Source of the DNA: Pseudomonadota bacterium
GTDB taxonomy: Bacteria; Desulfobacterota; Desulfobacteria; Desulfobacterales; RPRI01
Assembly: GCA_043825875.1 (NCBI GenBank)
Contig: JBDRRF010000018.1
Coordinates: forward strand, 1 to 64,000
Reading direction: 5' to 3'
DNA length: 64,000 nucleotides
In this document: one piece after another, positions 1 through 64,000 of the stretch
Layout: each line of letters opens with the position of its first letter
Numbering within the stretch: position 1 is the stretch's first letter
Position numbers and translations under genes: made by a program
Notes under the pieces: model-generated
What the model saw: the letters and a program-made list of their open reading frames with translations, nothing else
Told to the model about the DNA's origin: nothing
Database searches by the model: none

Positions 1-139
1 CCAGTTTCAAAACGCCCCATTTTGGCCGATCTCTGCGTTGGGCTCAAATTTCAATCCTCGAAATACTAAATGTATTCCTGTGGTTGAAATTTTCTCCCGC
101 CTTGAGCTTGACCAAACTGAAACGTTTTGAAAGTGGCTC
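1..139 (+). mobile_element. MITE-like repeat, family A, copy 1 (left end cut by window)
   Basis: Near-identical to copies at 839, 27932, 29845 and 56892; ends in CGTTTTGAAAGTGGCTC, the terminal inverted repeat. Confidence 0.85.
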
Positions 140-282
140 GATAATATAATTTTTTCTTTACGTTTATTAAAAGGATAAACTATAAGAAGGCCGAACATAT
201 TATTGCAAAAAATATGTTGATAGATTAATATAATTTCAAAATTATCTTATATAATTAATGATTGTTAAGGAGATTGGTCAAT

Positions 283-810
283 ATGAAAATTCATACGCTG
301 TTATTGCTTGTCGCCCTGGCAGTAATTGCCGCTTTTGCTGCACTTAACTGGACCACATTCACAACAACGACAACTCTTTTTCTGGGTTTTACCGATGTTC
401 AGGCACCTCTTGGATTAGTCATGCTTGGAGCAGTATCTTTTATAACTGTTTTGTTCCTAGTGTTTATGATCTATCTGCAAACATCTGTACTATTTGAGTC
501 TCGTCGCCATGCACGGGAACTGCAGGCCAATCGTGAACTTGCAGACCAGGCCGAGACTTCGCGTTTCACTGAATTGCGAACCTTCATGGAAACAGAAATA
601 GCAAAACAGGAAGCCTTAAACAAAGAATCGAATGCAGCCATGCAGGCAAAGATAGATCTGCTTAATCAAGACCTCATAACTGCAATAGAACAGTCGGGAA
701 ACACACTTGCGGCATATATCGGTGAAATGGAAGATCGGCTTGAAAGAGGAGATGATGATCAGACTCCCAACCTACTTCCTGATATCGCCGATGAAGAAAA
801 AGAGTTATGA
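283..810 (+). CDS. LapA/DUF1049-like membrane protein with C-terminal coiled coil
   Basis: AGGAG RBS before ATG 283; two N-terminal hydrophobic helices with FAALNW...APLGLV pattern, then coiled coil. Confidence 0.6.
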   Translation: MKIHTLLLLVALAVIAAFAALNWTTFTTTTTLFLGFTDVQAPLGLVMLGAVSFITVLFLVFMIYLQTSVLFESRRHARELQANRELADQAETSRFTELRTFMETEIAKQEALNKESNAAMQAKIDLLNQDLITAIEQSGNTLAAYIGEMEDRLERGDDDQTPNLLPDIADEEKEL

Positions 811-838
811 TATGTCAGCATGAATGTATGTCACTGAT

Positions 839-1024
839 GAGCCAGTTTCAAAACGTCCCATTTTGCCGATCTCTGTGTTGGGCTCAAATTTCGCACGAAG
901 TGACACGTAGTGAAGCATAAGCGCTAGCCTTTAGCGCTATCCTCGAAAAACTCGATGTATTCTTGTGGTTGAAATTTTCTCCCGCCTTGAGCTTGACCAA
1001 ACTAAAACATTTTGAAATTGGCTC
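839..1024 (+). mobile_element. MITE-like repeat, family A, copy 2, with internal ~46-bp insertion
   Basis: GAGCCAGTTTCAAAACG...TTTTGAAATTGGCTC ends; extra segment 893-938 absent from other copies. Confidence 0.85.
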
Positions 1025-1358
1025 TTGGGTTTGTCTTTTTTGCTAAAATTACATTTGCATCTCAATGATATTTAGTATAATCTATTACCAAGAATTTTTA
1101 ATTCATTCTCTCTTTTCTGCTCCCCACTAAATATGTTCTTTATTCATTGTTAATTATATAAAAATAACAACTGACGATAAGCCAAGAATTCAAATGTGAA
1201 ATTTATTTCTCTAAAACTATTCATTACACTTGGGTTCATTATTTATTTTTATAATCATATAATTTTAATACCTTAAAGTAAATATAGTCAATCGTTCAAA
1301 CTGTTATATGCGCAGAAAAGGCTGAATTGAGATTTTCACCCCATTGGAGGGTTTTATA

Positions 1359-4300
1359 ATGGAGAGAAAGCCGACCTATGAAGAATTGGTACAAAAGGTA
1401 AAAAAATTAGAAAAAGAATTAATTGAATTAAAAGCAATACGTATGTATGCGGATCCGACAAAAGATATAGCAGGCAATGGTATCCGCTCGGATACTACAG
1501 GATTCAAAGAGGTTGAACGGATTGAACAGCATACTGATAACTTATATCGACAGCTAATCGATCTTTATAACAGCCCGATCCATGTTTATGACAGAGAATC
1601 AAGGCTCATATTCATGAACCGGAAAACAGCTGAGATTATTGGCGGTAAGCCCGAAAGTCTTATAGGAAAAAAACTAACGGAAATCTTTGTATCTCCTATG
1701 GCTGAAGACTTGGTGAAAAAAAATCTAAATATTATTGAGACAGGACAACCAGCTGATTATGAAATCCCCATTGAATTTTTCGGCAAAAAAAGATGGTATT
1801 GGTCTCATGCTCAACCCATAAAAGATAAAGATGGTAATTTCTCAATTCTAATGGTTATCTCTTATGATATTACCGAACGTAAAAAATCGGAAGAAAAACT
1901 CAGGAGGAGGGAACATTTGTTAAACCAAGCCCAGAAGCTTGCGCATCTTGGCTCATACGAACTGGATATAAAGATTAACGATTACGAACGTTCCGATGAA
2001 TTATTCCGGATTTTCGGTGTTAACAGGCATGAAGTTGTTTCCGATGAGCGTATAATCAAAACCATACATCCTGATGACAGGAATTATGTAGAAAAGCAGT
2101 TTAAACTGTCACTAACAGGAAATAACCCGGGACCAATTGAATTCAGAATAATCCGGCCTGATGGCGAAGAAAGGGTTGCCTCGGCCAATTCGGAAATAAT
2201 ATTGGACGATAAAGGTGCCCCGGTTAAATTCATAGGATATGTTTTGGATATCACCGAACATAAAAGAGCTGAGCAAGAAATTCGGCGGAGGGAAAATCGG
2301 TTAAACCAAACCCAGAAACTTGCGCATATAGGATCATATGAGTTTGATATGATCAGAAATCGTTTCGAACGCTCTGATGAATTGTTCCGGATTTTAGGTA
2401 TTAACCAAAATGAAGTTAATCCCGAAGAACGTCTAATCAAATCTGTTCATCCGGATGATACGAATCATTTAGATAAGATTTTTCAACTATTGGAATCAGG
2501 GCATAAAATAGGGGCTTTTGAATTCAGAATAATCAGGCCTGACGGCGAAGAGCGGGTTGTCTCTGCCAATGCGGAGATAGTATTTGATGATAGCGGTGTA
2601 CCCATTAAAAGAACAGGTTATCTCTTGGATATCACCGAAAGTAAAAAGGTGGAGGAAGAACTCAGGCAGAGTGAATATTTGTTAAGCCAATCCCAGCAGC
2701 TTGCACATTTAGGATCATATGAATACGACATAAAAACAAACCGCTTCAAACGGTCTGATGAATTATTCCGGATTTTAGGTATTAACCAAAATGAAGTTAA
2801 TCCCGAAGAACGTATAAACACATGTTTTCATCCGGATGACAGGGATTATGTAGAAAATCAGTTTAAACAGGCCATAGCAGGAAATAGCAGCGATCTGTTT
2901 GATTTTAGAATAATCCGGCCTGACGGTGAAGAGCGGGTTGTCTCTGCCAATGCAAAAACATTTATGTCTGATAACGGCATGCCAAGTAAAGTGATAGGGT
3001 ATGTTTTGGATATCACTGAACGTAAACTGGTGGAAGATGAACTCCGGCAGAATGAAAGCATGTTAAACCATGCCCAGCAGCTTGCGCATCTCGGATCATA
3101 TGAATATGATATAATTAATAATCGCTACATAAGATCCGATGAAATATTCCGGATTTTCGGTATTAGCAGGGATGAAGTTAATCCCGAAGAAAATTTGATC
3201 CGATGGATTCATCCGGATGACAGAGGTTTTGTCGAAAATAATTATCAACTGCTATATGAAGGGATTAGCTATGAAAAAGTTGAATTTAGGATTGTCAGAC
3301 CTGATGGTGAAGAACGATTTATCTCAGGCATTACGGATGTGAGCTTTGACAATAAAGGTGCCCCGGTAAAAATAGTTGGATGCATTTTGGATATCACTGA
3401 AAGTAAAAAGGCGGAGGAAGAAATCCGGCAGAAACAATATTTGTTGGAGCAAGCGCAGAGGCTTGCTCATCTCGGTTCCTATAAATGGGATATAATTAAT
3501 CAACGCTACGATCGTTCCGATGAATTATTCCGGATTTTCGGTCTTACCAGAGATAAAGTTGCTCCTGATGATACTTTGTTCAAATGGGTTCATCCTGATG
3601 ACAAAGATTTTATTGAAAAAAGCTATGAAGATACTAATTCAGGGCGTAGCACAGGTAAAAAGGAATTTAGAATTATCCGGCCTGATGGCAACGAGAGGTA
3701 TCTCTTAAGCGATGAAGAAGTAATGCTTGATGATAGGGGTACCCCCATTAGAAGCATAGGAAGTGTTTTAGATATTACCGAACATAAAAAGGTAGAGGAA
3801 GAACTTCGGCAGAGTAAAAATTTATTAGACCAAGCCCAGCAGCTTGCTCATCTCGGATCATTTGAATATGATATAATTAATGTTCGCTATACAAGATCCG
3901 ATGAAATATTCCGGATTTTCGGTATTAGTAGGGATGAAGTTAAACCCGAAGATCATTTGACCCAATGGATTCATCCGGATGACAGAGATGATATTGAAAA
4001 AAAAGACCAAGCGATTGAAGCTGGGAACAAAATCGGTCCGAAAGAATTCAGAATTATCCGGCCTGATGGTAAAGAGCGAGTTATCTTATCTTATTGGGAA
4101 ATAATATTGGATGATAGTGGTGTCCCCATCAAAAAGATAGGGTGTCTTTTAGATATCACTGAACGCAAAAAAGTGGAAGAACAACGTGAAGAATTGATCC
4201 TGCAACTTCAGCAAACCCTTGATAATGTCAAAACACTGAAAGGGCTATTACCCATTTGCTCAAAATGCAAAAATATCCGTACCGATAAGGGGTATTGGAG

Positions 4301-4421
4301 CCAGATAGAGGTCTACATTCAAACTCACACAGATGCCTCATTCACTCATAGTATGTGCCCGGTATGCATGAAAGAAATGTATGGAAAAGAGGACTGGTTT
4401 AAAAATGTAAAAATAGAATAG
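1359..4421 (+). CDS. Multi-PAS sensor protein (1 PAS + 6 tandem PAS/PAC repeats) with C-terminal CxxC...CxxC domain, no kinase domain
   Basis: GGAGG RBS before ATG 1359; six AHLGS...HPDD...RPDG...DITE units; C-terminal LKGLLPICSKCK...HSMCPVC. Confidence 0.85.
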   Translation: MERKPTYEELVQKVKKLEKELIELKAIRMYADPTKDIAGNGIRSDTTGFKEVERIEQHTDNLYRQLIDLYNSPIHVYDRESRLIFMNRKTAEIIGGKPESLIGKKLTEIFVSPMAEDLVKKNLNIIETGQPADYEIPIEFFGKKRWYWSHAQPIKDKDGNFSILMVISYDITERKKSEEKLRRREHLLNQAQKLAHLGSYELDIKINDYERSDELFRIFGVNRHEVVSDERIIKTIHPDDRNYVEKQFKLSLTGNNPGPIEFRIIRPDGEERVASANSEIILDDKGAPVKFIGYVLDITEHKRAEQEIRRRENRLNQTQKLAHIGSYEFDMIRNRFERSDELFRILGINQNEVNPEERLIKSVHPDDTNHLDKIFQLLESGHKIGAFEFRIIRPDGEERVVSANAEIVFDDSGVPIKRTGYLLDITESKKVEEELRQSEYLLSQSQQLAHLGSYEYDIKTNRFKRSDELFRILGINQNEVNPEERINTCFHPDDRDYVENQFKQAIAGNSSDLFDFRIIRPDGEERVVSANAKTFMSDNGMPSKVIGYVLDITERKLVEDELRQNESMLNHAQQLAHLGSYEYDIINNRYIRSDEIFRIFGISRDEVNPEENLIRWIHPDDRGFVENNYQLLYEGISYEKVEFRIVRPDGEERFISGITDVSFDNKGAPVKIVGCILDITESKKAEEEIRQKQYLLEQAQRLAHLGSYKWDIINQRYDRSDELFRIFGLTRDKVAPDDTLFKWVHPDDKDFIEKSYEDTNSGRSTGKKEFRIIRPDGNERYLLSDEEVMLDDRGTPIRSIGSVLDITEHKKVEEELRQSKNLLDQAQQLAHLGSFEYDIINVRYTRSDEIFRIFGISRDEVKPEDHLTQWIHPDDRDDIEKKDQAIEAGNKIGPKEFRIIRPDGKERVILSYWEIILDDSGVPIKKIGCLLDITERKKVEEQREELILQLQQTLDNVKTLKGLLPICSKCKNIRTDKGYWSQIEVYIQTHTDASFTHSMCPVCMKEMYGKEDWFKNVKIE
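1941..4200 (+). repeat. Six tandem intragenic repeats with exact 381-bp period
   Basis: AH(L/I)GS codons start at 1941, 2322, 2703, 3084, 3465, 3846. Confidence 0.9.
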
Positions 4422-4520
4422 AGCCTGGCTCACATTGCACATGATAAATTATTACAGCCGTATAAGTAAGTTTTAATATTAAAACCTAAATTTTTTTATC
4501 TTAATTATTTTCTTCAAAAT

Positions 4521-4547
4521 TTCATAATCATTTCATAATCATTTCAT
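4521..4547 (+). promoter_or_regulatory. cre-tag-like direct repeat (TTCAT-N6-TTCAT-N6-TTCAT), putative CreB binding site
   Basis: TTCAT at 4521, 4532, 4543 (11-bp period) upstream of the operon containing creBC; E. coli cre tag is TTCAC-N6-TTCAC. Confidence 0.6.
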
Positions 4548-4620
4548 ATTTTAAATCCATAATCCCCAGTAATTAAAAATATCAAGATTGCAGCTTTTAA
4601 CTTTCAAACAAAAGGGGGTT

Positions 4621-6657
4621 ATGATGAATATCAAATTTAAAAAATGCTGGGTTTTTCTTATTACAGGATTTATTGTTTTTTGTGTTTGCCAAACAGGTTT
4701 TGCGGAAAGCAAAGAAGACAAAACACTTTCACCGTATTTTTATGTTGAAAACGGTGATGCGTCTGTGGATAATTTTCCGCTTGAAGAAACGGACGTGAAA
4801 GTTAATATAACCGGTGTAATTGCAGAGGTGGTTGTAACCCAAAAGTATAAAAACAATGGGATAAAACCCATTAGCGCGCGTTATATTTTCCCGGCTTCCA
4901 CACGTGCTGCTGTGCATGGCATGAAGATGATGATTGGAGACGAGGTAATTACTGCAAAGATTGAAGAACGGCAAGCAGCCCAAATAATCTTTGATACAGC
5001 TAAAAAACAAGGTAAAAGCGCATCGCTTTTAAAACAGCAGCGGCCCAATGTATTTTCAATGAATGTAGCCAATATCATGCCGAATACTTCCATACTTGTT
5101 GAATTAAGTTACACGGAGCTTCTGGTGCCAACTGACGGCATTTATTCATTTGTCTACCCAACGGTTGTGGGCCCCCGCTATTCCAGTCAGTCGGAAGCTA
5201 ATTCGCCTGAAACCGATCTGTGGGTTAAAAACCCTTATCTTAAAGAAGGATCTTTGCCCCGGACACATTTTAATATTAACGCCCATGTTTCAACAGGGAT
5301 TGCTCTTCAGGAAGTAATTTGCACATCACATGAAACCAATATCAATTATAAAAGTGATTCCTTTGCCGATATCAGTCTTAAAGATCCCGAAGATTTTGCA
5401 GGAAACCGCGACTATATTTTAAAATACCGGCTGGCTGATGAAAAAATAGAGTCAGGACTTTTGCTTTATGAAGGTAAAGATGAAAACTTTTTTCTACTTA
5501 TGGTACAACCTCCGGAAAGCGTTTTGCCAAAAGATATTCCGGGGCGTGAATATATATTTGTTGTTGATGTATCAGGTTCCATGCATGGCTTTCCATTAAA
5601 TACTTCCAAAATACTTCTTAAAAATCTTATCGGAAAACTTAAGCCAACCGATAAATTTAATGTGATTCTGTTTGCAGGCAGATCAAATTTGATGTCTTCT
5701 ACTTCTTTGCCTGCAAATACAGAGAATATTAATCAAGCCATACGATTGATTGATGGGCAGTCCGGCGGCGGCGGAACCAATTTGTATGCGGCATTAAAAA
5801 AGGCAATGGATATTGACAAAGATGAATCATTTTCAAGAAGTATTGTAATTGTGACAGACGGCTATATCACTGCTGAAAAAGATGTGTTTGACCTGATTCA
5901 TAATAATCTTAACCGGACAAATGTTTTTTCGTTCGGTATTGGAAGCAGTGTAAATCGATACTTAATAGAGGGCATTGCCAAAGCAGGGCTGGGTGAACCA
6001 TTTGTTGTTACAAAGCCTGAAGAAGCCTATCCTGTCTCAGAAAAATTCAGGCAATATATCCAGTCTCCTGTGTTAACCGGCATTTCGTTAAACAAATCCG
6101 GGTTTGAAGCATATGATATTGAACCTGAAAGTATCCCTGATCTTTTCGCAAAAAGGCCGGTAGTTGTTTTCGGGAAATACCGGAATAATGCCAAGGGTGT
6201 TATCGAAGTTAGAGGGCAAAGCGGATCGGGAGAATATGTTCAAGCAATCAATGTATCTGATGCCAAACCTTTGGAAACAAATCATGCGCTTAAATATTTG
6301 TGGGCAAGAACCCGTATTGCACAACTTTCGGATTTTAACTTCAATTATAACAGTGAAGAAAACAAAAAAGAAGTAACCTCTTTAGGGATTTCATATAATC
6401 TGCTTACTGCAAATACTTCTTTTGTAGCAGTACGTGAAGTTGTGGTCAATCCCGAAGGACAAAGCAAGGATGTAAACCAACCTCTGCCTTTACCAAAAAA
6501 TGTATCAAATCTTGCTGTAGGTGGTAGTATGGCAAGTGTCCCGGAACCGGATATATTGCTTTTGGTTATTGCTTTTGGTTTTATTACGGGTGGAGTTCTT
6601 ATGCTTAAAAAAGGATTTACGATCTATAAAAATAAGGGGAATACTTTTTACTTATAA
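4621..6657 (+). CDS. Secreted VIT + von Willebrand A domain protein with C-terminal PEP-CTERM-type sorting signal
   Basis: Signal peptide; VIT-like N-terminus; MIDAS DVSGSM; C-terminal VPEP + hydrophobic helix + KK. Confidence 0.85.
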   Translation: MMNIKFKKCWVFLITGFIVFCVCQTGFAESKEDKTLSPYFYVENGDASVDNFPLEETDVKVNITGVIAEVVVTQKYKNNGIKPISARYIFPASTRAAVHGMKMMIGDEVITAKIEERQAAQIIFDTAKKQGKSASLLKQQRPNVFSMNVANIMPNTSILVELSYTELLVPTDGIYSFVYPTVVGPRYSSQSEANSPETDLWVKNPYLKEGSLPRTHFNINAHVSTGIALQEVICTSHETNINYKSDSFADISLKDPEDFAGNRDYILKYRLADEKIESGLLLYEGKDENFFLLMVQPPESVLPKDIPGREYIFVVDVSGSMHGFPLNTSKILLKNLIGKLKPTDKFNVILFAGRSNLMSSTSLPANTENINQAIRLIDGQSGGGGTNLYAALKKAMDIDKDESFSRSIVIVTDGYITAEKDVFDLIHNNLNRTNVFSFGIGSSVNRYLIEGIAKAGLGEPFVVTKPEEAYPVSEKFRQYIQSPVLTGISLNKSGFEAYDIEPESIPDLFAKRPVVVFGKYRNNAKGVIEVRGQSGSGEYVQAINVSDAKPLETNHALKYLWARTRIAQLSDFNFNYNSEENKKEVTSLGISYNLLTANTSFVAVREVVVNPEGQSKDVNQPLPLPKNVSNLAVGGSMASVPEPDILLLVIAFGFITGGVLMLKKGFTIYKNKGNTFYL

Positions 6658-6695
6658 CCCTTGAACTCTGGAATCCTTGAATCCTCAAACCCTTG
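6656..6695. repeat. Short octamer tandem repeats (CTTGAACC-like)
   Basis: aacccttgaactctggaatccttgaatcctcaaacccttg; same family at 39703 and 53223. Confidence 0.55.
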
Positions 6696-6705
6696 CAGGA
6701 AAATT

Positions 6706-7569
6706 ATGAAAGATAATTTTTTAAAAAGATATCTTCTCCCACAAAAGCTTGTTTTCTATACACTTGCACTGGTTATAGCTTTTGGCCTTAAATATCATTA
6801 CAGTCATGCTGATAGCGATGATCTGGTCTGGATTTTGGCCCCTACAGCAAGCCTGGTAGAAATGATTATGCCGGTAACTTTTGAACTGGAAAAAGGGCAG
6901 GGATTTATCTGTAGCGAAAATCACATTATCATAGCTCCGGCTTGTGCAGGTGTAAATTTTATGATTATATCATTTTGCATGTTAGCCTTTTACGGGATTT
7001 ATCGCTTGAATTATATAACGGAAAAGTTCATGTGGCTGTTTTTCAGTCTTGCAGCAGCTTTTGTGCTAACACTTGTTGTAAATACAGTTAGAATTATCTT
7101 ATCAATTAATTTGTATGAATCGGGATTTAGCATGGGATGGTTTACGCCATCACGGATTCATCTGGCCGCAGGAATTTTCATTTATGTATCCTGCCTTTAT
7201 ATCGCCTATTTTACTATTCGATTAATTCTCAATAAATATCAACTTAATCTTATGAAAAAGAAAACCAAAGAAACCAAAACACCTATGCAGCCGTTTGAAG
7301 GGAAACGAAATCTAAGTATTTTGATTCCCCTTATATGGTACTGGCTCATCATGCTGGGGGTTCCATTAATAAACGGCTGGTATAAGAAAAGCATAAATCT
7401 TTTTGGAGAATATACTGCTGTGGTAATAATTATATGTTCGGTCATTTGCCTGGCTTTTTTCTGTTTTCAGTTGTTTTATGTGAAATTAATAGATAAGATT
7501 GCAAGCCATAAAACAAACGGTATTCATACACTTGTATACCCTGATAATTCGGACAAGCTGCAATCGTAA
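6706..7569 (+). CDS. xrtK: Exosortase K-like (exosortase/archaeosortase family)
   Basis: Multi-TM protein with IAPACAGVNF (Cys), NTVR (Arg), RIHL (His); LKYHYS...L.WILAPT N-terminus; adjacent to a PEP-CTERM-type target. Confidence 0.75.
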   Translation: MKDNFLKRYLLPQKLVFYTLALVIAFGLKYHYSHADSDDLVWILAPTASLVEMIMPVTFELEKGQGFICSENHIIIAPACAGVNFMIISFCMLAFYGIYRLNYITEKFMWLFFSLAAAFVLTLVVNTVRIILSINLYESGFSMGWFTPSRIHLAAGIFIYVSCLYIAYFTIRLILNKYQLNLMKKKTKETKTPMQPFEGKRNLSILIPLIWYWLIMLGVPLINGWYKKSINLFGEYTAVVIIICSVICLAFFCFQLFYVKLIDKIASHKTNGIHTLVYPDNSDKLQS

Positions 7570-7602
7570 GATTCCGACACATTCTAAACAGGGACTAATA
7601 TC

Positions 7603-8298
7603 ATGAAGCCAAAAATCCTTATTGTTGAAGATGAACCTACAATTATAGATTCCATCCAGTATGCTCTTGAAACTGACGGGTTTGATGTTAGTTGCCTTTC
7701 ATCCGGCAACCCTGTCATGCAACTATTATCTGAAAAGAAGATGGACCTTATTATACTTGATATTGGTTTGCCGGATATTAATGGTCTTGAACTGTGCAAA
7801 GAAATCAGAAAGACTTATACTATCCCCATTATTTTTTTAACGGCCAGAGCAGATGAAGTAGATCGTGTGGTAGGCCTTGAAATCGGTGCAGACGACTATG
7901 TGGTTAAACCTTTCAGCCCAAGGGAACTTACAGCAAGGGTTAAAGCCGTATTGAGGCGCACATCAAACGCAAATATCCCAACACCTTTGGCCGGGACGTT
8001 TCAACCAAAATCATTTCAAATAGATGAGTCAAAGCGCCGTATATCCTATTTTGATACTTCTATGGAACTATCCCGTTATGAGTATGAAATCTTGAAAACA
8101 TTCATCCAAAGACCGGGGCAGGTCTATACTCGTGATCAGCTCATGGATATTGTGTGGGATGAACCCGAAGCCAGCATGGATCGAACCGTTGATGCACATA
8201 TTAAAAACATTCGTGCAAAACTTAAAAGTATTAATAGTGAAATCGATCCTATTATAACACATCGTGGAACGGGATATTCACTGAAAGAGGGTCTATGA
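7603..8298 (+). CDS. creB: Two-component response regulator CreB (OmpR family)
   Basis: Receiver (VEDE, D-phospho site, KPFSPREL) plus winged helix; followed by creC, with creD nearby. Confidence 0.85.
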   Translation: MKPKILIVEDEPTIIDSIQYALETDGFDVSCLSSGNPVMQLLSEKKMDLIILDIGLPDINGLELCKEIRKTYTIPIIFLTARADEVDRVVGLEIGADDYVVKPFSPRELTARVKAVLRRTSNANIPTPLAGTFQPKSFQIDESKRRISYFDTSMELSRYEYEILKTFIQRPGQVYTRDQLMDIVWDEPEASMDRTVDAHIKNIRAKLKSINSEIDPIITHRGTGYSLKEGL

Positions 8299-9728
8299 AA
8301 TTAGGAGTAAGAATCTTTATCTGTTCTCTTTTAATATTTGTGGTTTGCTTTTATCCTCCCATAAACTGGATACTTGATAATCTTCGTATCCGTTATTTAG
8401 AAGGAGTCGAAGATCCGCTTGTTGATCAGGCTAATATCCTGGCGTCAATAGTGGGTATAGAAATGGAATCAGGAAGTTTTAAACCTGAAAAATTTGATAA
8501 AGCATTTAAAAATGTCTATGCACGCAATCTTTCTGCCGGAATCTACGACCTTTTAAAAACGGAAGTGGACATCCGGGTTTATATTACAGATAATTCCGGA
8601 AAAGTTATTTTCAATTCATATAGTAGCAATGAACTGGGAAAAGATTATTCCAACTGGCGGGATGTCTATTTGACTTTAGGTGGTGGATATGGTGCAAGGT
8701 CCACTTTGGAAAATGAGGATGACTCAAACTCTTCTGTTCTGCATGTGGCAGCACCTATAATGGTTAACAATAAAATCGCCGGTGTCCTGACTGTTGCAAA
8801 ACCAACCACGAATATCAATAATTTTTTGAGAAGAGCCAAGCCCCGGATTATAGGAATCGGAGCCATCTCTCTTTTGGCAGCAATATTTTTGGCATACCTG
8901 ATTTCGATCTGGATAACCCGCCCGATTATACGGCTAACCAATTATGCCAATGGTGTTGGAGCAGGAAAAAGACCGGCTTTTCCTAAACTCGATAAAAGCG
9001 AAGTCGGGGAGCTGGGAAATGCTTTTATAAAAATGCAGGAGGCTTTGGAAGGCAAAAAATATGTAGAGCAATATATTCAGAATTTAACCCATGAAATAAA
9101 GGGCCCGTTATCAGGCATTCGCGGAGCAGCGGAATTACTACAAGAAGATATGCCGCCTGATAAACGCGAGCAGTTTTTAGCAAATATCCGCTTTGAGACC
9201 AATCGAATTCAGGGAATAGTTGATCAGATGCTGGAATTATCAGTTCTGGAAAACTTAAAAAGCATACAAAAATCTGAAACATTGACGATTCATTCACTGG
9301 TAAAAACCGTACTTGAAAGCAAAAAAGCAAGCATTTCCATAAAAAAAGTTAGTATAAATTTTAAAATAAAAGAAGATATATTTATCCAGGGTGATTCCTT
9401 TTTACTTCATCAGGCCATCTCCAATCTTATCCAGAATGCCCTTGATTTCAGTATGCCCCATGAGCAAATTGATTTAACTGCCCGAACCAAATTAAATAAT
9501 GTGATTTTTGAAGTGGCAGACAACGGCCCCGGAATTCCGGATTATGCCGGTGATAAAATCTTTGATAAATTCTTTTCTCTTCAACGGCCTGATACTGGAA
9601 AGAAAAGTACAGGCCTGGGTTTAAATTTTGCCAGACAAGTGGCAATACTACATAATGGGGATGTGTACCTTAAAAATCGTTCTGAAAAAGGAGTAGTTGC
9701 AACACTGGTTCTGCCCATAAAGGAATGA
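8295..9728 (+). CDS. creC: Sensor histidine kinase CreC
   Basis: RDVYLTL.G.YGARST, YVEQYIQNLTHEIKGPL, HAMP, HATPase (DNGPGIP, STGLGL); ATGA overlap with creB. Confidence 0.9.
   Translation: MKLGVRIFICSLLIFVVCFYPPINWILDNLRIRYLEGVEDPLVDQANILASIVGIEMESGSFKPEKFDKAFKNVYARNLSAGIYDLLKTEVDIRVYITDNSGKVIFNSYSSNELGKDYSNWRDVYLTLGGGYGARSTLENEDDSNSSVLHVAAPIMVNNKIAGVLTVAKPTTNINNFLRRAKPRIIGIGAISLLAAIFLAYLISIWITRPIIRLTNYANGVGAGKRPAFPKLDKSEVGELGNAFIKMQEALEGKKYVEQYIQNLTHEIKGPLSGIRGAAELLQEDMPPDKREQFLANIRFETNRIQGIVDQMLELSVLENLKSIQKSETLTIHSLVKTVLESKKASISIKKVSINFKIKEDIFIQGDSFLLHQAISNLIQNALDFSMPHEQIDLTARTKLNNVIFEVADNGPGIPDYAGDKIFDKFFSLQRPDTGKKSTGLGLNFARQVAILHNGDVYLKNRSEKGVVATLVLPIKE
9624..9721 (+). repeat. 98-bp direct repeat, copy 1 (creC 3' end)
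   Basis: Matches 11760-11857 with 3 mismatches. Confidence 0.9.
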
Positions 9729-9854
9729 ATTGAGAGTTCACGGTTGAACACTTTTTCAAAAGCTTTTTGATTAATATTATTCCAAACAAAGCTTATATTA
9801 CTAGCTTATGAGTTCTGCAAAAAACTATAAAATTACTTATAGGGAGATACAAAA

Positions 9855-11741
9855 ATGCGGAAATACGTTCTTTTCGTCGCCCTACTTCTCATTCCCACTG
9901 CATTATATGGCGCAAGTTTTGATTGTGCCAAAGCAAGCACCACAATTGAAAAATTAATATGCCAAGATCCGACGCTTTCGGATCTTGATAGCAAGATGTC
10001 TGAAGCATACGAACAGGTTCTAAAAAATAAGAATGATGCGTTCCAGCAAAAAGAACTACAACGTGGCTGGCTAAGCGATATTCGGAACCGGTGCACAGAT
10101 CTATCTTGCCTTAAGTTGGCCTATACAAAGCGTATTGAACAATTGGCCATAAAAAGCGCTTGGATGACCAATGAAAAAGAACAAGCAATCTGCAAGGCAG
10201 TTGTTGATGCTGTTAACGACGGGTCTATAGCAAAACGCATAATACCATTCGAACAAGCAAGCCAAGAAGACAAACTTGCATGGAAAGATAATAGCCCATC
10301 TTCTATGCTTTATTTGTATCAAACCTTGAAGATAAACGCCCATGGCAAACCTATCACGTTGGGCCTGATTCAGGGAGGCGGTACTTGCGGTAATTGCGAC
10401 ATAGAAGATATCAAAGCTCCCGTAAACGCTGTTTACCCCCCTTATGATTCAGAGGAACGATTTCGCTGGGGGGGCTGGGGGGAGTGTGATCATTTTCTTT
10501 TTATTGAAGGTGAGCCGATTATTGTTACTGGCAATTTCAAATGGGGTTTATCTAACGCCTCTTTCGTATCTTGGTTAGCACCAGACGGTGCTAAACGCGC
10601 TCTGTGCGCCTTTGATATAGATCCAGCAAAAAAACCTACAAGAAACTTAATGACCAACAACAATCCTAAATTATGTGATGCCGTTAGCAATAACCGCTTC
10701 GACGAAATCCCCTGGACTACATCACTTACTATACCAAAAGAAAGATCAGATAACTATGCGGCAAGGTGGGACTCAAGCAATAACCACTTCGACGAAATTC
10801 CCTGGACCACATTACTTATTATACCAAAAGAAAGCTCTGATAACAATGCGACAAGGTGGGACTCAAGCAATAATGCAACATTAGATATTAATCTTGACGG
10901 AAAGGATGAAACCATAGTTCTGTTTGACTATTCGTCAGGCGCTGGCTGCGGATCTTACCGTCAATGGCTACGAGAGTTTACACCATATCAGGGCACCGCA
11001 TTACCAGAAGGATCACAGACACCTCTTAACCAGATATTTGCAGGGAATGGGAATGGGCCAATCAAAAACGCAATGAAAGGAGATGATTGGTACACTATAA
11101 AACTGTTTCGGTATGCAGGTAAGCCTTATATTCTTGCGCAGGGAACTGAATGCAGTGCCCAGGTTATTTCTGTTTGGGAAAATCAAATATCCACTTGGTG
11201 CGAGTATCAAGTATTACCTCAGTATAAAGTTGGGATTTATTATCCGGTTGAAACCTGGCCGGAACTGAAAATATCGACGTTCAAAAAAACTAAAGGGGCC
11301 CAGGCATTACATAATGCTGCATATAGCAATAACATGGAAAAAGTCATAACTCTTATCAGAAGTGGAACCCCTGTAGATGTTGCCGATGAGTCTGGACTTA
11401 CGCCACTTGGCATGGCGCTATTAAAGGATAACATAGATATGATCAAGCTGCTTCTTGATAACGGTGCATCTGTAGATGGTGTACGCGGGTGGCGAATGTC
11501 ACCACTCATGTCAGCAACAAATAGAAATAATTTTGAGCTTGTGAAGTATCTTTTAGAGCGAAAAGCTGATCCGAACCTCCGATCTGAACCTCATCCATTA
11601 ATATATAACGAGAAGGGATGGACTGCTCTTGGGCTTGCAAGAAAAACAGAGGAACACTTCAGCCGTAACCCAAAATCTGAAGATGCAAAGAAGAATAAGC
11701 GTATCATCGAGCTGCTATTGAAAGCCGGTGCAACACAATAA
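9855..11741 (+). CDS. Secreted protein with N-terminal LprI/DUF1311-like domain and C-terminal ankyrin repeats
   Basis: Signal peptide, ASFDCAKAST..EKLIC, QRGWL..RNRC..CL..Y..R; ankyrin motifs ALHNAA, TPLGMA, SPLMSA. Confidence 0.75.
   Translation: MRKYVLFVALLLIPTALYGASFDCAKASTTIEKLICQDPTLSDLDSKMSEAYEQVLKNKNDAFQQKELQRGWLSDIRNRCTDLSCLKLAYTKRIEQLAIKSAWMTNEKEQAICKAVVDAVNDGSIAKRIIPFEQASQEDKLAWKDNSPSSMLYLYQTLKINAHGKPITLGLIQGGGTCGNCDIEDIKAPVNAVYPPYDSEERFRWGGWGECDHFLFIEGEPIIVTGNFKWGLSNASFVSWLAPDGAKRALCAFDIDPAKKPTRNLMTNNNPKLCDAVSNNRFDEIPWTTSLTIPKERSDNYAARWDSSNNHFDEIPWTTLLIIPKESSDNNATRWDSSNNATLDINLDGKDETIVLFDYSSGAGCGSYRQWLREFTPYQGTALPEGSQTPLNQIFAGNGNGPIKNAMKGDDWYTIKLFRYAGKPYILAQGTECSAQVISVWENQISTWCEYQVLPQYKVGIYYPVETWPELKISTFKKTKGAQALHNAAYSNNMEKVITLIRSGTPVDVADESGLTPLGMALLKDNIDMIKLLLDNGASVDGVRGWRMSPLMSATNRNNFELVKYLLERKADPNLRSEPHPLIYNEKGWTALGLARKTEEHFSRNPKSEDAKKNKRIIELLLKAGATQ
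10686..10865 (+). repeat. In-frame 90-bp tandem duplication (30 aa)
   Basis: SNNRFDEIPWTT...RWDS repeated at 10686 and 10776. Confidence 0.9.
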
Positions 11742-11759
11742 GCAGTCTTTGTTTTATAT

Positions 11760-11857
11760 AATTTTGCCAGACAAGTGGCAATACTACATAATGGGGATGT
11801 GTACCTTAAAAATCGTTCTGAAAAAGGAGTAGTTGCATCACTGATTCTTCCCATAAA
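11760..11857 (+). repeat. 98-bp direct repeat, copy 2 (orphan creC 3' end preceding creD)
   Basis: Copy of 9624-9721, continuing ...PIKGD-stop 3 nt before the creD ATG. Confidence 0.9.
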
Positions 11858-11870
11858 AGGAGATTAATCT

Positions 11871-13202
11871 ATGAATACACAAGAAACCATCAAAAAATCT
11901 GGCGATTTTATTCGAAACGCTACGACACTAAAAATTGTCTTCATCGGATTACTGGTTATCATTCTTCTAATCCCAACATCAATGATATCATCGGTGATGA
12001 GAGAAAGAGAATCAAGAAGAGACTCTGTGGTTCGAGAAATAAACCAAAAATGGGGAAACAATCAAACTATTGCCGGGCCGTTTTTTACAGTTCCATATAA
12101 ATCTTTTTATGAAGACAAAAATGATAAGCAAAAATTCAACATTCATTACCTTCATATTCTGCCAGAACAAATTAATATTGATGGGCAAATAGACACACAG
12201 ATCAGATACAGAAGTATTTACGAGGCTGTTTTATATAACAGCCAAATCACTTTAAACGGTAACTTCACAATTCCTGTACTGAAACAATCTAATATCAACC
12301 CGGAAAATGTGCTTTGGGAAAAAGCAATATTTTCTATTGGCATCAACGATATGAGAGGGATTCAAGACAATATTGATATAATATTCAACGACAAAAAGTA
12401 TAAAGCAAATCCTGGATTGAAAACAACTGACATCGCATCATCAGGTGTACATTGCTTTATTCCCCTGTCACCAACCAAAACCAGAAATACGTTTTCCTTG
12501 AAACTCAATCTAAATGGCAGTGAAGAAATTCAATTTGTCCCGCTAGGCGAAACAACTACCCTTAAACTTAAATCAAGCTGGCCTTCTCCAAGTTTTAATG
12601 GTTCATTTCTCCCAACAACCAGAGTAGTGTCAGATAAAGGCTTTTCTGCTAAATGGAGCATTTTGCATTTCAATAAAAATTTCCCTCAATTCTGGGTGGG
12701 AAATCAATATAAGGTTAATGATTCCTCTTTTGGGCTGCAATTGCTCATTACTGCTGACATATACCAAAAATCTATCAGAATATCGAAATACGCAATAATG
12801 TTTATTGTTTTTACATTCGCAGCTTTTTTCTTTTCAGAAATTATTAACAAGAAAAGAGTTCACCCTGTTCAGTATATTTTAATTGGACTTTCCGTTATTT
12901 TATTTTATGTTTTACTTCTTTCAATCTCTGAACACTTAAATTTTGATATTGCATACATTCTATCCGCATTAGCCACAACTATAGTAATAACCGGTTACAC
13001 TAAAGGTATTATGAAAAACAAGTATTTTACATTAACGGTCTTTGGTATATTAGTTATTCTATACTCGTATCTATACATTATCCTTCAACTTGAAGACTAT
13101 GCCTTAATTATGGGCAGCATTGGATTATTCATCGTACTAACAACAGTAATGTATATAACAAGAAAAATAGACTGGTATGCTATAGAAATAAATCAAAACT
13201 GA
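11871..13202 (+). CDS. creD: Inner membrane protein CreD
   Basis: RYRSIY, SWPSPSFNGSFLP, HPVQY.LIGL..LFYVLLLSISEH, EDYAL..GS..LF..L..VMY.TRKIDWY. Confidence 0.92.
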   Translation: MNTQETIKKSGDFIRNATTLKIVFIGLLVIILLIPTSMISSVMRERESRRDSVVREINQKWGNNQTIAGPFFTVPYKSFYEDKNDKQKFNIHYLHILPEQINIDGQIDTQIRYRSIYEAVLYNSQITLNGNFTIPVLKQSNINPENVLWEKAIFSIGINDMRGIQDNIDIIFNDKKYKANPGLKTTDIASSGVHCFIPLSPTKTRNTFSLKLNLNGSEEIQFVPLGETTTLKLKSSWPSPSFNGSFLPTTRVVSDKGFSAKWSILHFNKNFPQFWVGNQYKVNDSSFGLQLLITADIYQKSIRISKYAIMFIVFTFAAFFFSEIINKKRVHPVQYILIGLSVILFYVLLLSISEHLNFDIAYILSALATTIVITGYTKGIMKNKYFTLTVFGILVILYSYLYIILQLEDYALIMGSIGLFIVLTTVMYITRKIDWYAIEINQN

Positions 13203-13372
13203 CAATCTACTCTGTCACTTCTTAGGACTGGTTGCCAATGAGGAACAGTATAAGGCAAAAAGGCTGATTGGATATGGAGTTGATTTTTGTAGCAGTAATC
13301 CGAATATAACCATAATTATTTTAAAGTAATTATGAGATGCTAATGGTATATTTTCCTCTGGATAGTAAAGAC

Positions 13373-13580
13373 CATGGTAACCGCATTGAGGTTTTTTATA
13401 CACTCTGCTTGGGTTAATATTATGTTTATTGAGAAAATAAAAAGCAGTAACAACTCCTTTCGTCATTCCTGCGAAGGCAGGAATCCAGCAATTTCACTTG
13501 GTTCTGGATACCGGATCAAGTCCGGCATGACGGTTTAAGTTGTTTGTACATAGCCATTATTTCTAAATGCGGTTACCCTG
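13373..13580. mobile_element. MITE-like element, family B (CAGGGTAACCGCATT-type ends), containing a REP-like palindrome
   Basis: CATGGTAACCGCATT at 13373 vs AATGCGGTTACCCTG at 13566-13580. Confidence 0.6.
13461..13532. repeat. REP-like palindromic repeat (GTCAT...ATGAC family)
   Basis: CGTCATTCCTGCGAAGGCAGGAATCCAG...CTGGATACCGGATCAAGTCCGGCATGACG; relatives at 24542 and 45550. Confidence 0.8.
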
Positions 13581-13728
13581 TAGAAAAGACCAAATTATTA
13601 GATCATGCTTTCAGATATTGTTAGCATTTGAAGTTATCCTGTTAGCACTTTACTATGTAATCCTAAGAGCTATACTGATAGAAAATGCTTTAAAATATAA
13701 TTTGAAGGTTGATAAGGCCTTTTTACTT

Positions 13729-13760
13729 TGGAAATATACAGATCAGCACAATAACTTTTT
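13729..13760 (+). other. Possible degenerate attI-like leader (partial fourth copy)
   Basis: GAAATATACAGATCAGCACAATAACTTTTT resembles the cassette-sense GAAGATATACAGAAATGCTCAACAACTTGTT at 33782-33812. Confidence 0.35.
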
Positions 13761-13770
13761 ATAAAAAGTA

Positions 13771-14250
13771 ATGGAAGTAAGGAAAATGCTACAAGTTAGA
13801 AAAATCCCTTTAGATATTTTAAGCATCGTACTGTACTGTTTTTCTCTGATATTTCCTGTATTCTATACGGAATCGGTTATGGATCGATGGGCAGGACAAA
13901 TCGAACCAGGCCCAACATGGTACGGCATCGGAACGCTTCTTTTGGGTTGGCTTCCTGCCCTTCGAGATCCATTCCACAATATCGAATACTGGAGTATTTC
14001 TTGGTTTGCAAATCCGTTATTTTTTACTGCTTTTGTATTAATAAGAAAAAAACGTCCGGCATGTCTTCCCATTGCCTTACTCGGCCTGCTAATTGCTTTA
14101 ACGTCATTATTGTTTAGAAGGATTTGGAACGATAAGGAGCCTCCATCAATAATAATAACTTGCCATGGTATAGGTTTTTAGCTTTGGATAATAGCATTCA
14201 TTTTAATAACAATTTCAGCGTTGAAAATATTTATAAATAAGCATTGTTAA
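13771..14250 (+). pseudogene. Membrane protein (probable cassette gene) with premature TAG at 14179-14181
   Basis: W.ANP motif; the frame continues GIGF*LWIIAFILI...KHC* to TAA 14248-14250. Confidence 0.55.
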
Positions 14251-14336
14251 TTATCATATGCGTACCATAAGGGAATATCAGAAAAGATTGATAAAGAGTG
14301 TTAATTCAACAAACTATTTGAGATAAATAAAATATA

Positions 14337-14390
14337 AACCGGACCTGGCTGAAACGCTTGCCAGGCCGGTTATCAGCACCGAATTAAGGC
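14337..14390 (+). other. Degenerate attC-like site
   Basis: AACCGG-A-CCTGGC / GCCAGG-CCGGTT stem with one extrahelical base, between co-oriented cassette-like genes; core boxes eroded. Confidence 0.5.
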
Positions 14391-14399
14391 TATCATGCT

Positions 14400-14900
14400 A
14401 TGATTATAGGACATTTGCCCGTAGGGTATATTACTTCAAAGTTAATTTTCCCTCGCTTTAGCTCACGGTGCATTTCAATAAATGCATTCATATTGGCTGG
14501 CATTTTAGGGGCTTTAGCACCTGATCTGGATATGCTCTATTTTCACCTTGTTGACCATAGGCAACATCACCATCACACTTACTGGACCCATTACCCCATT
14601 GTGTGGGGTATCTTATTGCTCATATCCCTTGTCCTGCTCAAGACAATGCGATTGTCAAACCGTCCGGTTTTTATGTTCATTTTTTCACTCAACGGGCTTA
14701 TTCATATGTTTATAGATACCATCGTTGGTGATATTTGGTGGTTTGCTCCTTTCATTGATAAGCCTTTTGCTCTTTTTACTGTTCCAGCCCTATACAAACC
14801 TTGGTGGCTAAACTTTATTCTTCACTGGTCGTTTGTGCTAGAAATTGTAGCGTGTATTTGGGCTGTTATACTTTGGCGGTTCAAACGTGTACAACTCTAA
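14400..14900 (+). CDS. Membrane metal-dependent hydrolase (YdjM/DUF457-like), cassette gene
   Basis: GH, APDLD, HH..THYP, H...D motifs; stop codon lies in the attC CTCTAAC. Confidence 0.75.
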   Translation: MIIGHLPVGYITSKLIFPRFSSRCISINAFILAGILGALAPDLDMLYFHLVDHRQHHHHTYWTHYPIVWGILLLISLVLLKTMRLSNRPVFMFIFSLNGLIHMFIDTIVGDIWWFAPFIDKPFALFTVPALYKPWWLNFILHWSFVLEIVACIWAVILWRFKRVQL

Positions 14901-14998
14901 CGCAGCCAGGCTGCGGAACTCCGTGGGCTGTCACCTTTTTTGCAAAAGAACGCAAAAAAGTCACCAACCCACTCCGTCCGTAGCTGGCGGCGTTATAC
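14895..14998 (+). other. attC site
   Basis: CTCTAAC ... GTTATAC with long imperfect inverted repeat (GCCAG/CTGGC, GTGGG/CCCAC, TTTTTGC/GCAAAAA). Confidence 0.8.
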
Positions 14999-15013
14999 AT
15001 TTGAAGAACTAAA

Positions 15014-15403
15014 ATGGTTGGACGATTAAACAATATAATAATCATAATTTTATGCTGGATACTATTTACCTTCGTTGCTTTGTGGATGTTTGGTGTATGG
15101 CCAAAAACTATTTTAGCTTGGGTTTTATCTATATTGGTCGGGCCTGTTGTTTTTCTTTTAATTGAGGCATTAGGAGAGGGTTTTTACGAATTATTTTAAA
15201 AAATACCTTTTATTAATAGAACCAGAAATAAGATTGAGATCAAAACAAAAGATAAAAGGACATCTTTATCAAGGATTGGCTATCTTCTTTTTGAGGTAAT
15301 TCTTTTCTTAATTGTTTTGGGAAGCATTCTATATTTTTTGCATAAATATTTTGGTAATAATTTTGAACCAATTTTTATGTTTTTTCAAAAGCACTTTAAA
15401 TAA
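15014..15403 (+). pseudogene. Membrane protein cassette gene with premature TAA at 15197-15199
   Basis: Frame continues to TAA 15401-15403; cassette starts GTTATACAT (14992) and ends ATGTATAAC (15406-15414), which are complementary. Confidence 0.65.
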
Positions 15404-15613
15404 ATATGTATAACAAGCTCTTTTATCCCCAACCGGGCGTCAGAGTCACTTTTTTAAATGCATTTGGAAATCAAGTTTTATAAGGCACAGATAATGGGCT
15501 CATAGCAGTAGATGCCTGACTTATACCTAAAACATCAGCCTTTATAAGAATAAGGGTCCAACAAAATAGTTGCACCAGATAAGCTGGTAAACTGGATATT
15601 ATATTTGTGAATT

Positions 15614-16096
15614 ATGCGTGATAGCGAAAACAAAATATTCCGTTGTGAATTGAAGGCAATTATCCTTCCAGCAATTAAATTTTCCTTTTTGGGTGGTTTA
15701 ATATTATTTGGAGCAATCCTATATAAAGAAAATTTTGAAATAGGCAATAAAATGATTGAAGCCGTTTTAATATTTGAGGCGGTGATGATTCCTTTTATCT
15801 TAACAATTATGCTGGCAGGAACTTATAGCAATATAATTACTCTCGATAGATTTGGTATATCATCCCGTAATCCTTTCTCGAACTCACTTAAAATTGAATT
15901 TATTTCTTGGGAAGCAATAGATAAAGTCTCGCACAAAAGTATCTTTGGATATAAATATTATCTTTTGCAATCAGATTCTTCAGTGAAAACCATATGGATT
16001 CCCATGCGTATTAATAATAAATCCAAATTCTCTGAGACTGTTCGTTTAACTGCTGGGAGCAACCATATTTTTAGTATTGAATTGATGAAGGGTTAA
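15614..16096 (+). CDS. Hypothetical membrane protein (bacterial PH-like C-terminus possible)
   Basis: Two TM segments then ISWEAI motif; followed by an ACATAAC remnant. Confidence 0.55.
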   Translation: MRDSENKIFRCELKAIILPAIKFSFLGGLILFGAILYKENFEIGNKMIEAVLIFEAVMIPFILTIMLAGTYSNIITLDRFGISSRNPFSNSLKIEFISWEAIDKVSHKSIFGYKYYLLQSDSSVKTIWIPMRINNKSKFSETVRLTAGSNHIFSIELMKG

Positions 16097-16121
16097 ACAT
16101 AACAAGTTTTTACAAAATGAA

Positions 16122-16802
16122 ATGCGAATTATAACACTATCAATTTTATTGCTTGTCTTCGAGCTTTTGTCCTTTTCAAATGCTTTTGCACAGACAAACG
16201 CTATTGAAAAGAAATTTAGGGAAGCCGGTCTTATTGATATCCATACGATCGACAGTTCTATACGAGTTGATTTGGTCAATTCCGATCCGGAAAAGAACTA
16301 TTTTCGAGAAAACTTTTACGATAGTTTGAATAAAGCTTATTTGAGAAATGACGTAGCCGTTAGACTATCAAACGCTCAAAGTCTGCTAAAATCGAAATAT
16401 CCCGGATTTTCGTTGCTTGTTTTGGATGCAGCCCGTCCCAGAAGTGTTTCGAAACTAATGTATGAAAAGATGAAAGGAACTAAGTTTGAAAAATACGTTG
16501 CGAACCCCACAAAGGGATCAATGCATAACTATGGAATCGCCGTCGATATTACTATTGTAGATGAAAATGGTGAAGAAATAGATATGGGGTTTTCTCCTTT
16601 TCGAAAAAGCGCTTTTGAACTTTACTGGCAATTTGCAAAAATTAATATGGGATTCAAAATTAGCAAAGAGCAAAAGAAAAATAGAAAGATATTATCTGAT
16701 ACCATGATCAACGAGGGCTTTTTACCTTTGAGCCATGAGTGGTGGCATTTCAACGGAATGCAAAAAGATAAGGCAAGAAAACGATTTAGTATCATTGAAT
16801 AA
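16122..16802 (+). CDS. D-alanyl-D-alanine dipeptidase (peptidase M15D, VanX/DdpX family), secreted
   Basis: DAARP, SMHNYGIAVD, EWWHF motifs; signal peptide. Confidence 0.85.
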   Translation: MRIITLSILLLVFELLSFSNAFAQTNAIEKKFREAGLIDIHTIDSSIRVDLVNSDPEKNYFRENFYDSLNKAYLRNDVAVRLSNAQSLLKSKYPGFSLLVLDAARPRSVSKLMYEKMKGTKFEKYVANPTKGSMHNYGIAVDITIVDENGEEIDMGFSPFRKSAFELYWQFAKINMGFKISKEQKKNRKILSDTMINEGFLPLSHEWWHFNGMQKDKARKRFSIIE

Positions 16803-16815
16803 AAGAATCCGTACT

Positions 16816-17090
16816 ATGAAAAAACAAACACTAATATCGTCGGTTATATTTTTTATTTTTCTTATTACGGTAATTGTATTACACTTTTCCGGCTACTGGC
16901 GATTTGATAATCCGAAAATCGATCAATATCCAATTCGGGGAATTGATGTCTCTCATCATCAGGTCAAAATAGACTGGAATAAAGTAACGAAAGAAGACTT
17001 CATGTTTGCATTCATTAAAGCAACAGAATGAGGAACATTTATAGATCCTGAATTCAAAAGTAATTGGGAGGGAGCATCAAATACCGGTTT
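16816..17090 (+). pseudogene. GH25 muramidase/lysozyme fragment, copy 1
   Basis: RGIDVSHHQ..IDW..V, FAFIKATE*GTFIDP.F..NW; in-frame TGA at 17029-17031; truncated. Confidence 0.75.
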
Positions 17091-17199
17091 AATAAAATTT
17101 AAAGCGTTCTTTAACCACCCAGAAAAACGTCTTGTCAGTATTATTGAGGTTAATCAAGCAACCAAAAATTGACCCTGAATGTAACATATAACAATTATT

Positions 17200-17257
17200 A
17201 CATAACTTTGCTCTTTCAGCCGATCGCTTATCGCGACGACTGAAGAGCTGGTTTGAC
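17200..17257 (+). other. attC site (short type)
   Basis: ACATAAC...GCTCTTTCAG / CTGAAGAGC stem with one bulged T...GTTTGAC. Confidence 0.7.
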
Positions 17258-17270
17258 GCAAGGAAAACCA

Positions 17271-17852
17271 ATGAAATTACTATCAGCACTTATATACATG
17301 GGTTTCGGAATGTGGATTCTTTTTCAAGTAGTAGAAGAACCCCCATTCTGGTTAGGTATCACTGTATGGTTCTTATTAATGTTTTCTTCAGTTGTTATAT
17401 TTAATGAAGGATTTATTAGAAAACTAAAAAGGCAAACTGATAAAGAATATATGAAAGAGCTTTTAGATAAAGGAAAAGCAAAAAAAGAAACTTATAATGT
17501 AGATTCCGCTTTATATTTTGATGATCTAAATACTGGATGTGCTGTACATTTATTAGATATTGGTAATAATCAAATCCTATGCTTGTATGGGCAATATTTG
17601 TATGATTTTGAACCTATAAATGACGATCCAGAAATAAACCAACCAAGAAAATTTCCAACTAAAGAGTTTTCTCAAATAAAGAGGCTTAAAGATAATTATA
17701 TACTTGAATTAATACCTGGCAATGAAGTTGTTGAACCGAAAATAATAAAAGAACCGAAAATCGAAGAATTTTATAAATTAAATCCAAAGTTAATTGATGG
17801 AAAAATTATTAATAAATTGTCTTTTAAAGAGGCTCTATCACTTGTACAATAA
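17271..17852 (+). CDS. Hypothetical membrane-anchored protein, cassette gene
   Basis: AAGGA RBS just after attC core; 2 TM helices plus soluble domain. Confidence 0.65.
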   Translation: MKLLSALIYMGFGMWILFQVVEEPPFWLGITVWFLLMFSSVVIFNEGFIRKLKRQTDKEYMKELLDKGKAKKETYNVDSALYFDDLNTGCAVHLLDIGNNQILCLYGQYLYDFEPINDDPEINQPRKFPTKEFSQIKRLKDNYILELIPGNEVVEPKIIKEPKIEEFYKLNPKLIDGKIINKLSFKEALSLVQ

Positions 17853-17933
17853 GTGTCTAATAATTAAATCAAGATAGTTCGCTTTGCTCACTGGGACGAC
17901 GAAAAGCGTTGACACTTATTAAAAACATTATTC
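17853..17933 (+). other. Degenerate attC-like site
   Basis: GTGTCTAAT...GTTCGCTTTGCTCACTGGGAC...CTTATTAAAAAC; left box roughly complementary to the GTTTGACGC cassette start. Confidence 0.45.
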
Positions 17934-17943
17934 CTGTAGAATT

Positions 17944-18312
17944 ATGCGAATAACGATACTAAGCGTAATATCAATTGTGCTCTTTGCGATGGCAATAATG
18001 TCAGCAACCAAGGCATCAGTATTTGGCCACCCGATACACACCGCAAAGCTTATAGTAATTTTTGTTGCCACCTTCGCTCCGATAATTGTCTGGTTTTTTA
18101 GTTCCAGGGCAAGAATTGCCAATTCTCAAAGATTCGTTACTACGTATTATCGCGTTTCTTTGGTGGCAACGATAGTTGTAATGGCCATTTTGCCTTTTAT
18201 GGATTATTTTCTTAAAGCTCCTCTTCTCTCCAATCGGTCATATGGTTCAGTGCTTTGTAACATGCTGTTTCTCTTTACTGGTCATTATATTTGGAAAGTA
18301 ATTGTTAAATGA
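17944..18312 (+). CDS. Hypothetical membrane protein
   Basis: 122-aa ORF with 4 hydrophobic segments; overlaps next gene (ATGA). Confidence 0.55.
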   Translation: MRITILSVISIVLFAMAIMSATKASVFGHPIHTAKLIVIFVATFAPIIVWFFSSRARIANSQRFVTTYYRVSLVATIVVMAILPFMDYFLKAPLLSNRSYGSVLCNMLFLFTGHYIWKVIVK

Positions 18313-19148
18313 ACCGACGTAAATTTCTTAAAATAGCATGTTATGGAGGAGCTGCGGCGCTACTCGCAAGTTATCCGGTATTTGTTGAACGAAATATTGT
18401 TCAAATAAACAGATACCGTATCCCAGTTCCTTTTTTGCCGAAATCATTTAACGGTTTTCGAGTGGTCCATTTGACTGATCTTCATTTGGGATTTTTAGTC
18501 TCAGAGTCATTTATTGAGGGAGTGATAAAAAAGGCTAATAGTTTAAAACCGGATGTTATCGTTTGTACCGGTGACTATGTGCATGCAAGGAATTCAATAA
18601 AGGAAATCGACATAGTTTGGCCAATTCTATCGAAATTGAACGCTAAGTATGGTGTATATTCTGTTTTAGGGAATCATGATCACTGGGCGGATACAGAGAA
18701 ATCTCTTCAGTGGCTTCAAAGATCAGGACAAAGTGTTAGGCACACATTTAAACCGGTATATAGGGGAAAAGATCGGATATTATTTGGTGGTGCCGGAGAC
18801 TATTGGGAAGATGATTTGAATATTGACCAATGTTTTTCTTCTTCAAATGAAAGCGATTGCAGAATTTTACTAGCACATAATCCGGATTCTATAGACACTG
18901 TATTTAATACTCCGCTATCATTGGTATTGAGTGGGCATACTCATGGTGGGCAAGTATCGATCCCATTTTACGGACCACCAGTACTACCAGTTAAAAATAA
19001 AAGGTACTCCAGTGGATTGATAAAAACAAAGAAAGGCAACCTTTTTATTAGTAAAGGAATTGGTTGGGCAATCTATCCTGTAAGATTTAATTGCTATCCT
19101 GAAATAGCAGTTCTTGAATTGATGAATACAAAAGAATCAGTACTATGA
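18309..19148 (+). CDS. Metallophosphoesterase (YkuE/YaeI-like) with Tat-like RRKFLK leader
   Basis: DLH, TGD, GNHD, HNP, GHTHGGQ motifs. Confidence 0.88.
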   Translation: MNRRKFLKIACYGGAAALLASYPVFVERNIVQINRYRIPVPFLPKSFNGFRVVHLTDLHLGFLVSESFIEGVIKKANSLKPDVIVCTGDYVHARNSIKEIDIVWPILSKLNAKYGVYSVLGNHDHWADTEKSLQWLQRSGQSVRHTFKPVYRGKDRILFGGAGDYWEDDLNIDQCFSSSNESDCRILLAHNPDSIDTVFNTPLSLVLSGHTHGGQVSIPFYGPPVLPVKNKRYSSGLIKTKKGNLFISKGIGWAIYPVRFNCYPEIAVLELMNTKESVL

Positions 19149-19483
19149 AAAAACAAACACAAATATCGTCGGTTGTAATTTTCATTTTTCTTATTACGGT
19201 AATTGTATTATACTTTTCCGGCTACTGGCAATTTAATAATCCGAAAATCGATCAATATCCAATTCGAGGAATTGATGTCTCTCATCATCAGGGCAAAATA
19301 GACTGGAATAAAGTAAAGAAAGAAGACTTTAAATTTGTTGGTAACTGCAAAAAAAGACCTGCGAAGGCAGTACTGTTAAAAGAATTATTTACCTTCATCA
19401 GAGAGATAGAAGAAAAATATGGAATTATTAATTTCGCCCAATTAATTTATGACATAAAATTTAGCCTCAATTTCACCAGATGA
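19145..19483 (+). pseudogene. GH25 muramidase fragment, copy 2 (internal deletion)
   Basis: Near-duplicate of 16816 N-terminus (GIDVSHHQGKIDW) fused directly to FVGNCKKRP...IEEKYG. Confidence 0.7.
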
Positions 19484-19484
19484 A

Positions 19485-20549
19485 ATGGCAAACCGAAATG
19501 TTGGCATAAGAATAATGACATTAAAACAACAAAAAACAAAATGCATGAAGTTTAGCTTCAGATTATGGAGTCTGATCACTGTAGCTGGTGCTATTGCCAG
19601 CGCATTGACCATTCTTAGTTTCTTTGGCCATTTATTTTGGATAGCTGACCTTTTTTCTCATTTCAGGGTTCAGTATTTCATTGGCCTTACAGCTGCAGCC
19701 TTGCTTCTTTTGATTCCCCGGAAACGTAAAACAGCCCTCTGCTTCGCCCTGTTGGCTGCGGTTAATCTGTCTACGATTTTGCCTTTTTACATAGGTCAAG
19801 CAGAACGAGCTTCTGGTTCTAAACCGACATTTCGCGCAATGCTTCTTAATGTGAACACCAAATTAGGAAATGCTGACCGTGTCTTAGCGGTGATAAATAA
19901 ATTTGACCCCGACATTGTTGTGCTTGAAGAAGTCAACACCCGATGGATTAATGATCTTCGCCTGGTCACGAACCGATATGGCCACTCCAAGATCCTGCCA
20001 CGAGGGGACAATTTCGGGATCGCTTTCTATAGCAAGCTCCCACTATTAAGGGCAAACATTGTATATATTGGAACTGCCGGAGTGCCTTCTATAGTTGCAG
20101 AAATCGATGCAGCTGGCGAAAAAGCGACGGTAATCGGTACTCATCCGTTGCCGCCGGTCGGCAGCCGTTATTCACACTGGAGAAACGATCAGCTTGAGAA
20201 AATCTCGGATTTTGTCGGCAGCGTAACCTCACCGGTACTACTCCTTGGTGATCTGAATGTGACACCTTGGAGTCACCATTTTAGACAATTGCTGAAACGA
20301 TCTGGGTTGCGCGATGCTTCGCAGGGTCGCGGTATTCAGCCAACATGGCCAACCCAAAACTGTCTCTTGCAAATTCCAATAGACCACTGCCTTCACTCAC
20401 CTGAGATTGTGATAGTACAAAAAGAGATCGGTCCCCATGTCGGTTCTGATCACTATCCGGTCATTGTTGACTTTATTGTAGAATCAAGCGAAAAAACTGA
20501 TATCAAACTATCAGTTAAGGCAAAAGCCAGGATTGGCCCATTTTTATAA
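19485..20549 (+). CDS. Endonuclease/exonuclease/phosphatase (EEP) family protein with N-terminal TM helices
   Basis: LNV, EEV, GDLNVTPWS, IDH, GSDHYP motifs. Confidence 0.85.
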   Translation: MANRNVGIRIMTLKQQKTKCMKFSFRLWSLITVAGAIASALTILSFFGHLFWIADLFSHFRVQYFIGLTAAALLLLIPRKRKTALCFALLAAVNLSTILPFYIGQAERASGSKPTFRAMLLNVNTKLGNADRVLAVINKFDPDIVVLEEVNTRWINDLRLVTNRYGHSKILPRGDNFGIAFYSKLPLLRANIVYIGTAGVPSIVAEIDAAGEKATVIGTHPLPPVGSRYSHWRNDQLEKISDFVGSVTSPVLLLGDLNVTPWSHHFRQLLKRSGLRDASQGRGIQPTWPTQNCLLQIPIDHCLHSPEIVIVQKEIGPHVGSDHYPVIVDFIVESSEKTDIKLSVKAKARIGPFL

Positions 20550-21005
20550 GTTTATGGCAAAGAGAAAGTTTATCCTATTCTATGGAAATTAGTGATAGCC
20601 CTATCTTTGAGTTTATATTTCGGCTGGATTTATTCATTTATTATAATGGTTACTTTTGATGTTTGTAATTATTTTACAATATGCATTAAACGAATAAAAA
20701 AACCATACCAAACTCATTACACTCGATAAGAAAGAAACATTTTATAAAAACAAATACAATTTTAGTCCTTATTATTGCCGTGGTCATACTGCCCTTTTCC
20801 TCAGCAAATGTTGTGGGAAGTGAGTAAACAAAGCTTCCCCTCGTTGCAAGGGCAAATATCGTTACATCTTGAAATGTGAACAGTCGTGCTTTGTGCAAAA
20901 TCTCAAAAACACAAATTCATGATAACTAAATGATAGGTCAGCCTAAATATATTACATATTCACTATTCAAGATGTTATACCAATTACCAAATGGATATTA
21001 AGTAA

Positions 21006-22409
21006 ATGAGCAAATTGATAAAGCTTTTTAAATGGTCGGCTATTGTTTCCATCTGCATACTGTACGGACTTTTAACAGGATCATATGTTACATTCAGGTT
21101 CTGCATAACAGATTTTCACAAACATTGGATGATTATACATCAAGCTGAATCCGTCTTTTTTACTTTGTTGTTTATTTGTTCAGTGATTTCTATTAATCGG
21201 TATTGCCGGAAAAATAATCGTGATGTCGGAGGATATATCAGAAGCGCTTTGGTTGTGGGATTTGCAGTATTACTTATTATAACTTTGTGTGATGAACCTC
21301 TTATAAAAAGCAAATACAATTGGGAAGATGTTGCAGTTCCGGAAAAAGACTCAGTTGAAAGTTATCAAATCATTGCCGACAACTTCGATCATAAAAACCA
21401 GAAAATCGACGTGGATTTGTCGGAAATCGATATAAAAAAAGCCACTTTAAACCCTTTGGCATATGAAGATGCGATACTTGAAAAATGGAAATCTATAAAG
21501 GAAGCCCGCAGTATTATCGACCAATTGAATGAATTTAATGAAATAGCTGATTTGTCCGAACCTGATGAGACCATTGATATCAACATCATGGAATTCGAAT
21601 TTATTGCCCGAGTTTACAGATTATATGCTTTATTTATGATCGAAAAAGAGGAAAGTATTAAAGGCATCCACGAATTGAACAAAATCCATTCAATTGCAAA
21701 AAAAGCGCTTCCTTACGCAAGATACCTTATTAACAAAACGATATGGATAGTTATCGCAGAAAGAAATATTCAAACTGCGTATTCGATTGCGCGCCGTTCA
21801 AAAGTAGATTTGGATGCGATAGAAGAGCTTAAAAAAGGATTTAAGCCGCTTTCAAAAAAAGAGATTTCATATAAAAACGCTTTTATAACCGAATCTTTTT
21901 TCATGCGAAATGAATCAATTAAGGATATGAAAGACATTGGACAAATGGTTGATGGAATTTGCTCATCATTTATCGCATCAGATATTTGCGATTCCTCCTT
22001 TAAACGCTATTACTTGAAACTGATTTTTCCGGTTATTCTGCAAAAAAACAAGACAGCAAATATCATCACAAAAAAACTCGATTTGCTAATAAAAGGGGCA
22101 ACCCTCCATCCTCCGGAATTTGAAACGGCAGGGCTGTCGCAATTGGATAAACCAGTTTTTAAAAATTCGGGGAGCTGGATTTTATTCAACCTTTCCAACA
22201 CCGATTTAACATTTTATCCTATAAGGGCCGCAAAAACTAAGACCTTAAGTGATATTCTGGCCATCTATTTATATAAAAAAACGGGCGCTGAAATAATACT
22301 GGGTGATTACTTCACCGGCGAAAAGTATGTTGAAACATCCGACCCTCTTTTATATAAAAGCCCAGGTTACGACCAAAAATTAAATACGGAAGACGATGTG
22401 TATTTTTAG
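21006..22409 (+). CDS. Hypothetical membrane protein
   Basis: 467-aa ORF, 3 N-terminal TM helices, C-terminal YKSPG.D...TEDD. Confidence 0.65.
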   Translation: MSKLIKLFKWSAIVSICILYGLLTGSYVTFRFCITDFHKHWMIIHQAESVFFTLLFICSVISINRYCRKNNRDVGGYIRSALVVGFAVLLIITLCDEPLIKSKYNWEDVAVPEKDSVESYQIIADNFDHKNQKIDVDLSEIDIKKATLNPLAYEDAILEKWKSIKEARSIIDQLNEFNEIADLSEPDETIDINIMEFEFIARVYRLYALFMIEKEESIKGIHELNKIHSIAKKALPYARYLINKTIWIVIAERNIQTAYSIARRSKVDLDAIEELKKGFKPLSKKEISYKNAFITESFFMRNESIKDMKDIGQMVDGICSSFIASDICDSSFKRYYLKLIFPVILQKNKTANIITKKLDLLIKGATLHPPEFETAGLSQLDKPVFKNSGSWILFNLSNTDLTFYPIRAAKTKTLSDILAIYLYKKTGAEIILGDYFTGEKYVETSDPLLYKSPGYDQKLNTEDDVYF

Positions 22410-22424
22410 CTCATATCATATTAA

Positions 22425-22557
22425 TTGAAACCGCTGGCGTTAAGCGGGTGGCGGATTTATGCTTAAGACTATTAAAAATTTACATACATAGTTTCAGCTC
22501 CAATTGACAAAAGCCGCAACTTATAGCCGCTCCGCCTTCAACGGCCTTGTGATATGG
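22425..22557 (-). other. attC site (DUF3795 cassette)
   Basis: Minus strand CCATATCAC...GCGGAGCGGC / GCCACCCGC...GTTTCAA; left box matches cassette start GTTATATGG with one mismatch. Confidence 0.7.
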
Positions 22558-22571
22558 TTGCAAAGAGCAAA

Positions 22572-23027
22572 TTAAAGCCATGGGTAACATTTTTCACGGG
22601 CTTTGGCCCAATTATTTATGCCCAGCTCTTTTATTTTTCGGAGGTTCTTTAAAGTAGCTTCACCATGAAATGATTTTAAAAAATCAAATTTATCACACCC
22701 TTCAAAATTTTCGCATTCCCAACACCCTTCTAGAGATTTGTTTTTGACGCATTCAATTATTTTACACGTACCTCCGCATCCATCACCATCTGATCCACAG
22801 GGATTTTCACAGTTGATTTCAGAAATTGCTTTTACTGTAGCACAAAATAATTCGAAGTTTTCAAATTCTTTTGTGTGAATTTTTTTAACATTTGCGTATT
22901 CTGCAAAGTGATTTTTATCGATCTCATTTAGCAATTCGTCAGCCAAGTCCGAGGCTCTGCACTTGTAGCGAATGCAATCTCCACAATAGAGGCCACAATA
23001 TCCTGTAAGAATTTTTTCTTTCATCAT
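22572..23027 (-). CDS. DUF3795-family Cys-rich (Fe-S/Zn) protein, cassette gene
   Basis: CGLYCGDC, C.I..C...K...GCWEC..F.GC; upstream extension of the ORF track runs into attC. Confidence 0.75.
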   Translation of the reverse strand: MMKEKILTGYCGLYCGDCIRYKCRASDLADELLNEIDKNHFAEYANVKKIHTKEFENFELFCATVKAISEINCENPCGSDGDGCGGTCKIIECVKNKSLEGCWECENFEGCDKFDFLKSFHGEATLKNLRKIKELGINNWAKAREKCYPWL

Positions 23028-23034
23028 TTCTACC

Positions 23035-23158
23035 ATATAACCACCATCACAGGTGAGTAGGGTTTGCGGACTTCGCAAATGAGAGTTCAATACAAAAATA
23101 GGCCAAAACTAAGGCGACCCGCCCCTGCAAATCCTTTGTGAATGGTGATGTTATAAAT
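23035..23158 (-). other. attC site
   Basis: Minus strand ATTTATAAC-ATCACCATTCACAAAGG ... CCTGTGATGGTG-GTTATAT; stop codon of upstream gene lies in the left box. Confidence 0.8.
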
Positions 23159-23549
23159 CGTTGCTATTCATTTCCTCATAGAAGGATGCCGCAGCATCAT
23201 ACTCACTAACATAATATTCTTTTTCTCCGATAAACCAAATGCCTTTTTTATCCCTTTTGCTGAACATTTCCTCAGTTAGATTTACTCCTGAGGATACCAA
23301 TTGCTCTCGCACTGAGATACCTCTTAACCAAACGCTATGATCAACTTTATATAAGCATTCTTGTGGATCAGTTTCGTTTTTAGTAAAAAAGTCATATACA
23401 ATTTGCGTAGCTTTTTCTTTTGTCTTTTCAGTGCATAAAAAATTTTGAAAATATCCAATGGAATTCCACTTCTTGTCGGAATTACCAAGCGGCGGCATTT
23501 CACACGGTGTTTTGAAATCAACTTGGATTCGTATGATGTAATATCTCAT
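23151..23549 (-). CDS. Hypothetical protein, cassette gene
   Basis: 132-aa ORF bounded by GTTTATAAAT core and ATTTATAAC attC. Confidence 0.7.
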   Translation of the reverse strand: MRYYIIRIQVDFKTPCEMPPLGNSDKKWNSIGYFQNFLCTEKTKEKATQIVYDFFTKNETDPQECLYKVDHSVWLRGISVREQLVSSGVNLTEEMFSKRDKKGIWFIGEKEYYVSEYDAAASFYEEMNSNDL

Positions 23550-23559
23550 AATCTCAATT

Positions 23560-23730
23560 TATAAACGCTCTCACCAGGCGTGGCTGCAATCTGGTGCAGT
23601 TAATTGTAGGCCCAAATTCAGTATGTCATATATCTGAATCCAAGCATTGGAGGTGCTTTTTTCGGAAGCATCATTTGTCCAGAGGCCTACGCGCCGCTGT
23701 AGCCCAATCCGTGTAGGCGGTTGTTAACTG
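23560..23730 (-). other. Degenerate attC site of an empty or deleted cassette
   Basis: Minus strand CAGTTAAC...GGCTACAG / TGCAGCC, GTAGGCC / GGCCTAC ...GTTTATA. Confidence 0.55.
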
Positions 23731-23757
23731 CCATTATGTTGATATTCTACAGATTCC

Positions 23758-23817
23758 ACAAGTAGTTATAAAGCTCTGGATAACTTTATAAATGTAATGA
23801 TATCCGGAAAGATTAAA
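23758..23817 (-). other. attI-like leader, copy 1
   Basis: ACAAGT..TCTG.ATA.CTT.A..GATATCCGGAAAGA.AAA shared with 33783 and 34630; sits at the head of a cassette run. Confidence 0.6.
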
Positions 23818-23970
23818 GCATTAGCATTCTATTGTTTTTTTGTTTAGTTATGCAAAGGCTGGGGCTCCTTTAACAAAAGAATTTAGGAAGATATATAATT
23901 TACTGCCAAATTATTTGCAATAATAAAATGCTTTTAACTTTGCGTATAATTTCCCTTTAGCTTATAGAAA

Positions 23971-24339
23971 TTATTTACCATCACCGATAAGAGGCAATTC
24001 TTTTTCCAGGCTGAAAAACACCAGATATTTGCTTTCTTCTCTGGGATATCTTTTTCTAAGTAATGATTTTAATAATTCGGTATCCTGTTCTTCACGTATC
24101 TTTTTTAAATAAAGTCTTTTTCCTTTATATCCCGGATCATCTTCGATAAAAAGATAACTTGCATAAGGATTGGATTGAAGATTGTGGTGAGTAAGCCTGT
24201 CAAGCATGATGATAGCTATTGTTCCATCTTCAAGAAAATGAGGCCGCGAATATATGGCCGTATTCACCTTTCCATCTTTATCTGCGGTTGCAAACACACT
24301 GGTTCCATTTGTACTTTCAAAATATTCTTTGAGTTCCAT
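23971..24339 (-). CDS. Pyridoxamine 5'-phosphate oxidase-like FMN-binding protein
   Basis: FATADKDG.VN.AIYSRPH, T..NLQSNPYA.YLF. Confidence 0.8.
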   Translation of the reverse strand: MELKEYFESTNGTSVFATADKDGKVNTAIYSRPHFLEDGTIAIIMLDRLTHHNLQSNPYASYLFIEDDPGYKGKRLYLKKIREEQDTELLKSLLRKRYPREESKYLVFFSLEKELPLIGDGK

Positions 24340-24541
24340 GATATACCCCTTTTTTATTCGATAAAATATAAATAGTTTGTTTTTCAGACGGCTTAAATGT
24401 TAATTATCTGTAAATGCGTTTCTATTTCTTATTAAAATGATAATGGCGAAATAAAAAAGGTCAATCTAAAAATTTCTAAAAAATATTATTGATTACATCT
24501 TTTATGAACTCTTACCATAAGGTTTATAAGTTATAGTAAAA

Positions 24542-24571
24542 CTGGATACCGGATCGTAGTCCGGCATGACG
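24542..24571. repeat. Half copy of GTCAT...ATGAC REP-like palindrome
   Basis: CTGGATACCGGATCGTAGTCCGGCATGACG. Confidence 0.7.
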
Positions 24572-24595
24572 GTGAGACTTGAGTGGAGGAAAAGT

Positions 24596-25381
24596 ATGGG
24601 AAAACTTGATGGAAAAGTTGCTGTTATTACCGGTGCAGGCCGTGGGATAGGAAAAGCTACGGCACAACTTTTTTCCAGAGAAGGTGCATCGGTTGTAATA
24701 AATGATACCGATGAAATTGTTGCTGCAAAATCAGCTAAAGATATAGAAGATTCCGGTGGTAAGGCCATTTCTTGCGTTGCTGATATAGTAAATCCTGAAG
24801 ATGCTCAGAGGCTAATGGATACCGCTATTGAGAAATTTGGTGCACTGAATATTCTTGTCAATTGTGCAGGTATCACTCGTGATGCCCCAATCCATAAAAT
24901 GACCGATTTGCAGTGGGATATGGCAATAGATGTAAATCTTAAAGGAACTTTCAATTGTATAAGAGCAGCCGCTAAATATATGCGAATAAAAGGGCATAAC
25001 GGCCGTATTATTAATATATCCTCAATATCAGGAGTAAAAGGTGCGGCTACCCAGGCAAATTATGCTTCCGCCAAGGGTGGAATCATTTCGCTGACCAAAG
25101 TGGTAGCGCATGAATGGGAACGATTTGGAATCACCTGCAACTGTATTGCTTACGGTCCCGTGGACACCCGGCTCACCAGAGCAAGGGAAGAGCAGGAAGA
25201 AGAAGTCGCTGGTGAAAAACTGGGAGTGCCGTTAAAAACACGCAATGATATGATGGAGCGATACGACGGCAGAATTATGTCGCCGGAGGATGCGGCCCAT
25301 CCAATTTTGTTTTTCGCCCTGGATGAATCATGGTGCATAAACGGGAACTGTCTCCAGGCAGCTCTCGGCGGTTTTTCTTAA
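24596..25381 (+). CDS. Short-chain dehydrogenase/reductase (FabG-like)
   Basis: TGAGRGIG, NCAG, YASAK; GGAGG RBS before ATG 24596. Confidence 0.88.
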   Translation: MGKLDGKVAVITGAGRGIGKATAQLFSREGASVVINDTDEIVAAKSAKDIEDSGGKAISCVADIVNPEDAQRLMDTAIEKFGALNILVNCAGITRDAPIHKMTDLQWDMAIDVNLKGTFNCIRAAAKYMRIKGHNGRIINISSISGVKGAATQANYASAKGGIISLTKVVAHEWERFGITCNCIAYGPVDTRLTRAREEQEEEVAGEKLGVPLKTRNDMMERYDGRIMSPEDAAHPILFFALDESWCINGNCLQAALGGFS

Positions 25382-25560
25382 AAAAGCCTTATAAGCGAAT
25401 TTATAATTTTACTTAAAACTACATATTATATATAGGTGAACCAAGGAGAATAACTATCAGAATTACCAATTAAAAACTACTCTCAAATTTCTCCTTAGAA
25501 AAGTATAAACGGAGTATCCGATCTAAAATGTAACCGATGAGTTGCGCACTGCTCACTACT

Positions 25561-25593
25561 TCCCCATTAGAAAAGGGGGATAAAGGGGGTTGT
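25561..25593. repeat. CCCC-TT...AAGGGGG palindromic repeat (left of DUF559)
   Basis: TCCCCATTAGAAAAGGGGGATAAAGGGGGTTGT, inverted relative to 25957-25988. Confidence 0.75.
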
Positions 25594-25594
25594 G

Positions 25595-25981
25595 ATGAAA
25601 ATTTTATATAACCCGAAATTGAAGGCTCTATAACGAAAACTCAGAAAGCAAGGTATTTTATCAGAGGTTTTACTCTGGGAACAATTGAAAAATAGAAAAA
25701 TGAAGGGCTATCAGTTTATGAGGTAAAAGCCTATCGGGAATTATATCGTTGATTTTTATTGCAGCAAACTAAAACTGGTAATTGAAATTGATGGAGAAAC
25801 TCATAATAATAGATTGTTTTATGATAAGAACCGACAGCAGGCATTGGAGGCTGAGGGTTTAACTGTTTTAAGGTTTAATGATAAAGATGTAAAAAAAGAT
25901 ATAGGAAGTGTTTTAACGACTATCGAAGGATGGGTTGAAAGAAATATGAAGACAGAACAACCCCCTAACCCCCTTTGTTAA
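25595..25981 (+). pseudogene. DUF559-family (Vsr-like) endonuclease pseudogene
   Basis: MKILYNPKLKAL*RKLRK..SEVLLW..LK..GYQFMR*KPIGNYIVDFYC..KLVIEIDG.TH..YD..R...L...G.TVLRF; in-frame TAA at 25631 and 25724; absent from the ORF track. Confidence 0.85.
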
Positions 25982-25988
25982 GGGGGAA
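25957..25988. repeat. CCCC-TT...AAGGGGG palindromic repeat (right of DUF559)
   Basis: ACAACCCCCTAACCCCCTTTGTTAAGGGGGAA. Confidence 0.75.
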
Positions 25989-26187
25989 TTAAAGCGGTAC
26001 TTCCTTTATTTCGAGATAATTCACTTGGGTTTACCTTTTATATTATAAGGTTGGTCATATTAAGCCCCAATGCGGTTAACCTGTTAGAAACGTATGCACC
26101 ATTGAATTTTAAGCTTTTTTAGTGTACTTTAAAATAATCGAAGATGTTTTATCTTTGAAATAATACAAATACAAACCTGAGGAAATA

Positions 26188-27930
26188 ATGAGCAACGAAG
26201 ATAACCATAATAAAAATATGAACAAAGCATCCGGTACAGTTGAGGCAGAACCTGTTGCCCCTCCGAATTTTATCCGAAATATTATTTCTAATGACCTTAG
26301 CTCCAATAAGAACAACGGCAGGGTTATGACTAGATTTCCACCTGAACCAAATGGCTATCTTCATATAGGGCATGCAAAATCAATCTGTTTAAATTTTGGT
26401 CTTGCCGAAGAATATAAAGGGCTTTGCAATCTCAGGTTTGACGATACAAATCCTGCTAAAGAAGAAGTCGAATATGTGGATTCGATAAAAGAAGATGTAA
26501 AATGGCTGGGCTTTGACTGGGAAAACCGACTTTATTATGCATCGGATTATTTTGAAAAACTTTACGAATACGCGCTGAATCTGATCAAAAAAGGCAAAGC
26601 CTATGTATGTAGCTTAAATGCTGAAGAAATAAGAAAATATCGTGGCACACTCACAGAGCCTGGCATTGAAAGCCCTTACAGAAGCCGCAGTATTGAAGAA
26701 AATACTGACTTGTTTGAAAAAATGAAAAATGGTGATTTTGAAAACGGATCGCATGTTCTTCGCGCCAGGATTGATATGTCGTCTCCTAATCTGAATATGC
26801 GTGATCCTGTGCTATACCGCATTTTACATGCCGATCATCACCGTACATGCAAAAAATGGTGCATTTATCCCATGTATGATTTTGCACATGGTCTTTCCGA
26901 TTCTATTGAAGGCGTTACGCATTCGATATGCACCCTTGAATTTGAAGATCATCGCCCTCTTTATGACTGGATTCTTGATGCACTGGATATCTTTCATCCG
27001 CAGCAGATCGAATTTGCCCGTCTTAACCTTAACTATACGGTATTGAGCAAAAGAAAACTTCTTGAACTTGTAGAAGGAGAATTTGTTTCCGGATGGGATG
27101 ATCCGAGAATGCCTACAATCTCTGGTTTGAGAAGAAGAGGTTATACGCCTGATGCTATCAGAAATTTTTGTGAGCGTATAGGAGTAGCAAAAAGCAACAG
27201 CATTGTCGATATGGCCCTGCTGGAATTTTGCATTCGTGAAGATTTGAACAAACGTGCTCCTCGTGTTATGGGTGTACTAAATCCGTTAAAAATTGTTATT
27301 GATAACTATCCCGAAGATCTTGTTGAAGAATTTGATGCGATTAATAATCCGGAAGATTCTTCAATGGGTACCAGAAAGATTCCATTTTCCCGTGAAATTT
27401 ATATCGAGAAAGAAGATTTTAGGGAAGATCCGCCGAAAAAATTCTTTCGCCTTTCACTGGGGCGTGAGGTGCGCCTCAAGCAGGCATATTATATTACCTG
27501 TGTAAGTATTGACAAAGATGAAAACACAGGTGAAATAACACAGCTTCATTGCACTTACGATCCGAAAACAAAAGGCGGCTATTCGGATGATGGTAGAAAA
27601 GTCAAGGGTACATTGCACTGGGTTTCGGCTGCACATTGCGTGGAAGCCAAAGTACGTTTGTATGACCGTCTGTTTGTGAAAGAAAATCCGGCTGATGGAA
27701 AAGACGGTAGTAATTTTAAAGATTTTATAAACCCAGGATCTCTTGAAATACTCAAATCGTGTAAAGTCGAACCAGGTCTTTTAAAGGCAACGCCAGGAAG
27801 TATATGCCAGTTTGAAAGACTTGGTTATTTCTGTGTTGACAGCAAAGAATCATCTAAAGACTTACTAGTATTTAACAGAACGGTCACGCTTAGAGATTCA
27901 TGGGCTAAAATTGAACAAAAACAAAAGTAA
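26188..27930 (+). CDS. glnS: Glutamine--tRNA ligase
   Basis: [38 protein letters not shown]. Confidence 0.97.
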
Positions 27931-27931
27931 T

Positions 27932-28074
27932 GAGCCACTTTCAAAACGTTTCAGTTTGGTCAAGCTCAAGGCGGGAGAAAATTTTAACCACAGGAATACA
28001 TTTAGTATTTCGAGGATTAAAATTTGAGCCCAACGCTTAAGATCGGCCAAAATGGGGCGTTTTGAAACTGGCTC
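27932..28074 (-). mobile_element. MITE-like repeat, family A, copy 3 (inverted)
   Basis: Reverse complement of copy 1; starts 1 nt after glnS stop; flanked by TAAT on both sides. Confidence 0.88.
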
Positions 28075-28092
28075 TAATTATTAGGTGATTAT

Positions 28093-28281
28093 ATGGAAAT
28101 AGCCAAAGTTGTAAAAAAATACAGTACAAAGAATCAGCCAAGTGATTTTCGCTATTGGCAGTCGAAATCATATGAAGAGCGATTGTATGCATTAGAACAA
28201 ATAAGAAAAGAATACAACTTATGGAGATATAATGCTGAGCAAGGATTTCAAAGAGTTTATAGAATTATTAAATACAAATAA
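28093..28281 (+). CDS. Small hypothetical protein coupled to nucleotidyltransferase gene
   Basis: AGGTG RBS; D..YW.S.S.EERL.ALE..R pattern; overlaps next ORF. Confidence 0.55.
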   Translation: MEIAKVVKKYSTKNQPSDFRYWQSKSYEERLYALEQIRKEYNLWRYNAEQGFQRVYRIIKYK

Positions 28282-28669
28282 AGTAAAATATCTGGTGGTT
28301 GGTGGATATGCCGTTGCTCTTCACGGTCATCCGCGTTATACTAAGGACATTGATATCTGGATTGAACTATCTCCTGATAATGCTGCCAGAATTTTAATAG
28401 CGCTTGATAATTTTGGTTTTGGCTCGCTTAATCTCAAACCGGAGGATTTTCTTGAAAAAGATCAAATTATACAATTGGGATATCCTCCGAATCGTATTGA
28501 TTTATTAACTACGTTAACGGATTTAAGTTTTGAAGATTGCTACAATGCAAAAGTCCAAATTTTACTTGGAGATGTGGAAATTAATTTTATTGATATCGAA
28601 AATTTAAAGAAAAATAAGCGTGCTACCGGTCGGTTACAGGATATGGCTGATGTGGAGAATTTAGAATAA
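28232..28669 (+). CDS. Minimal nucleotidyltransferase-family protein
   Basis: YLVVGGYAV..HG.PR.T.DID, K.A.GR.QD..D. Confidence 0.8.
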   Translation: MLSKDFKEFIELLNTNKVKYLVVGGYAVALHGHPRYTKDIDIWIELSPDNAARILIALDNFGFGSLNLKPEDFLEKDQIIQLGYPPNRIDLLTTLTDLSFEDCYNAKVQILLGDVEINFIDIENLKKNKRATGRLQDMADVENLE

Positions 28670-28671
28670 AA

Positions 28672-29118
28672 ATGTATCAGATTATAATTAAATGGTTAGT
28701 GCTTACCGCAGCAATAATAGTTACTTCTTATTTAACCCGCGGTATAGCTGTTGATGGTATTTTAACGGCTTTTTTTGCCGCTGCGGTTCTGGGAATCTTG
28801 AATGTTTTTTTAAGACCTATCGCTTTAGTATTAACTCTTCCGATTAATATTGTAAGTTTAGGCTTATTCACTTTTGTTATAAATGCTTTTATGTTGATTT
28901 TAACATCAAAACTTATACCCGGCTTTCATGTTAATGGGTTTTTTGCCGCAATAATCGGTTCATTATTTATAAGTTTTGTCAGTTGGCTTATTAATCTTTT
29001 AGCCGAAGAAAAAGTAACAATTATAAATAAAGAAACCAAGGTAGAAACCAGGGTAAAAAATAATACGAACTCAGAATATATAGATTTAAACGACAAAGGT
29101 GACGGCAAATGGGAATAA
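28672..29118 (+). CDS. YvlD/DUF360 4-TM 'phage holin family' membrane protein
   Basis: LGILN...RP...LTLP...SLGLFTFVINA. Confidence 0.85.
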   Translation: MYQIIIKWLVLTAAIIVTSYLTRGIAVDGILTAFFAAAVLGILNVFLRPIALVLTLPINIVSLGLFTFVINAFMLILTSKLIPGFHVNGFFAAIIGSLFISFVSWLINLLAEEKVTIINKETKVETRVKNNTNSEYIDLNDKGDGKWE

Positions 29119-29283
29119 AAATATTTGTAATAACAAAAAAGTATATTTTTGCTTGACCTTTAATAATATGTATTTTACATAATCAGATGTAGCTATTGTT
29201 TATCTGCTGTTACTTCAGCGCCATGCAAAGGTTTTGAGATCTTTGACATGAAACAAAAACCGTTTTTTAAAAGGAGATTTATT

Positions 29284-29484
29284 TTGGCGACAGGTATTGT
29301 AAAATGGTTCAACGATAAAAAGGGGTTTGGTTTTATCGAAAAGGAAGAGGGCGGGGATGTTTTTGTTCATCATTCAGCGATTACAATGTCAGGTTTCAGA
29401 ACCCTTGCTGAGGGTGACCGGGTTAGCTTTGATGTAGAAGAGGGCAAACAAGGTCCTGCAGCAAAGAACGTGGAAAAAATCTAA
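29284..29484 (+). CDS. csp: Cold-shock protein (CspA family)
   Basis: TTG start after [23 protein letters not shown]. Confidence 0.95.
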
Positions 29485-29498
29485 TTTTCAGTCATCTT

Positions 29499-29740
29499 AA
29501 AAAGGCATCTTAAATATTTATTATCTGTTAGGCCTATAGCAGGTATAAAAATAAATCTCATAGACGGATAATTCAAGCGTATAAATCTGATTTGTTCTTT
29601 GTTCGATCAGCCTGCTATTATACATGCTTGATCTCTCCCCTTATGCCTTCTGAAGAAAAAAGTGGGTATCTATCCGTAAAGGGAGAAGTGTTTGTTTTAA
29701 TATATTTTATTTTTATTAATACTTAATGGTGCCTTTTTTT
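29499..29740 (+). ncRNA. Candidate large structured 3'-UTR/ncRNA closed by a long-range terminator-like stem
   Basis: AAAAAGGCATCTTAA / TTAATGGTGCCTTTTTTT plus several nested stems seen by eye. Confidence 0.4.
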
Positions 29741-29844
29741 GCTTAAATGTTAGTTATTTATAATTTCCCATCGTTTTTGTTTTTCCTAAAAATGTGTTAT
29801 TTTCTCATACAAGCATGATGCAACTTATTGTTTTTAATCAACTT

Positions 29845-29986
29845 GAGCCACTTTCAAAACGCCCCATTTTGGCCGATCTCAGCGTTGGGCTCAAATTTCA
29901 ATCCTCGAAATACTCACTGTATTCCTGTGGTTGATATTTTCGCCCGCCTTGAGCTTGACCAAACTGAAACGTGTTGAAAGTGGCTC
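29845..29986 (+). mobile_element. MITE-like repeat, family A, copy 4
   Basis: GAGCCACTTTCAAAACG...TGAAAGTGGCTC. Confidence 0.88.
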
Positions 29987-30047
29987 AACTCACATAAAAA
30001 TTTCTTGTCATATAGACGAGCTATGTTCAGTTATTTTTGGGGAAAAC

Positions 30048-31391
30048 ATGCCTGATATACTGCTTATTCTGATTTGCCTGCTTGGTATCTTATCTTTAAT
30101 TCTTATTATTCTCATTTTAAAACGCAAGCCGGAAGATATACAAATAAAGCTTAAAAATAATTTTGAAGAACTTGAAAAACATGTGGCAAATATTGAAAGC
30201 ATCGTAAAAAAAGAGTTTTTCGAAAACCGCAAAGAATATTTCGACAATTCTAAATCTGCCCGTGAAGAACAGGGTGCTTCATTGAAGGACTTTGGCGATT
30301 CACTATCAAAACGAATAGCCGAAATAGCAGGCATGCAGAAAAACCAGCTTGATACCTTTTCAAAACAACTCCTTGATATGACAAGATTAAACGAAGAAAA
30401 GCTTGAGTCTATGCGACTTACAATGGAATCACGCTTAAGTACCATGCAGGAAGAAAACAGTAAAAAGCTTGAACTAATGCGAGCAACCGTTGACGAAAAA
30501 CTTCATAATACTCTTGAGACACGTCTTGGAGAATCTTTCAAGCAGGTTAGCGAACGCCTTGAACAGGTTTACAAAGGCCTTGGAGAAATGAGAAGCCTTG
30601 CTACCGGCGTTGGTGATTTAAAAAAGGTGCTTACAAATGTTAAAACCCGCGGAACCTGGGGAGAAATTCAGCTTGGTGCACTTCTCGAGCAAATTCTTTC
30701 ACCCGAACAGTACGAAGCAAATGTTGCAACTAAAAAAGACAGCCGGGAAAGAGTGGAATTTGCCATAAAACTTCCGGGCCAAGACCCTACAGGACACCAT
30801 GTTGTCTGGATGCCTATAGATGCAAAATTTCCGCAGGAAGATTATCAGCGTCTTCTTGATGCGCAAGATGCCGCCGATAAAGATCTTGCCGAAAGATCTC
30901 TTAAAAATCTTGAAATAAGAATAAAGGCCGAAGCAAAAGATATAAGAGATAAATATTTATGCCCTCCCGATACAACCGATTTCGCCCTTATGTTTATTCC
31001 TACAGAAGGCCTGTATGCGGAGATAATCCGGCGACCCGGGCTGTGCGATATCTTACAGCGGGAGTATAGAATTGTGGTTACAGGGCCCACGACCCTTGCT
31101 GCTTTATTAAACAGTCTGCAGATGGGATTTAAAACTCTTGCGATTGAAAAACGTTCAAGTGAGATCTGGCAGCTTTTGGGAACCGTTAAATCCGAGTTCA
31201 GAAAATTCGGTGATGTTCTGGCAAAAACCAAAAAGAAGCTTGATGAAGCTTCAAAAACAATTGAAAACGCCGAGACAAGAACCCGCGCCATTGAACGCAG
31301 TCTTAGGTCAGTACAGGAAACGCCTTCACCGTCTTCGGAATTGCCTGGATGCGAAACAAATGAAGTATCTATACAAGTACCAAGCGACTAA
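30048..31391 (+). CDS. rmuC: DNA recombination protein RmuC
   Basis: KTRGTWGE.QL, PIDAKFP, TTDFALMF.PTEGLYAE, GPTTL.ALLNSL; ATG 30048 (longer ORF start falls inside the MITE). Confidence 0.93.
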   Translation: MPDILLILICLLGILSLILIILILKRKPEDIQIKLKNNFEELEKHVANIESIVKKEFFENRKEYFDNSKSAREEQGASLKDFGDSLSKRIAEIAGMQKNQLDTFSKQLLDMTRLNEEKLESMRLTMESRLSTMQEENSKKLELMRATVDEKLHNTLETRLGESFKQVSERLEQVYKGLGEMRSLATGVGDLKKVLTNVKTRGTWGEIQLGALLEQILSPEQYEANVATKKDSRERVEFAIKLPGQDPTGHHVVWMPIDAKFPQEDYQRLLDAQDAADKDLAERSLKNLEIRIKAEAKDIRDKYLCPPDTTDFALMFIPTEGLYAEIIRRPGLCDILQREYRIVVTGPTTLAALLNSLQMGFKTLAIEKRSSEIWQLLGTVKSEFRKFGDVLAKTKKKLDEASKTIENAETRTRAIERSLRSVQETPSPSSELPGCETNEVSIQVPSD

Positions 31392-31422
31392 GTACTCCAT
31401 TTCATAATTTTGGTGCCATATC

Positions 31423-31456
31423 GACCATGAGACTGTGGCACAATAGTCTCATGGTC
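31423..31456. terminator. Hairpin between convergent genes (probable bidirectional terminator)
   Basis: GACCATGAGACT / AGTCTCATGGTC 12-bp perfect stem. Confidence 0.6.
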
Positions 31457-31516
31457 AAATTTACAAATACGTAACCGAATTCATGAAACTCTACTAAGGC
31501 TCCGATAAAGTAACTG

Positions 31517-31939
31517 TCAGCTTATTGCTGCCGTTAATTTATCTCCGTCCACATTGGCAGTATATTGTGTTACCGGATGAGGAGCAGGGCCATAAATTTT
31601 ATTTCCGCTAAAATCATAAGTGGACTTGCTTACGCTGCAACATTGAACAGTATTTGTCCCGGGAACAGGATCAAGACGGCGGTGTCCTACATGCGAGCAA
31701 CGGTTCTTGAAAACATGATGCTTTCCGTCTTCTCCAAGAAATACAAGTATTCGTACCGGAAGGTCTTTTCCTTCCAGACGAACAGCACCACCCGGTTGTT
31801 TAAGCTCAGGAGCTTTATTTAAGTCAAGAGTAAGTTTGCCGCCGGAATAGCTCCAGCAAGTTGAGTCTTTGGGCTCAGATGTGGCAGGACGGCCCAGCAT
31901 ACGTTGAAAGAAACTTCTTTTCAAAATTTTGACATCCAT
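31517..31939 (-). CDS. Rieske-like ferredoxin domain protein (non-canonical ligands)
   Basis: NRCSH...VQCCSV..STYD..G....GPA. Confidence 0.65.
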   Translation of the reverse strand: MDVKILKRSFFQRMLGRPATSEPKDSTCWSYSGGKLTLDLNKAPELKQPGGAVRLEGKDLPVRILVFLGEDGKHHVFKNRCSHVGHRRLDPVPGTNTVQCCSVSKSTYDFSGNKIYGPAPHPVTQYTANVDGDKLTAAIS

Positions 31940-32017
31940 ATTTTTTCTCCTTTAACCCCGATTTGCTTTGATGTTTAGATGATAAGGTAACAGTAAAAAT
32001 TTATTGTTTTCAATGAA

Positions 32018-32446
32018 TCATTTGCTTTTTTTCTCAATTTTTTCTTTAATCCCGGAATCAAATTTTTCTTTATTGATTATAAATCTCTCATGTTTTCCTT
32101 TTGCTATCATATCTATATCATCATACGCCTCTACTTCAAAAACCAAGCGTCGTCTGTCAACCTCGATAAGTTTTACTTTCGCTGTTGCCTCAAATCCTGC
32201 CGGAGTTGCAGCAGTATGCTTTAAATCAAAATGCGTACCCACAGTCTGTTCAGCCGGCCAGTCAAGGTAAGGATTTAAGGCCTTAATACATGCCCACTCC
32301 AAAAATCCAACCAGAAATCCTGTGGCAAATACTTCCGGCATTTGCTGGAATTCTTCAGATTCGGGATAAAGAGCCGGGACAAGCTTTGATTTTGAAATTT
32401 GGAATTTAAATTCGTATTCAATTCCGGGTTTCAGTGTATCTTTCAT
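32018..32446 (-). CDS. FlK-like hotdog-fold thioesterase
   Basis: VFATGFLVG.LE.AC, TVGT....H.AATP.G, G.HER. Confidence 0.85.
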   Translation of the reverse strand: MKDTLKPGIEYEFKFQISKSKLVPALYPESEEFQQMPEVFATGFLVGFLEWACIKALNPYLDWPAEQTVGTHFDLKHTAATPAGFEATAKVKLIEVDRRRLVFEVEAYDDIDMIAKGKHERFIINKEKFDSGIKEKIEKKSK

Positions 32447-32800
32447 TTACAGTCTCCAGTTTATTACTTTTGTTGAACATAATCAGGATATAATGGAAAC
32501 ATTTAACCACGCTTTACCTGCAAAACCTTTATGAGGGTAACTTGCCGGAGCAATCGGGTTAATTATAAGATACTAAAGTATCTGTTTTTCGAATAGTTAT
32601 ATCTTTACAGCAATTTTTCTTTAAAATCAAATATGTTTATATTCAAAAATTAAAGATTGGATAGTCTGCCCCAATTGAAGATAAATAAACTGGCCAAGAA
32701 GTAAAATAAAGAGAGCGCTCCATGTTATGAATATTTGAGTCCTATAAATTTTATCAAGATAGACCCATAAAGGGATTTTGTCTTTTTTCATAATCGTAAG

Positions 32801-32930
32801 GTATGACGGGGCCAGTCACCAAGCGGCGGAAAATAAAGCAAAACGCCTTAAAAGGAAGATAAGTCAATTTGCGACTTACTTCCAAAAACCGCTTGCCATA
32901 GCCGCTCTTTTGAAGTGGCTTTGTTAAGTG
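32801..32930 (-). other. attC site
   Basis: Minus strand CACTTAAC-AAAGCCAC...GAGCGGC / GCCGCTT...GTCATAC; left box complementary to cassette start GTTAAGTG. Confidence 0.75.
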
Positions 32931-33229
32931 TGATCTTTGTTACGGCAGTGCTTTTCAATAAACACTTTCAAAAAGCTATCCGTTTCTTCATTATCGGCTA
33001 ACCAATCGTAGCCAAACCAATTATCCCATCCGGACAAAATTATCATTTTCCCACGATAATAACTTGGATGTATCGCTTGATCTGTAACTGGTGGTATATA
33101 TGTCCCTTTTCTGTGGAAACCATACCTGAGCATCAGCAAAAGGCTGACCTTCCATGAACGCCAAAATGAAAAGGTGCTTATTCTTAATCTTCCATTATGT
33201 GTAGTATGGAACTCAAATCCTTTATCCAT
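32924..33229 (-). CDS. Hypothetical protein, cassette gene
   Basis: ATG 33229 just after the GTTAAGTG core; GWDNWFGY motif; TAA lies in CACTTAAC. Confidence 0.7.
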   Translation of the reverse strand: MDKGFEFHTTHNGRLRISTFSFWRSWKVSLLLMLRYGFHRKGTYIPPVTDQAIHPSYYRGKMIILSGWDNWFGYDWLADNEETDSFLKVFIEKHCRNKDHT

Positions 33230-33238
33230 ATATGACTT

Positions 33239-33351
33239 CACTTAACGCCGCAAATCACGGGCCGGGCGACGAATCACGAAAGCGGTTTAAAAAAAGAAAG
33301 CCTTCAATCACTGAACGCTCCCGCCCGGATCAGTGCATTTGTTTGTTCGGC
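33239..33351 (-). other. attC site
   Basis: Minus strand GCCGAAC-AAACAAATGCAC..CCGGGCG / CGCCCGG..GTGATTTG..GTTAAGT; left box complementary to cassette start GTTCGGC. Confidence 0.8.
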
Positions 33352-33768
33352 TTTCGGGTTATTAAATTCGTCAGCGGTCCACCATATTATTTCCTTGATG
33401 TTCGATTCTGCTGACAAAATATTATTCAAATAATTGGCTATCTCTGTGACTTTTTCAACTGTTCTTATTTTCTTGAAAAACCGTCTGATAAAAGGCTTAC
33501 TTGGCTCTATAAAACATAAGAATCCATCTGGATATTCATCGTAATTACCGCATCCAATCCAGAGCTTAAAACTATCGTTCTTTATTGGGATAACCCAGCC
33601 CCAATCTTCAGAAAATATTTCCTCAACTGGAACAGCATATCCCTTCAGACCGTTGTAAATATATTCAGCAAGTCTTTTGCCCCAGCGATGTGGATTAACG
33701 TCATTTTCTTCACCAGAGTAAGCTGGAAATAAGTCAGATTTGAATTCTACATATGTTTTCATATTCAT
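33304..33768 (-). CDS. Hypothetical protein, cassette gene
   Basis: ATG 33768, 9 nt after the GTTCGGC core; EDWGW motif; reads into its attC. Confidence 0.7.
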   Translation of the reverse strand: MNMKTYVEFKSDLFPAYSGEENDVNPHRWGKRLAEYIYNGLKGYAVPVEEIFSEDWGWVIPIKNDSFKLWIGCGNYDEYPDGFLCFIEPSKPFIRRFFKKIRTVEKVTEIANYLNNILSAESNIKEIIWWTADEFNNPKAEQTNALIRAGAFSD

Positions 33769-33782
33769 TGAAATCACGCCGA

Positions 33783-33842
33783 ACAAGTTGTTGAGCATTT
33801 CTGTATATCTTCATATTTAGAGAGATATCCGGAAAGATAAAA
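33783..33842 (-). other. attI-like leader, copy 2
   Basis: Cassette-sense ...CAGAAATGCTCAAC-AACTT-GTTCGGC (AAC-N5-GTT simple site). Confidence 0.65.
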
Positions 33843-33948
33843 ATTATTTTAATTTTTCTAAACCAATCGACAATCGTTTAATTTAATTTGAAATTACATA
33901 TAATTTATTGGCTAAAATTTCTATAGTATATTTTTATGTGGGATCGTC

Positions 33949-34055
33949 TTATATTTCAGAATCTGTTAGCCCTGCTTCTTTAAATCCTTTTTTCTTAAAC
34001 AGCAGCTATCGCAAAGGCCGCATGTGCTGCCATCAGGATCTGGATCGTAACAGCT
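33949..34055 (-). pseudogene. Duplicated, diverged 3' end of queC
   Basis: SCYDPDPDGSTCGLCDSC.LR, with a 1-nt deletion relative to queC 34795-34902. Confidence 0.85.
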
Positions 34056-34065
34056 GTTCCGGCAG

Positions 34066-34139
34066 GTGTAACACTCAATTAACCGGAGGGCCTGAAACGC
34101 CGCGGTAGCGTTAAAGGCCGGTCAGCTTTAAGTTACAGG
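34066..34139 (-). other. attC-like site after toxin-antitoxin pair
   Basis: Minus strand CCTGTAAC...ACCGGCCT / AGGCC..CCGGT...GTTACAC. Confidence 0.6.
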
Positions 34140-34367
34140 CTAAGCAATTTTCTTTTTTAGAATATCTTTGTCCAAATCAAGGGTGTAAGATAAGATCGTA
34201 TCGATATTCATTTTCTTGGATGCCTTAAGGATTTCAATACCTGTAAATTTTCCATCAGTTGTAGTATCAACATTTATACCCTCTGCGATTTCAATAACAC
34301 CATCTGGTTTTTGATCACCAAGGCTAAGATATAAAGCATCTACTTCTTCATCATAATGTACTTTCAT
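34140..34367 (-). CDS. DUF2283-family protein (putative antitoxin)
   Basis: MKV.YD.EVDALY..L, G...GIEIL.AS. Confidence 0.85.
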   Translation of the reverse strand: MKVHYDEEVDALYLSLGDQKPDGVIEIAEGINVDTTTDGKFTGIEILKASKKMNIDTILSYTLDLDKDILKKKIA

Positions 34368-34591
34368 TATTTCCTTCCTTTCTTCAAAGGATAATTCGTA
34401 ACCACGGTTATAATGTTTCCCTCAACAATTACGACAATCTTTATGGGATATTTAAATCCGGGAACATCTTTGATTAATTCATGTTCACCATCATGCAATT
34501 CCAATCCAATTAATATTTCCTCAATGGTTGATTCCGGTATATTATAAAGTTTTGATCTTCGTTTTGCATGTCGTGAGTAGTGAATTATCAT
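34367..34591 (-). CDS. DUF4258-family protein (putative RNase toxin)
   Basis: YSRHA..R....I....IE, I.VV.......VVT.YP; TAATG overlap with DUF2283 gene. Confidence 0.75.
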   Translation of the reverse strand: MIIHYSRHAKRRSKLYNIPESTIEEILIGLELHDGEHELIKDVPGFKYPIKIVVIVEGNIITVVTNYPLKKGRK

Positions 34592-34629
34592 TTTATATTG
34601 CCCCCTACATCAATTTTCTCACATACCAG

Positions 34630-34690
34630 ACAAGTTAATTGTATAGTTCTGTATATCTTCACAGTTATAGTATTATCAGGAAAGACAAAA
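34630..34690 (-). other. attI-like leader, copy 3 (contains CTGT-N8-ACAG at 34649-34664)
   Basis: Homologous to 23758 and 33783 motifs. Confidence 0.55.
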
Positions 34691-34794
34691 ACTATTTACA
34701 TTCTTATAATCAATCAGCAATGATCTGTTATTATATGAAAATATATATAATTTATTGGCAGATATTTCAATAATATATTTTATGTGGAAACGCT

Positions 34795-35475
34795 TTATAT
34801 TGCAGGATCTGTTAACCCTGCTTCTTCAAACCCTTTTTTCCTTAAAAAGCAGCTATCGCAAAGACCGCATGCGCTGCCGTCGGGGCCGGGATCATAGCAG
34901 CTATGGGTTAGTGAATAATCAACTCCGAGTTCTATTCCTTTCTTGATAATCTGGGCTTTTGTCATTTTAATTAAGGGAGTATTAATTTTGAGGCGATTTT
35001 GACCTTCTACCCCGGCTTTTGTTGCAAGGTTTGCCATGCGTTCGAATGCTTTGATAAATTCGGGCCTGCAATCGGGATAGCCGCTGTAATCAATAGCATT
35101 AACACCTATAAATATATCAACAGATTTCATTACTTCGGCCCAGGCAAGTGCATGAGATAGGAAAATGGTGTTTCTTGCAGGAACATATGTAACAGGTATT
35201 CCTTTGCTTATTGAATTAAGCGATCTTGATTTAGGGACTTTAATATCAGCTGTTAAAGCTGATCCACCGATTTTATCAAGATCAATATTTATTATAATAT
35301 GCTTCTTTGCTTTAAATACTTCTGCTATCTTTTTTGCCGCATTGAGTTCATGAAAATGGCGTTGACCGTAAAAAAAACTCATGCCAAAAAGATCAAACCC
35401 TTCATGTTTTGCAATAGCCATTACGGTTGTGGAATCAAGGCCTCCGCTTAAAAGTACTATGGCTTTTTTTCGCAT
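34795..35475 (-). CDS. queC: 7-cyano-7-deazaguanine synthase
   Basis: [24 protein letters not shown]...CG.CDSC. Confidence 0.96.
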
Positions 35476-35494
35476 TTTATTTCCCTTAAGTTAC

Positions 35495-36139
35495 TTATAC
35501 GCCTCTTAATATATCTGGCCAGATTATTTTATGTAATTGAATTTGGAGCCGAACACTTAATTTATCTTTTAGTATCCATTTCGCCAAATCCGATAATTCT
35601 ATTGTATTATAGATAGGAGAAAAAAGAATATTTCCCCGGGGAAAGATTTCAGGTATTTGTTTTACGATTTTTTTTGCAAAATCATAATCATTTCTATTTC
35701 CCATTATAAATTTGACCTGGTCTTTTTTGCCAAGCTTATTTAAATTATCAAGATCGTTTTTTGAAGACATTTCGCTTGACGGGCATTTTATATCAACAAT
35801 TTTAATGCATCGTTTATCGATACTGCTTATATCAATACTTCCGTTTGTTTCAAGCAAAACAGTATAATTGTCATCTAAAAGTTTTTCTATTAATACCGGG
35901 GCTTCTTCCTGTAATAAAGGTTCTCCACCGGTAATTTCAACCAAAGAGCAGCCAAAACCTGAAATTTTTGTTATAAGGTTATCTATTTCTATTTCAGTAC
36001 CTTCATCATATGCATATTGTGTGTCACAGTAATTGCATCTTAAGTTGCAGCCGGTAAGCCTTATAAAAGTGCAAGGTAACCCGCTGTATAAAGATTCACC
36101 CTGTATGCTGTAAAAAATTTCATTAACTAATAATGTCAT
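35495..36139 (-). CDS. queE: 7-carboxy-7-deazaguanine synthase (radical SAM)
   Basis: EIFYSIQGE, GCNLRCNYCDT, TGGEP, LETNG, QLHK. Confidence 0.93.
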   Translation of the reverse strand: MTLLVNEIFYSIQGESLYSGLPCTFIRLTGCNLRCNYCDTQYAYDEGTEIEIDNLITKISGFGCSLVEITGGEPLLQEEAPVLIEKLLDDNYTVLLETNGSIDISSIDKRCIKIVDIKCPSSEMSSKNDLDNLNKLGKKDQVKFIMGNRNDYDFAKKIVKQIPEIFPRGNILFSPIYNTIELSDLAKWILKDKLSVRLQIQLHKIIWPDILRGV

Positions 36140-36361
36140 ATCCCTAAGCCTAATTGCATAAATTTCTTATAACTGTTCATAAAGACATTGTTTATTTACA
36201 TCAATATTATAATAAATAGCAAACCATAATGGCCGTTTCTATTGTAATTAAAAAACTGCTTGACATGCATGATTCGAAAATATAAAAATATAGGTAAGTT
36301 TTAGTCAATTTTGACAAAGACTTATCAAAAACATTTATTAAGGACAAAATACTAAGGAAAT

Positions 36362-36439
36362 ATGATGAATACAATAACAGGCAGATTTTACGGTTTCTAT
36401 TATTATTATTTTAGCACCGGTCTGCCTGCGCTGCGTTGA
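36362..36439 (+). CDS. Tyr/Phe-rich attenuator leader peptide (MMNTITGRFYGFYYYYFSTGLPALR)
   Basis: AAGGA RBS; 5 Tyr + 3 Phe within 9 codons; upstream of the aromatic biosynthesis operon. Confidence 0.85.
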   Translation: MMNTITGRFYGFYYYYFSTGLPALR

Positions 36440-36459
36440 GGTAACTACATACTAAACGC

Positions 36460-36499
36460 AAAAAGCCATGGGCGGATTCCCGGAACCCACGGCTTTTTT
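36460..36499 (+). terminator. Attenuator terminator 1
   Basis: AAAAAGCCATGGG...CCCACGGCTTTTTT. Confidence 0.75.
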
Positions 36500-36507
36500 A
36501 GTTTTAT

Positions 36508-36541
36508 AGGCCGTGGAGAAGGTAATCTTCACGGCCTTTTT
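36508..36541 (+). terminator. Attenuator terminator 2
   Basis: AGGCCGTGGAGA-loop-TCTTCACGGCCT-TTTT. Confidence 0.7.
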
Positions 36542-36688
36542 GCATTATTATACCAAGTTTCATTCAAAAAGATAGCAAGGCGGCAAGGAGGTTTTCCCGC
36601 AGGCGTATATGTAACGCTAAGGACAGAACCTTTGATGCAAACGCAGCTATAATTTGAATGCGGCTTGGTATTACGGGAGGAGTTTAAA

Positions 36689-37486
36689 ATGACAATTATA
36701 GGAAAGCAAGTCAGGATGGAGCGCATTATGAACCGCAATACCGGTAAAACCGTTATTGTTCCGATGGATCACGGCATTTCCGTAGGACCTATCGAAGGTC
36801 TTCAGGATATGAAAAGCGCTGTGCATATGGTTTCAGACGGCGGGGCAAATGCAATCGTAGAACATAAAGGTCTTGTGGGAGCAGGACACAGAAGGGGTGG
36901 AAGAGATATAGGGCTCATTATTCATCTTTCCGCCTCAACAAGCCTTTCTCCAAATCCGAATGCAAAAACTCTTGTTTGTTCGGTTGAAGAAGCAATCAAA
37001 CTTGGTGCTGATGCTGTTTCAATACATGTTAATATCGGCAATGGTTCGGAAAAAGATATGCTAAGAGATTTTGGAATGGTTGCCTATGAAGCAAAAACCT
37101 GGGGCATGCCGCTTCTTGCAATGATCTATCCAAGAGGAGAAAAAATTAAAGATGAGTATGATGTAAATTATATTAAGCATGCCGCCCGTGTTGGTGATGA
37201 AATAGGCGCAGATATAGTTAAAGTATCCTATACCGGTTCGGCTGAGTCATTCAAAGAGGTTGTAGACGGATGTTCGATTCCTGTTGTGATTGCAGGCGGA
37301 GCAAAAATGAATTCGGACAGGGAAATCCTGGAAATGGTAAAGGGTTCAATAGAAGCAGGAGGCGCAGGCGCTTCAATCGGGCGAAATGTGTTTCAGCATA
37401 AAAATCCTGCAAAAATGGTTCAGGCTATATCATCAATTGTGCATAATAATGCAAGTGTTGAGGATGCGCTTAAAATTGTTGAATAA
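36689..37486 (+). CDS. aroA': 2-amino-3,7-dideoxy-D-threo-hept-6-ulosonate synthase (DhnA-type class I aldolase, AroA')
   Basis: PMDHG, HLSAST, GADAVS.HVN, GAD.VK, AGG, GRNVFQ; followed by DHQ synthase II. Confidence 0.88.
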
Positions 37487-37515
37487 TTTTTCATAATTAT
37501 ATAAAGGATTGAAAG

Positions 37516-38508
37516 ATGCAAAAAATTTGGGTAAAGGTCGATCCTTGGAATAAAGATTTAATTACAACCGCACTTGAGGGCGGTGCCGATGGAGTTCTGG
37601 TTCCTAAAGGGTATTCGGAAAAAGTAAAAGAACTTGGTAAAATTCAGACAATTTCTGAAGATGGGGATTTAAAGATAGGAAAAGATGTTATCTTTTGTAC
37701 TATAAAAAGCGGTGCGGACGAAGATGAAATAGCCAAACTGAGTCTTAAAAAGAAAGTAATCCTTGAATGCACTGACTGGACTGTAATTCCTCTTGAAAAT
37801 CTTATAGCAAAAGGAGCCGATATAATCGCTCAGGTTCAAAACTATCAGGAAGCCTCTACAGTATGCGGTATTCTTGAAAAGGGTGTAAAACATATACTTT
37901 TCAATTCTTCCGATATGGCAGAATTAAAAAAAACATTGACTATGATAAATGCCGTAACGGATAATGTACCTCTTGAGCATGCTGAAATTATTGAAGTAAT
38001 ACCTGCCGGAATGGGGGACAGAGTATGTGTTGATACCTGTACTTCGATGACTCCCGGACAGGGCATGCTGGTTGGAAACAGCAGTAGTGCTCTTTTTCTT
38101 GTTCATGCTGAAACGGTAGAAAACCCTTATGTGTCTCCGAGACCTTTCAGGGTTAATGCCGGAGCTGTTCACGCCTATACGAGAGTGCCGGGCGGAAAAA
38201 CCAGATATCTGTCCGAACTTAGCTCCGGAGATCAAATTTATATAGCAGATTATAAAGGCAATTTGACTGCTGCAATAGTCGGAAGACTCAAAATTGAAAA
38301 GCGCCCTCTTATGATAATTAAGGCATTGGCAGCTGGCAAAAAAATTACGACTATTTTACAAAATGCTGAAACTATAAGATTAACCAGTCCTGATGGGAAA
38401 CCAATATCTGTTGTGAGTCTTAAAAAAGGAGATAAAGTTCTGGTGGCGATAGAAGAAAGCGGGAGGCATTTCGGTTATAAAATAGATGAATCAATAATAG
38501 AACAATAA
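37516..38508 (+). CDS. aroB': 3-dehydroquinate synthase II (AroB')
   Basis: W.VIPLEN, GDRVCVDT, RPFRVNAG.VH.Y, LQNAET, GRHFG. Confidence 0.92.
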   Translation: MQKIWVKVDPWNKDLITTALEGGADGVLVPKGYSEKVKELGKIQTISEDGDLKIGKDVIFCTIKSGADEDEIAKLSLKKKVILECTDWTVIPLENLIAKGADIIAQVQNYQEASTVCGILEKGVKHILFNSSDMAELKKTLTMINAVTDNVPLEHAEIIEVIPAGMGDRVCVDTCTSMTPGQGMLVGNSSSALFLVHAETVENPYVSPRPFRVNAGAVHAYTRVPGGKTRYLSELSSGDQIYIADYKGNLTAAIVGRLKIEKRPLMIIKALAAGKKITTILQNAETIRLTSPDGKPISVVSLKKGDKVLVAIEESGRHFGYKIDESIIEQ

Positions 38509-38540
38509 TAATTTATTAAGCGGGTTTAACAAATAATATT

Positions 38541-39674
38541 ATGGGAAATATAAATAAAAAAAGTACTACGGCTGATACTGTGTCTGAAAATGTACCTAAT
38601 AATGTTATAGATGACTTAAGAAACAGTATTGATAAAATTGATGGCAAAATTTTAGGCCTGATAAATGAAAGACTTCTTCTTGCAAAGGAAATAGGCAAGA
38701 TGAAGGCAAAAAAAGGGAAAAAAGTTTTAGATATAGCACGTGAAAAAGCTGTTATTGAAAAACTAAAGACCCTAAACAAAGGCCTTCTTGGTGAACAAGC
38801 TCTTAATCATATATTTTCTGAAATAATTGCAGCTTCGCGGGCAATCCAAAATCATCATTCTGTTGCTTATCTTGGCCCGGAGGCTACTTTTTCCCATATT
38901 GCAACAATGAGCTATTTTGGGCGCTCTGTTAATTATATGCCACAGACCACAATTGGCGATATATTCAGAGAAGTAGAAAAAGGGTCATGTCTTTACGGAG
39001 TGGTTCCGGTTGAAAATTCTATAGAAGGTTCGGTCAATTATACCCTCGATCTTTTTTTTGAATCGGATTTGAAAATATGTTCAGAATTGTACCACCCAAT
39101 ATCGCATGATCTTTTGTCAACGGTTGATTCCATAAGTAAAATCAAAGTAGTCTACTCTCATCGCCAGGTATTTCCCCAGTGCAGGAACTGGATTCAGAAA
39201 AATCTTCCGGAAGCTGAACTTATAGAATGTGACAGCACTGCCAATGCCGCCCGCAGAGCTTGTGATGATCCTGAATCGGCCGCAATTGCAAGCAGTATGG
39301 CTGCACATATCTATAAGCTTCATGTAATTGCATCTAAGATTGAAGATGTTTCAAGAAATACTACACGATTTCTTGTTATAGGAAAAGATGAGACAAGAAG
39401 AACCGGGGTTGACAAAACTTCTATTATGTTTGTGACACCTAATGTTTCGGGAGCTTTGTACAAAATATTAAAACCTATAGCAGAATCAGAGATAAATATG
39501 GTAAAGCTTGAGTCAAGGCCGACAAAGCATGAAAACTGGAGCTATTTTTTCTTTGTTGATATCGAAGGACATATTAATGATCCTGTTGTTTCTTCTACGA
39601 TTAAGAAAATGAACAAGATTTGCCTTTACCTAAAATGCCTTGGGTCATATCCTATGGCAAAAAATACCATATAG
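38541..39674 (+). CDS. pheA: Chorismate mutase / prephenate dehydratase
   Basis: LR..ID.ID, YLGPE.TFS, PVENS.EG, NTTRF, ESRP, LGSYP. Confidence 0.95.
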   Translation: MGNINKKSTTADTVSENVPNNVIDDLRNSIDKIDGKILGLINERLLLAKEIGKMKAKKGKKVLDIAREKAVIEKLKTLNKGLLGEQALNHIFSEIIAASRAIQNHHSVAYLGPEATFSHIATMSYFGRSVNYMPQTTIGDIFREVEKGSCLYGVVPVENSIEGSVNYTLDLFFESDLKICSELYHPISHDLLSTVDSISKIKVVYSHRQVFPQCRNWIQKNLPEAELIECDSTANAARRACDDPESAAIASSMAAHIYKLHVIASKIEDVSRNTTRFLVIGKDETRRTGVDKTSIMFVTPNVSGALYKILKPIAESEINMVKLESRPTKHENWSYFFFVDIEGHINDPVVSSTIKKMNKICLYLKCLGSYPMAKNTI

Positions 39675-39702
39675 TGAATTGAGTGATAATGATAATTGAA
39701 TG

Positions 39703-39795
39703 AAGGATTCAAGGGTTCCAGGGGCCGAGGATTCAAGTGAAACCTCATATACATCTAAGGTTTGACCCCTCGAATCCTTGACCCCTGGAACCCTT
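39703..39795. repeat. Inverted clusters of octamer repeats (GGATTCAA / TTGACCCC)
   Basis: ggattcaa-gggttcca-ggggccga-ggattcaa ... ttgacccc-tcgaatcc-ttgacccc-tggaaccc. Confidence 0.7.
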
Positions 39796-39875
39796 TTAGC
39801 TAAATATAATATTAAACTAAAATCTTTGCCTGAAGGCGGGGGTTTTTCTTCCATTCGTCGAATGGGACAATAATC

Positions 39876-41135
39876 ATGATAGAAATACATCCTAAAATTG
39901 TTAATAAATGCGACATTGATGTACCGGGTTCAAAGAGCTATACGCACAGACTATTGATTGCCTCGGCATTATCGGATGGTCGTTGTACATTAAAAAACTG
40001 CCTTAAAAGTGAAGATACTATTTTAACTCTTGAAACCTTGCGTCTTATGGGCATAAAGATTGAAAATTCAGAACAAGAAGTAATAGTATACGGTTCAAAA
40101 GGAATTCTTAAGGCATACGATAAGCCGATTTATCTTGCCAATTCCGGAACATCCATGCGTCTTTTAACCGGTGTCGCTGCTCTGGGTGATGGCCTGTACA
40201 CGCTTACGGGAACCAAGCGTATGTCACAGCGCCCGATTCAGGATTTACTGGATGGTTTAAACAGCCTGGGAGTAGAAGCTCGTTCGATTGATAATAACGG
40301 CTGCCCGCCTGTTGCCATAAAAGGCGGAAAAATAAAAGGCGGATATGTTGAGCTTAAATGTAATATCAGCAGCCAGTTTCTATCGTCAGTTCTTTTAATT
40401 TCTCCTTATACTCAAGACGGTATAAAAATAAAGGTTGTAGAAGGGCCTGTATCAAAGCCCTATATAGACATGACAATTGATATCATGGCAAAACTGGGAG
40501 TAAATATTAAACGAAATGGCTATAACGAGTTTACCATAGCCGGGCAACAAAATTACAGGGCCGGTTCTTTTTACGTTGAACCTGATTGTTCGCAGGCAGG
40601 ATATTTCTGGGCAGCTGCTGCAATTACAGGTTCTGAAATAAAAGTTAAAGGCATTACAAAAGAATCCCGTCAGGGAGATCTGAAACTTACAGGGCTTCTT
40701 GAGCAAATGGGATGTAAAGTATATTTTGAAAGCGATGGAATTACAGTTAAGGGCGGATCGCTTATCGGGATTGAAACGGATATGGCAGATATGCCGGATA
40801 TGGTTCCAACTCTTGCAGTAGTTGCAGCTTTTGCAGATGGTACTACGGTTATAAAAAATGTCGAACATTTAAAAGCAAAAGAGAGCGATCGGTTAGCGGC
40901 TGTTATCAACGAACTTACAAAAACAGGAATTGAGGCAAAGTCCGTAGGATCTGATCTTGTGATTAAAGGTGGAATTCCTACAGGAGCTAATATTGAAACT
41001 TACAATGACCACAGAATAGCTATGAGTTTTGCAGTTGCAGGGCTTAAAACTCCGGGCATTTTTATAAAAGACGAAATGTGCGTTGAAAAGTCTTTTCCGA
41101 ATTTCTGGGAAGTTTTTGATAAGCTTGGAAGATAA
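39876..41135 (+). CDS. aroA: 3-phosphoshikimate 1-carboxyvinyltransferase (EPSP synthase)
   Basis: PGSKS, NSGTSMR, SSQF, KESDR, DHRIAM, KSFP.F. Confidence 0.96.
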   Translation: MIEIHPKIVNKCDIDVPGSKSYTHRLLIASALSDGRCTLKNCLKSEDTILTLETLRLMGIKIENSEQEVIVYGSKGILKAYDKPIYLANSGTSMRLLTGVAALGDGLYTLTGTKRMSQRPIQDLLDGLNSLGVEARSIDNNGCPPVAIKGGKIKGGYVELKCNISSQFLSSVLLISPYTQDGIKIKVVEGPVSKPYIDMTIDIMAKLGVNIKRNGYNEFTIAGQQNYRAGSFYVEPDCSQAGYFWAAAAITGSEIKVKGITKESRQGDLKLTGLLEQMGCKVYFESDGITVKGGSLIGIETDMADMPDMVPTLAVVAAFADGTTVIKNVEHLKAKESDRLAAVINELTKTGIEAKSVGSDLVIKGGIPTGANIETYNDHRIAMSFAVAGLKTPGIFIKDEMCVEKSFPNFWEVFDKLGR

Positions 41136-41156
41136 ACATAAGGAAGAAATAAAAAA

Positions 41157-42209
41157 ATGTCCGGAAACTCATTTGGAACATTATTTAAAATAACAACCTG
41201 GGGCGAATCGCACGGTATTGGTGTTGGTGTTGTTATTGACGGTTGTCCTGCCCAAATACCGCTTAATGAACAAATTATCCAGGATATGCTGGACAGAAGA
41301 AAGCCGGGCAGCTCTATAGCAAGTACTTCACGAAAAGAACCTGATGAAGCAATCATAATGTCCGGAGTTTTCAACGGAGTTACAACCGGAACTCCTATTA
41401 TGATTATGGTTAAAAACAAGGATCAGCATTCAGACGCTTATAAAAAATTTGCGGATATTTTCAGACCCGGACATGGCGACATTTCCTATCAGGCGAAATA
41501 CGGAATAAGAGACTGGAGGGGCGGTGGAAGAGCTTCTGCAAGAGAAACAGTTGCAAGGGTTGCAGCAGGTGCTGTTGCCAAAGCTTTACTTGACAAAGAA
41601 AATATTAAAATCTGTGCTTATACGGTTGAGCTTGGCGGTATAAAAGCAGTAGAGCGCAATCTTGACTTAATATCCCAAAACATGTTTTTTTGCCCTGACA
41701 ATGATGCTGCCGGTAAAATGGAAAAAAGAGTTAAGAAAGTAAAAAGCAGTGGAGACTCTCTTGGCGGCATTGTTGAGATTGTTGCAAAAGGAGTTTCCGC
41801 AGGCCTTGGAGAGCCGGTATTTGATAAGCTTGATGCCGATCTTGCAAAAGCATTGATGAGCATTGGTGCTGTTAAAGGCTTTGAAATCGGAGCTGGTTTT
41901 AAAGCTTCATCATTGCTTGGTTCAAAAAATAATGATCCTATAACACCAAAAGGCTTTTCGACAAATAATGCCGGCGGTATTCTTGCCGGAATATCCAATG
42001 GAGATGATATAATTATGCGGGTTGCCGTAAAACCTATTCCTTCTATTTCCATCGAACAAAATACTATAGATCTGAAAAAGAAAAAAAGAACCGTATCTAT
42101 TTCGGGACGACATGATATTTCAGCCATACCAAGAATAAACGTTGTTTGTGAATCAATGGTAAGCATTGTTATAGCGGATCATTTATTACGGCAGAAAGCT
42201 ACCCGATGA
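41157..42209 (+). CDS. aroC: Chorismate synthase
   Basis: GESHG, RPGH, GGGRASARET, GRHD. Confidence 0.97.
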   Translation: MSGNSFGTLFKITTWGESHGIGVGVVIDGCPAQIPLNEQIIQDMLDRRKPGSSIASTSRKEPDEAIIMSGVFNGVTTGTPIMIMVKNKDQHSDAYKKFADIFRPGHGDISYQAKYGIRDWRGGGRASARETVARVAAGAVAKALLDKENIKICAYTVELGGIKAVERNLDLISQNMFFCPDNDAAGKMEKRVKKVKSSGDSLGGIVEIVAKGVSAGLGEPVFDKLDADLAKALMSIGAVKGFEIGAGFKASSLLGSKNNDPITPKGFSTNNAGGILAGISNGDDIIMRVAVKPIPSISIEQNTIDLKKKKRTVSISGRHDISAIPRINVVCESMVSIVIADHLLRQKATR

Positions 42210-43039
42210 ATAAAACACTATCTATCGGTATAATAGGCGGAACAGGCGGCATGGGCAGATGGTTTGAAAAATTTTATTCCGCTGCCGGCCACAGGGTATT
42301 GATTTCAGGAAGAACCACCGATATCACATATACTGATGTTGCTAAAGAATGCGATGTGGTTATTTTAAGCGTTCCTCTTGATGCTGCTGTTTCAATTTCA
42401 AAAGATATCGGCCCTCTTTTGAGCGATGATCAGCTTTTTATGGATATGTGCTCTTTGAAAGAAGAAATAGTAAAGAGCATGACGGAAAATACCAAAGCTG
42501 ATGTACTTGGAACGCATCCTTTGTTCGGGCCTTTTACGGATTCCATAAAAGGGCAGAATATAATATTATGCCCTGGCAGAGGAGAGCGTTGGCTTAAATG
42601 GATAGGAAATGAATATGCTTCAAGAGGCGCAATTTTATGCGTGATGGGCCCTTTAACTCATGACCGGCATATGGCTGTTGTGCAGGGTCTTACTCATTTT
42701 ACTACCATTTGCATGGCCAGAACATTACAAAAGATGGATATGAATTCAGACAACGTACTTTCATGTTCCACTCCGGTATTTAAGATAAACTATAATCTGA
42801 TAGGCCGTCTTTTCGCTCAGGATCTTGATCTTTATAAAAATCTTATAAGCAAGAATAAACACTTTAAAGAAGTCCTGGAAGTTTTTATATCTGCAATGGA
42901 CGAAAGCAATGATGCCCTTTTATCCGGCCAGGATGAAAGGGCAATTTTGTTTATGGAAACCATCCGAGAATTTTTTAAAGATACATGCAAAGACGCACTT
43001 AAAGAAAGCAATAAAATAATAAATACTCTTTATTCCTGA
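42206..43039 (+). CDS. tyrA: Prephenate/arogenate dehydrogenase
   Basis: GGTGGMG, HPLFGP, HD..MA.VQGLTH. Confidence 0.9.
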   Translation: MNKTLSIGIIGGTGGMGRWFEKFYSAAGHRVLISGRTTDITYTDVAKECDVVILSVPLDAAVSISKDIGPLLSDDQLFMDMCSLKEEIVKSMTENTKADVLGTHPLFGPFTDSIKGQNIILCPGRGERWLKWIGNEYASRGAILCVMGPLTHDRHMAVVQGLTHFTTICMARTLQKMDMNSDNVLSCSTPVFKINYNLIGRLFAQDLDLYKNLISKNKHFKEVLEVFISAMDESNDALLSGQDERAILFMETIREFFKDTCKDALKESNKIINTLYS

Positions 43040-43075
43040 TATTTTAAATTCTACATTTTTTTAAAAAGGTATTAT

Positions 43076-43690
43076 ATGAAAAAACGATTGGTAATCGGGA
43101 TATCGGGGGCTACCGGAGCTATTTATGGGATCAGGATGCTTGAGGTGTTAAAGGATTCGGATATTGAAACGCATCTTGTTTTATCTAATGCTGCTGAAAA
43201 AATAATTCAATTGGAAACGGATTTTTCGGTAGATCATGTAAAGGGGCTGGCACACTATAACCATGATATCGATAATGTGGGCGCTTCAATTGCAAGCGGT
43301 TCTTTTGATACAATAGGTATGATTGTTGCCCCTTGTTCCATAAAGACACTATCCGGGATTGCCAATTCCTTCAGCTTAAATCTATTGATCAGAGCTGCGG
43401 ATGTGACTTTAAAAGAGAGAAGAAAACTTGTTTTAATGCTTGGGGAATCACCTTTTCACAAAGGGCATTTCAGGTTGATGTCCCAGGCGGTTGATATTGG
43501 TGCTATTATCACGCTTTCTGCTGTAAGCTTTTATACAAGACCTGCAACAATCCAGGATATAGTAGATCAAAGTGTGGCAAGAACACTGAATATCTTTGAT
43601 ATAAAGATTGATTCCTTTAAACGATGGTCCCAGGCGGATGGAGATAAAGCTATGGACCTTTTGAAAAAGGAACGGGACCTTCAAAAATGA
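43076..43690 (+). CDS. ubiX: Flavin prenyltransferase
   Basis: GISGATG, ASGS, PCS.KTL, RAADV.LKERR.L. Confidence 0.9.
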   Translation: MKKRLVIGISGATGAIYGIRMLEVLKDSDIETHLVLSNAAEKIIQLETDFSVDHVKGLAHYNHDIDNVGASIASGSFDTIGMIVAPCSIKTLSGIANSFSLNLLIRAADVTLKERRKLVLMLGESPFHKGHFRLMSQAVDIGAIITLSAVSFYTRPATIQDIVDQSVARTLNIFDIKIDSFKRWSQADGDKAMDLLKKERDLQK

Positions 43691-44712
43691 GGATGCAAAA
43701 ATTGCATCGCATACATAAATAATGAAGCAACAAGGGCTGAAGCAGGAATAGTAATAACCCAAGCCCAGACTATGCGTGCCGCTACCCCCCACTTTACGCT
43801 TGAAAGTTTGGAGGTAGATCCTACTCCTACAATTGATCCGGCAATTGTGTGTGTGGTAGAAACAGGAATGCCCGCATAGGTTGCAAAAAAGAGTGTAAGA
43901 GCTCCGGCTGTTTCGGCGCAGAACCCTCCAACAGGTTTTAACTTGGTAATTTTCATACCCATTGTTTTAACTATCCGCCAGCCCCCGAATGCAGTACCTA
44001 TAGCCATTGCAAGGTGACATGACAGTATAATCCAGGCTGTGGAAAAATCACTCAGACTGAGAGTGACTGTGCTATCCATGGCGCCGGAAGCAACCAGCAG
44101 GGCAATAATAATTCCCATGGTTTTCTGGGCGTCATTACCACCATGTCCAAGTGAATAAAGAGCCGCTGAAAAAAGTTGACCTTTTCTGAATAAATTGTCC
44201 ACCTGTTTTGGGCGCCATCTCCTGAAAATCCATAATACAAGGAACATAAAAAGCAAACCAAGCACAAAACCCATAAGAGGTGCTACCGGTATAAAAGTAA
44301 TTGTAGCAAATAATTTCTCCCATCTCGGCGCAGAAAAGCCGGCATAAGTGATTCCAGCACCAGCAAAACCGCCTATAAGAGCATGGGAGGAACTGGTCGG
44401 AAGCCCCCACCACCATGTCAGTAAATCCCAGACAATTGCTCCGATAAGACCTGATAGCACTACGTATACATAAGCCGGGTCATTAGGATTTATATGAATG
44501 ATTTTAGAAATGGTATCCGCTACCTTAGGTGCAAAAACAAACATGGCAATAAAATTGAAAAAGGCCGCCCAAATTACTGCAATTCGTGGAGAAAGAACTC
44601 GGGTAGAAACAACGGTGGCTATAGAATTGGCCGCATCGTGAAAACCATTTATTACATCAAAAACAAGCGCAACAATAACAGTAAATATTACCACATACCA
44701 TATGGGAGCCAT
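43681..44712 (-). CDS. pit: Inorganic phosphate transporter (PiT family)
   Basis: NGFHDAANSIAT, HGGNDAQK, PVSTTH. Confidence 0.93.
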   Translation of the reverse strand: MAPIWYVVIFTVIVALVFDVINGFHDAANSIATVVSTRVLSPRIAVIWAAFFNFIAMFVFAPKVADTISKIIHINPNDPAYVYVVLSGLIGAIVWDLLTWWWGLPTSSSHALIGGFAGAGITYAGFSAPRWEKLFATITFIPVAPLMGFVLGLLFMFLVLWIFRRWRPKQVDNLFRKGQLFSAALYSLGHGGNDAQKTMGIIIALLVASGAMDSTVTLSLSDFSTAWIILSCHLAMAIGTAFGGWRIVKTMGMKITKLKPVGGFCAETAGALTLFFATYAGIPVSTTHTIAGSIVGVGSTSKLSSVKWGVAARIVWAWVITIPASALVASLFMYAMQFLHPHF

Positions 44713-44714
44713 AT

Positions 44715-45341
44715 CTAATCTTCCTCTAGTATTACTCCTTCAATCAAATTAGCCACTTCTTCAGCATAATCTGTAGCACATTCAAGATCCTGTAGTATTT
44801 CTTTGTACTTTATAAGCTTAATAGGATCTTTTTCTTCTTTGAATAACCTGGCAAGCCCTTTGCGCAAAACATCATCACCACTGTTTTCAAGCTTATGAAT
44901 AATATAACAGTTATTGAGAACAGCCTCCCGTTTTTTAGGCTTATTCAGCATTTTTAATGCTTGCTGAAGTTCCATAGCGGCTTTTAAAAGTAAAAGTGCT
45001 ATTTCTTTCATCTCAGGAAGAAATTCAGTTACTTCATATATCAAAATGCGCTCTGCTGCCGAATCTGTGGCATCCATTATATCATCAAGCTTTTTGATCA
45101 TGGCGATTATCTCAGAGCGGTCAAAAGGTGTAATAAATGTTTTACGCAAAGCGCTATAGCATTCGTGAGTTACATTATCTGATTGATGTTCTATTTCTTT
45201 AATCCGTTCTACCCGTTCTTCAATATTATCAGCCTTTGTTACAAGCTCTAAAAATTCTTCGACTCCTTTTATGGTAAGAGCTATTTGCCGCTCGAAAAAT
45301 TCAAAAAACCCCGTTTCTTTTGGTAAAAATCGTTTTAGCAT
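44715..45341 (-). CDS. DUF47 / PhoU-like Pit accessory protein
   Basis: FITPFDR..I, E..GD, E...D..E.VA; GGAG RBS before ATG 45341. Confidence 0.9.
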   Translation of the reverse strand: MLKRFLPKETGFFEFFERQIALTIKGVEEFLELVTKADNIEERVERIKEIEHQSDNVTHECYSALRKTFITPFDRSEIIAMIKKLDDIMDATDSAAERILIYEVTEFLPEMKEIALLLLKAAMELQQALKMLNKPKKREAVLNNCYIIHKLENSGDDVLRKGLARLFKEEKDPIKLIKYKEILQDLECATDYAEEVANLIEGVILEED

Positions 45342-45522
45342 AATCTCTCCCTGAGACCTTTGCATAAAATTTATCTAAAGTTATTGAAATCTAAACCAAC
45401 ACTTTGTTTGCAGCAAAAATCGGCTTTTGTTTTAATTGCGAAAAACTACAAAAATCTGAACGCTTCTATCATAATGAATAAATTTAGACAAGATTTTGTA
45501 ACAATAAAAAGCAGGCTATATT

Positions 45523-45657
45523 TGATGAATTCATAAAAACACCTCAAGTCGTCATACCGGCGAAAACCGGTATCCAGAACCTATTGAAATTACTGGATGC
45601 CGGATCGGGTTCGGCGTGACGAAACAGGAATCCCCAGACTTTTTACGAGCCTATCAT
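45523..45657. repeat. Composite repeat: REP-like GTCAT...GTGAC palindrome (45550-45621) nested in TGATG..ATAAAAA / TTTTTACG..ATCA ends
   Basis: Nested imperfect inverted repeats in the divergent intergenic region. Confidence 0.6.
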
Positions 45658-45714
45658 ATTTGAATTAAGGCAAAATAATTATTAATTTTCTTGCCTTGCT
45701 GTCGATAATTATTC

Positions 45715-45742
45715 TTGACAAAGCAAAAAAATTGATTATATT
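45715..45742 (+). promoter_or_regulatory. Putative sigma70 promoter
   Basis: TTGACA-N16-TATATT upstream of the PxxKW gene. Confidence 0.45.
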
Positions 45743-45862
45743 AAGCCAAAATTTGAGGGGCTTTAGAGTCCTTCGATACAATTTAGTAGCTTGATAAAAG
45801 GCCTAAAGTGTTTAAATAGGTCTTTTTTTTGCTTTTATATTTCGTAAAAGGTGGTGATAAGA

Positions 45863-46141
45863 ATGGTTTGTACAACAATAAAAAACGGTAGGGAATGTCC
45901 ATTTATGGCAGCTAAAGGTTGTTCATATAACGGCGGATCATGCCATGAAATAATTGAACAATGCAAAGGTTGTGGTAAAAGCATCGAAACCTCTTCAGGT
46001 TGGTATTGCGCTTCCTATCCGGAACCTTCCTTAAAGTGGAAAAACGGGAATTGTAATTTTGCAACTCATATTGCAAGTGCTGCAGCAGCAAAAACAAAAG
46101 TTAATCCTATTAAGGCATCCAAACGGGGAAACAATAGATAA
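45863..46141 (+). CDS. PxxKW-family cysteine-rich protein
   Basis: C..M...GC...GG.C..I.E.C.GC...YC..YP.P..KW..G.CN.ATH...NP.KASKR. Confidence 0.8.
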   Translation: MVCTTIKNGRECPFMAAKGCSYNGGSCHEIIEQCKGCGKSIETSSGWYCASYPEPSLKWKNGNCNFATHIASAAAAKTKVNPIKASKRGNNR

Positions 46142-46146
46142 TATAA

Positions 46147-46187
46147 CGGCTTCGTATAAAGCTTATTTTTAGATTTTTACGAAGCCG
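46147..46187. terminator. Hairpin between convergent genes
   Basis: CGGCTTCGTA / TACGAAGCCG 10-bp stem. Confidence 0.5.
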
Positions 46188-46749
46188 CTTTTATTTCTTC
46201 ATAGCGAAAACAGTCTGTTGTATGGTCATTAACCATACCTGTTGCCTGCATAAACGCGTAACATATTGTTGGTCCTATAAAAGTAAAGCCTCTTTTTTTC
46301 AGATCACGGCTCAATATAATTGATTCTTTTGAAAAGCCCGGAATCTGGGAATGCGTTTCCCATGAATTTATTATCTGTTTTCCTCCAACAAAATTCCAAA
46401 TATAAGCATCAAAACTGCCGAATTCTTTTTTTACAGATAAAAATGCTTTTGAATTATTAACAGCCGATTCTATTTTCAGTCTGTTCCTTATTATACCTTT
46501 ATTTAGAAGAAGTGATCCTATCTTATTTGAATCATAGGCAGAAATTATTACTGGTTCAAAATTGTAAAACGCCTTTTTGTAATTATCTCTTTTTTTTAAA
46601 ATTGTAATCCAGTTCAAACCGGCCTGTGCCCCTTCAAGAACTAGAAATTCAAAGAGAATGCGGTCGTCGTGAACTTCAACGCCCCACTCGTTATCATGAT
46701 AGTCAATATATACAGGATCAGAGCCTGCCCATTTACATCTTATTTTCAT
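46177..46749 (-). CDS. tag: DNA-3-methyladenine glycosylase I
   Basis: YHD.EWG, LEGAQAGL.W, IIRNRLKI, NDH...C. Confidence 0.95.
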   Translation of the reverse strand: MKIRCKWAGSDPVYIDYHDNEWGVEVHDDRILFEFLVLEGAQAGLNWITILKKRDNYKKAFYNFEPVIISAYDSNKIGSLLLNKGIIRNRLKIESAVNNSKAFLSVKKEFGSFDAYIWNFVGGKQIINSWETHSQIPGFSKESIILSRDLKKRGFTFIGPTICYAFMQATGMVNDHTTDCFRYEEIKAAS

Positions 46750-46876
46750 TTCTTTAGCTTTTCAACATGGTTGATGTATAAATATTCTTCAATTGACAGA
46801 ACTAGTTGATTATAGCAATTAACAATATACTATTCTTACCATTTAAAAAAATATAATTATTAAGGAATCATTTAAT

Positions 46877-47932
46877 TTGAAACATCTTAATTATAAAAAT
46901 TTTTCAGACTGGCATGATCTTTTGCATAACAGCATAACAAAGCCAGAAGAGCTTATAGAAATATTGCCGGTTGAAACAAGTAATATAGAAAAAATAATAA
47001 AAACATACCCAATGCGCATAAATCCTTATTATCTTTCTTTAATCAAACATGCAAATTGCCCTATAGGCAAACAGGCTATTCCGGATCTGAAAGAAATCGA
47101 AGATTTTAATACTATTACTGATCCCGACCCGCTTTGTGAGGAAATCCAGTCTCCGGTACCGAACTTGATTCATCGTTATCCCGACAGAGTACTTTTTATG
47201 GTTTCTGCCGAATGTGCAATGTATTGCCGTTTTTGTATGAGAAAAAGAAAAGTCGGACACTCTTTAACAATAACGGATGAAACAATAAATGCAGGCATAG
47301 AATATATCAAAAAAACTAAAACTATACGGGAAGTTGTGATTTCAGGTGGCGACCCCTTGCTTTTGGAAGACAAAACGTTAGGCAATATTTTAAAAGATTT
47401 AAGAGCAATCGGCCATATTGAAATACTGCGGATTCACACAAGAATTCCATGCACGCTTCCTCAAAGGATTACAAAAGATCTTGCGGATATGTTACGCTGC
47501 TATCATCCTCTTTTTATAAATGTCCATTTTAATCATCCGGATGAAATAACAAAAGAAGCCGCTCTTGCATGTGCTACTCTTGCTGATGCCGGAATCCCGC
47601 TTGGCTGCCAGACAGTGCTTTTAAGAGGTATTAACAACGATGTGGATACAATGAAGGCTCTGATGGAAAAGCTCGTTATGATAAGGGTTAAGCCATACTA
47701 TATGCATCAACTGGATACGGTAAGAGGAACCCTTCATTTTAAAACAACAATTGAAGATGGGCTGAATATAATGCAATCTCTTTATGGATTATCCGGCCTT
47801 TGTGTCCCGCAATATATGAAAGATCTTCCGGGAGGAGGAGGGAAAATACCTATGTTGCCGAGATATTTAAAAACTGTTTCGGGCGATATGCTAAAACTTG
47901 CACACTTTAAAGACAGTAGTATTGTTGACTAA
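46877..47932 (+). CDS. KamA-family radical SAM aminomutase-like protein
   Basis: HRYPDR, CAMYCRFC.R, SGGDPL, HFNHP.E, DLPGGGGK. Confidence 0.88.
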   Translation: MKHLNYKNFSDWHDLLHNSITKPEELIEILPVETSNIEKIIKTYPMRINPYYLSLIKHANCPIGKQAIPDLKEIEDFNTITDPDPLCEEIQSPVPNLIHRYPDRVLFMVSAECAMYCRFCMRKRKVGHSLTITDETINAGIEYIKKTKTIREVVISGGDPLLLEDKTLGNILKDLRAIGHIEILRIHTRIPCTLPQRITKDLADMLRCYHPLFINVHFNHPDEITKEAALACATLADAGIPLGCQTVLLRGINNDVDTMKALMEKLVMIRVKPYYMHQLDTVRGTLHFKTTIEDGLNIMQSLYGLSGLCVPQYMKDLPGGGGKIPMLPRYLKTVSGDMLKLAHFKDSSIVD

Positions 47933-47995
47933 TTATAAAGAGTATATTAAATATTTCTAAATTTATTATAATCATTTCCAAATTGGTAAAATCAT

Positions 47996-48823
47996 ATGAT
48001 AACATCAGGTAAAATAGCAAAAAAAACCGCTGCGTTTTTAAGAAAATATATCAAAAATATCCCTAAAATAGCTATTCTTTCCGGTACCGGTTTAAGTGAA
48101 AGCATGCAAGCAATGGATATTTCTTATTCCTGCCGGTATGAGGATATCCCTAATTTCCCGGTTTCTACGGTTGAAAGCCATATAAGCAAGCTTCTTGTTG
48201 GAAAATTTGAAGAACATGAAGTTATAGTCCTGCAGGGGCGTTTTCATCTCTACGAAGGTTACTCGCCTCTTGAGGTTACTTTTCCCATAAGGGTTATGCA
48301 GGAACTTGGGATAAAATTTCTGATTTTAACAAACGCCGCAGGGGGTCTTAATACATCATTTTCTTCCGGGGATATAATGCTAATAACAGATCATATAAAC
48401 CTGACCGGCTATAATCCGCTTGTTGGTTCTAATGACGATAGCCTGGGTGTCAGGTTTCCTGATATGAGTGCAGTATATGATAAAAAATTAATTGAATCCG
48501 CTTTAAATGCAGCAAAAGAAGAAAACCTGTCTTTGAAGAAAGGAGTTTATGCCGGACTTTTGGGACCTTCCCTTGAAACTCCCGCAGAAGTCCGGTTTTT
48601 AAAAACAATAGGCGCCGATGCAGTTGGCTTTTCCACCGTGCAGGAAGTAATTGCCGGTGTTCATGCCGGTATGAGGATTCTCGGTCTTTCGGCAATAACC
48701 AATGTTCATAACCCTGATAACCCTTCACCTTCTTCAATTGATGAAATCATTGAAACAGCAAGAAACATAACTCCCAAAATAGGAGTAATAATAAGAAAGG
48801 TTATAAGAGATATTAATGAATGA
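47996..48823 (+). CDS. punA: Purine-nucleoside phosphorylase (trimeric type)
   Basis: GRFHLYEG, TNAAGG, DHIN, GPSLETPAE, GADAVG.ST. Confidence 0.88.
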   Translation: MITSGKIAKKTAAFLRKYIKNIPKIAILSGTGLSESMQAMDISYSCRYEDIPNFPVSTVESHISKLLVGKFEEHEVIVLQGRFHLYEGYSPLEVTFPIRVMQELGIKFLILTNAAGGLNTSFSSGDIMLITDHINLTGYNPLVGSNDDSLGVRFPDMSAVYDKKLIESALNAAKEENLSLKKGVYAGLLGPSLETPAEVRFLKTIGADAVGFSTVQEVIAGVHAGMRILGLSAITNVHNPDNPSPSSIDEIIETARNITPKIGVIIRKVIRDINE

Positions 48824-50126
48824 GCTTTCTGCGGATATTCTGATATTAAACGGTACTCTTATTTTAATGGACCGTGATAATACCGTAATAGAAAATGGCG
48901 CTGTGGCTGTGAAAAAAGATATCATAACAGCAACAGGCAAAGCCGAGGAGCTCTCTCCATATAAGGCAGCAAAAATAATAGACGCAAATGGCGGCATAAT
49001 TATGCCTGGACTTATAAATGCGCATACCCATGCGTCAATGGCTATATTCAGGGGCCTTGCAGATGATCTGCCTCTTATGGACTGGCTAAATGACCATATT
49101 TTTCCGGCAGAATCGAAGCTCACTCCGGAAAGAGTTTATGACGGCGCCCTTCTTGCCTGTGCTGAAATGATTCAATCAGGAATAACATGCTTTTGCGACA
49201 TGTATCTTTTTGAAGACCATGTTGCAAAAGCTGCTTCTGATGCGGGTATACGTGCGGTAGTTGGTGAAGTGCTTTATGATTTTCCTTCGCCAAATTACGG
49301 GCCTATAGAAAAAGGCTTTTTATATACTCAAATGCTTATCGAAAAGTATCATAATGATCCTTTGATAAAGATTGCCGTTGAGCCTCATTCCACATATCTT
49401 TGCGCACCTGAACTTCTTAAAAATGCAGCTTTGCTTGCTAAAAAAAATGATCTTTTACTGGTTATTCATGTTGCAGAAACTGAAAGTGAAATCTTGCAAA
49501 TAAAAGAGAAATACGGGCTTACGCCTGTAGGATTCTTAGAAGATATCGGAGTATTGTCTTCAAACCTTCTTGCCTGCCACTGTGTTCATTTGACCGATAA
49601 TGACATTTCGCTTTTAAAAAAATATGATGTAAAAATTGCCCATAATCCTGAAAGCAACATGAAACTTGCTTCAGGTATTGCTCCTGTTCCAAAATTATTG
49701 GAACAGGTAATATGCGTGGGCATCGGAACAGACGGTTGTGCAAGCAATAACAATCTTGATATTTTCCATGAAATGAGTATGGCTGCAAAACTTGGTAAAG
49801 TCAGCACTCTCGATCCCACTGCAATGAACGCCGAATCGGTTTTGGAAATGGCAACCATAGATGGAGCAAGGGCTCTTGGCATATCTGATATAACCGGTTC
49901 CATCGAAGTAGGTAAAAAGGCCGATGTAATAATCATTGATACAAAAAAGCCTCATCTCACTCCCATGTATAATCCGGTATCTGTTCTTGTACATGCCGTA
50001 AGAGCAAGTGATGTAAAAACATCTATTATAAACGGCAAAGTAGTTATGGAAAACGGAAAGCTTCTCACATTAGATATTAAAAAAGCAGCAGAAAAAGTCA
50101 GAAACATTGCGCTGGATATGATTTGA
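48816..50126 (+). CDS. MTA/SAH/5'-deoxyadenosine deaminase-like amidohydrolase (paralog 1)
   Basis: PGLINAHTH, HVAET, HNPESNMKLASG, GTDG..SNN.LD. Confidence 0.85.
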   Translation: MNELSADILILNGTLILMDRDNTVIENGAVAVKKDIITATGKAEELSPYKAAKIIDANGGIIMPGLINAHTHASMAIFRGLADDLPLMDWLNDHIFPAESKLTPERVYDGALLACAEMIQSGITCFCDMYLFEDHVAKAASDAGIRAVVGEVLYDFPSPNYGPIEKGFLYTQMLIEKYHNDPLIKIAVEPHSTYLCAPELLKNAALLAKKNDLLLVIHVAETESEILQIKEKYGLTPVGFLEDIGVLSSNLLACHCVHLTDNDISLLKKYDVKIAHNPESNMKLASGIAPVPKLLEQVICVGIGTDGCASNNNLDIFHEMSMAAKLGKVSTLDPTAMNAESVLEMATIDGARALGISDITGSIEVGKKADVIIIDTKKPHLTPMYNPVSVLVHAVRASDVKTSIINGKVVMENGKLLTLDIKKAAEKVRNIALDMI

Positions 50127-50128
50127 TC

Positions 50129-51457
50129 ATGAAATACGATATTATAATTCATAATGGAATAATCGTAACGGTTAATGAAGATTTTGATATTATAAAAGAC
50201 GGCATTGTCTTTATTAATGACGGCAAGATAGTAGAAGTATCATCAAAACCCTTAAACAACCCCCTTCTGGAAGCAAAAGAAATAATTGATGCGGCAGGCG
50301 GGATAATAATGCCTGGGCTGGTAAATACTCACACACATCTTCCGATGACTATCTTAAGAGGTATAGGCGATGACCTTTTGCTTTCCGAATGGCTCAATAA
50401 TTATATTTTCCCTTTAGAAGCAAAGTATATGAATCCCGAAACTGTAAGGGTTGCTTCTTATCTTGGATGTGCCGAAATGCTGCTTTCGGGCACTACAAGT
50501 TGCTGTGACGGATATTTTTTTGAGGAAGAAGTTGCACAAGCCGTGCTTGAATCCGGGATGCGCGCTGTTTTAGGGCATGGCGTGATTGATTTTGCCGCAC
50601 CAGGAGTTTTGGATCCGGCAAACAATATAAAAACAGCTCTGAATTTTGTGCAAAAATGGCAAAACGTATCTTCATTGATTACACCCTCAATTTTTTGCCA
50701 TTCACCTTACACATGTTCGGAAGAGACACTTAAAAAAGCAAAACAGATTGCTTCATCTCGCAAATTACTTTTTCAGATTCATGTGGCTGAAACCAAAGAT
50801 GAATTTGATACGATCATGGCAAAGCATTCGGTTTCACCTGTAAAGTATCTTGAACAAACAGGGATTCTTGATAAAAACACACTTCTTGTTCATGCTGTTT
50901 GGATTGATGAAAAGGATATAAAGATTATATCAAAGCATAACTCAAAAATTTCCCATAATCCCCAGAGCAATATGAAACTTGCATCCGGAATATCACCTGT
51001 GCCGAAAATTTTGAATGAAAAAATTACAGTCGGGCTTGGAACTGACGGTTGTGCAAGCAATAATGACCCGGATATGTTTAAAGAGATGGATGTTGCAGCA
51101 AAGCTGCATAAGGTTAATGTCCTTGATCCAACAGTTATGGATGCCGAAACCGTAGTTAAAATGGCAACAATTAAAGGCGCAGAAGCTATAGGAATTGGCA
51201 ATGAAACCGGAAGTATTGAAAAAGGGAAACAGGCTGATATCATCATAATAGATACTGATTCTCCGCATTTAATCCCGATGTATCACCCTGTTTCTCACAT
51301 AGTATATTCGGCAACAGGCTCGGATGTCAGAGATGTTCTTGTTTCCGGGAAAGTGGTAGTAAGGAATAAAAAGCTTTTAACCCTGGATATAGAAGATATT
51401 ATGGATAAAATAAATCTTCTTGCCTCCAAGATAAAAAAAGATCCGATAATGATATGA
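50129..51457 (+). CDS. MTA/SAH/5'-deoxyadenosine deaminase-like amidohydrolase (paralog 2)
   Basis: PGLVNTHTH, HVAET, HNPQSNMKLASG, GTDGCASNND. Confidence 0.85.
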   Translation: MKYDIIIHNGIIVTVNEDFDIIKDGIVFINDGKIVEVSSKPLNNPLLEAKEIIDAAGGIIMPGLVNTHTHLPMTILRGIGDDLLLSEWLNNYIFPLEAKYMNPETVRVASYLGCAEMLLSGTTSCCDGYFFEEEVAQAVLESGMRAVLGHGVIDFAAPGVLDPANNIKTALNFVQKWQNVSSLITPSIFCHSPYTCSEETLKKAKQIASSRKLLFQIHVAETKDEFDTIMAKHSVSPVKYLEQTGILDKNTLLVHAVWIDEKDIKIISKHNSKISHNPQSNMKLASGISPVPKILNEKITVGLGTDGCASNNDPDMFKEMDVAAKLHKVNVLDPTVMDAETVVKMATIKGAEAIGIGNETGSIEKGKQADIIIIDTDSPHLIPMYHPVSHIVYSATGSDVRDVLVSGKVVVRNKKLLTLDIEDIMDKINLLASKIKKDPIMI

Positions 51458-53166
51458 ATCTTGGCTTAAAAATAAAAGCTTCCTTTGGAGATTTAGAAGC
51501 AGACATTCTTTTTACAAATGCCCGCATCATAAATGTGTTTTCAGGCGAAATCATGCCTGAAAATTTTGCTGTTACCGGGGGCTTTTTTTCAGGTTTTGGA
51601 TCTTACAAAGCAAAAAAAATTGTTGATCTTAAAAACAGCTTTGTTGCACCTGGTTTTATTGACGCTCACGTTCATATAGAAAGTTCCATGGCCTGTATAA
51701 CGGAATTTGCAAGAGCGGTTTTTCCCAGAGGCACTACCTGTGTTATTGCAGACCCGCACGAGATTGCAAATGTTTTGGGAAAAGCGGGAATTGATTATAT
51801 GATCGAATCAAGCAGGAATCAGCCGATTGATATATACTTTTCCTTACCTTCTTGTGTTCCGGCAAGTGATATGGAAACTTCAGGCGCAAAACTTACTGCT
51901 AATGATCTTTTTCCCTATATGAATAACGAACGCATTGTATCACTTGCCGAAGTGATGAACTTTCCAGGTGTTATTTACGGCGATCAGGATATTCTTGCTA
52001 AAATAGAGCTTTCAAAAAAATATAAAAAACCTATCGATGGGCATGCTCCATGTTTATTCGGTAAAAACCTTTATGCGTATTTAGCGGCAGGTATTTCAAG
52101 CGACCATGAATGCACAACAATTGCAGAAGCAAAAGAAAAGTTGTCGGCCGGAATGCATATAATGGTAAGAGAAGGTACTGCTGCTAAAAATCTTACCGTT
52201 TTGCTTCCTCTTATAAATGGAAAGAATTTTCATCGGATTATGTGGTGTACCGATGACCGCCACCCCGGCGATATTATCAATAGAGGTCATATAGATTCAA
52301 TGGTACAAGAAGCCGTAAGATACGGAATTGATCCTATTACTGCAATACGGATGGCAACTATAAACCCTGCGAACTATTTCGGTCTTTATGAAAAAGGCGC
52401 TATCGCTCCGGGAAGGCATGCCGATTTTGTTGTATTTAATGATTTGAATAATCCTGTAATAGAAAAGGTATATTCAAAAGGAATACTTTTGGCACAAAAC
52501 GGTGTAATAGAAAATAAGGTTAGAAAGCCTGAACCGGTTTTACTGCCTTCTGCAATGAATGTTGAAATAAGCGATATTGATTTTTCCATTTCTTATAAAT
52601 CTGAAAAAATAAAAGTAATAGAAATTATACCGGATCAGATTATAACACGCCATATTGTTTCAAAAGCAAAAATTGTAAACGGTATGGCTGTTTCCGATAT
52701 ATCAAATGATATTTTAAAAATCTGTGTTATTGAAAGGCACAAAGGCACAAGTAATATCGGCAAAGGTTTTGTTAAAGGCCTGGGCTTTATAAAAGGGGCC
52801 ATTGCATCAAGCGTTGCCCATGATTCCCACAATATAATTGTTGCAGGAACAAATGATGAAGATATGAAAGTCGCAGCGAAAGCGGTTATTCAAATGGGCG
52901 GTGGCCTATCGGCAGCATGTGACGGAAATGTTTGCGCAACGCTTTGTCTTCCTATTGCCGGCCTGATGTCGAATGAAACCGTTTGTGATATTGACAGAGA
53001 TATGAAACATCTTGTTTCAATTACTCAATCTTTCGGCTCATTACTTGCCGATCCGTTTATGGCTCTCTCATTTCTCGCCCTTCCCGTAATTCCTGAACTT
53101 AAAATTACCGATAAAGGGCTTGTTGATGTTGATAAGTTTTGTATAGTACCGCTTTTTGAATCGTAA
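51454..53166 (+). CDS. ade: Adenine deaminase
   Basis: PGFIDAHVHIESS, DPHEIANV, DGHAP, SDHE, TDD, AHDSHN, LPVIP.LK. Confidence 0.93.
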   Translation: MNLGLKIKASFGDLEADILFTNARIINVFSGEIMPENFAVTGGFFSGFGSYKAKKIVDLKNSFVAPGFIDAHVHIESSMACITEFARAVFPRGTTCVIADPHEIANVLGKAGIDYMIESSRNQPIDIYFSLPSCVPASDMETSGAKLTANDLFPYMNNERIVSLAEVMNFPGVIYGDQDILAKIELSKKYKKPIDGHAPCLFGKNLYAYLAAGISSDHECTTIAEAKEKLSAGMHIMVREGTAAKNLTVLLPLINGKNFHRIMWCTDDRHPGDIINRGHIDSMVQEAVRYGIDPITAIRMATINPANYFGLYEKGAIAPGRHADFVVFNDLNNPVIEKVYSKGILLAQNGVIENKVRKPEPVLLPSAMNVEISDIDFSISYKSEKIKVIEIIPDQIITRHIVSKAKIVNGMAVSDISNDILKICVIERHKGTSNIGKGFVKGLGFIKGAIASSVAHDSHNIIVAGTNDEDMKVAAKAVIQMGGGLSAACDGNVCATLCLPIAGLMSNETVCDIDRDMKHLVSITQSFGSLLADPFMALSFLALPVIPELKITDKGLVDVDKFCIVPLFES

Positions 53167-53222
53167 GAACAAATATTTTTTTAGGAGAAGAATTAAATAC
53201 TTATTGCAAGACTCAAGTTGTT

Positions 53223-53256
53223 CTTGAACCCTCGAACCCTTGACTCATTGAACCCT
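53223..53256. repeat. Short octamer tandem repeats
   Basis: cttgaacc-ctcgaacc-cttgactc-attgaacc. Confidence 0.55.
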
Positions 53257-53290
53257 AATATTTTGTACAAAAAAACAGAAAGAAAAACAA

Positions 53291-54412
53291 ATGATAGAAT
53301 CAAAATCGCCCCTCCCAATACCTCTTCGGCCAATATGGCTTGATGACAACCAGGAAGCGGTCAAAATTATTGACCAGAGACTTCTTCCTCACAAGTTTAT
53401 CATCGTTGATCTTAAAACCGTTGATGATGTGATAACTGCGATTAAAGATATGTATGTAAGAGGCGCTCCTCTTATAGGAGTAACAGCAGCATACGGTGTT
53501 TATCTTGCCGTACTAAGTCTTTTAAAAAATCAAATCGGAGATGATTTTATTATAAATGAGTGTAAAAGAATAAAATCTGCAAGGCCTACGGCTATAAATC
53601 TTGTATGGGCAGTTGACAGAGTATTAAAAAAGGTTCTTTCTGTTGATAAAATTCAAGATAAAATTATTGCAGCTCGAGATGAGGCAGCAACAATAGCTGA
53701 AGAAGAAGTTAAGAACTGCAAGGATATAGGCCTTCATGGCCTTGAAATAATAGATGAGATAAGCCGAAACAAAAACAATGCTACAGTAAATATTTTAACT
53801 CATTGTAATGCCGGCTGGCTTGCCTGTGTAGAATACGGCACAGCAACAGCTCCAATTTATGCTGCTCATGAAAAAGGGATAGATGTCCATGTCTGGGTTG
53901 ATGAAACAAGACCGCTTAATCAGGGAGCCAGATTAACAGCATGGGAGTTGGGAAAAAGCGGTGTAAAACATACGGTAATAACCGACAATGCAGGCGGGCA
54001 CCTTATGCAAAACGATATGGTTGATCTTGTAATTGTTGGAACCGACAGAACAACATATAAAGGAGATGTCGCAAACAAGATAGGTACTTATCTGAAAGCT
54101 TTGGCGGCAAAAGATAATAATATCCCTTTTTATGTAGCCCTTCCATCCAGCACTTTTGATTGGGATATAGACAGTATAAAGGATATGCCTATTGAATTGC
54201 GCGATCCGGATGAAGTGCGTTATGTTCAGGGACTTGATATAGATATTATAAAAAACGTTCTTATTACTCCAAAAGAAAGCCCTGCTGCTAATTTTGCTTT
54301 TGATGTCACCCCTTCAAGGCTTGTTACCGGTTTTATAACAGAAAGAGGGATTTGCAATTCTGAAAATATCGATGAGCTTTTTCCGGATAAGATAAAGATG
54401 AAATTTTCTTAA
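53291..54412 (+). CDS. mtnA: S-methyl-5-thioribose-1-phosphate isomerase
   Basis: IDQR.LP, VRGAP.IG, RPTA.NL, THCNAG.LA, ETRP..QG.RLT.WE, ANKIGT, FDVTP. Confidence 0.93.
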   Translation: MIESKSPLPIPLRPIWLDDNQEAVKIIDQRLLPHKFIIVDLKTVDDVITAIKDMYVRGAPLIGVTAAYGVYLAVLSLLKNQIGDDFIINECKRIKSARPTAINLVWAVDRVLKKVLSVDKIQDKIIAARDEAATIAEEEVKNCKDIGLHGLEIIDEISRNKNNATVNILTHCNAGWLACVEYGTATAPIYAAHEKGIDVHVWVDETRPLNQGARLTAWELGKSGVKHTVITDNAGGHLMQNDMVDLVIVGTDRTTYKGDVANKIGTYLKALAAKDNNIPFYVALPSSTFDWDIDSIKDMPIELRDPDEVRYVQGLDIDIIKNVLITPKESPAANFAFDVTPSRLVTGFITERGICNSENIDELFPDKIKMKFS

Positions 54413-54530
54413 AAGAACATGAATTGTAATTTGCTTGACAACGTGATTTGCCTAGAATAGGTTTTCCAAAAGAACAAATACTTATAATTTTAGATCAAAT
54501 TTAATATATATCAGCCTCATTAAAAGAGGA

Positions 54531-55988
54531 ATGTACCATATGAAGATTGACAGAAAGATTATTTTCGGTTTGTTTCTAATAGCACTAGTGATTCCTGCAA
54601 TTGTTTTTGGCAGCGACACCGAATCGCCGACAAATCATATGAGCTTAGGAGAAATTCTTCCGCTCTGGAGTTGTATCCCTTTTGGTTTTATGCTTCTTTC
54701 AATAGCGCTTTTTCCTCTGCTTGCTCCAAACTTCTGGCATCATCATTTCGGCAAAATTTCATTTTTCTGGGCAGCTCTGTTAGCCATTCCAGGGTTGGCT
54801 ATATTTCGCGGAATTGCTTTATATGAAATCCTTCATATTATAATCATTGATTACATACCTTTTATTATACTGCTCTGGTCGCTTTATGCCGTATCGGGTG
54901 GTATTTTGCTGCGCGGTACTCTGGTTGGGACCCCTATTGTAAATACCTGCATGCTTATAATAGGAACTTTGCTGGCTTCCTGGATGGGTACTACCGGAGC
55001 AGCAATGCTTATGATACGTCCTTTTTTGAGGGCAAACAGCCATCGCAAAAACCGAACTTTTATGGTGGTGTTTTTTATATTTTTAATCGCCAATGTTGGC
55101 GGTGCCCTGACGCCTTTGGGCGATCCACCGCTTTTTTTGGGTTTTTTACATGGCGTGCCTTTTTTCTGGACACTTAATATTGCTCCTCATATGATTCTTG
55201 TAGCAGGATTACTTCTTATAATTTATTTTTTTATGGATTCATATCACTTCCGCCGCGAGAAACCATCACCAATAAACCTAAATAAAAAAGTGCCTTTCGG
55301 GATAGAGGGAAAGCACAATTTCCTTTTAATAGCAGCAATTGTTGGTGCAGTTCTTATGAGCGGCATAGCAGACTGGGGAGAGGTTTCAATTTTCGGGGTA
55401 CACACTTCTTTGCAGGATCTGGTTCGTAACGGGCTTTTACTGATGATAGGAACTTTATCAATAGTAACCACAAAAATAACTATTTATGAAGAAAATAATT
55501 TTTCATGGGCGCCGATCATTGAAGTTGCTTATCTTTTTATCGGTATTTTTATTACTATGATTCCATGCTTGCTGATTTTAAAAGCAGGCAGCAAAGGAGC
55601 CCTTGCTTTTATTATTAATTCAGTTCAGGATCCGGTTCATTTTTTCTGGATTACAGGGATATTTTCGGCCTTTCTTGACAATGCACCTACTTATCTGACT
55701 TTTTTCAATACTGCTTTGGGAAGTTATTGTCCATCATTGCCGGAATCGGCTGCCATAGCTTATCTTATTGCCAAACACCCGATATATCTTGAGGCCATTT
55801 CTACAGGAGCTGTTTTTTTTGGAGCTTGCAGCTATATCGGCAATGCCCCCAATTTTATGGTACGATCTATAGCCGAAGAAGCAGGCACTCCTATGCCCAG
55901 CTTTTTCGGCTATATCATCAAATATACACTTTTGATACTTATTCCGGTTTATATATTAGTAACTTTTATCTTTTTCTGGGGCAGGTGA
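54531..55988 (+). CDS. Putative Na+/H+ antiporter / ion transporter (IT superfamily)
   Basis: Multi-TM; ANVGG.LTPLGDPPL, FLDNAPTY, YIGNAPNFMV. Confidence 0.8.
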   Translation: MYHMKIDRKIIFGLFLIALVIPAIVFGSDTESPTNHMSLGEILPLWSCIPFGFMLLSIALFPLLAPNFWHHHFGKISFFWAALLAIPGLAIFRGIALYEILHIIIIDYIPFIILLWSLYAVSGGILLRGTLVGTPIVNTCMLIIGTLLASWMGTTGAAMLMIRPFLRANSHRKNRTFMVVFFIFLIANVGGALTPLGDPPLFLGFLHGVPFFWTLNIAPHMILVAGLLLIIYFFMDSYHFRREKPSPINLNKKVPFGIEGKHNFLLIAAIVGAVLMSGIADWGEVSIFGVHTSLQDLVRNGLLLMIGTLSIVTTKITIYEENNFSWAPIIEVAYLFIGIFITMIPCLLILKAGSKGALAFIINSVQDPVHFFWITGIFSAFLDNAPTYLTFFNTALGSYCPSLPESAAIAYLIAKHPIYLEAISTGAVFFGACSYIGNAPNFMVRSIAEEAGTPMPSFFGYIIKYTLLILIPVYILVTFIFFWGR

Positions 55989-55991
55989 AAA

Positions 55992-56879
55992 ATGAAATTT
56001 GGAAAAATACTGTTTAATACACGTTTTAAAGACAATGCAATTAGCGCTCTTGAGGAGATGACAGATCTTAGAGCAATTGGTCTTAAAGAAGTCGTGCTGG
56101 TCTATGTTATCCCGAGAGACAGTGTAGCTTTTGTGCCTTATGGAGGTTATCAAAAAGAAAAAGAATTGGAAATTAAGAAAAAAGTATCAGATAAGTTTGA
56201 GAAGTGGGTTGATGTTCTTGCGAAAAAAGGGGTTAAAAGCAAAATACGTATTGAAGTCGGCATGCCGAATGCTGTAATCCTTTCCGTAGCTGAAAAAGAA
56301 AAAGTAGACATAATCGTTGCGGGAAGCAAAAAACGCTCATTACTGGAAAAAGTTTATGTGGGAACACACCTGCTGGATCTTGCACGCCGCAGCCCTATCC
56401 CGATATTGATGAACAAGTACCTGGCTGAATATGAAAAAGACGGTGAAATAATAACAAAGGTTAATGAGCATATTTTTGACCGTCCCATGATAGCTACGGA
56501 TTGGTCATGCCCTTCGGGAAACGCACTTGAAGCTCTGATATCTCTTAAGGGATTAGCTTCTAAAATTATAGTAGCTCATAATATCGGTTTTAAAATAACT
56601 AAAGCTATGAGCCCTGCCCAGTTTAAGGAAATTAAAAAAGAAAGCCGCAAGAGGCTTGAAGAATACCAAAATCGTCTGAAAGAAGTGGGTATTGATTCGG
56701 AAACCAGCCTGACTTCCGGACGGACTGTGCCTGAACTTATCAATGTTTCGCGAAAGCATAATGCCTCCATGATTGTTATGGGAAGAACAGGAAAAGACTG
56801 GCTCAGCCAATACTGGTTAGGCGGTGTATCTCACAGGATAGCTGAAACCTCAGAATTGCCTGTATTACTTATTCCCTAA
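55992..56879 (+). CDS. Tandem universal stress protein
   Basis: Two USP domains (G.P...IL, IV.G, ATD.S, G..G......LG.VS......PVL). Confidence 0.88.
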   Translation: MKFGKILFNTRFKDNAISALEEMTDLRAIGLKEVVLVYVIPRDSVAFVPYGGYQKEKELEIKKKVSDKFEKWVDVLAKKGVKSKIRIEVGMPNAVILSVAEKEKVDIIVAGSKKRSLLEKVYVGTHLLDLARRSPIPILMNKYLAEYEKDGEIITKVNEHIFDRPMIATDWSCPSGNALEALISLKGLASKIIVAHNIGFKITKAMSPAQFKEIKKESRKRLEEYQNRLKEVGIDSETSLTSGRTVPELINVSRKHNASMIVMGRTGKDWLSQYWLGGVSHRIAETSELPVLLIP

Positions 56880-56891
56880 CAATTATTATTT

Positions 56892-57034
56892 GAGCCAGTT
56901 CCAAAACGCCCCATTTTGGCCGATCTCTGCGTTGGGCTCAAATTTCAATCCTCAAAATACTAAATTGTATTCCTGCGGTTGAAATTTTCTCCCGCCTTGA
57001 GCTTGACCAAACTGAAACGTTTTGAAAGTGGCTC
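56892..57034 (+). mobile_element. MITE-like repeat, family A, copy 5
   Basis: Full copy; its end overlaps the motB TGA stop (57033-57035). Confidence 0.88.
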
Positions 57035-57905
57035 ATTCGTTATTATTTCCATTTAAAGGATTGCCAATTTTCTGTATCTCAGGTTTAGACATATTAATGG
57101 GTGAGTATTGATCCTTCTGGGCAGATCCTTTTTTATCAGACAATGACAGGGGTAAAAGAATGCTTACCCGTCTATTTGAAAAGTCTAAAGGCTTATCAGG
57201 AAGCCTTAGATTTCTGTCTGCAAAACCCCGCACTTCAAGTATCTGATCCTTTCGCAAGCCGCCTTCTTCCAGTATCTTTCTTGCACTGTTGGCTCTTTCG
57301 GTACTTAGTTCCCAGTTGGAATAGCCCGAAGAAGATACATAAGGTCTTGCATCTGTGTAGCCCTCAATTATGATTCCGTTTTTTAGTTTGCCCAGATGTG
57401 ATGCTGCAAGTACATGTAATAACTTTATCGTTTCAGGCTTTATTTGAGCTTTTCCTATATCAAAAAAAAGACCTTCGGATGCCTCAACAAGATTAATTCG
57501 CATACCCTCATTTGACACAGACACCATAATCTTATCCTTAAATCTTTCAAATTCCGGGGTCTGATCTATAGTTTTTGAGATTTTTGACGCTTCTGCCATA
57601 AGTGTCTCCATTTCAAAGGCACGTTTGTCTACTGGTATAGGCGCAGGCGACAATGACATTGGTTTTTGCTCATCAGGGAGAATCCCTCCGGCTCTGCCTT
57701 CCGAAAAAACTCCCGGGTCATTAAAATATGCGCCGATATATTGTTTTACCTCTTTGCTTTGTCCTACAATCCATAAAACTATAAAAAGCGCCATCATTGC
57801 GGTAACAAAGTCTGCATATGCAACCTTCCATGCTCCTCCGTGATGACCGCCATGACCACTTTTTTTCTTAATAATTATAATCGGGGGAAGTGTTTCATCG
57901 TCCAT
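57033..57905 (-). CDS. motB: Flagellar stator protein MotB
   Basis: WKVAYADFVTAMMALF, OmpA-like EGYTD..NWELS..RA..NRRV. Confidence 0.93.
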   Translation of the reverse strand: MDDETLPPIIIIKKKSGHGGHHGGAWKVAYADFVTAMMALFIVLWIVGQSKEVKQYIGAYFNDPGVFSEGRAGGILPDEQKPMSLSPAPIPVDKRAFEMETLMAEASKISKTIDQTPEFERFKDKIMVSVSNEGMRINLVEASEGLFFDIGKAQIKPETIKLLHVLAASHLGKLKNGIIIEGYTDARPYVSSSGYSNWELSTERANSARKILEEGGLRKDQILEVRGFADRNLRLPDKPLDFSNRRVSILLPLSLSDKKGSAQKDQYSPINMSKPEIQKIGNPLNGNNNE

Positions 57906-57906
57906 T

Positions 57907-58758
57907 TTATTTACCCTTTACATGCTTTTCCATTTCCTGAAATTCAGGCCTGTAATCATTTGGAATAGAGCGTCTTGCAAATTCTACTGCTATAATAGGA
58001 TTTAGTCCTTTTGCAAAGGCTATCATTCCCGACTTAATTGCATCATAGATTTTAGATTCATCATCGTTGGTCAAATCAATATTTGTGGCAAGCGGCTGAA
58101 TAAAACCATACGAAAGATATATACCAAGAAAGGTTCCTACAAGAGCAACCGCAACCTTATGGCCGATCACTTCGGGTGGGCCATCAATGGCCTGCATTGT
58201 TATAACAATACCCAGCACAGCAGCCACGATTCCAAGGCCCGGCATTGAATCACCGATTTTCTGAAGAATCATACCCGGTTTTGATCCTTCGTGGTGATGA
58301 GTTTCAATATCACAGTCTATAAGAGCTTCCATATCGTGGGCGGCTACCCCTCCAAGCACTACAAGACGAAATGTATCGCATATGAAATGAAGAAGATGGT
58401 GGTTATTTAGAAATTTAGGGTATTGAGTAAAAATAGTGCTTTTTTCAGGATTTTCAATATGTGCCTCCAGAGCAATAAGTCCGTCTTTACGACTTAACTG
58501 AAAAACATCAAACAGGAGCTTTAAAAGATCAAGGTATGTTTGCTTGCTTATTGAAGAGCCTTTCATTGTACCCATTATTCTACCCATTACATCTTTGAGA
58601 AGGCTGGCCGGGGCCGAAATAAAAAGCGCTCCGAGTGCTGCACCACCTATAATCAAAAATTCAACCGGCTGTACAATGACAGCTAAAGTGCCTCCTTCCA
58701 ACACAAAACCACCGAAAACACTTACAATAACCACTACAATACCTATAATTACAAACAT
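57907..58758 (-). CDS. motA: Flagellar stator protein MotA
   Basis: QP.E..IIGG, R..G...LE, PGLGIVAAVLG, ALVGTFLG, AVEFAR. Confidence 0.93.
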   Translation of the reverse strand: MFVIIGIVVVIVSVFGGFVLEGGTLAVIVQPVEFLIIGGAALGALFISAPASLLKDVMGRIMGTMKGSSISKQTYLDLLKLLFDVFQLSRKDGLIALEAHIENPEKSTIFTQYPKFLNNHHLLHFICDTFRLVVLGGVAAHDMEALIDCDIETHHHEGSKPGMILQKIGDSMPGLGIVAAVLGIVITMQAIDGPPEVIGHKVAVALVGTFLGIYLSYGFIQPLATNIDLTNDDESKIYDAIKSGMIAFAKGLNPIIAVEFARRSIPNDYRPEFQEMEKHVKGK

Positions 58759-58871
58759 CTCTTTTCTTTCCTTTCCGATTTAATAAGGAAGTATTTGAAG
58801 TGGATCAGATACATACCCATAAAAATAGTCCAATGTTTTACTTCCGAGGTGCTAATCAGCTGTCTATTTAT

Positions 58872-58898
58872 TTATCGGCACAATATAGTAAAACTTTA
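58872..58898 (-). promoter_or_regulatory. Sigma28 (FliA) promoter
   Basis: Minus strand TAAAGTTT-N11-GCCGATAA, an exact match to the classical FliA consensus, 113 nt upstream of motA. Confidence 0.85.
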
Positions 58899-59138
58899 TA
58901 AAGTCTTTTTAGCTAATATTAATGATTGAGCGGGAGTTTTAAGAAAAGGGTTTGAATTATTTATTAATTATGTGCGTGAATTAAACTTTTGAGGGATTTA
59001 TAAAAATCCATCAACCGGTTAAGGGTTGATAGATCCTGGCCTTGGATAAGGGCGGAACCACTTAGATTTATGTCAAGCTGCAAAACAGTGGAAATTTTTT
59101 ATGGACTCGCTAAAAGTCGATTAAGTCTTAAAAAAGAA

Positions 59139-60953
59139 TTAGAAATTGCATATAGTGCCAAGCCTCTGGTCATACATCTTACCCACTCCATATTCATTTC
59201 GTCTCATAAATTTATCTTCTGAAGGGCCACTGATTTGCATTTCAGGATGTTTTTTGAGGACTTCGCTTGCGATTTTCATCTCTTTTGTACAACCGGTGCT
59301 AAACGTTGCATCTTTACCTACCCATTCGGGAGGAACTTTTCTTCCCAGGATCTGAAAAGTTTCAACTATGTCATCATATGTCTGAAATCTCCATATGTCG
59401 ATCAAGCCGCTTCTTTGGACTATTTCCCACATATACATCAGATCATCGGCATCCATCCCTTCTTCGTAGTATTCTGAAGGATTAATTATAAATGTCATAG
59501 AAAAGCGTTCCCTAAGATGCTGGATGAAAACGGACATAATTTTTTTGGCCATTTTAATCTTTCCGGGGATAGAACCTATTATGCCACTGTAAAATATAAC
59601 AGTCATACCCTTTTTCTTAGATTCAGACATCTGGTTGATAATTGTATTTGCCTTTATTTCTAAACTCTCATAGGAAAATTTAATCACAGAAGGATGTTTT
59701 GGTTTGTAACTTATATTTACCGAATCGTTTTCACCGGATGAAATATTATAAATATCCTGTGTGAATTGGAAATGGGAGTTGAAAAAACGCCTTTTCTGGT
59801 CAGACCCTCTTGAAATAATAAAATCGACTTCTTTGAAAAAACGGGCAAAAGTTGTAGATGTAAGAAGAAGATTTATGTTTTCAAAAATTCCGTCTGATAT
59901 TGCCATGATATCATTATCACTTCTTATAATCCTGATCAGTTCATTTTTGCCAAGATGGCTGTCTTTTATTAAATATGTTCCTTTAAGGTCTTCAGTCATG
60001 GTTTCATCTCCCATGGCATCATAAAAAGTAGCTTTTGTAAAAAGAGGGCCTTCCTTAAACACCAGAATTATTTTATGGCCAAGTTTTGCAAGATATTTGA
60101 CTATTGTAATATCCACAACAGCTTCACCGGCTTCGTCTATAAGCCATAAAATCTTCTTGCGCAACTCATGCCCGCTATTACTGTCGCTTTTGCAAAGAAG
60201 GTCAAAAAGCAGTTCGGCTCCATTTCCTGTAAATTTTCTTTCGAATATTTTCAAAAAATCCTCTTCAGTATATCCGGCCGATTTAGCGGATGTCCAAAGG
60301 GAATTTTCTACACAAAGAGTAAATAGTCTTTTAAGTTCAAGGTAGTCCGCCAGTTTTCTGATATCGGAAATTGTTCCTGGAATATCTTTAAAATATGATG
60401 GGTCTACAATGTTTAAGGCTTTTTTGCAGGATTCTGATTTCAAGGCTTTTCTAGTAGAAACATTCCGAAAGGCTTTGTCACATAAATAAGGGTCTAGTAT
60501 ATTTGAATGATTGATGAATATTCTAAGCAGTCGCTTTTCAAGACGCGACGGGAGCATAATAGTATCTTTTGTTTCATGCATGAACTTAATTTTTATCAAA
60601 GATTTGAGAAAATTATTTTCGTTATCATCTTCTATCTGATCATCCACAACATTAAGTATCCGCTCAAGAACAGCATTATATTTTTCATGCACAAAATCTT
60701 GATCATTACGATTCATTATGCTTTCAAACATTTTATCGGAACATGGATAATACCGCTCGTCTTCTTGAGTATAAACCATAAACCTCACCTGCTCGGGAGT
60801 TGCAACCTGTTCGGGATACGAGTTATAATCAAGGTGATTTTCAATAAAAAAAGCGACATACCAGGCATCTTTCTCAGGATTTTCACCTTCTGTATAGATG
60901 CTCTTTTGTTCCGGTGTAGTTGGTTTTAACGAGTCATTATGAAAAAATTCCAT
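59139..60953 (-). CDS. Protein with ARMT1/DUF89-like domain
   Basis: ILWLIDEAGE.VVD...L...G..I....K.GP resembles the DUF89 D-N-x-G-E..D motif; long extra N- and C-terminal regions. Confidence 0.55.
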   Translation of the reverse strand: MEFFHNDSLKPTTPEQKSIYTEGENPEKDAWYVAFFIENHLDYNSYPEQVATPEQVRFMVYTQEDERYYPCSDKMFESIMNRNDQDFVHEKYNAVLERILNVVDDQIEDDNENNFLKSLIKIKFMHETKDTIMLPSRLEKRLLRIFINHSNILDPYLCDKAFRNVSTRKALKSESCKKALNIVDPSYFKDIPGTISDIRKLADYLELKRLFTLCVENSLWTSAKSAGYTEEDFLKIFERKFTGNGAELLFDLLCKSDSNSGHELRKKILWLIDEAGEAVVDITIVKYLAKLGHKIILVFKEGPLFTKATFYDAMGDETMTEDLKGTYLIKDSHLGKNELIRIIRSDNDIMAISDGIFENINLLLTSTTFARFFKEVDFIISRGSDQKRRFFNSHFQFTQDIYNISSGENDSVNISYKPKHPSVIKFSYESLEIKANTIINQMSESKKKGMTVIFYSGIIGSIPGKIKMAKKIMSVFIQHLRERFSMTFIINPSEYYEEGMDADDLMYMWEIVQRSGLIDIWRFQTYDDIVETFQILGRKVPPEWVGKDATFSTGCTKEMKIASEVLKKHPEMQISGPSEDKFMRRNEYGVGKMYDQRLGTICNF

Positions 60954-61137
60954 TAAAGTTCTCCTGTGTTAAATGGAAAATAAAAATTGAGCAGTATTGG
61001 GAAAAGAAGCGGATGGAAGAAAATAGAAGTATATAGTATTTTGCAAAAAAATATTACTATTGATACGAAGTTTATAAACTCTCGCATTAAAATTATTTGA
61101 AACAATAAAATCAATGACAATATTCACAAAATATAAG

Positions 61138-61854
61138 CTATTTTAACAAGAATCTCATCTTTGCAGAACCGATTTCTATAACATCAAAATCCTTAAGTTT
61201 AACAGATTCACTTACAGCAGTTCCGTTGACTTTTGGTTTTGACCCGCTTTCATGACTTAAAAAATAGCCGCTTGGTCTTTTGCTTATAGTGGTTGAAACC
61301 TGGCCTACCATAAATCCGCCTATTACTATGTCATTTGTTGATGCTTTACCAATTTTGAAAAGTTTTTTTGATAGCTCTATTTCTCCTGTTCCCCCTGATA
61401 TAAATGATAGCATGCCGGCAGGTTCAGTTATCTGAGTTTTAGCTGCCTGGAGTGAAGCGGCATTAGGAGTACTCTTGGCAAGCATAGATTTGTATGCATC
61501 AGTATCCATAACCATAGTCTGATCCAAATCTTCCGGAGCGGTGGCTTCGGGTTTGGTTTCAGTATCTTTGTATTGAAAAACAAGACTATGCTTGCCTATT
61601 GTAATGCTATCTCCATGTTGAAGCCAGTGTGAACTTACATACTGTTCGTTAACAAAGGAGCCGTTTTTGCTTTGAAGATCGGTTAACAAAAAACCTTCAC
61701 CAACCGAATCTATCTTGGCATGGTGACCGGATACGGCAAGATTGTCGATAACAATATTGTTATCTTCCCGCCTTCCGATATTAATCGATTTCTCTTTTTC
61801 AAGAACGTATTCGGAAATAACATTATCTTTGAATTTAAGTGTTAGTGTCGGCAT
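61138..61854 (-). CDS. Tandem FHA-domain protein
   Basis: IGR..DN.I......VSG.HA, DL.S.NG.FVN; degenerate second FHA. Confidence 0.88.
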   Translation of the reverse strand: MPTLTLKFKDNVISEYVLEKEKSINIGRREDNNIVIDNLAVSGHHAKIDSVGEGFLLTDLQSKNGSFVNEQYVSSHWLQHGDSITIGKHSLVFQYKDTETKPEATAPEDLDQTMVMDTDAYKSMLAKSTPNAASLQAAKTQITEPAGMLSFISGGTGEIELSKKLFKIGKASTNDIVIGGFMVGQVSTTISKRPSGYFLSHESGSKPKVNGTAVSESVKLKDFDVIEIGSAKMRFLLK

Positions 61855-61893
61855 TGCAATACCTCATTTATAAAGGTTAGTAAAAATAAAAAA

Positions 61894-62715
61894 CTATTTA
61901 AAAAAGTTTTTTAGCTTTGATATCAATCCTTTCATCAGGCCGTTTCGATTTTTTTTATCCTTAACCTTTAAGACAATAACAGTTATGTTATCATTGCCTC
62001 CGCGTTCATTTGCAAGATCAACGAGCAAACTGCATGCCTTCTGAGGCTGTTCTTGTCTTACTGTTTCAAGTATCTCTTCAGGCGTAACATTGTCTGATAG
62101 TCCGTCTGAACTTAATACTAATACGTCTCCCTGGAAGTAGGGAGTTTCGCATATATCAGGCTCTATCGTTTCTTTGATTCCGACAGCCTGAGTTAGCATG
62201 TGCTTGAAATGGTGCTCAAGCATTTTGGCCCTTTGCGGATCAATAGCCATCTGTTCAGCTAAAACAGTATGCGGTACGGATAAAAGTTCTATACAGCCAT
62301 TATGGATAAGATAAATCGGGCTATCGCCCACATTGGTTGCAATCAAATTATTTTCAGTAAAAAGAACAGCTGAAACAGTTGATCCCATTTCTTCATATGC
62401 TTCATTGCTTTTAGATAAACTATAAACTCCTTTATTGGCAAGATGAATGCTTGAAATAAGCCGGTTAGCTTCTTTTGAAAGAGAAATATCCGAATCTTCA
62501 AGCTCCTCGACACCAACAGTATTATCTTCAAAACGTTTCATATAATCACGGATAGTATCTACAGCAATAGAGCTGGCTACTTCTCCGGCATTGTGTCCGC
62601 CCATACCATCAGCAACTACAAAAAGGTTCATGGAATTGTCGATATATAGGGCATCTTCATTCTTTTTTCTTTTTCTTCCGACATCACTAATGCCTGCTGA
62701 TTCAACAACTACCAT
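61894..62715 (-). CDS. PP2C-type Ser/Thr phosphatase (Stp1/PppA-like)
   Basis: NED, VADGMGGH..GE.AS, NVGDS, SDGL, GG.DN.T. Confidence 0.92.
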   Translation of the reverse strand: MVVVESAGISDVGRKRKKNEDALYIDNSMNLFVVADGMGGHNAGEVASSIAVDTIRDYMKRFEDNTVGVEELEDSDISLSKEANRLISSIHLANKGVYSLSKSNEAYEEMGSTVSAVLFTENNLIATNVGDSPIYLIHNGCIELLSVPHTVLAEQMAIDPQRAKMLEHHFKHMLTQAVGIKETIEPDICETPYFQGDVLVLSSDGLSDNVTPEEILETVRQEQPQKACSLLVDLANERGGNDNITVIVLKVKDKKNRNGLMKGLISKLKNFFK

Positions 62716-62925
62716 GTATGCTATGTTCCTATATGTACTAATACAAAAGATAATGTGGAATTGATCTTTAAATTAATAATAATCCAACTTTTTCCTTATA
62801 TAATAAAAAGTTGTTGAGGTCAAGCAAGATAAATATATAAAATATAATTTCTTTTAAGATTAATTATCAAGTTATAAAGTGTTATTCACACCCTGCCATG
62901 CATATTATATCAGATGAATACGCAA

Positions 62926-64000
62926 TCAAACATTACTTTTCGGTTTCATCCTGGCGATAACCTCATCAATTCTTTTGCCGATTACTCTAAGATCTGATGC
63001 CATCATAGATACCCTTTGATAACGTTTTTCCCGTTCTTTTTCCAAAGCTTTGTCGATGACTGTTACAAGAGGTTTTATTATCTTTGGGTTGATCTGTTTC
63101 GGGTCGGGATGTCTTACATTCATTATTTGATTCATCAATGCAGCAGGGCTTTCTCCGGCAAAAGGGACTTGACCGGTTGAAAGCTGGAACAGCATTGTTC
63201 CTAAAGAGAATATATCAGATCTTCCATCAACCTTTTCTCCTGAAAACTGTTCAGGCGACATGTAATACGGCGTGCCTTTGATAACACCGGTTTGAGTTTG
63301 TGATGTAGCAGTTATTCTCGCAATACCAAAATCAGTTATTTTAACTATCCCGCTTTTTAAAAGCATTATGTTTGCCGGCTTTATATCGCGGTGAATAATT
63401 CCTTTTTGGTGGGCATAATCAAGTGCTTCAGCAATGGTTGCAACATAATCAATAATCTTGGGGATAGGAAGCAGATTTTCTTTTACGGTATATTTTTCCA
63501 GGTCTTCACCTTCAAGATATTCCATAGCTATGTATGCGAGGTTCTGATCATCTCCGGCATCGTAAATAGTTACAATATTCGGATGTGAAAGAGTTCCGGC
63601 GCTTTCGGCTTCCCTGAAAAACTTTTCTTTCATTGTTTGAATTTCTTCAAGCGTATGGTCTTCTTCACTGAACTGGAAAGTTTTTATTGCCGTTGTCCGG
63701 TTTATCTTGGGGTCAAGACCCAGATAGACAATGCCCATTGCTCCTTTTCCGAGTTGTTTTTGTATTTCGTATCTGCCCAGTGTGGGTTTTGTTCCTGTGG
63801 CTGTTGAAAGAAAACCGTCTGAAGAAGGGGATACACCGAACTTACCGTCCCCGAATACCATCGTATTACTGGCTTTGATTAGTTTCTTTTTTCTTTCGGT
63901 AACATCTTTAAATTTTTTGTCATGTTCTTCCACATATTCATATACTGCGGCAGCTTTGTTGAATTGTCTTTTTCTTTCATAATCAAGTGCAAGATTGTAT
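62926..64000 (-). CDS. Hanks-type Ser/Thr protein kinase (5' part outside window)
   Basis: LGKGAMG.V, HRDIKPAN, DFGIAR, GTPYYMSPE; frame stays open to the window edge (YNLALDYERKRQFNKA, TPR-like). Confidence 0.93.
   Translation of the reverse strand, partial: YNLALDYERKRQFNKAAAVYEYVEEHDKKFKDVTERKKKLIKASNTMVFGDGKFGVSPSSDGFLSTATGTKPTLGRYEIQKQLGKGAMGIVYLGLDPKINRTTAIKTFQFSEEDHTLEEIQTMKEKFFREAESAGTLSHPNIVTIYDAGDDQNLAYIAMEYLEGEDLEKYTVKENLLPIPKIIDYVATIAEALDYAHQKGIIHRDIKPANIMLLKSGIVKITDFGIARITATSQTQTGVIKGTPYYMSPEQFSGEKVDGRSDIFSLGTMLFQLSTGQVPFAGESPAALMNQIMNVRHPDPKQINPKIIKPLVTVIDKALEKEREKRYQRVSMMASDLRVIGKRIDEVIARMKPKSNV

Follow-up and report, generated by a model that had tools for sequence, protein, structure and literature searches.

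The three related leaders on the minus strand of the window (the whole 64,000-nt stretch of contig C18 analysed here) probably belong to orphan copies of an integron platform (attI plus promoter), the complete form of which lies beside the gene of a 506-aa integrase (IntI) on contig C79 of the same genome. The original prediction had placed 60-bp leaders at 23758-23817, 33783-33842 and 34630-34690; their letters read as quoted, and they were grouped as a single repeat family in the window (D6; three copies of 63 nt, matching the reference copy at 60-79%). Their extent had to be revised, as in every copy the leader aligned as the 3′ half of a unit of about 175 bp with promoter-like blocks, here called type A. 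An nhmmer profile built from five units, window copies 1, 2 and 3 included, detected 19 genomic copies (E<1e-4), of which 14 were outside the seed set. The same 5′ boundary is common to 18 copies. The 5′ flanks all differ among 16 units, the sole exception being a duplication of queC in the window, and housekeeping genes ending 0-50 nt from the units are among the 5′ neighbours. Close to the left end of the window, at 194-273 on the plus strand, a partial unit was found that comprises the promoter-like half only (profile positions 20-99; nhmmer E 5e-4).

Four intI genes were identified in the genome with TIGR02249. The C79 IntI reached 383.6 bits against a cut-off of 265 bits, is without stops and contains, according to Pfam, a Phage_integrase domain and two SAM-like stretches. 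In keeping with the predicted pattern, in which one copy adjoins intI while the others head cassettes, one of the 19 units adjoins an integrase gene and the other 18 lie elsewhere, and a co-oriented ORF starts within 40 nt of 15 of the 19. The integrase-adjacent unit (C79:67742-67927; E 3e-9, profile positions 10-178), which was not among the profile seeds, occupies the interval from the intI ORF (66176-67696) to the first cassette, whose ORF is at 67923. A second leader-like palindrome was seen on C79 between intI and the unit. Full units were present at 4 of 29 intI loci of the genus (C79 itself, G016:C192, G008:C38 and G008:C37), where they diverge from intI at a distance of about 50 nt from the start of the long ORF; the four integrases share one TIGR02249 match pattern. 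Among 80 wider IntI loci, pieces of the unit were found at four (L063, L064, L057 and L085; E<0.01), two of which, L063 and L064, belong to the closest IntI relatives (83% identity). A position between intI and the first cassette was found only for C79:67742-67927 and for the units in L045, L049, L051, L063 and L064. At the level of sequence, the orphan units are homologous to the integrase-adjacent region.

The window itself was correctly predicted to be free of tyrosine recombinases: none of the nine PF00589 matches in the genome is on contig C18, and no window copy lies beside an integrase gene. The first base of the window is also that of contig C18 and falls within a dispersed repeat, and an integrase might lie just past this end. 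Of the two fates proposed for the missing integrase, encoded elsewhere or since lost, the former is supported and the latter is not: the genome has four intI genes, one of them of the cognate type. Remnants of intI were not found with TIGR02249 at the units or close to them; weaker matches were confined to C79, C83 and C76, those on C79 being about 181 kb from the unit.

Copy 3 (34618-34797, minus strand; nhmmer 34793 to 34618, E 7e-37) holds the leader 34630-34690 and starts about 0-13 nt past the queC stop codon. Behind it lies a two-gene cassette (34140-34591, minus strand) with a 74-aa ORF (34367-34591), for which a DUF4258 match stayed short of the cut-off (E 0.046), and a 75-aa ORF (34140-34367) assigned to DUF2283 by Pfam (E 1e-14); the pair looks like a toxin-antitoxin system. 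The attC-like site of this cassette (34066-34138, minus strand; R″ CTGTAAC, R′ GTTACAC) forms one imperfect hairpin of -12.2 kcal/mol, with R″ and R′ complementary at six of seven positions in a structural scan that forces AAC and GTT to pair. Its fold had a z of -1.76, with 12 of 200 shuffles equally good, and neither attC model R1 nor R2 matched it. Its R′ is abutted by a 3′ piece of another queC copy, which has diverged (33943-34065, minus strand); this piece is 83% identical to the queC 3′ end of G008, the closest relative, and 84% to window 34835-34902; its reading frame was compared by eye. Copy 2 follows at 33775-33951 (minus strand; nhmmer 33948 to 33775, E 1e-38) with the leader 33783-33842. 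Copies 2 and 3 have about 270 bp in common (33783-34055 versus 34630-34902; 72-84%), the queC 3′ fragment included.

At the 3′ end of copy 2 the sequence reads CAACAACTTG/TTCGGC (here and below, a slash marks the junction), with the G at 33784. The heptamer GTTCGGC starting there is matched 433 nt downstream, at 33351, by its exact complement GCCGAAC, with which the best R2 match in the window (33240-33351) precisely begins. This match belongs to cassette 1 (33240-33783, minus strand), which combines an ORF of up to 164 aa, without a family in the Pfam search, with a 112-nt attC (R″ GCCGAAC, R′ GTTAAGT; R2 16.3 bits, E 0.11; fold z -1.30) whose two ends as matched by R2 fall exactly on the predicted heptamers. 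The terminal GTTAAGT (33246) is in turn the exact complement of ACTTAAC (32929) at the start of the next attC, that of cassette 2 (32838-33245, minus strand; 105-aa ORF 32924-33241; attC 32838-32936 with R″ CACTTAAC, R′ GTTTTGC and fold z -1.67). The last strain-specific piece of the array (32650-32837, minus strand) comprises most of a 54-aa ORF (32627-32791), and no attC was seen within it. The backbone common with G008 starts at 32649, up to which G008:C46 matches the window at 97-98%.

Copy 1 (23745-23951, minus strand; nhmmer 23944 to 23747, E 3e-31) holds the leader 23758-23817. The run behind it (22572-23730, minus strand) consists of degenerate palindromes at 23560-23730, a 132-aa ORF (23151-23549) and a 172-aa ORF assigned to DUF3795 by Pfam (22572-23090), with the first ORF beginning 198 nt away. 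The DUF3795 gene has a 72% DNA homologue in G008 (C100:1317-1768), about 530 bp upstream of an intI gene at 2297-3256.

The partial fourth copy that had been noted on the plus strand (13729-13760) is real and belongs to a variant unit, type B, at 13600-13769 (plus strand), which was delimited by alignment with full copies at C60:26357-26530 and C64:1945-2109 (nhmmer E 2e-46, as a seed of that profile). Types A and B have the 3′ end GATATACAG..AATAACTTG/TT in common and differ in their 5′ parts; the type B junction in the window reads AACTTTTT, with TTT at the junction. Behind it lies a run of small co-oriented genes (13771-20549, plus strand; Pfam) with attC-like hairpins at 14330-14382, 14893-14998, 17200-17257 and 17855-17933. 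The first three had fold z of -4.33, -6.55 and -4.83, with none of 200 shuffles as good, and R2 scored the last two at E 1.5 and 2.7, respectively. By eye, GTTATAC (14992) was paired with GTATAAC (15408). The description of runs of small co-oriented genes with attC-like palindromes therefore holds for copies 2 and 3 and for the type B run, but only loosely for copy 1.

In the unit alignment the conserved 3′ string is AAYWACTTG/TT. The AAC-N5-GTT layout of a simple site, which had been read at the end of copy 2 (CTCAAC-AACTT-GTTCGGC), is present there, but its upstream AAC is not conserved among the units. For units whose 3′ end is intact, the 2.44 kb downstream were searched for an exact reverse complement of the heptamer that begins with the junction G. 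Such a complement was found for 7 of 12 units, window copy 2 among them, versus 8 of 132 controls in which heptamers of other units were used, and it was not found for the remaining 5. In five of the seven (C24, C79, C97, C91 and C109) the complement forms the first seven bases of an attC detected by R2 at E<=1.3e-12. The same test in relatives gave 4 of 9 versus 0 of 70 controls. Judged from these patterns, the junction G is where cassettes start in many units, window copy 2 included, and the terminal GTT of the unit appears to behave as a cassette boundary. In the window, a G/TT crossover with a complementary R″ was found at copy 2 alone. Copy 3 (AACTTG/TCTGGT), copy 1 (CTACTTG/TGGAAT) and type B read GTC, GTG and TTT instead of GTT, and complements sought downstream for the heptamers GTCTGGT of copy 3 and GTGGAAT of copy 1 were not found, nor did type B show a matching attC; we infer that these three copies are decayed or inactive.

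These three junctions out of four would also be expected if the units were relics of integrons that lost intI, or rearranged pieces of one integron, with arrays that are inert now; loss of intI and rearrangement are among the origins that Cury et al. 2016 (PMC4889954) propose for CALINs. The breaks in synteny with G008 exactly at unit or array ends, by copy 1 at 23963, at 32649/50 and at copy 3 at 34795, are in line with this explanation, as is the richness of the genome in dispersed repeats able to drive rearrangement. It is nevertheless unlikely in view of the 5′ boundary shared by 18 copies, the unrelated genes 0-50 nt upstream and the lack of TIGR02249 intI remnants at or near the units. 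Furthermore, G008:C116 and G000:C48 are alike in 5′ flank and unit at about 78-80%, the similarity ends right after the junction G, and one downstream cassette is common to both (88%). Homologous platforms thus differ in cassette content, starting exactly at the junction G, which argues for insertion at the orphan site and not for inherited decay.

The folds of the leaders were no better than those of shuffled sequences (z -0.92, 0.03 and -1.65). By this modelling the leaders lack an attC-like hairpin, which fits, as indirect evidence, a double-stranded attI rather than an attC. The leader itself was considered as an attC and rejected: it has no significant fold, no R″ partner was seen, and in the unit alignment one subgroup (C97, C91, C109, L045, L049 and L051) has not retained its inner palindrome. 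A related explanation takes the unit for a mobile, promoter-bearing, ORF-less cassette or the conserved 3′ end of one, with G/TT as the R′ of an atypical attC and the arrays built by attC x attC or genome-site events. It finds support in units arranged in tandem and separated by cassettes (C111 5923/5116; C66 11508/12549; copies 3 and 2 of the window) and in GTTA(A/G)A motifs that precede the conserved start by 10-13 nt in copy 1, C79 and C48; the second palindrome of C79 could then be the true attI. Yet a conserved R″ partner within the unit was not seen by eye, nor was a canonical attC ahead of the unit in the tandem cases, and the missing attC-like fold and the unique 5′ flanks, with housekeeping genes ending 0-50 nt away, also count against this explanation, which we regard as improbable. 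As to the palindromes between the genes, their reading as attC is supported behind copy 2 by the heptamer chain, but not by significance in R1 and R2, which are narrow, both having been trained on one attC sequence family; neither model had a window match below E 0.1 (best E 0.11). In folding, the three minus-strand sites had only a modest advantage over shuffled sequences (z -1.3 to -1.8). Structure and heptamer chaining together support at least three sites on the minus strand and at least three on the plus strand of a contig without intI.

Conserved -35/-10-like blocks are present in the unit, together with an imperfect inverted repeat in many copies. The proposed pair (TTGCAA-N17-TATATA) is without the T at position 6, and it was not listed by a promoter scan, the counts of which were near chance (8 found versus 5.9 expected; 5 versus 2.4). 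The blocks may represent integrase-binding sites together with promoters. Alternatively, they and the inverted repeat could mark the leader as a regulatory element without a part in recombination, such as a promoter with operator or the 5′ UTR motif of a regulon, with the cassettes nearby through attG-type insertion; copy 3 also contains CTGT-N8-ACAG, which presumably resembles a LexA box. A preprint by Loot et al. (bioRxiv 10.1101/2022.09.11.507474) documents that cassettes insert at genomic GWT sites. Such a role is very unlikely, as Rfam at gathering thresholds gave no match in the window, the downstream genes are unrelated in size and those in the window have different Pfam families or none, and complementarity at the junctions would be unexpected. 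Moreover, the core 12-mer (up to one mismatch) occurs 102 times in the genome but only four times in leader context, which does not fit a global operator.

The proposal of solo attI platforms, as opposed to a plain CALIN, was supported by the genome profile, the junction test and the two-genome comparison. CALINs as treated in PMC4889954 are likewise attC arrays without nearby intI in genomes that may also have complete integrons, and that paper already suggests that an integrase elsewhere may excise their cassettes. By definition, CALINs have no attI or Pc; according to that paper, most integrons have no known attI, and a CALIN cannot be driven by Pc. Here, in contrast, every array comes with a copy of the attI/promoter region found in a resident integron. 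Such integrase-less copies number 18 in this one genome, in what would be a new form of CALIN or integron architecture. Like a class 1 integron, the C79 locus has a divergent intI, an intergenic unit and cassettes from G/TT onwards, and the units end in a GTT-type crossover after a conserved box without a hairpin fold. A classical integron, as outlined by Neron et al. 2022 (PMC9024848), has a single attI beside the integrase, in contrast to the multi-copy, dispersed site described here. The units are not known to have sequence similarity to attI1. The attG sites and SALINs of the Loot et al. preprint are alike in that an integrase drives cassette insertion outside the integron; attG is described there as a loose GWT motif found genome-wide without conserved context, whereas the receptor here is a conserved 175-bp homologue of the integrase-adjacent region. 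Excision outside the insertion point, which according to the same preprint may occur and reshape the chromosome, could by analogy explain the queC-fragment duplication (33943-34065) that abuts the R′ of an attC.

Under the attI-platform reading, the integrase would be made from its own locus on C79 and would join a free cassette circle, through recombination of its folded attC, to the double-stranded 3′ site of a unit. A cut between G and TT of AAYWACTTG/TT would place the cassette directly behind the unit, and the promoter-like blocks would then transcribe the first cassettes. The acting enzyme would presumably be the C79 integrase, loading the sites in trans, and the unit would presumably have promoter activity. 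Since only one of about 19 unit copies lies beside an integrase gene, one recombinase probably serves many scattered gene-capture sites. More tentatively, the genome may harbor a distributed integron, in which one integrase services about 20 attI-promoter sites, and platforms with their cassettes spread by integrase crossovers of attC with secondary sites upstream of a unit. If so, each docking site would be an independently expressed mini-array beside core genes, and the window region 33943-34797, with queC fragment, unit, cassette and attC, would be the footprint of a platform-spreading event. Further attI families of this genome also have orphan copies according to a profile search, which would make the distributed integron a general genome architecture of these Desulfobacteraceae-like bacteria and not a product of decay.

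The three leaders originally predicted on the minus strand of the window (copy 1, 23758-23817; copy 2, 33783-33842; copy 3, 34630-34690) are present and form one repeat family (D6) of 3 copies of 63 nt with 60-79% identity to the reference copy. Their description as a repeat holds, but their extent as free-standing elements of ~60 bp does not, as each is the 3′ half of a ~175-bp unit (type A) whose minus-strand orientation is the sense of the genes behind it. The unit opens with a conserved block TTATTGCAAA-N-ATAGATTATATA, continues with a variable spacer and a block ..GAATTAAAATAAT.., and ends with the leader proper, ATCTTTCCGGATATC ... GTTATCCAGAAC ... AAYWACTTG^TT, the caret marking the junction at the 3′ end; ATCTTTCC, TATCCAGAAC and AAYWACTTG are conserved blocks. 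Copies 2 and 3 have ~270 bp in common because the 3′ end of queC precedes both, as the intact gene ahead of copy 3 (34795-35475; Pfam QueC, E 1e-74) and as a fragment ahead of copy 2 (33943-34065). The suspected partial fourth copy (13729-13760) is real and represents the 3′ end of a variant unit (type B; 13600-13769), of which 2 further full copies exist in the genome and whose 3′ end, GATATACAG..AATAACTTG^TT, is common to both types. A subgroup of units, among them three integrase-adjacent ones of relatives, has lost the inverted repeat of the leader, and no significant folding of the leaders was found; therefore, this repeat is more likely a putative pair of protein-binding boxes than a hairpin. 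The search for known RNAs in the window with Rfam at gathering thresholds gave 0 matches. Inspection of the unit by eye as a possible cassette bounded by GTT at its 5′ side and containing an R″ gave nothing convincing.

The genome comprises 4.77 Mb in 118 contigs, and the window represents positions 1-64000 of its contig C18. The leader 12-mer was unspecific, with 102 genome matches at ≤1 mismatch and only 4 of them in leader context. An nhmmer profile was built from five full units, namely the three window copies, C24:19358-19530 and C48:20788-20966 (contig:position), and returned 19 copies at E<1e-4 and 27 matches at E<=1. The start of a co-oriented ORF lies ≤40 nt from the match end in 15 of the 19 copies, and behind most copies co-oriented ORFs of 50-300 aa follow in runs, the sizes differing by locus. 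The 5′ flanks of the 16 units with a 5′ part are mutually unrelated, with the queC duplication in the window as the sole exception. At C111:5025-5923 and on contig C131 of the closest relative, G008 (locus L018), two units 800 bp apart flank a small two-gene module, toxin-antitoxin-like by eye, and the whole arrangement is 88% identical between both genomes.

A tyrosine recombinase is absent from the 64 kb, as had been stated, and also from the whole contig C18. Four integron integrases scored above the curated TIGR02249 cut-off in the genome, on contigs C51, C68, C107 and C79. The original prediction had proposed a genome-wide leader profile in order to see whether one copy adjoins intI, and this is the case at C79:67742-67927 (E 3e-9, profile positions 10-178), a unit that was not among the profile seeds. 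The space between the integrase ORF on the minus strand (66176-67696) and the first cassette ORF on the plus strand (67923) is taken up by this unit, which is directed away from intI and ends in ..GAATAACTTG^TTAGGT. The C79 IntI (L004:1495-3015, i.e. G000:C79:66176-67696, minus strand, of the present genome G000) is uninterrupted with 506 aa and has, ahead of the usual IntI body, an additional SAM-like stretch at the N terminus and a linker of ~100 aa. Its full-length relatives were found in Desulfobacterota, Nitrospirota, anammox and other MAGs; the records of the wider relatives name Desulfobacteraceae, Nitrospirota and others, with Desulfobacterium sp. N47 (89%) as the nearest that carries a name. 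Of the 29 intI loci in 17 genus genomes, 4 have a complete unit at the equivalent divergent position (own C79, G016:C192, G008:C38 and G008:C37), and these all match TIGR02249 in an identical pattern from model position 5 onwards; in one more locus, only the promoter-like part of the unit is present. Pieces of the unit lie upstream of intI (E<0.01) in 4 of 80 wider-relative loci (L063, L064, L057 and L085), and the IntI of L063 and L064 is 83% identical to that of C79. From its placement on C79 and its recurrence in relatives, the unit is thus, for one integron type, the region next to both the integrase and the cassettes, which is the position given for attI and Pc in known integrons by Cury et al. 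2016 (PMC4889954). The integrons of C68 and C51 share an intI-proximal region of their own, integrase-less copies of which (71-83% identity) occur elsewhere in the genome, at C79:105384-105596, C76:38948-39043, C35:79954-80055 and 78875-78930, and C47:10583-10715; orphan platforms, i.e. those without an integrase beside them, are therefore not confined to one attI family.

Two attC models were built, R1 from 8 and R2 from 18 sites, none of them from the window and all belonging to a single sequence family, so that both models are narrow. Genome-wide they detected 18 and 26 sites, respectively, at E<=1, and with these narrow models none of the window attC sites fell below E 0.1, the site at 34066-34138 being missed. 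Strict structural attC scanners returned nothing, or only a 142-bp dispersed repeat and a terminator, and a relaxed structural scanner applied to 20-37 kb of the window found 34066-34138 as its sole site. The folding of the three minus-strand window attC sites is slightly above that of shuffles (z -1.3 to -1.8).

Each G^TT of an integron array is followed by bases of the next cassette, which pair with the R″ opening that cassette's own attC. For units with an intact 3′ end, the heptamer starting at the junction G was taken and its exact reverse complement was sought 60-2500 nt downstream. This test was positive in 7 of 12 units (C48, C24, window copy 2, C79, C97, C91 and C109), compared with 8/132 when heptamers were swapped among units; the five negative units include 2 of the 3 type A window copies. 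In C24, C79, C97, C91 and C109 the complement coincides with the start of a canonical attC of 58-62 nt, making up its first seven bases (model R2, E<=1.3e-12). Four of 9 units in other genomes were positive with 130-1500 nt of downstream sequence only (control 0/70), or 3 of 8 independent units, since L063 and L064 are near-identical. These two loci from Desulfobacteraceae MAGs have the junction CTTG^ATGGCC and an attC opening with GGCCATC 81 nt on, therefore their crossover triplets are GAT/ATC and not GTT/AAC. Pairing of heptamers without restriction was at the level of chance (12 pairs, with 8.7 +/- 3.7 in shuffles), and only the heptamers pre-specified at the junction are informative. Moreover, G008:C116 and G000:C48 are ~78-80% identical across ~230 nt of 5′ flank and the entire unit, and all similarity is gone directly after the junction G, with one cassette farther down in common (88%). 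In sequence comparison this pattern is as expected for cassette turnover at an orphan platform; since their identity is below the 94-98% of the backbone of both genomes, the two loci are possibly paralogous rather than orthologous.

At copy 2 in the window, the junction G is located at 33784 and cassette 1 extends from GTTCGGC to an attC at 33240-33351 with the first heptamer GCCGAAC. No R2 match in the window scores higher than this attC (16.3 bits, E 0.11), and both of its ends fall exactly on independently predicted heptamers. Its R′, GTTAAGT, complements ACTTAAC at 32929, the start of the attC of cassette 2, which holds a 105-aa ORF. Strain-specific DNA ends at 32650, and leftwards from 32649 the backbone, encoding an FlK-like thioesterase, a Rieske protein and RmuC, is 97-98% identical to G008. 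Copy 3 begins ≤13 nt after the queC stop, and behind it lie a cassette of two genes (DUF2283 and a weak DUF4258 match) and the attC-like hairpin at 34066-34138; a pattern search found no downstream complement of its junction GTCTGGT. The R′ of this hairpin abuts the queC fragment ahead of copy 2, which may be the trace of a crossover that took place between attC and a secondary site within a copy of queC, carrying platform and cassette along. Excision outside the insertion point has been reported by Loot et al. (bioRxiv 10.1101/2022.09.11.507474). Behind the junction of copy 1, GTGGAAT, lie degenerate palindromes, an ORF of 132 aa 198 nt off and a DUF3795 gene, of which G008 has a DNA homologue (72%) located ~530 bp upstream of an intI. 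The type B unit, with TTT at its junction, heads a plus-strand run whose attC-like hairpins are well folded (z -4.3 to -6.6, 0/200 shuffles as good). Within this run lies a 208-bp direct repeat (93%; 16801-17008 and 19130-19337), each copy of which overlaps a short ORF weakly matching the first ~25 positions of Glyco_hydro_25.

Synteny with G008 ends at the 5′ ends of copies 1 (23963) and 3 (34795, the queC stop) and at 32649/50. Beyond repeats and the DUF3795 homologue, no G008 counterpart of 9776-23962 was found. Among 15 genus relatives, no empty site was found behind queC, the neighbourhood being insufficiently conserved, and in the closest relative this region differs by rearrangement and not by a clean insertion.

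The window contains several further repeats. The 142-bp palindromic, MITE-like repeat (1-139, 838-1024, 27931-28074, 29844-29986 and 56890-57035; copies 88-97% alike) yields 447 BLAST pieces genome-wide, of which 111 lie within 300 bp of contig ends, so that it is probably the cause of assembly breaks; it is equally abundant in the genus relatives G008, G011, G013 and G016. With its TCAAAAC start and GTTTTGA end it was considered as an attC family and rejected, as it is scattered singly over nearly all contigs with no attC-like arrangement. A short dispersed repeat with ..CATTCCTGCGAAGGCAGGAATCC.. lies just upstream of the type B unit (13372-13590) and recurs on many contigs and in G008, with one copy directly upstream of the first C66 unit. 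Between a short-chain dehydrogenase gene and glnS, a ~480-bp element (25552-26034) has 83-85% copies at several G008 contig ends, one of which adjoins the G008:C116 platform. Six tandem copies of a 381-bp unit (1866-4184, 69-77% identical) presumably belong to a repeat-domain protein gene. Additionally, a 98-bp direct repeat (97%, 2.1 kb apart; 9624-9721 and 11760-11857) and a 90-bp tandem duplication (90%; 10686-10865) are located in regions absent from G008.

Taken as promoter and attI together, the unit would form a platform. Its promoter function is suggested by conservation; a promoter consensus scan gave counts near chance and did not list the conserved TTGCAA-N17-TATATA block because the T at position 6 is missing. 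No RNA run was found for 32600-35500. The original reading of dispersed solo attI sites is supported with corrections, and the leaders are probably orphan platforms of attI and promoter that belong to a resident integron and are served in trans. The window arrays match the sense of CALINs, yet these are defined without an attI. Insertion at attG sites as described by Loot et al. (bioRxiv 10.1101/2022.09.11.507474) differs in relying on a loose GWT motif without conserved context. According to Cury et al. 2016 (PMC4889954) and Neron et al. 2022 (PMC9024848), a typical integron has one attI near the integrase, and attI is unidentified for most integrons and outside a few clinical classes; CALINs are about as common as complete integrons and are usually seen as debris or silent reservoirs. 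No description of multi-copy orphan attI platforms was found in the titles and abstracts of the literature searched.

The origin and function of integrase-less cassette clusters are an open question. This genome can serve as a natural system, since homology makes the attI/promoter region of one of its sedentary integrons recognisable and this region has multiplied to ~19 copies, with comparative evidence for cassette entry at orphan copies. If the proposed reading is true, the trans-acting model could be tested with one integrase and a natural panel of sites including the junctions GTT, GTG, GTC and GAT, and attI would be findable computationally in uncultured lineages as integrase-proximal sequence recurring at array heads. 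Moreover, cassettes classified as CALIN would be expressible from the promoter of their own platform, and the capture-and-express function of the integron would not be bound to one locus.
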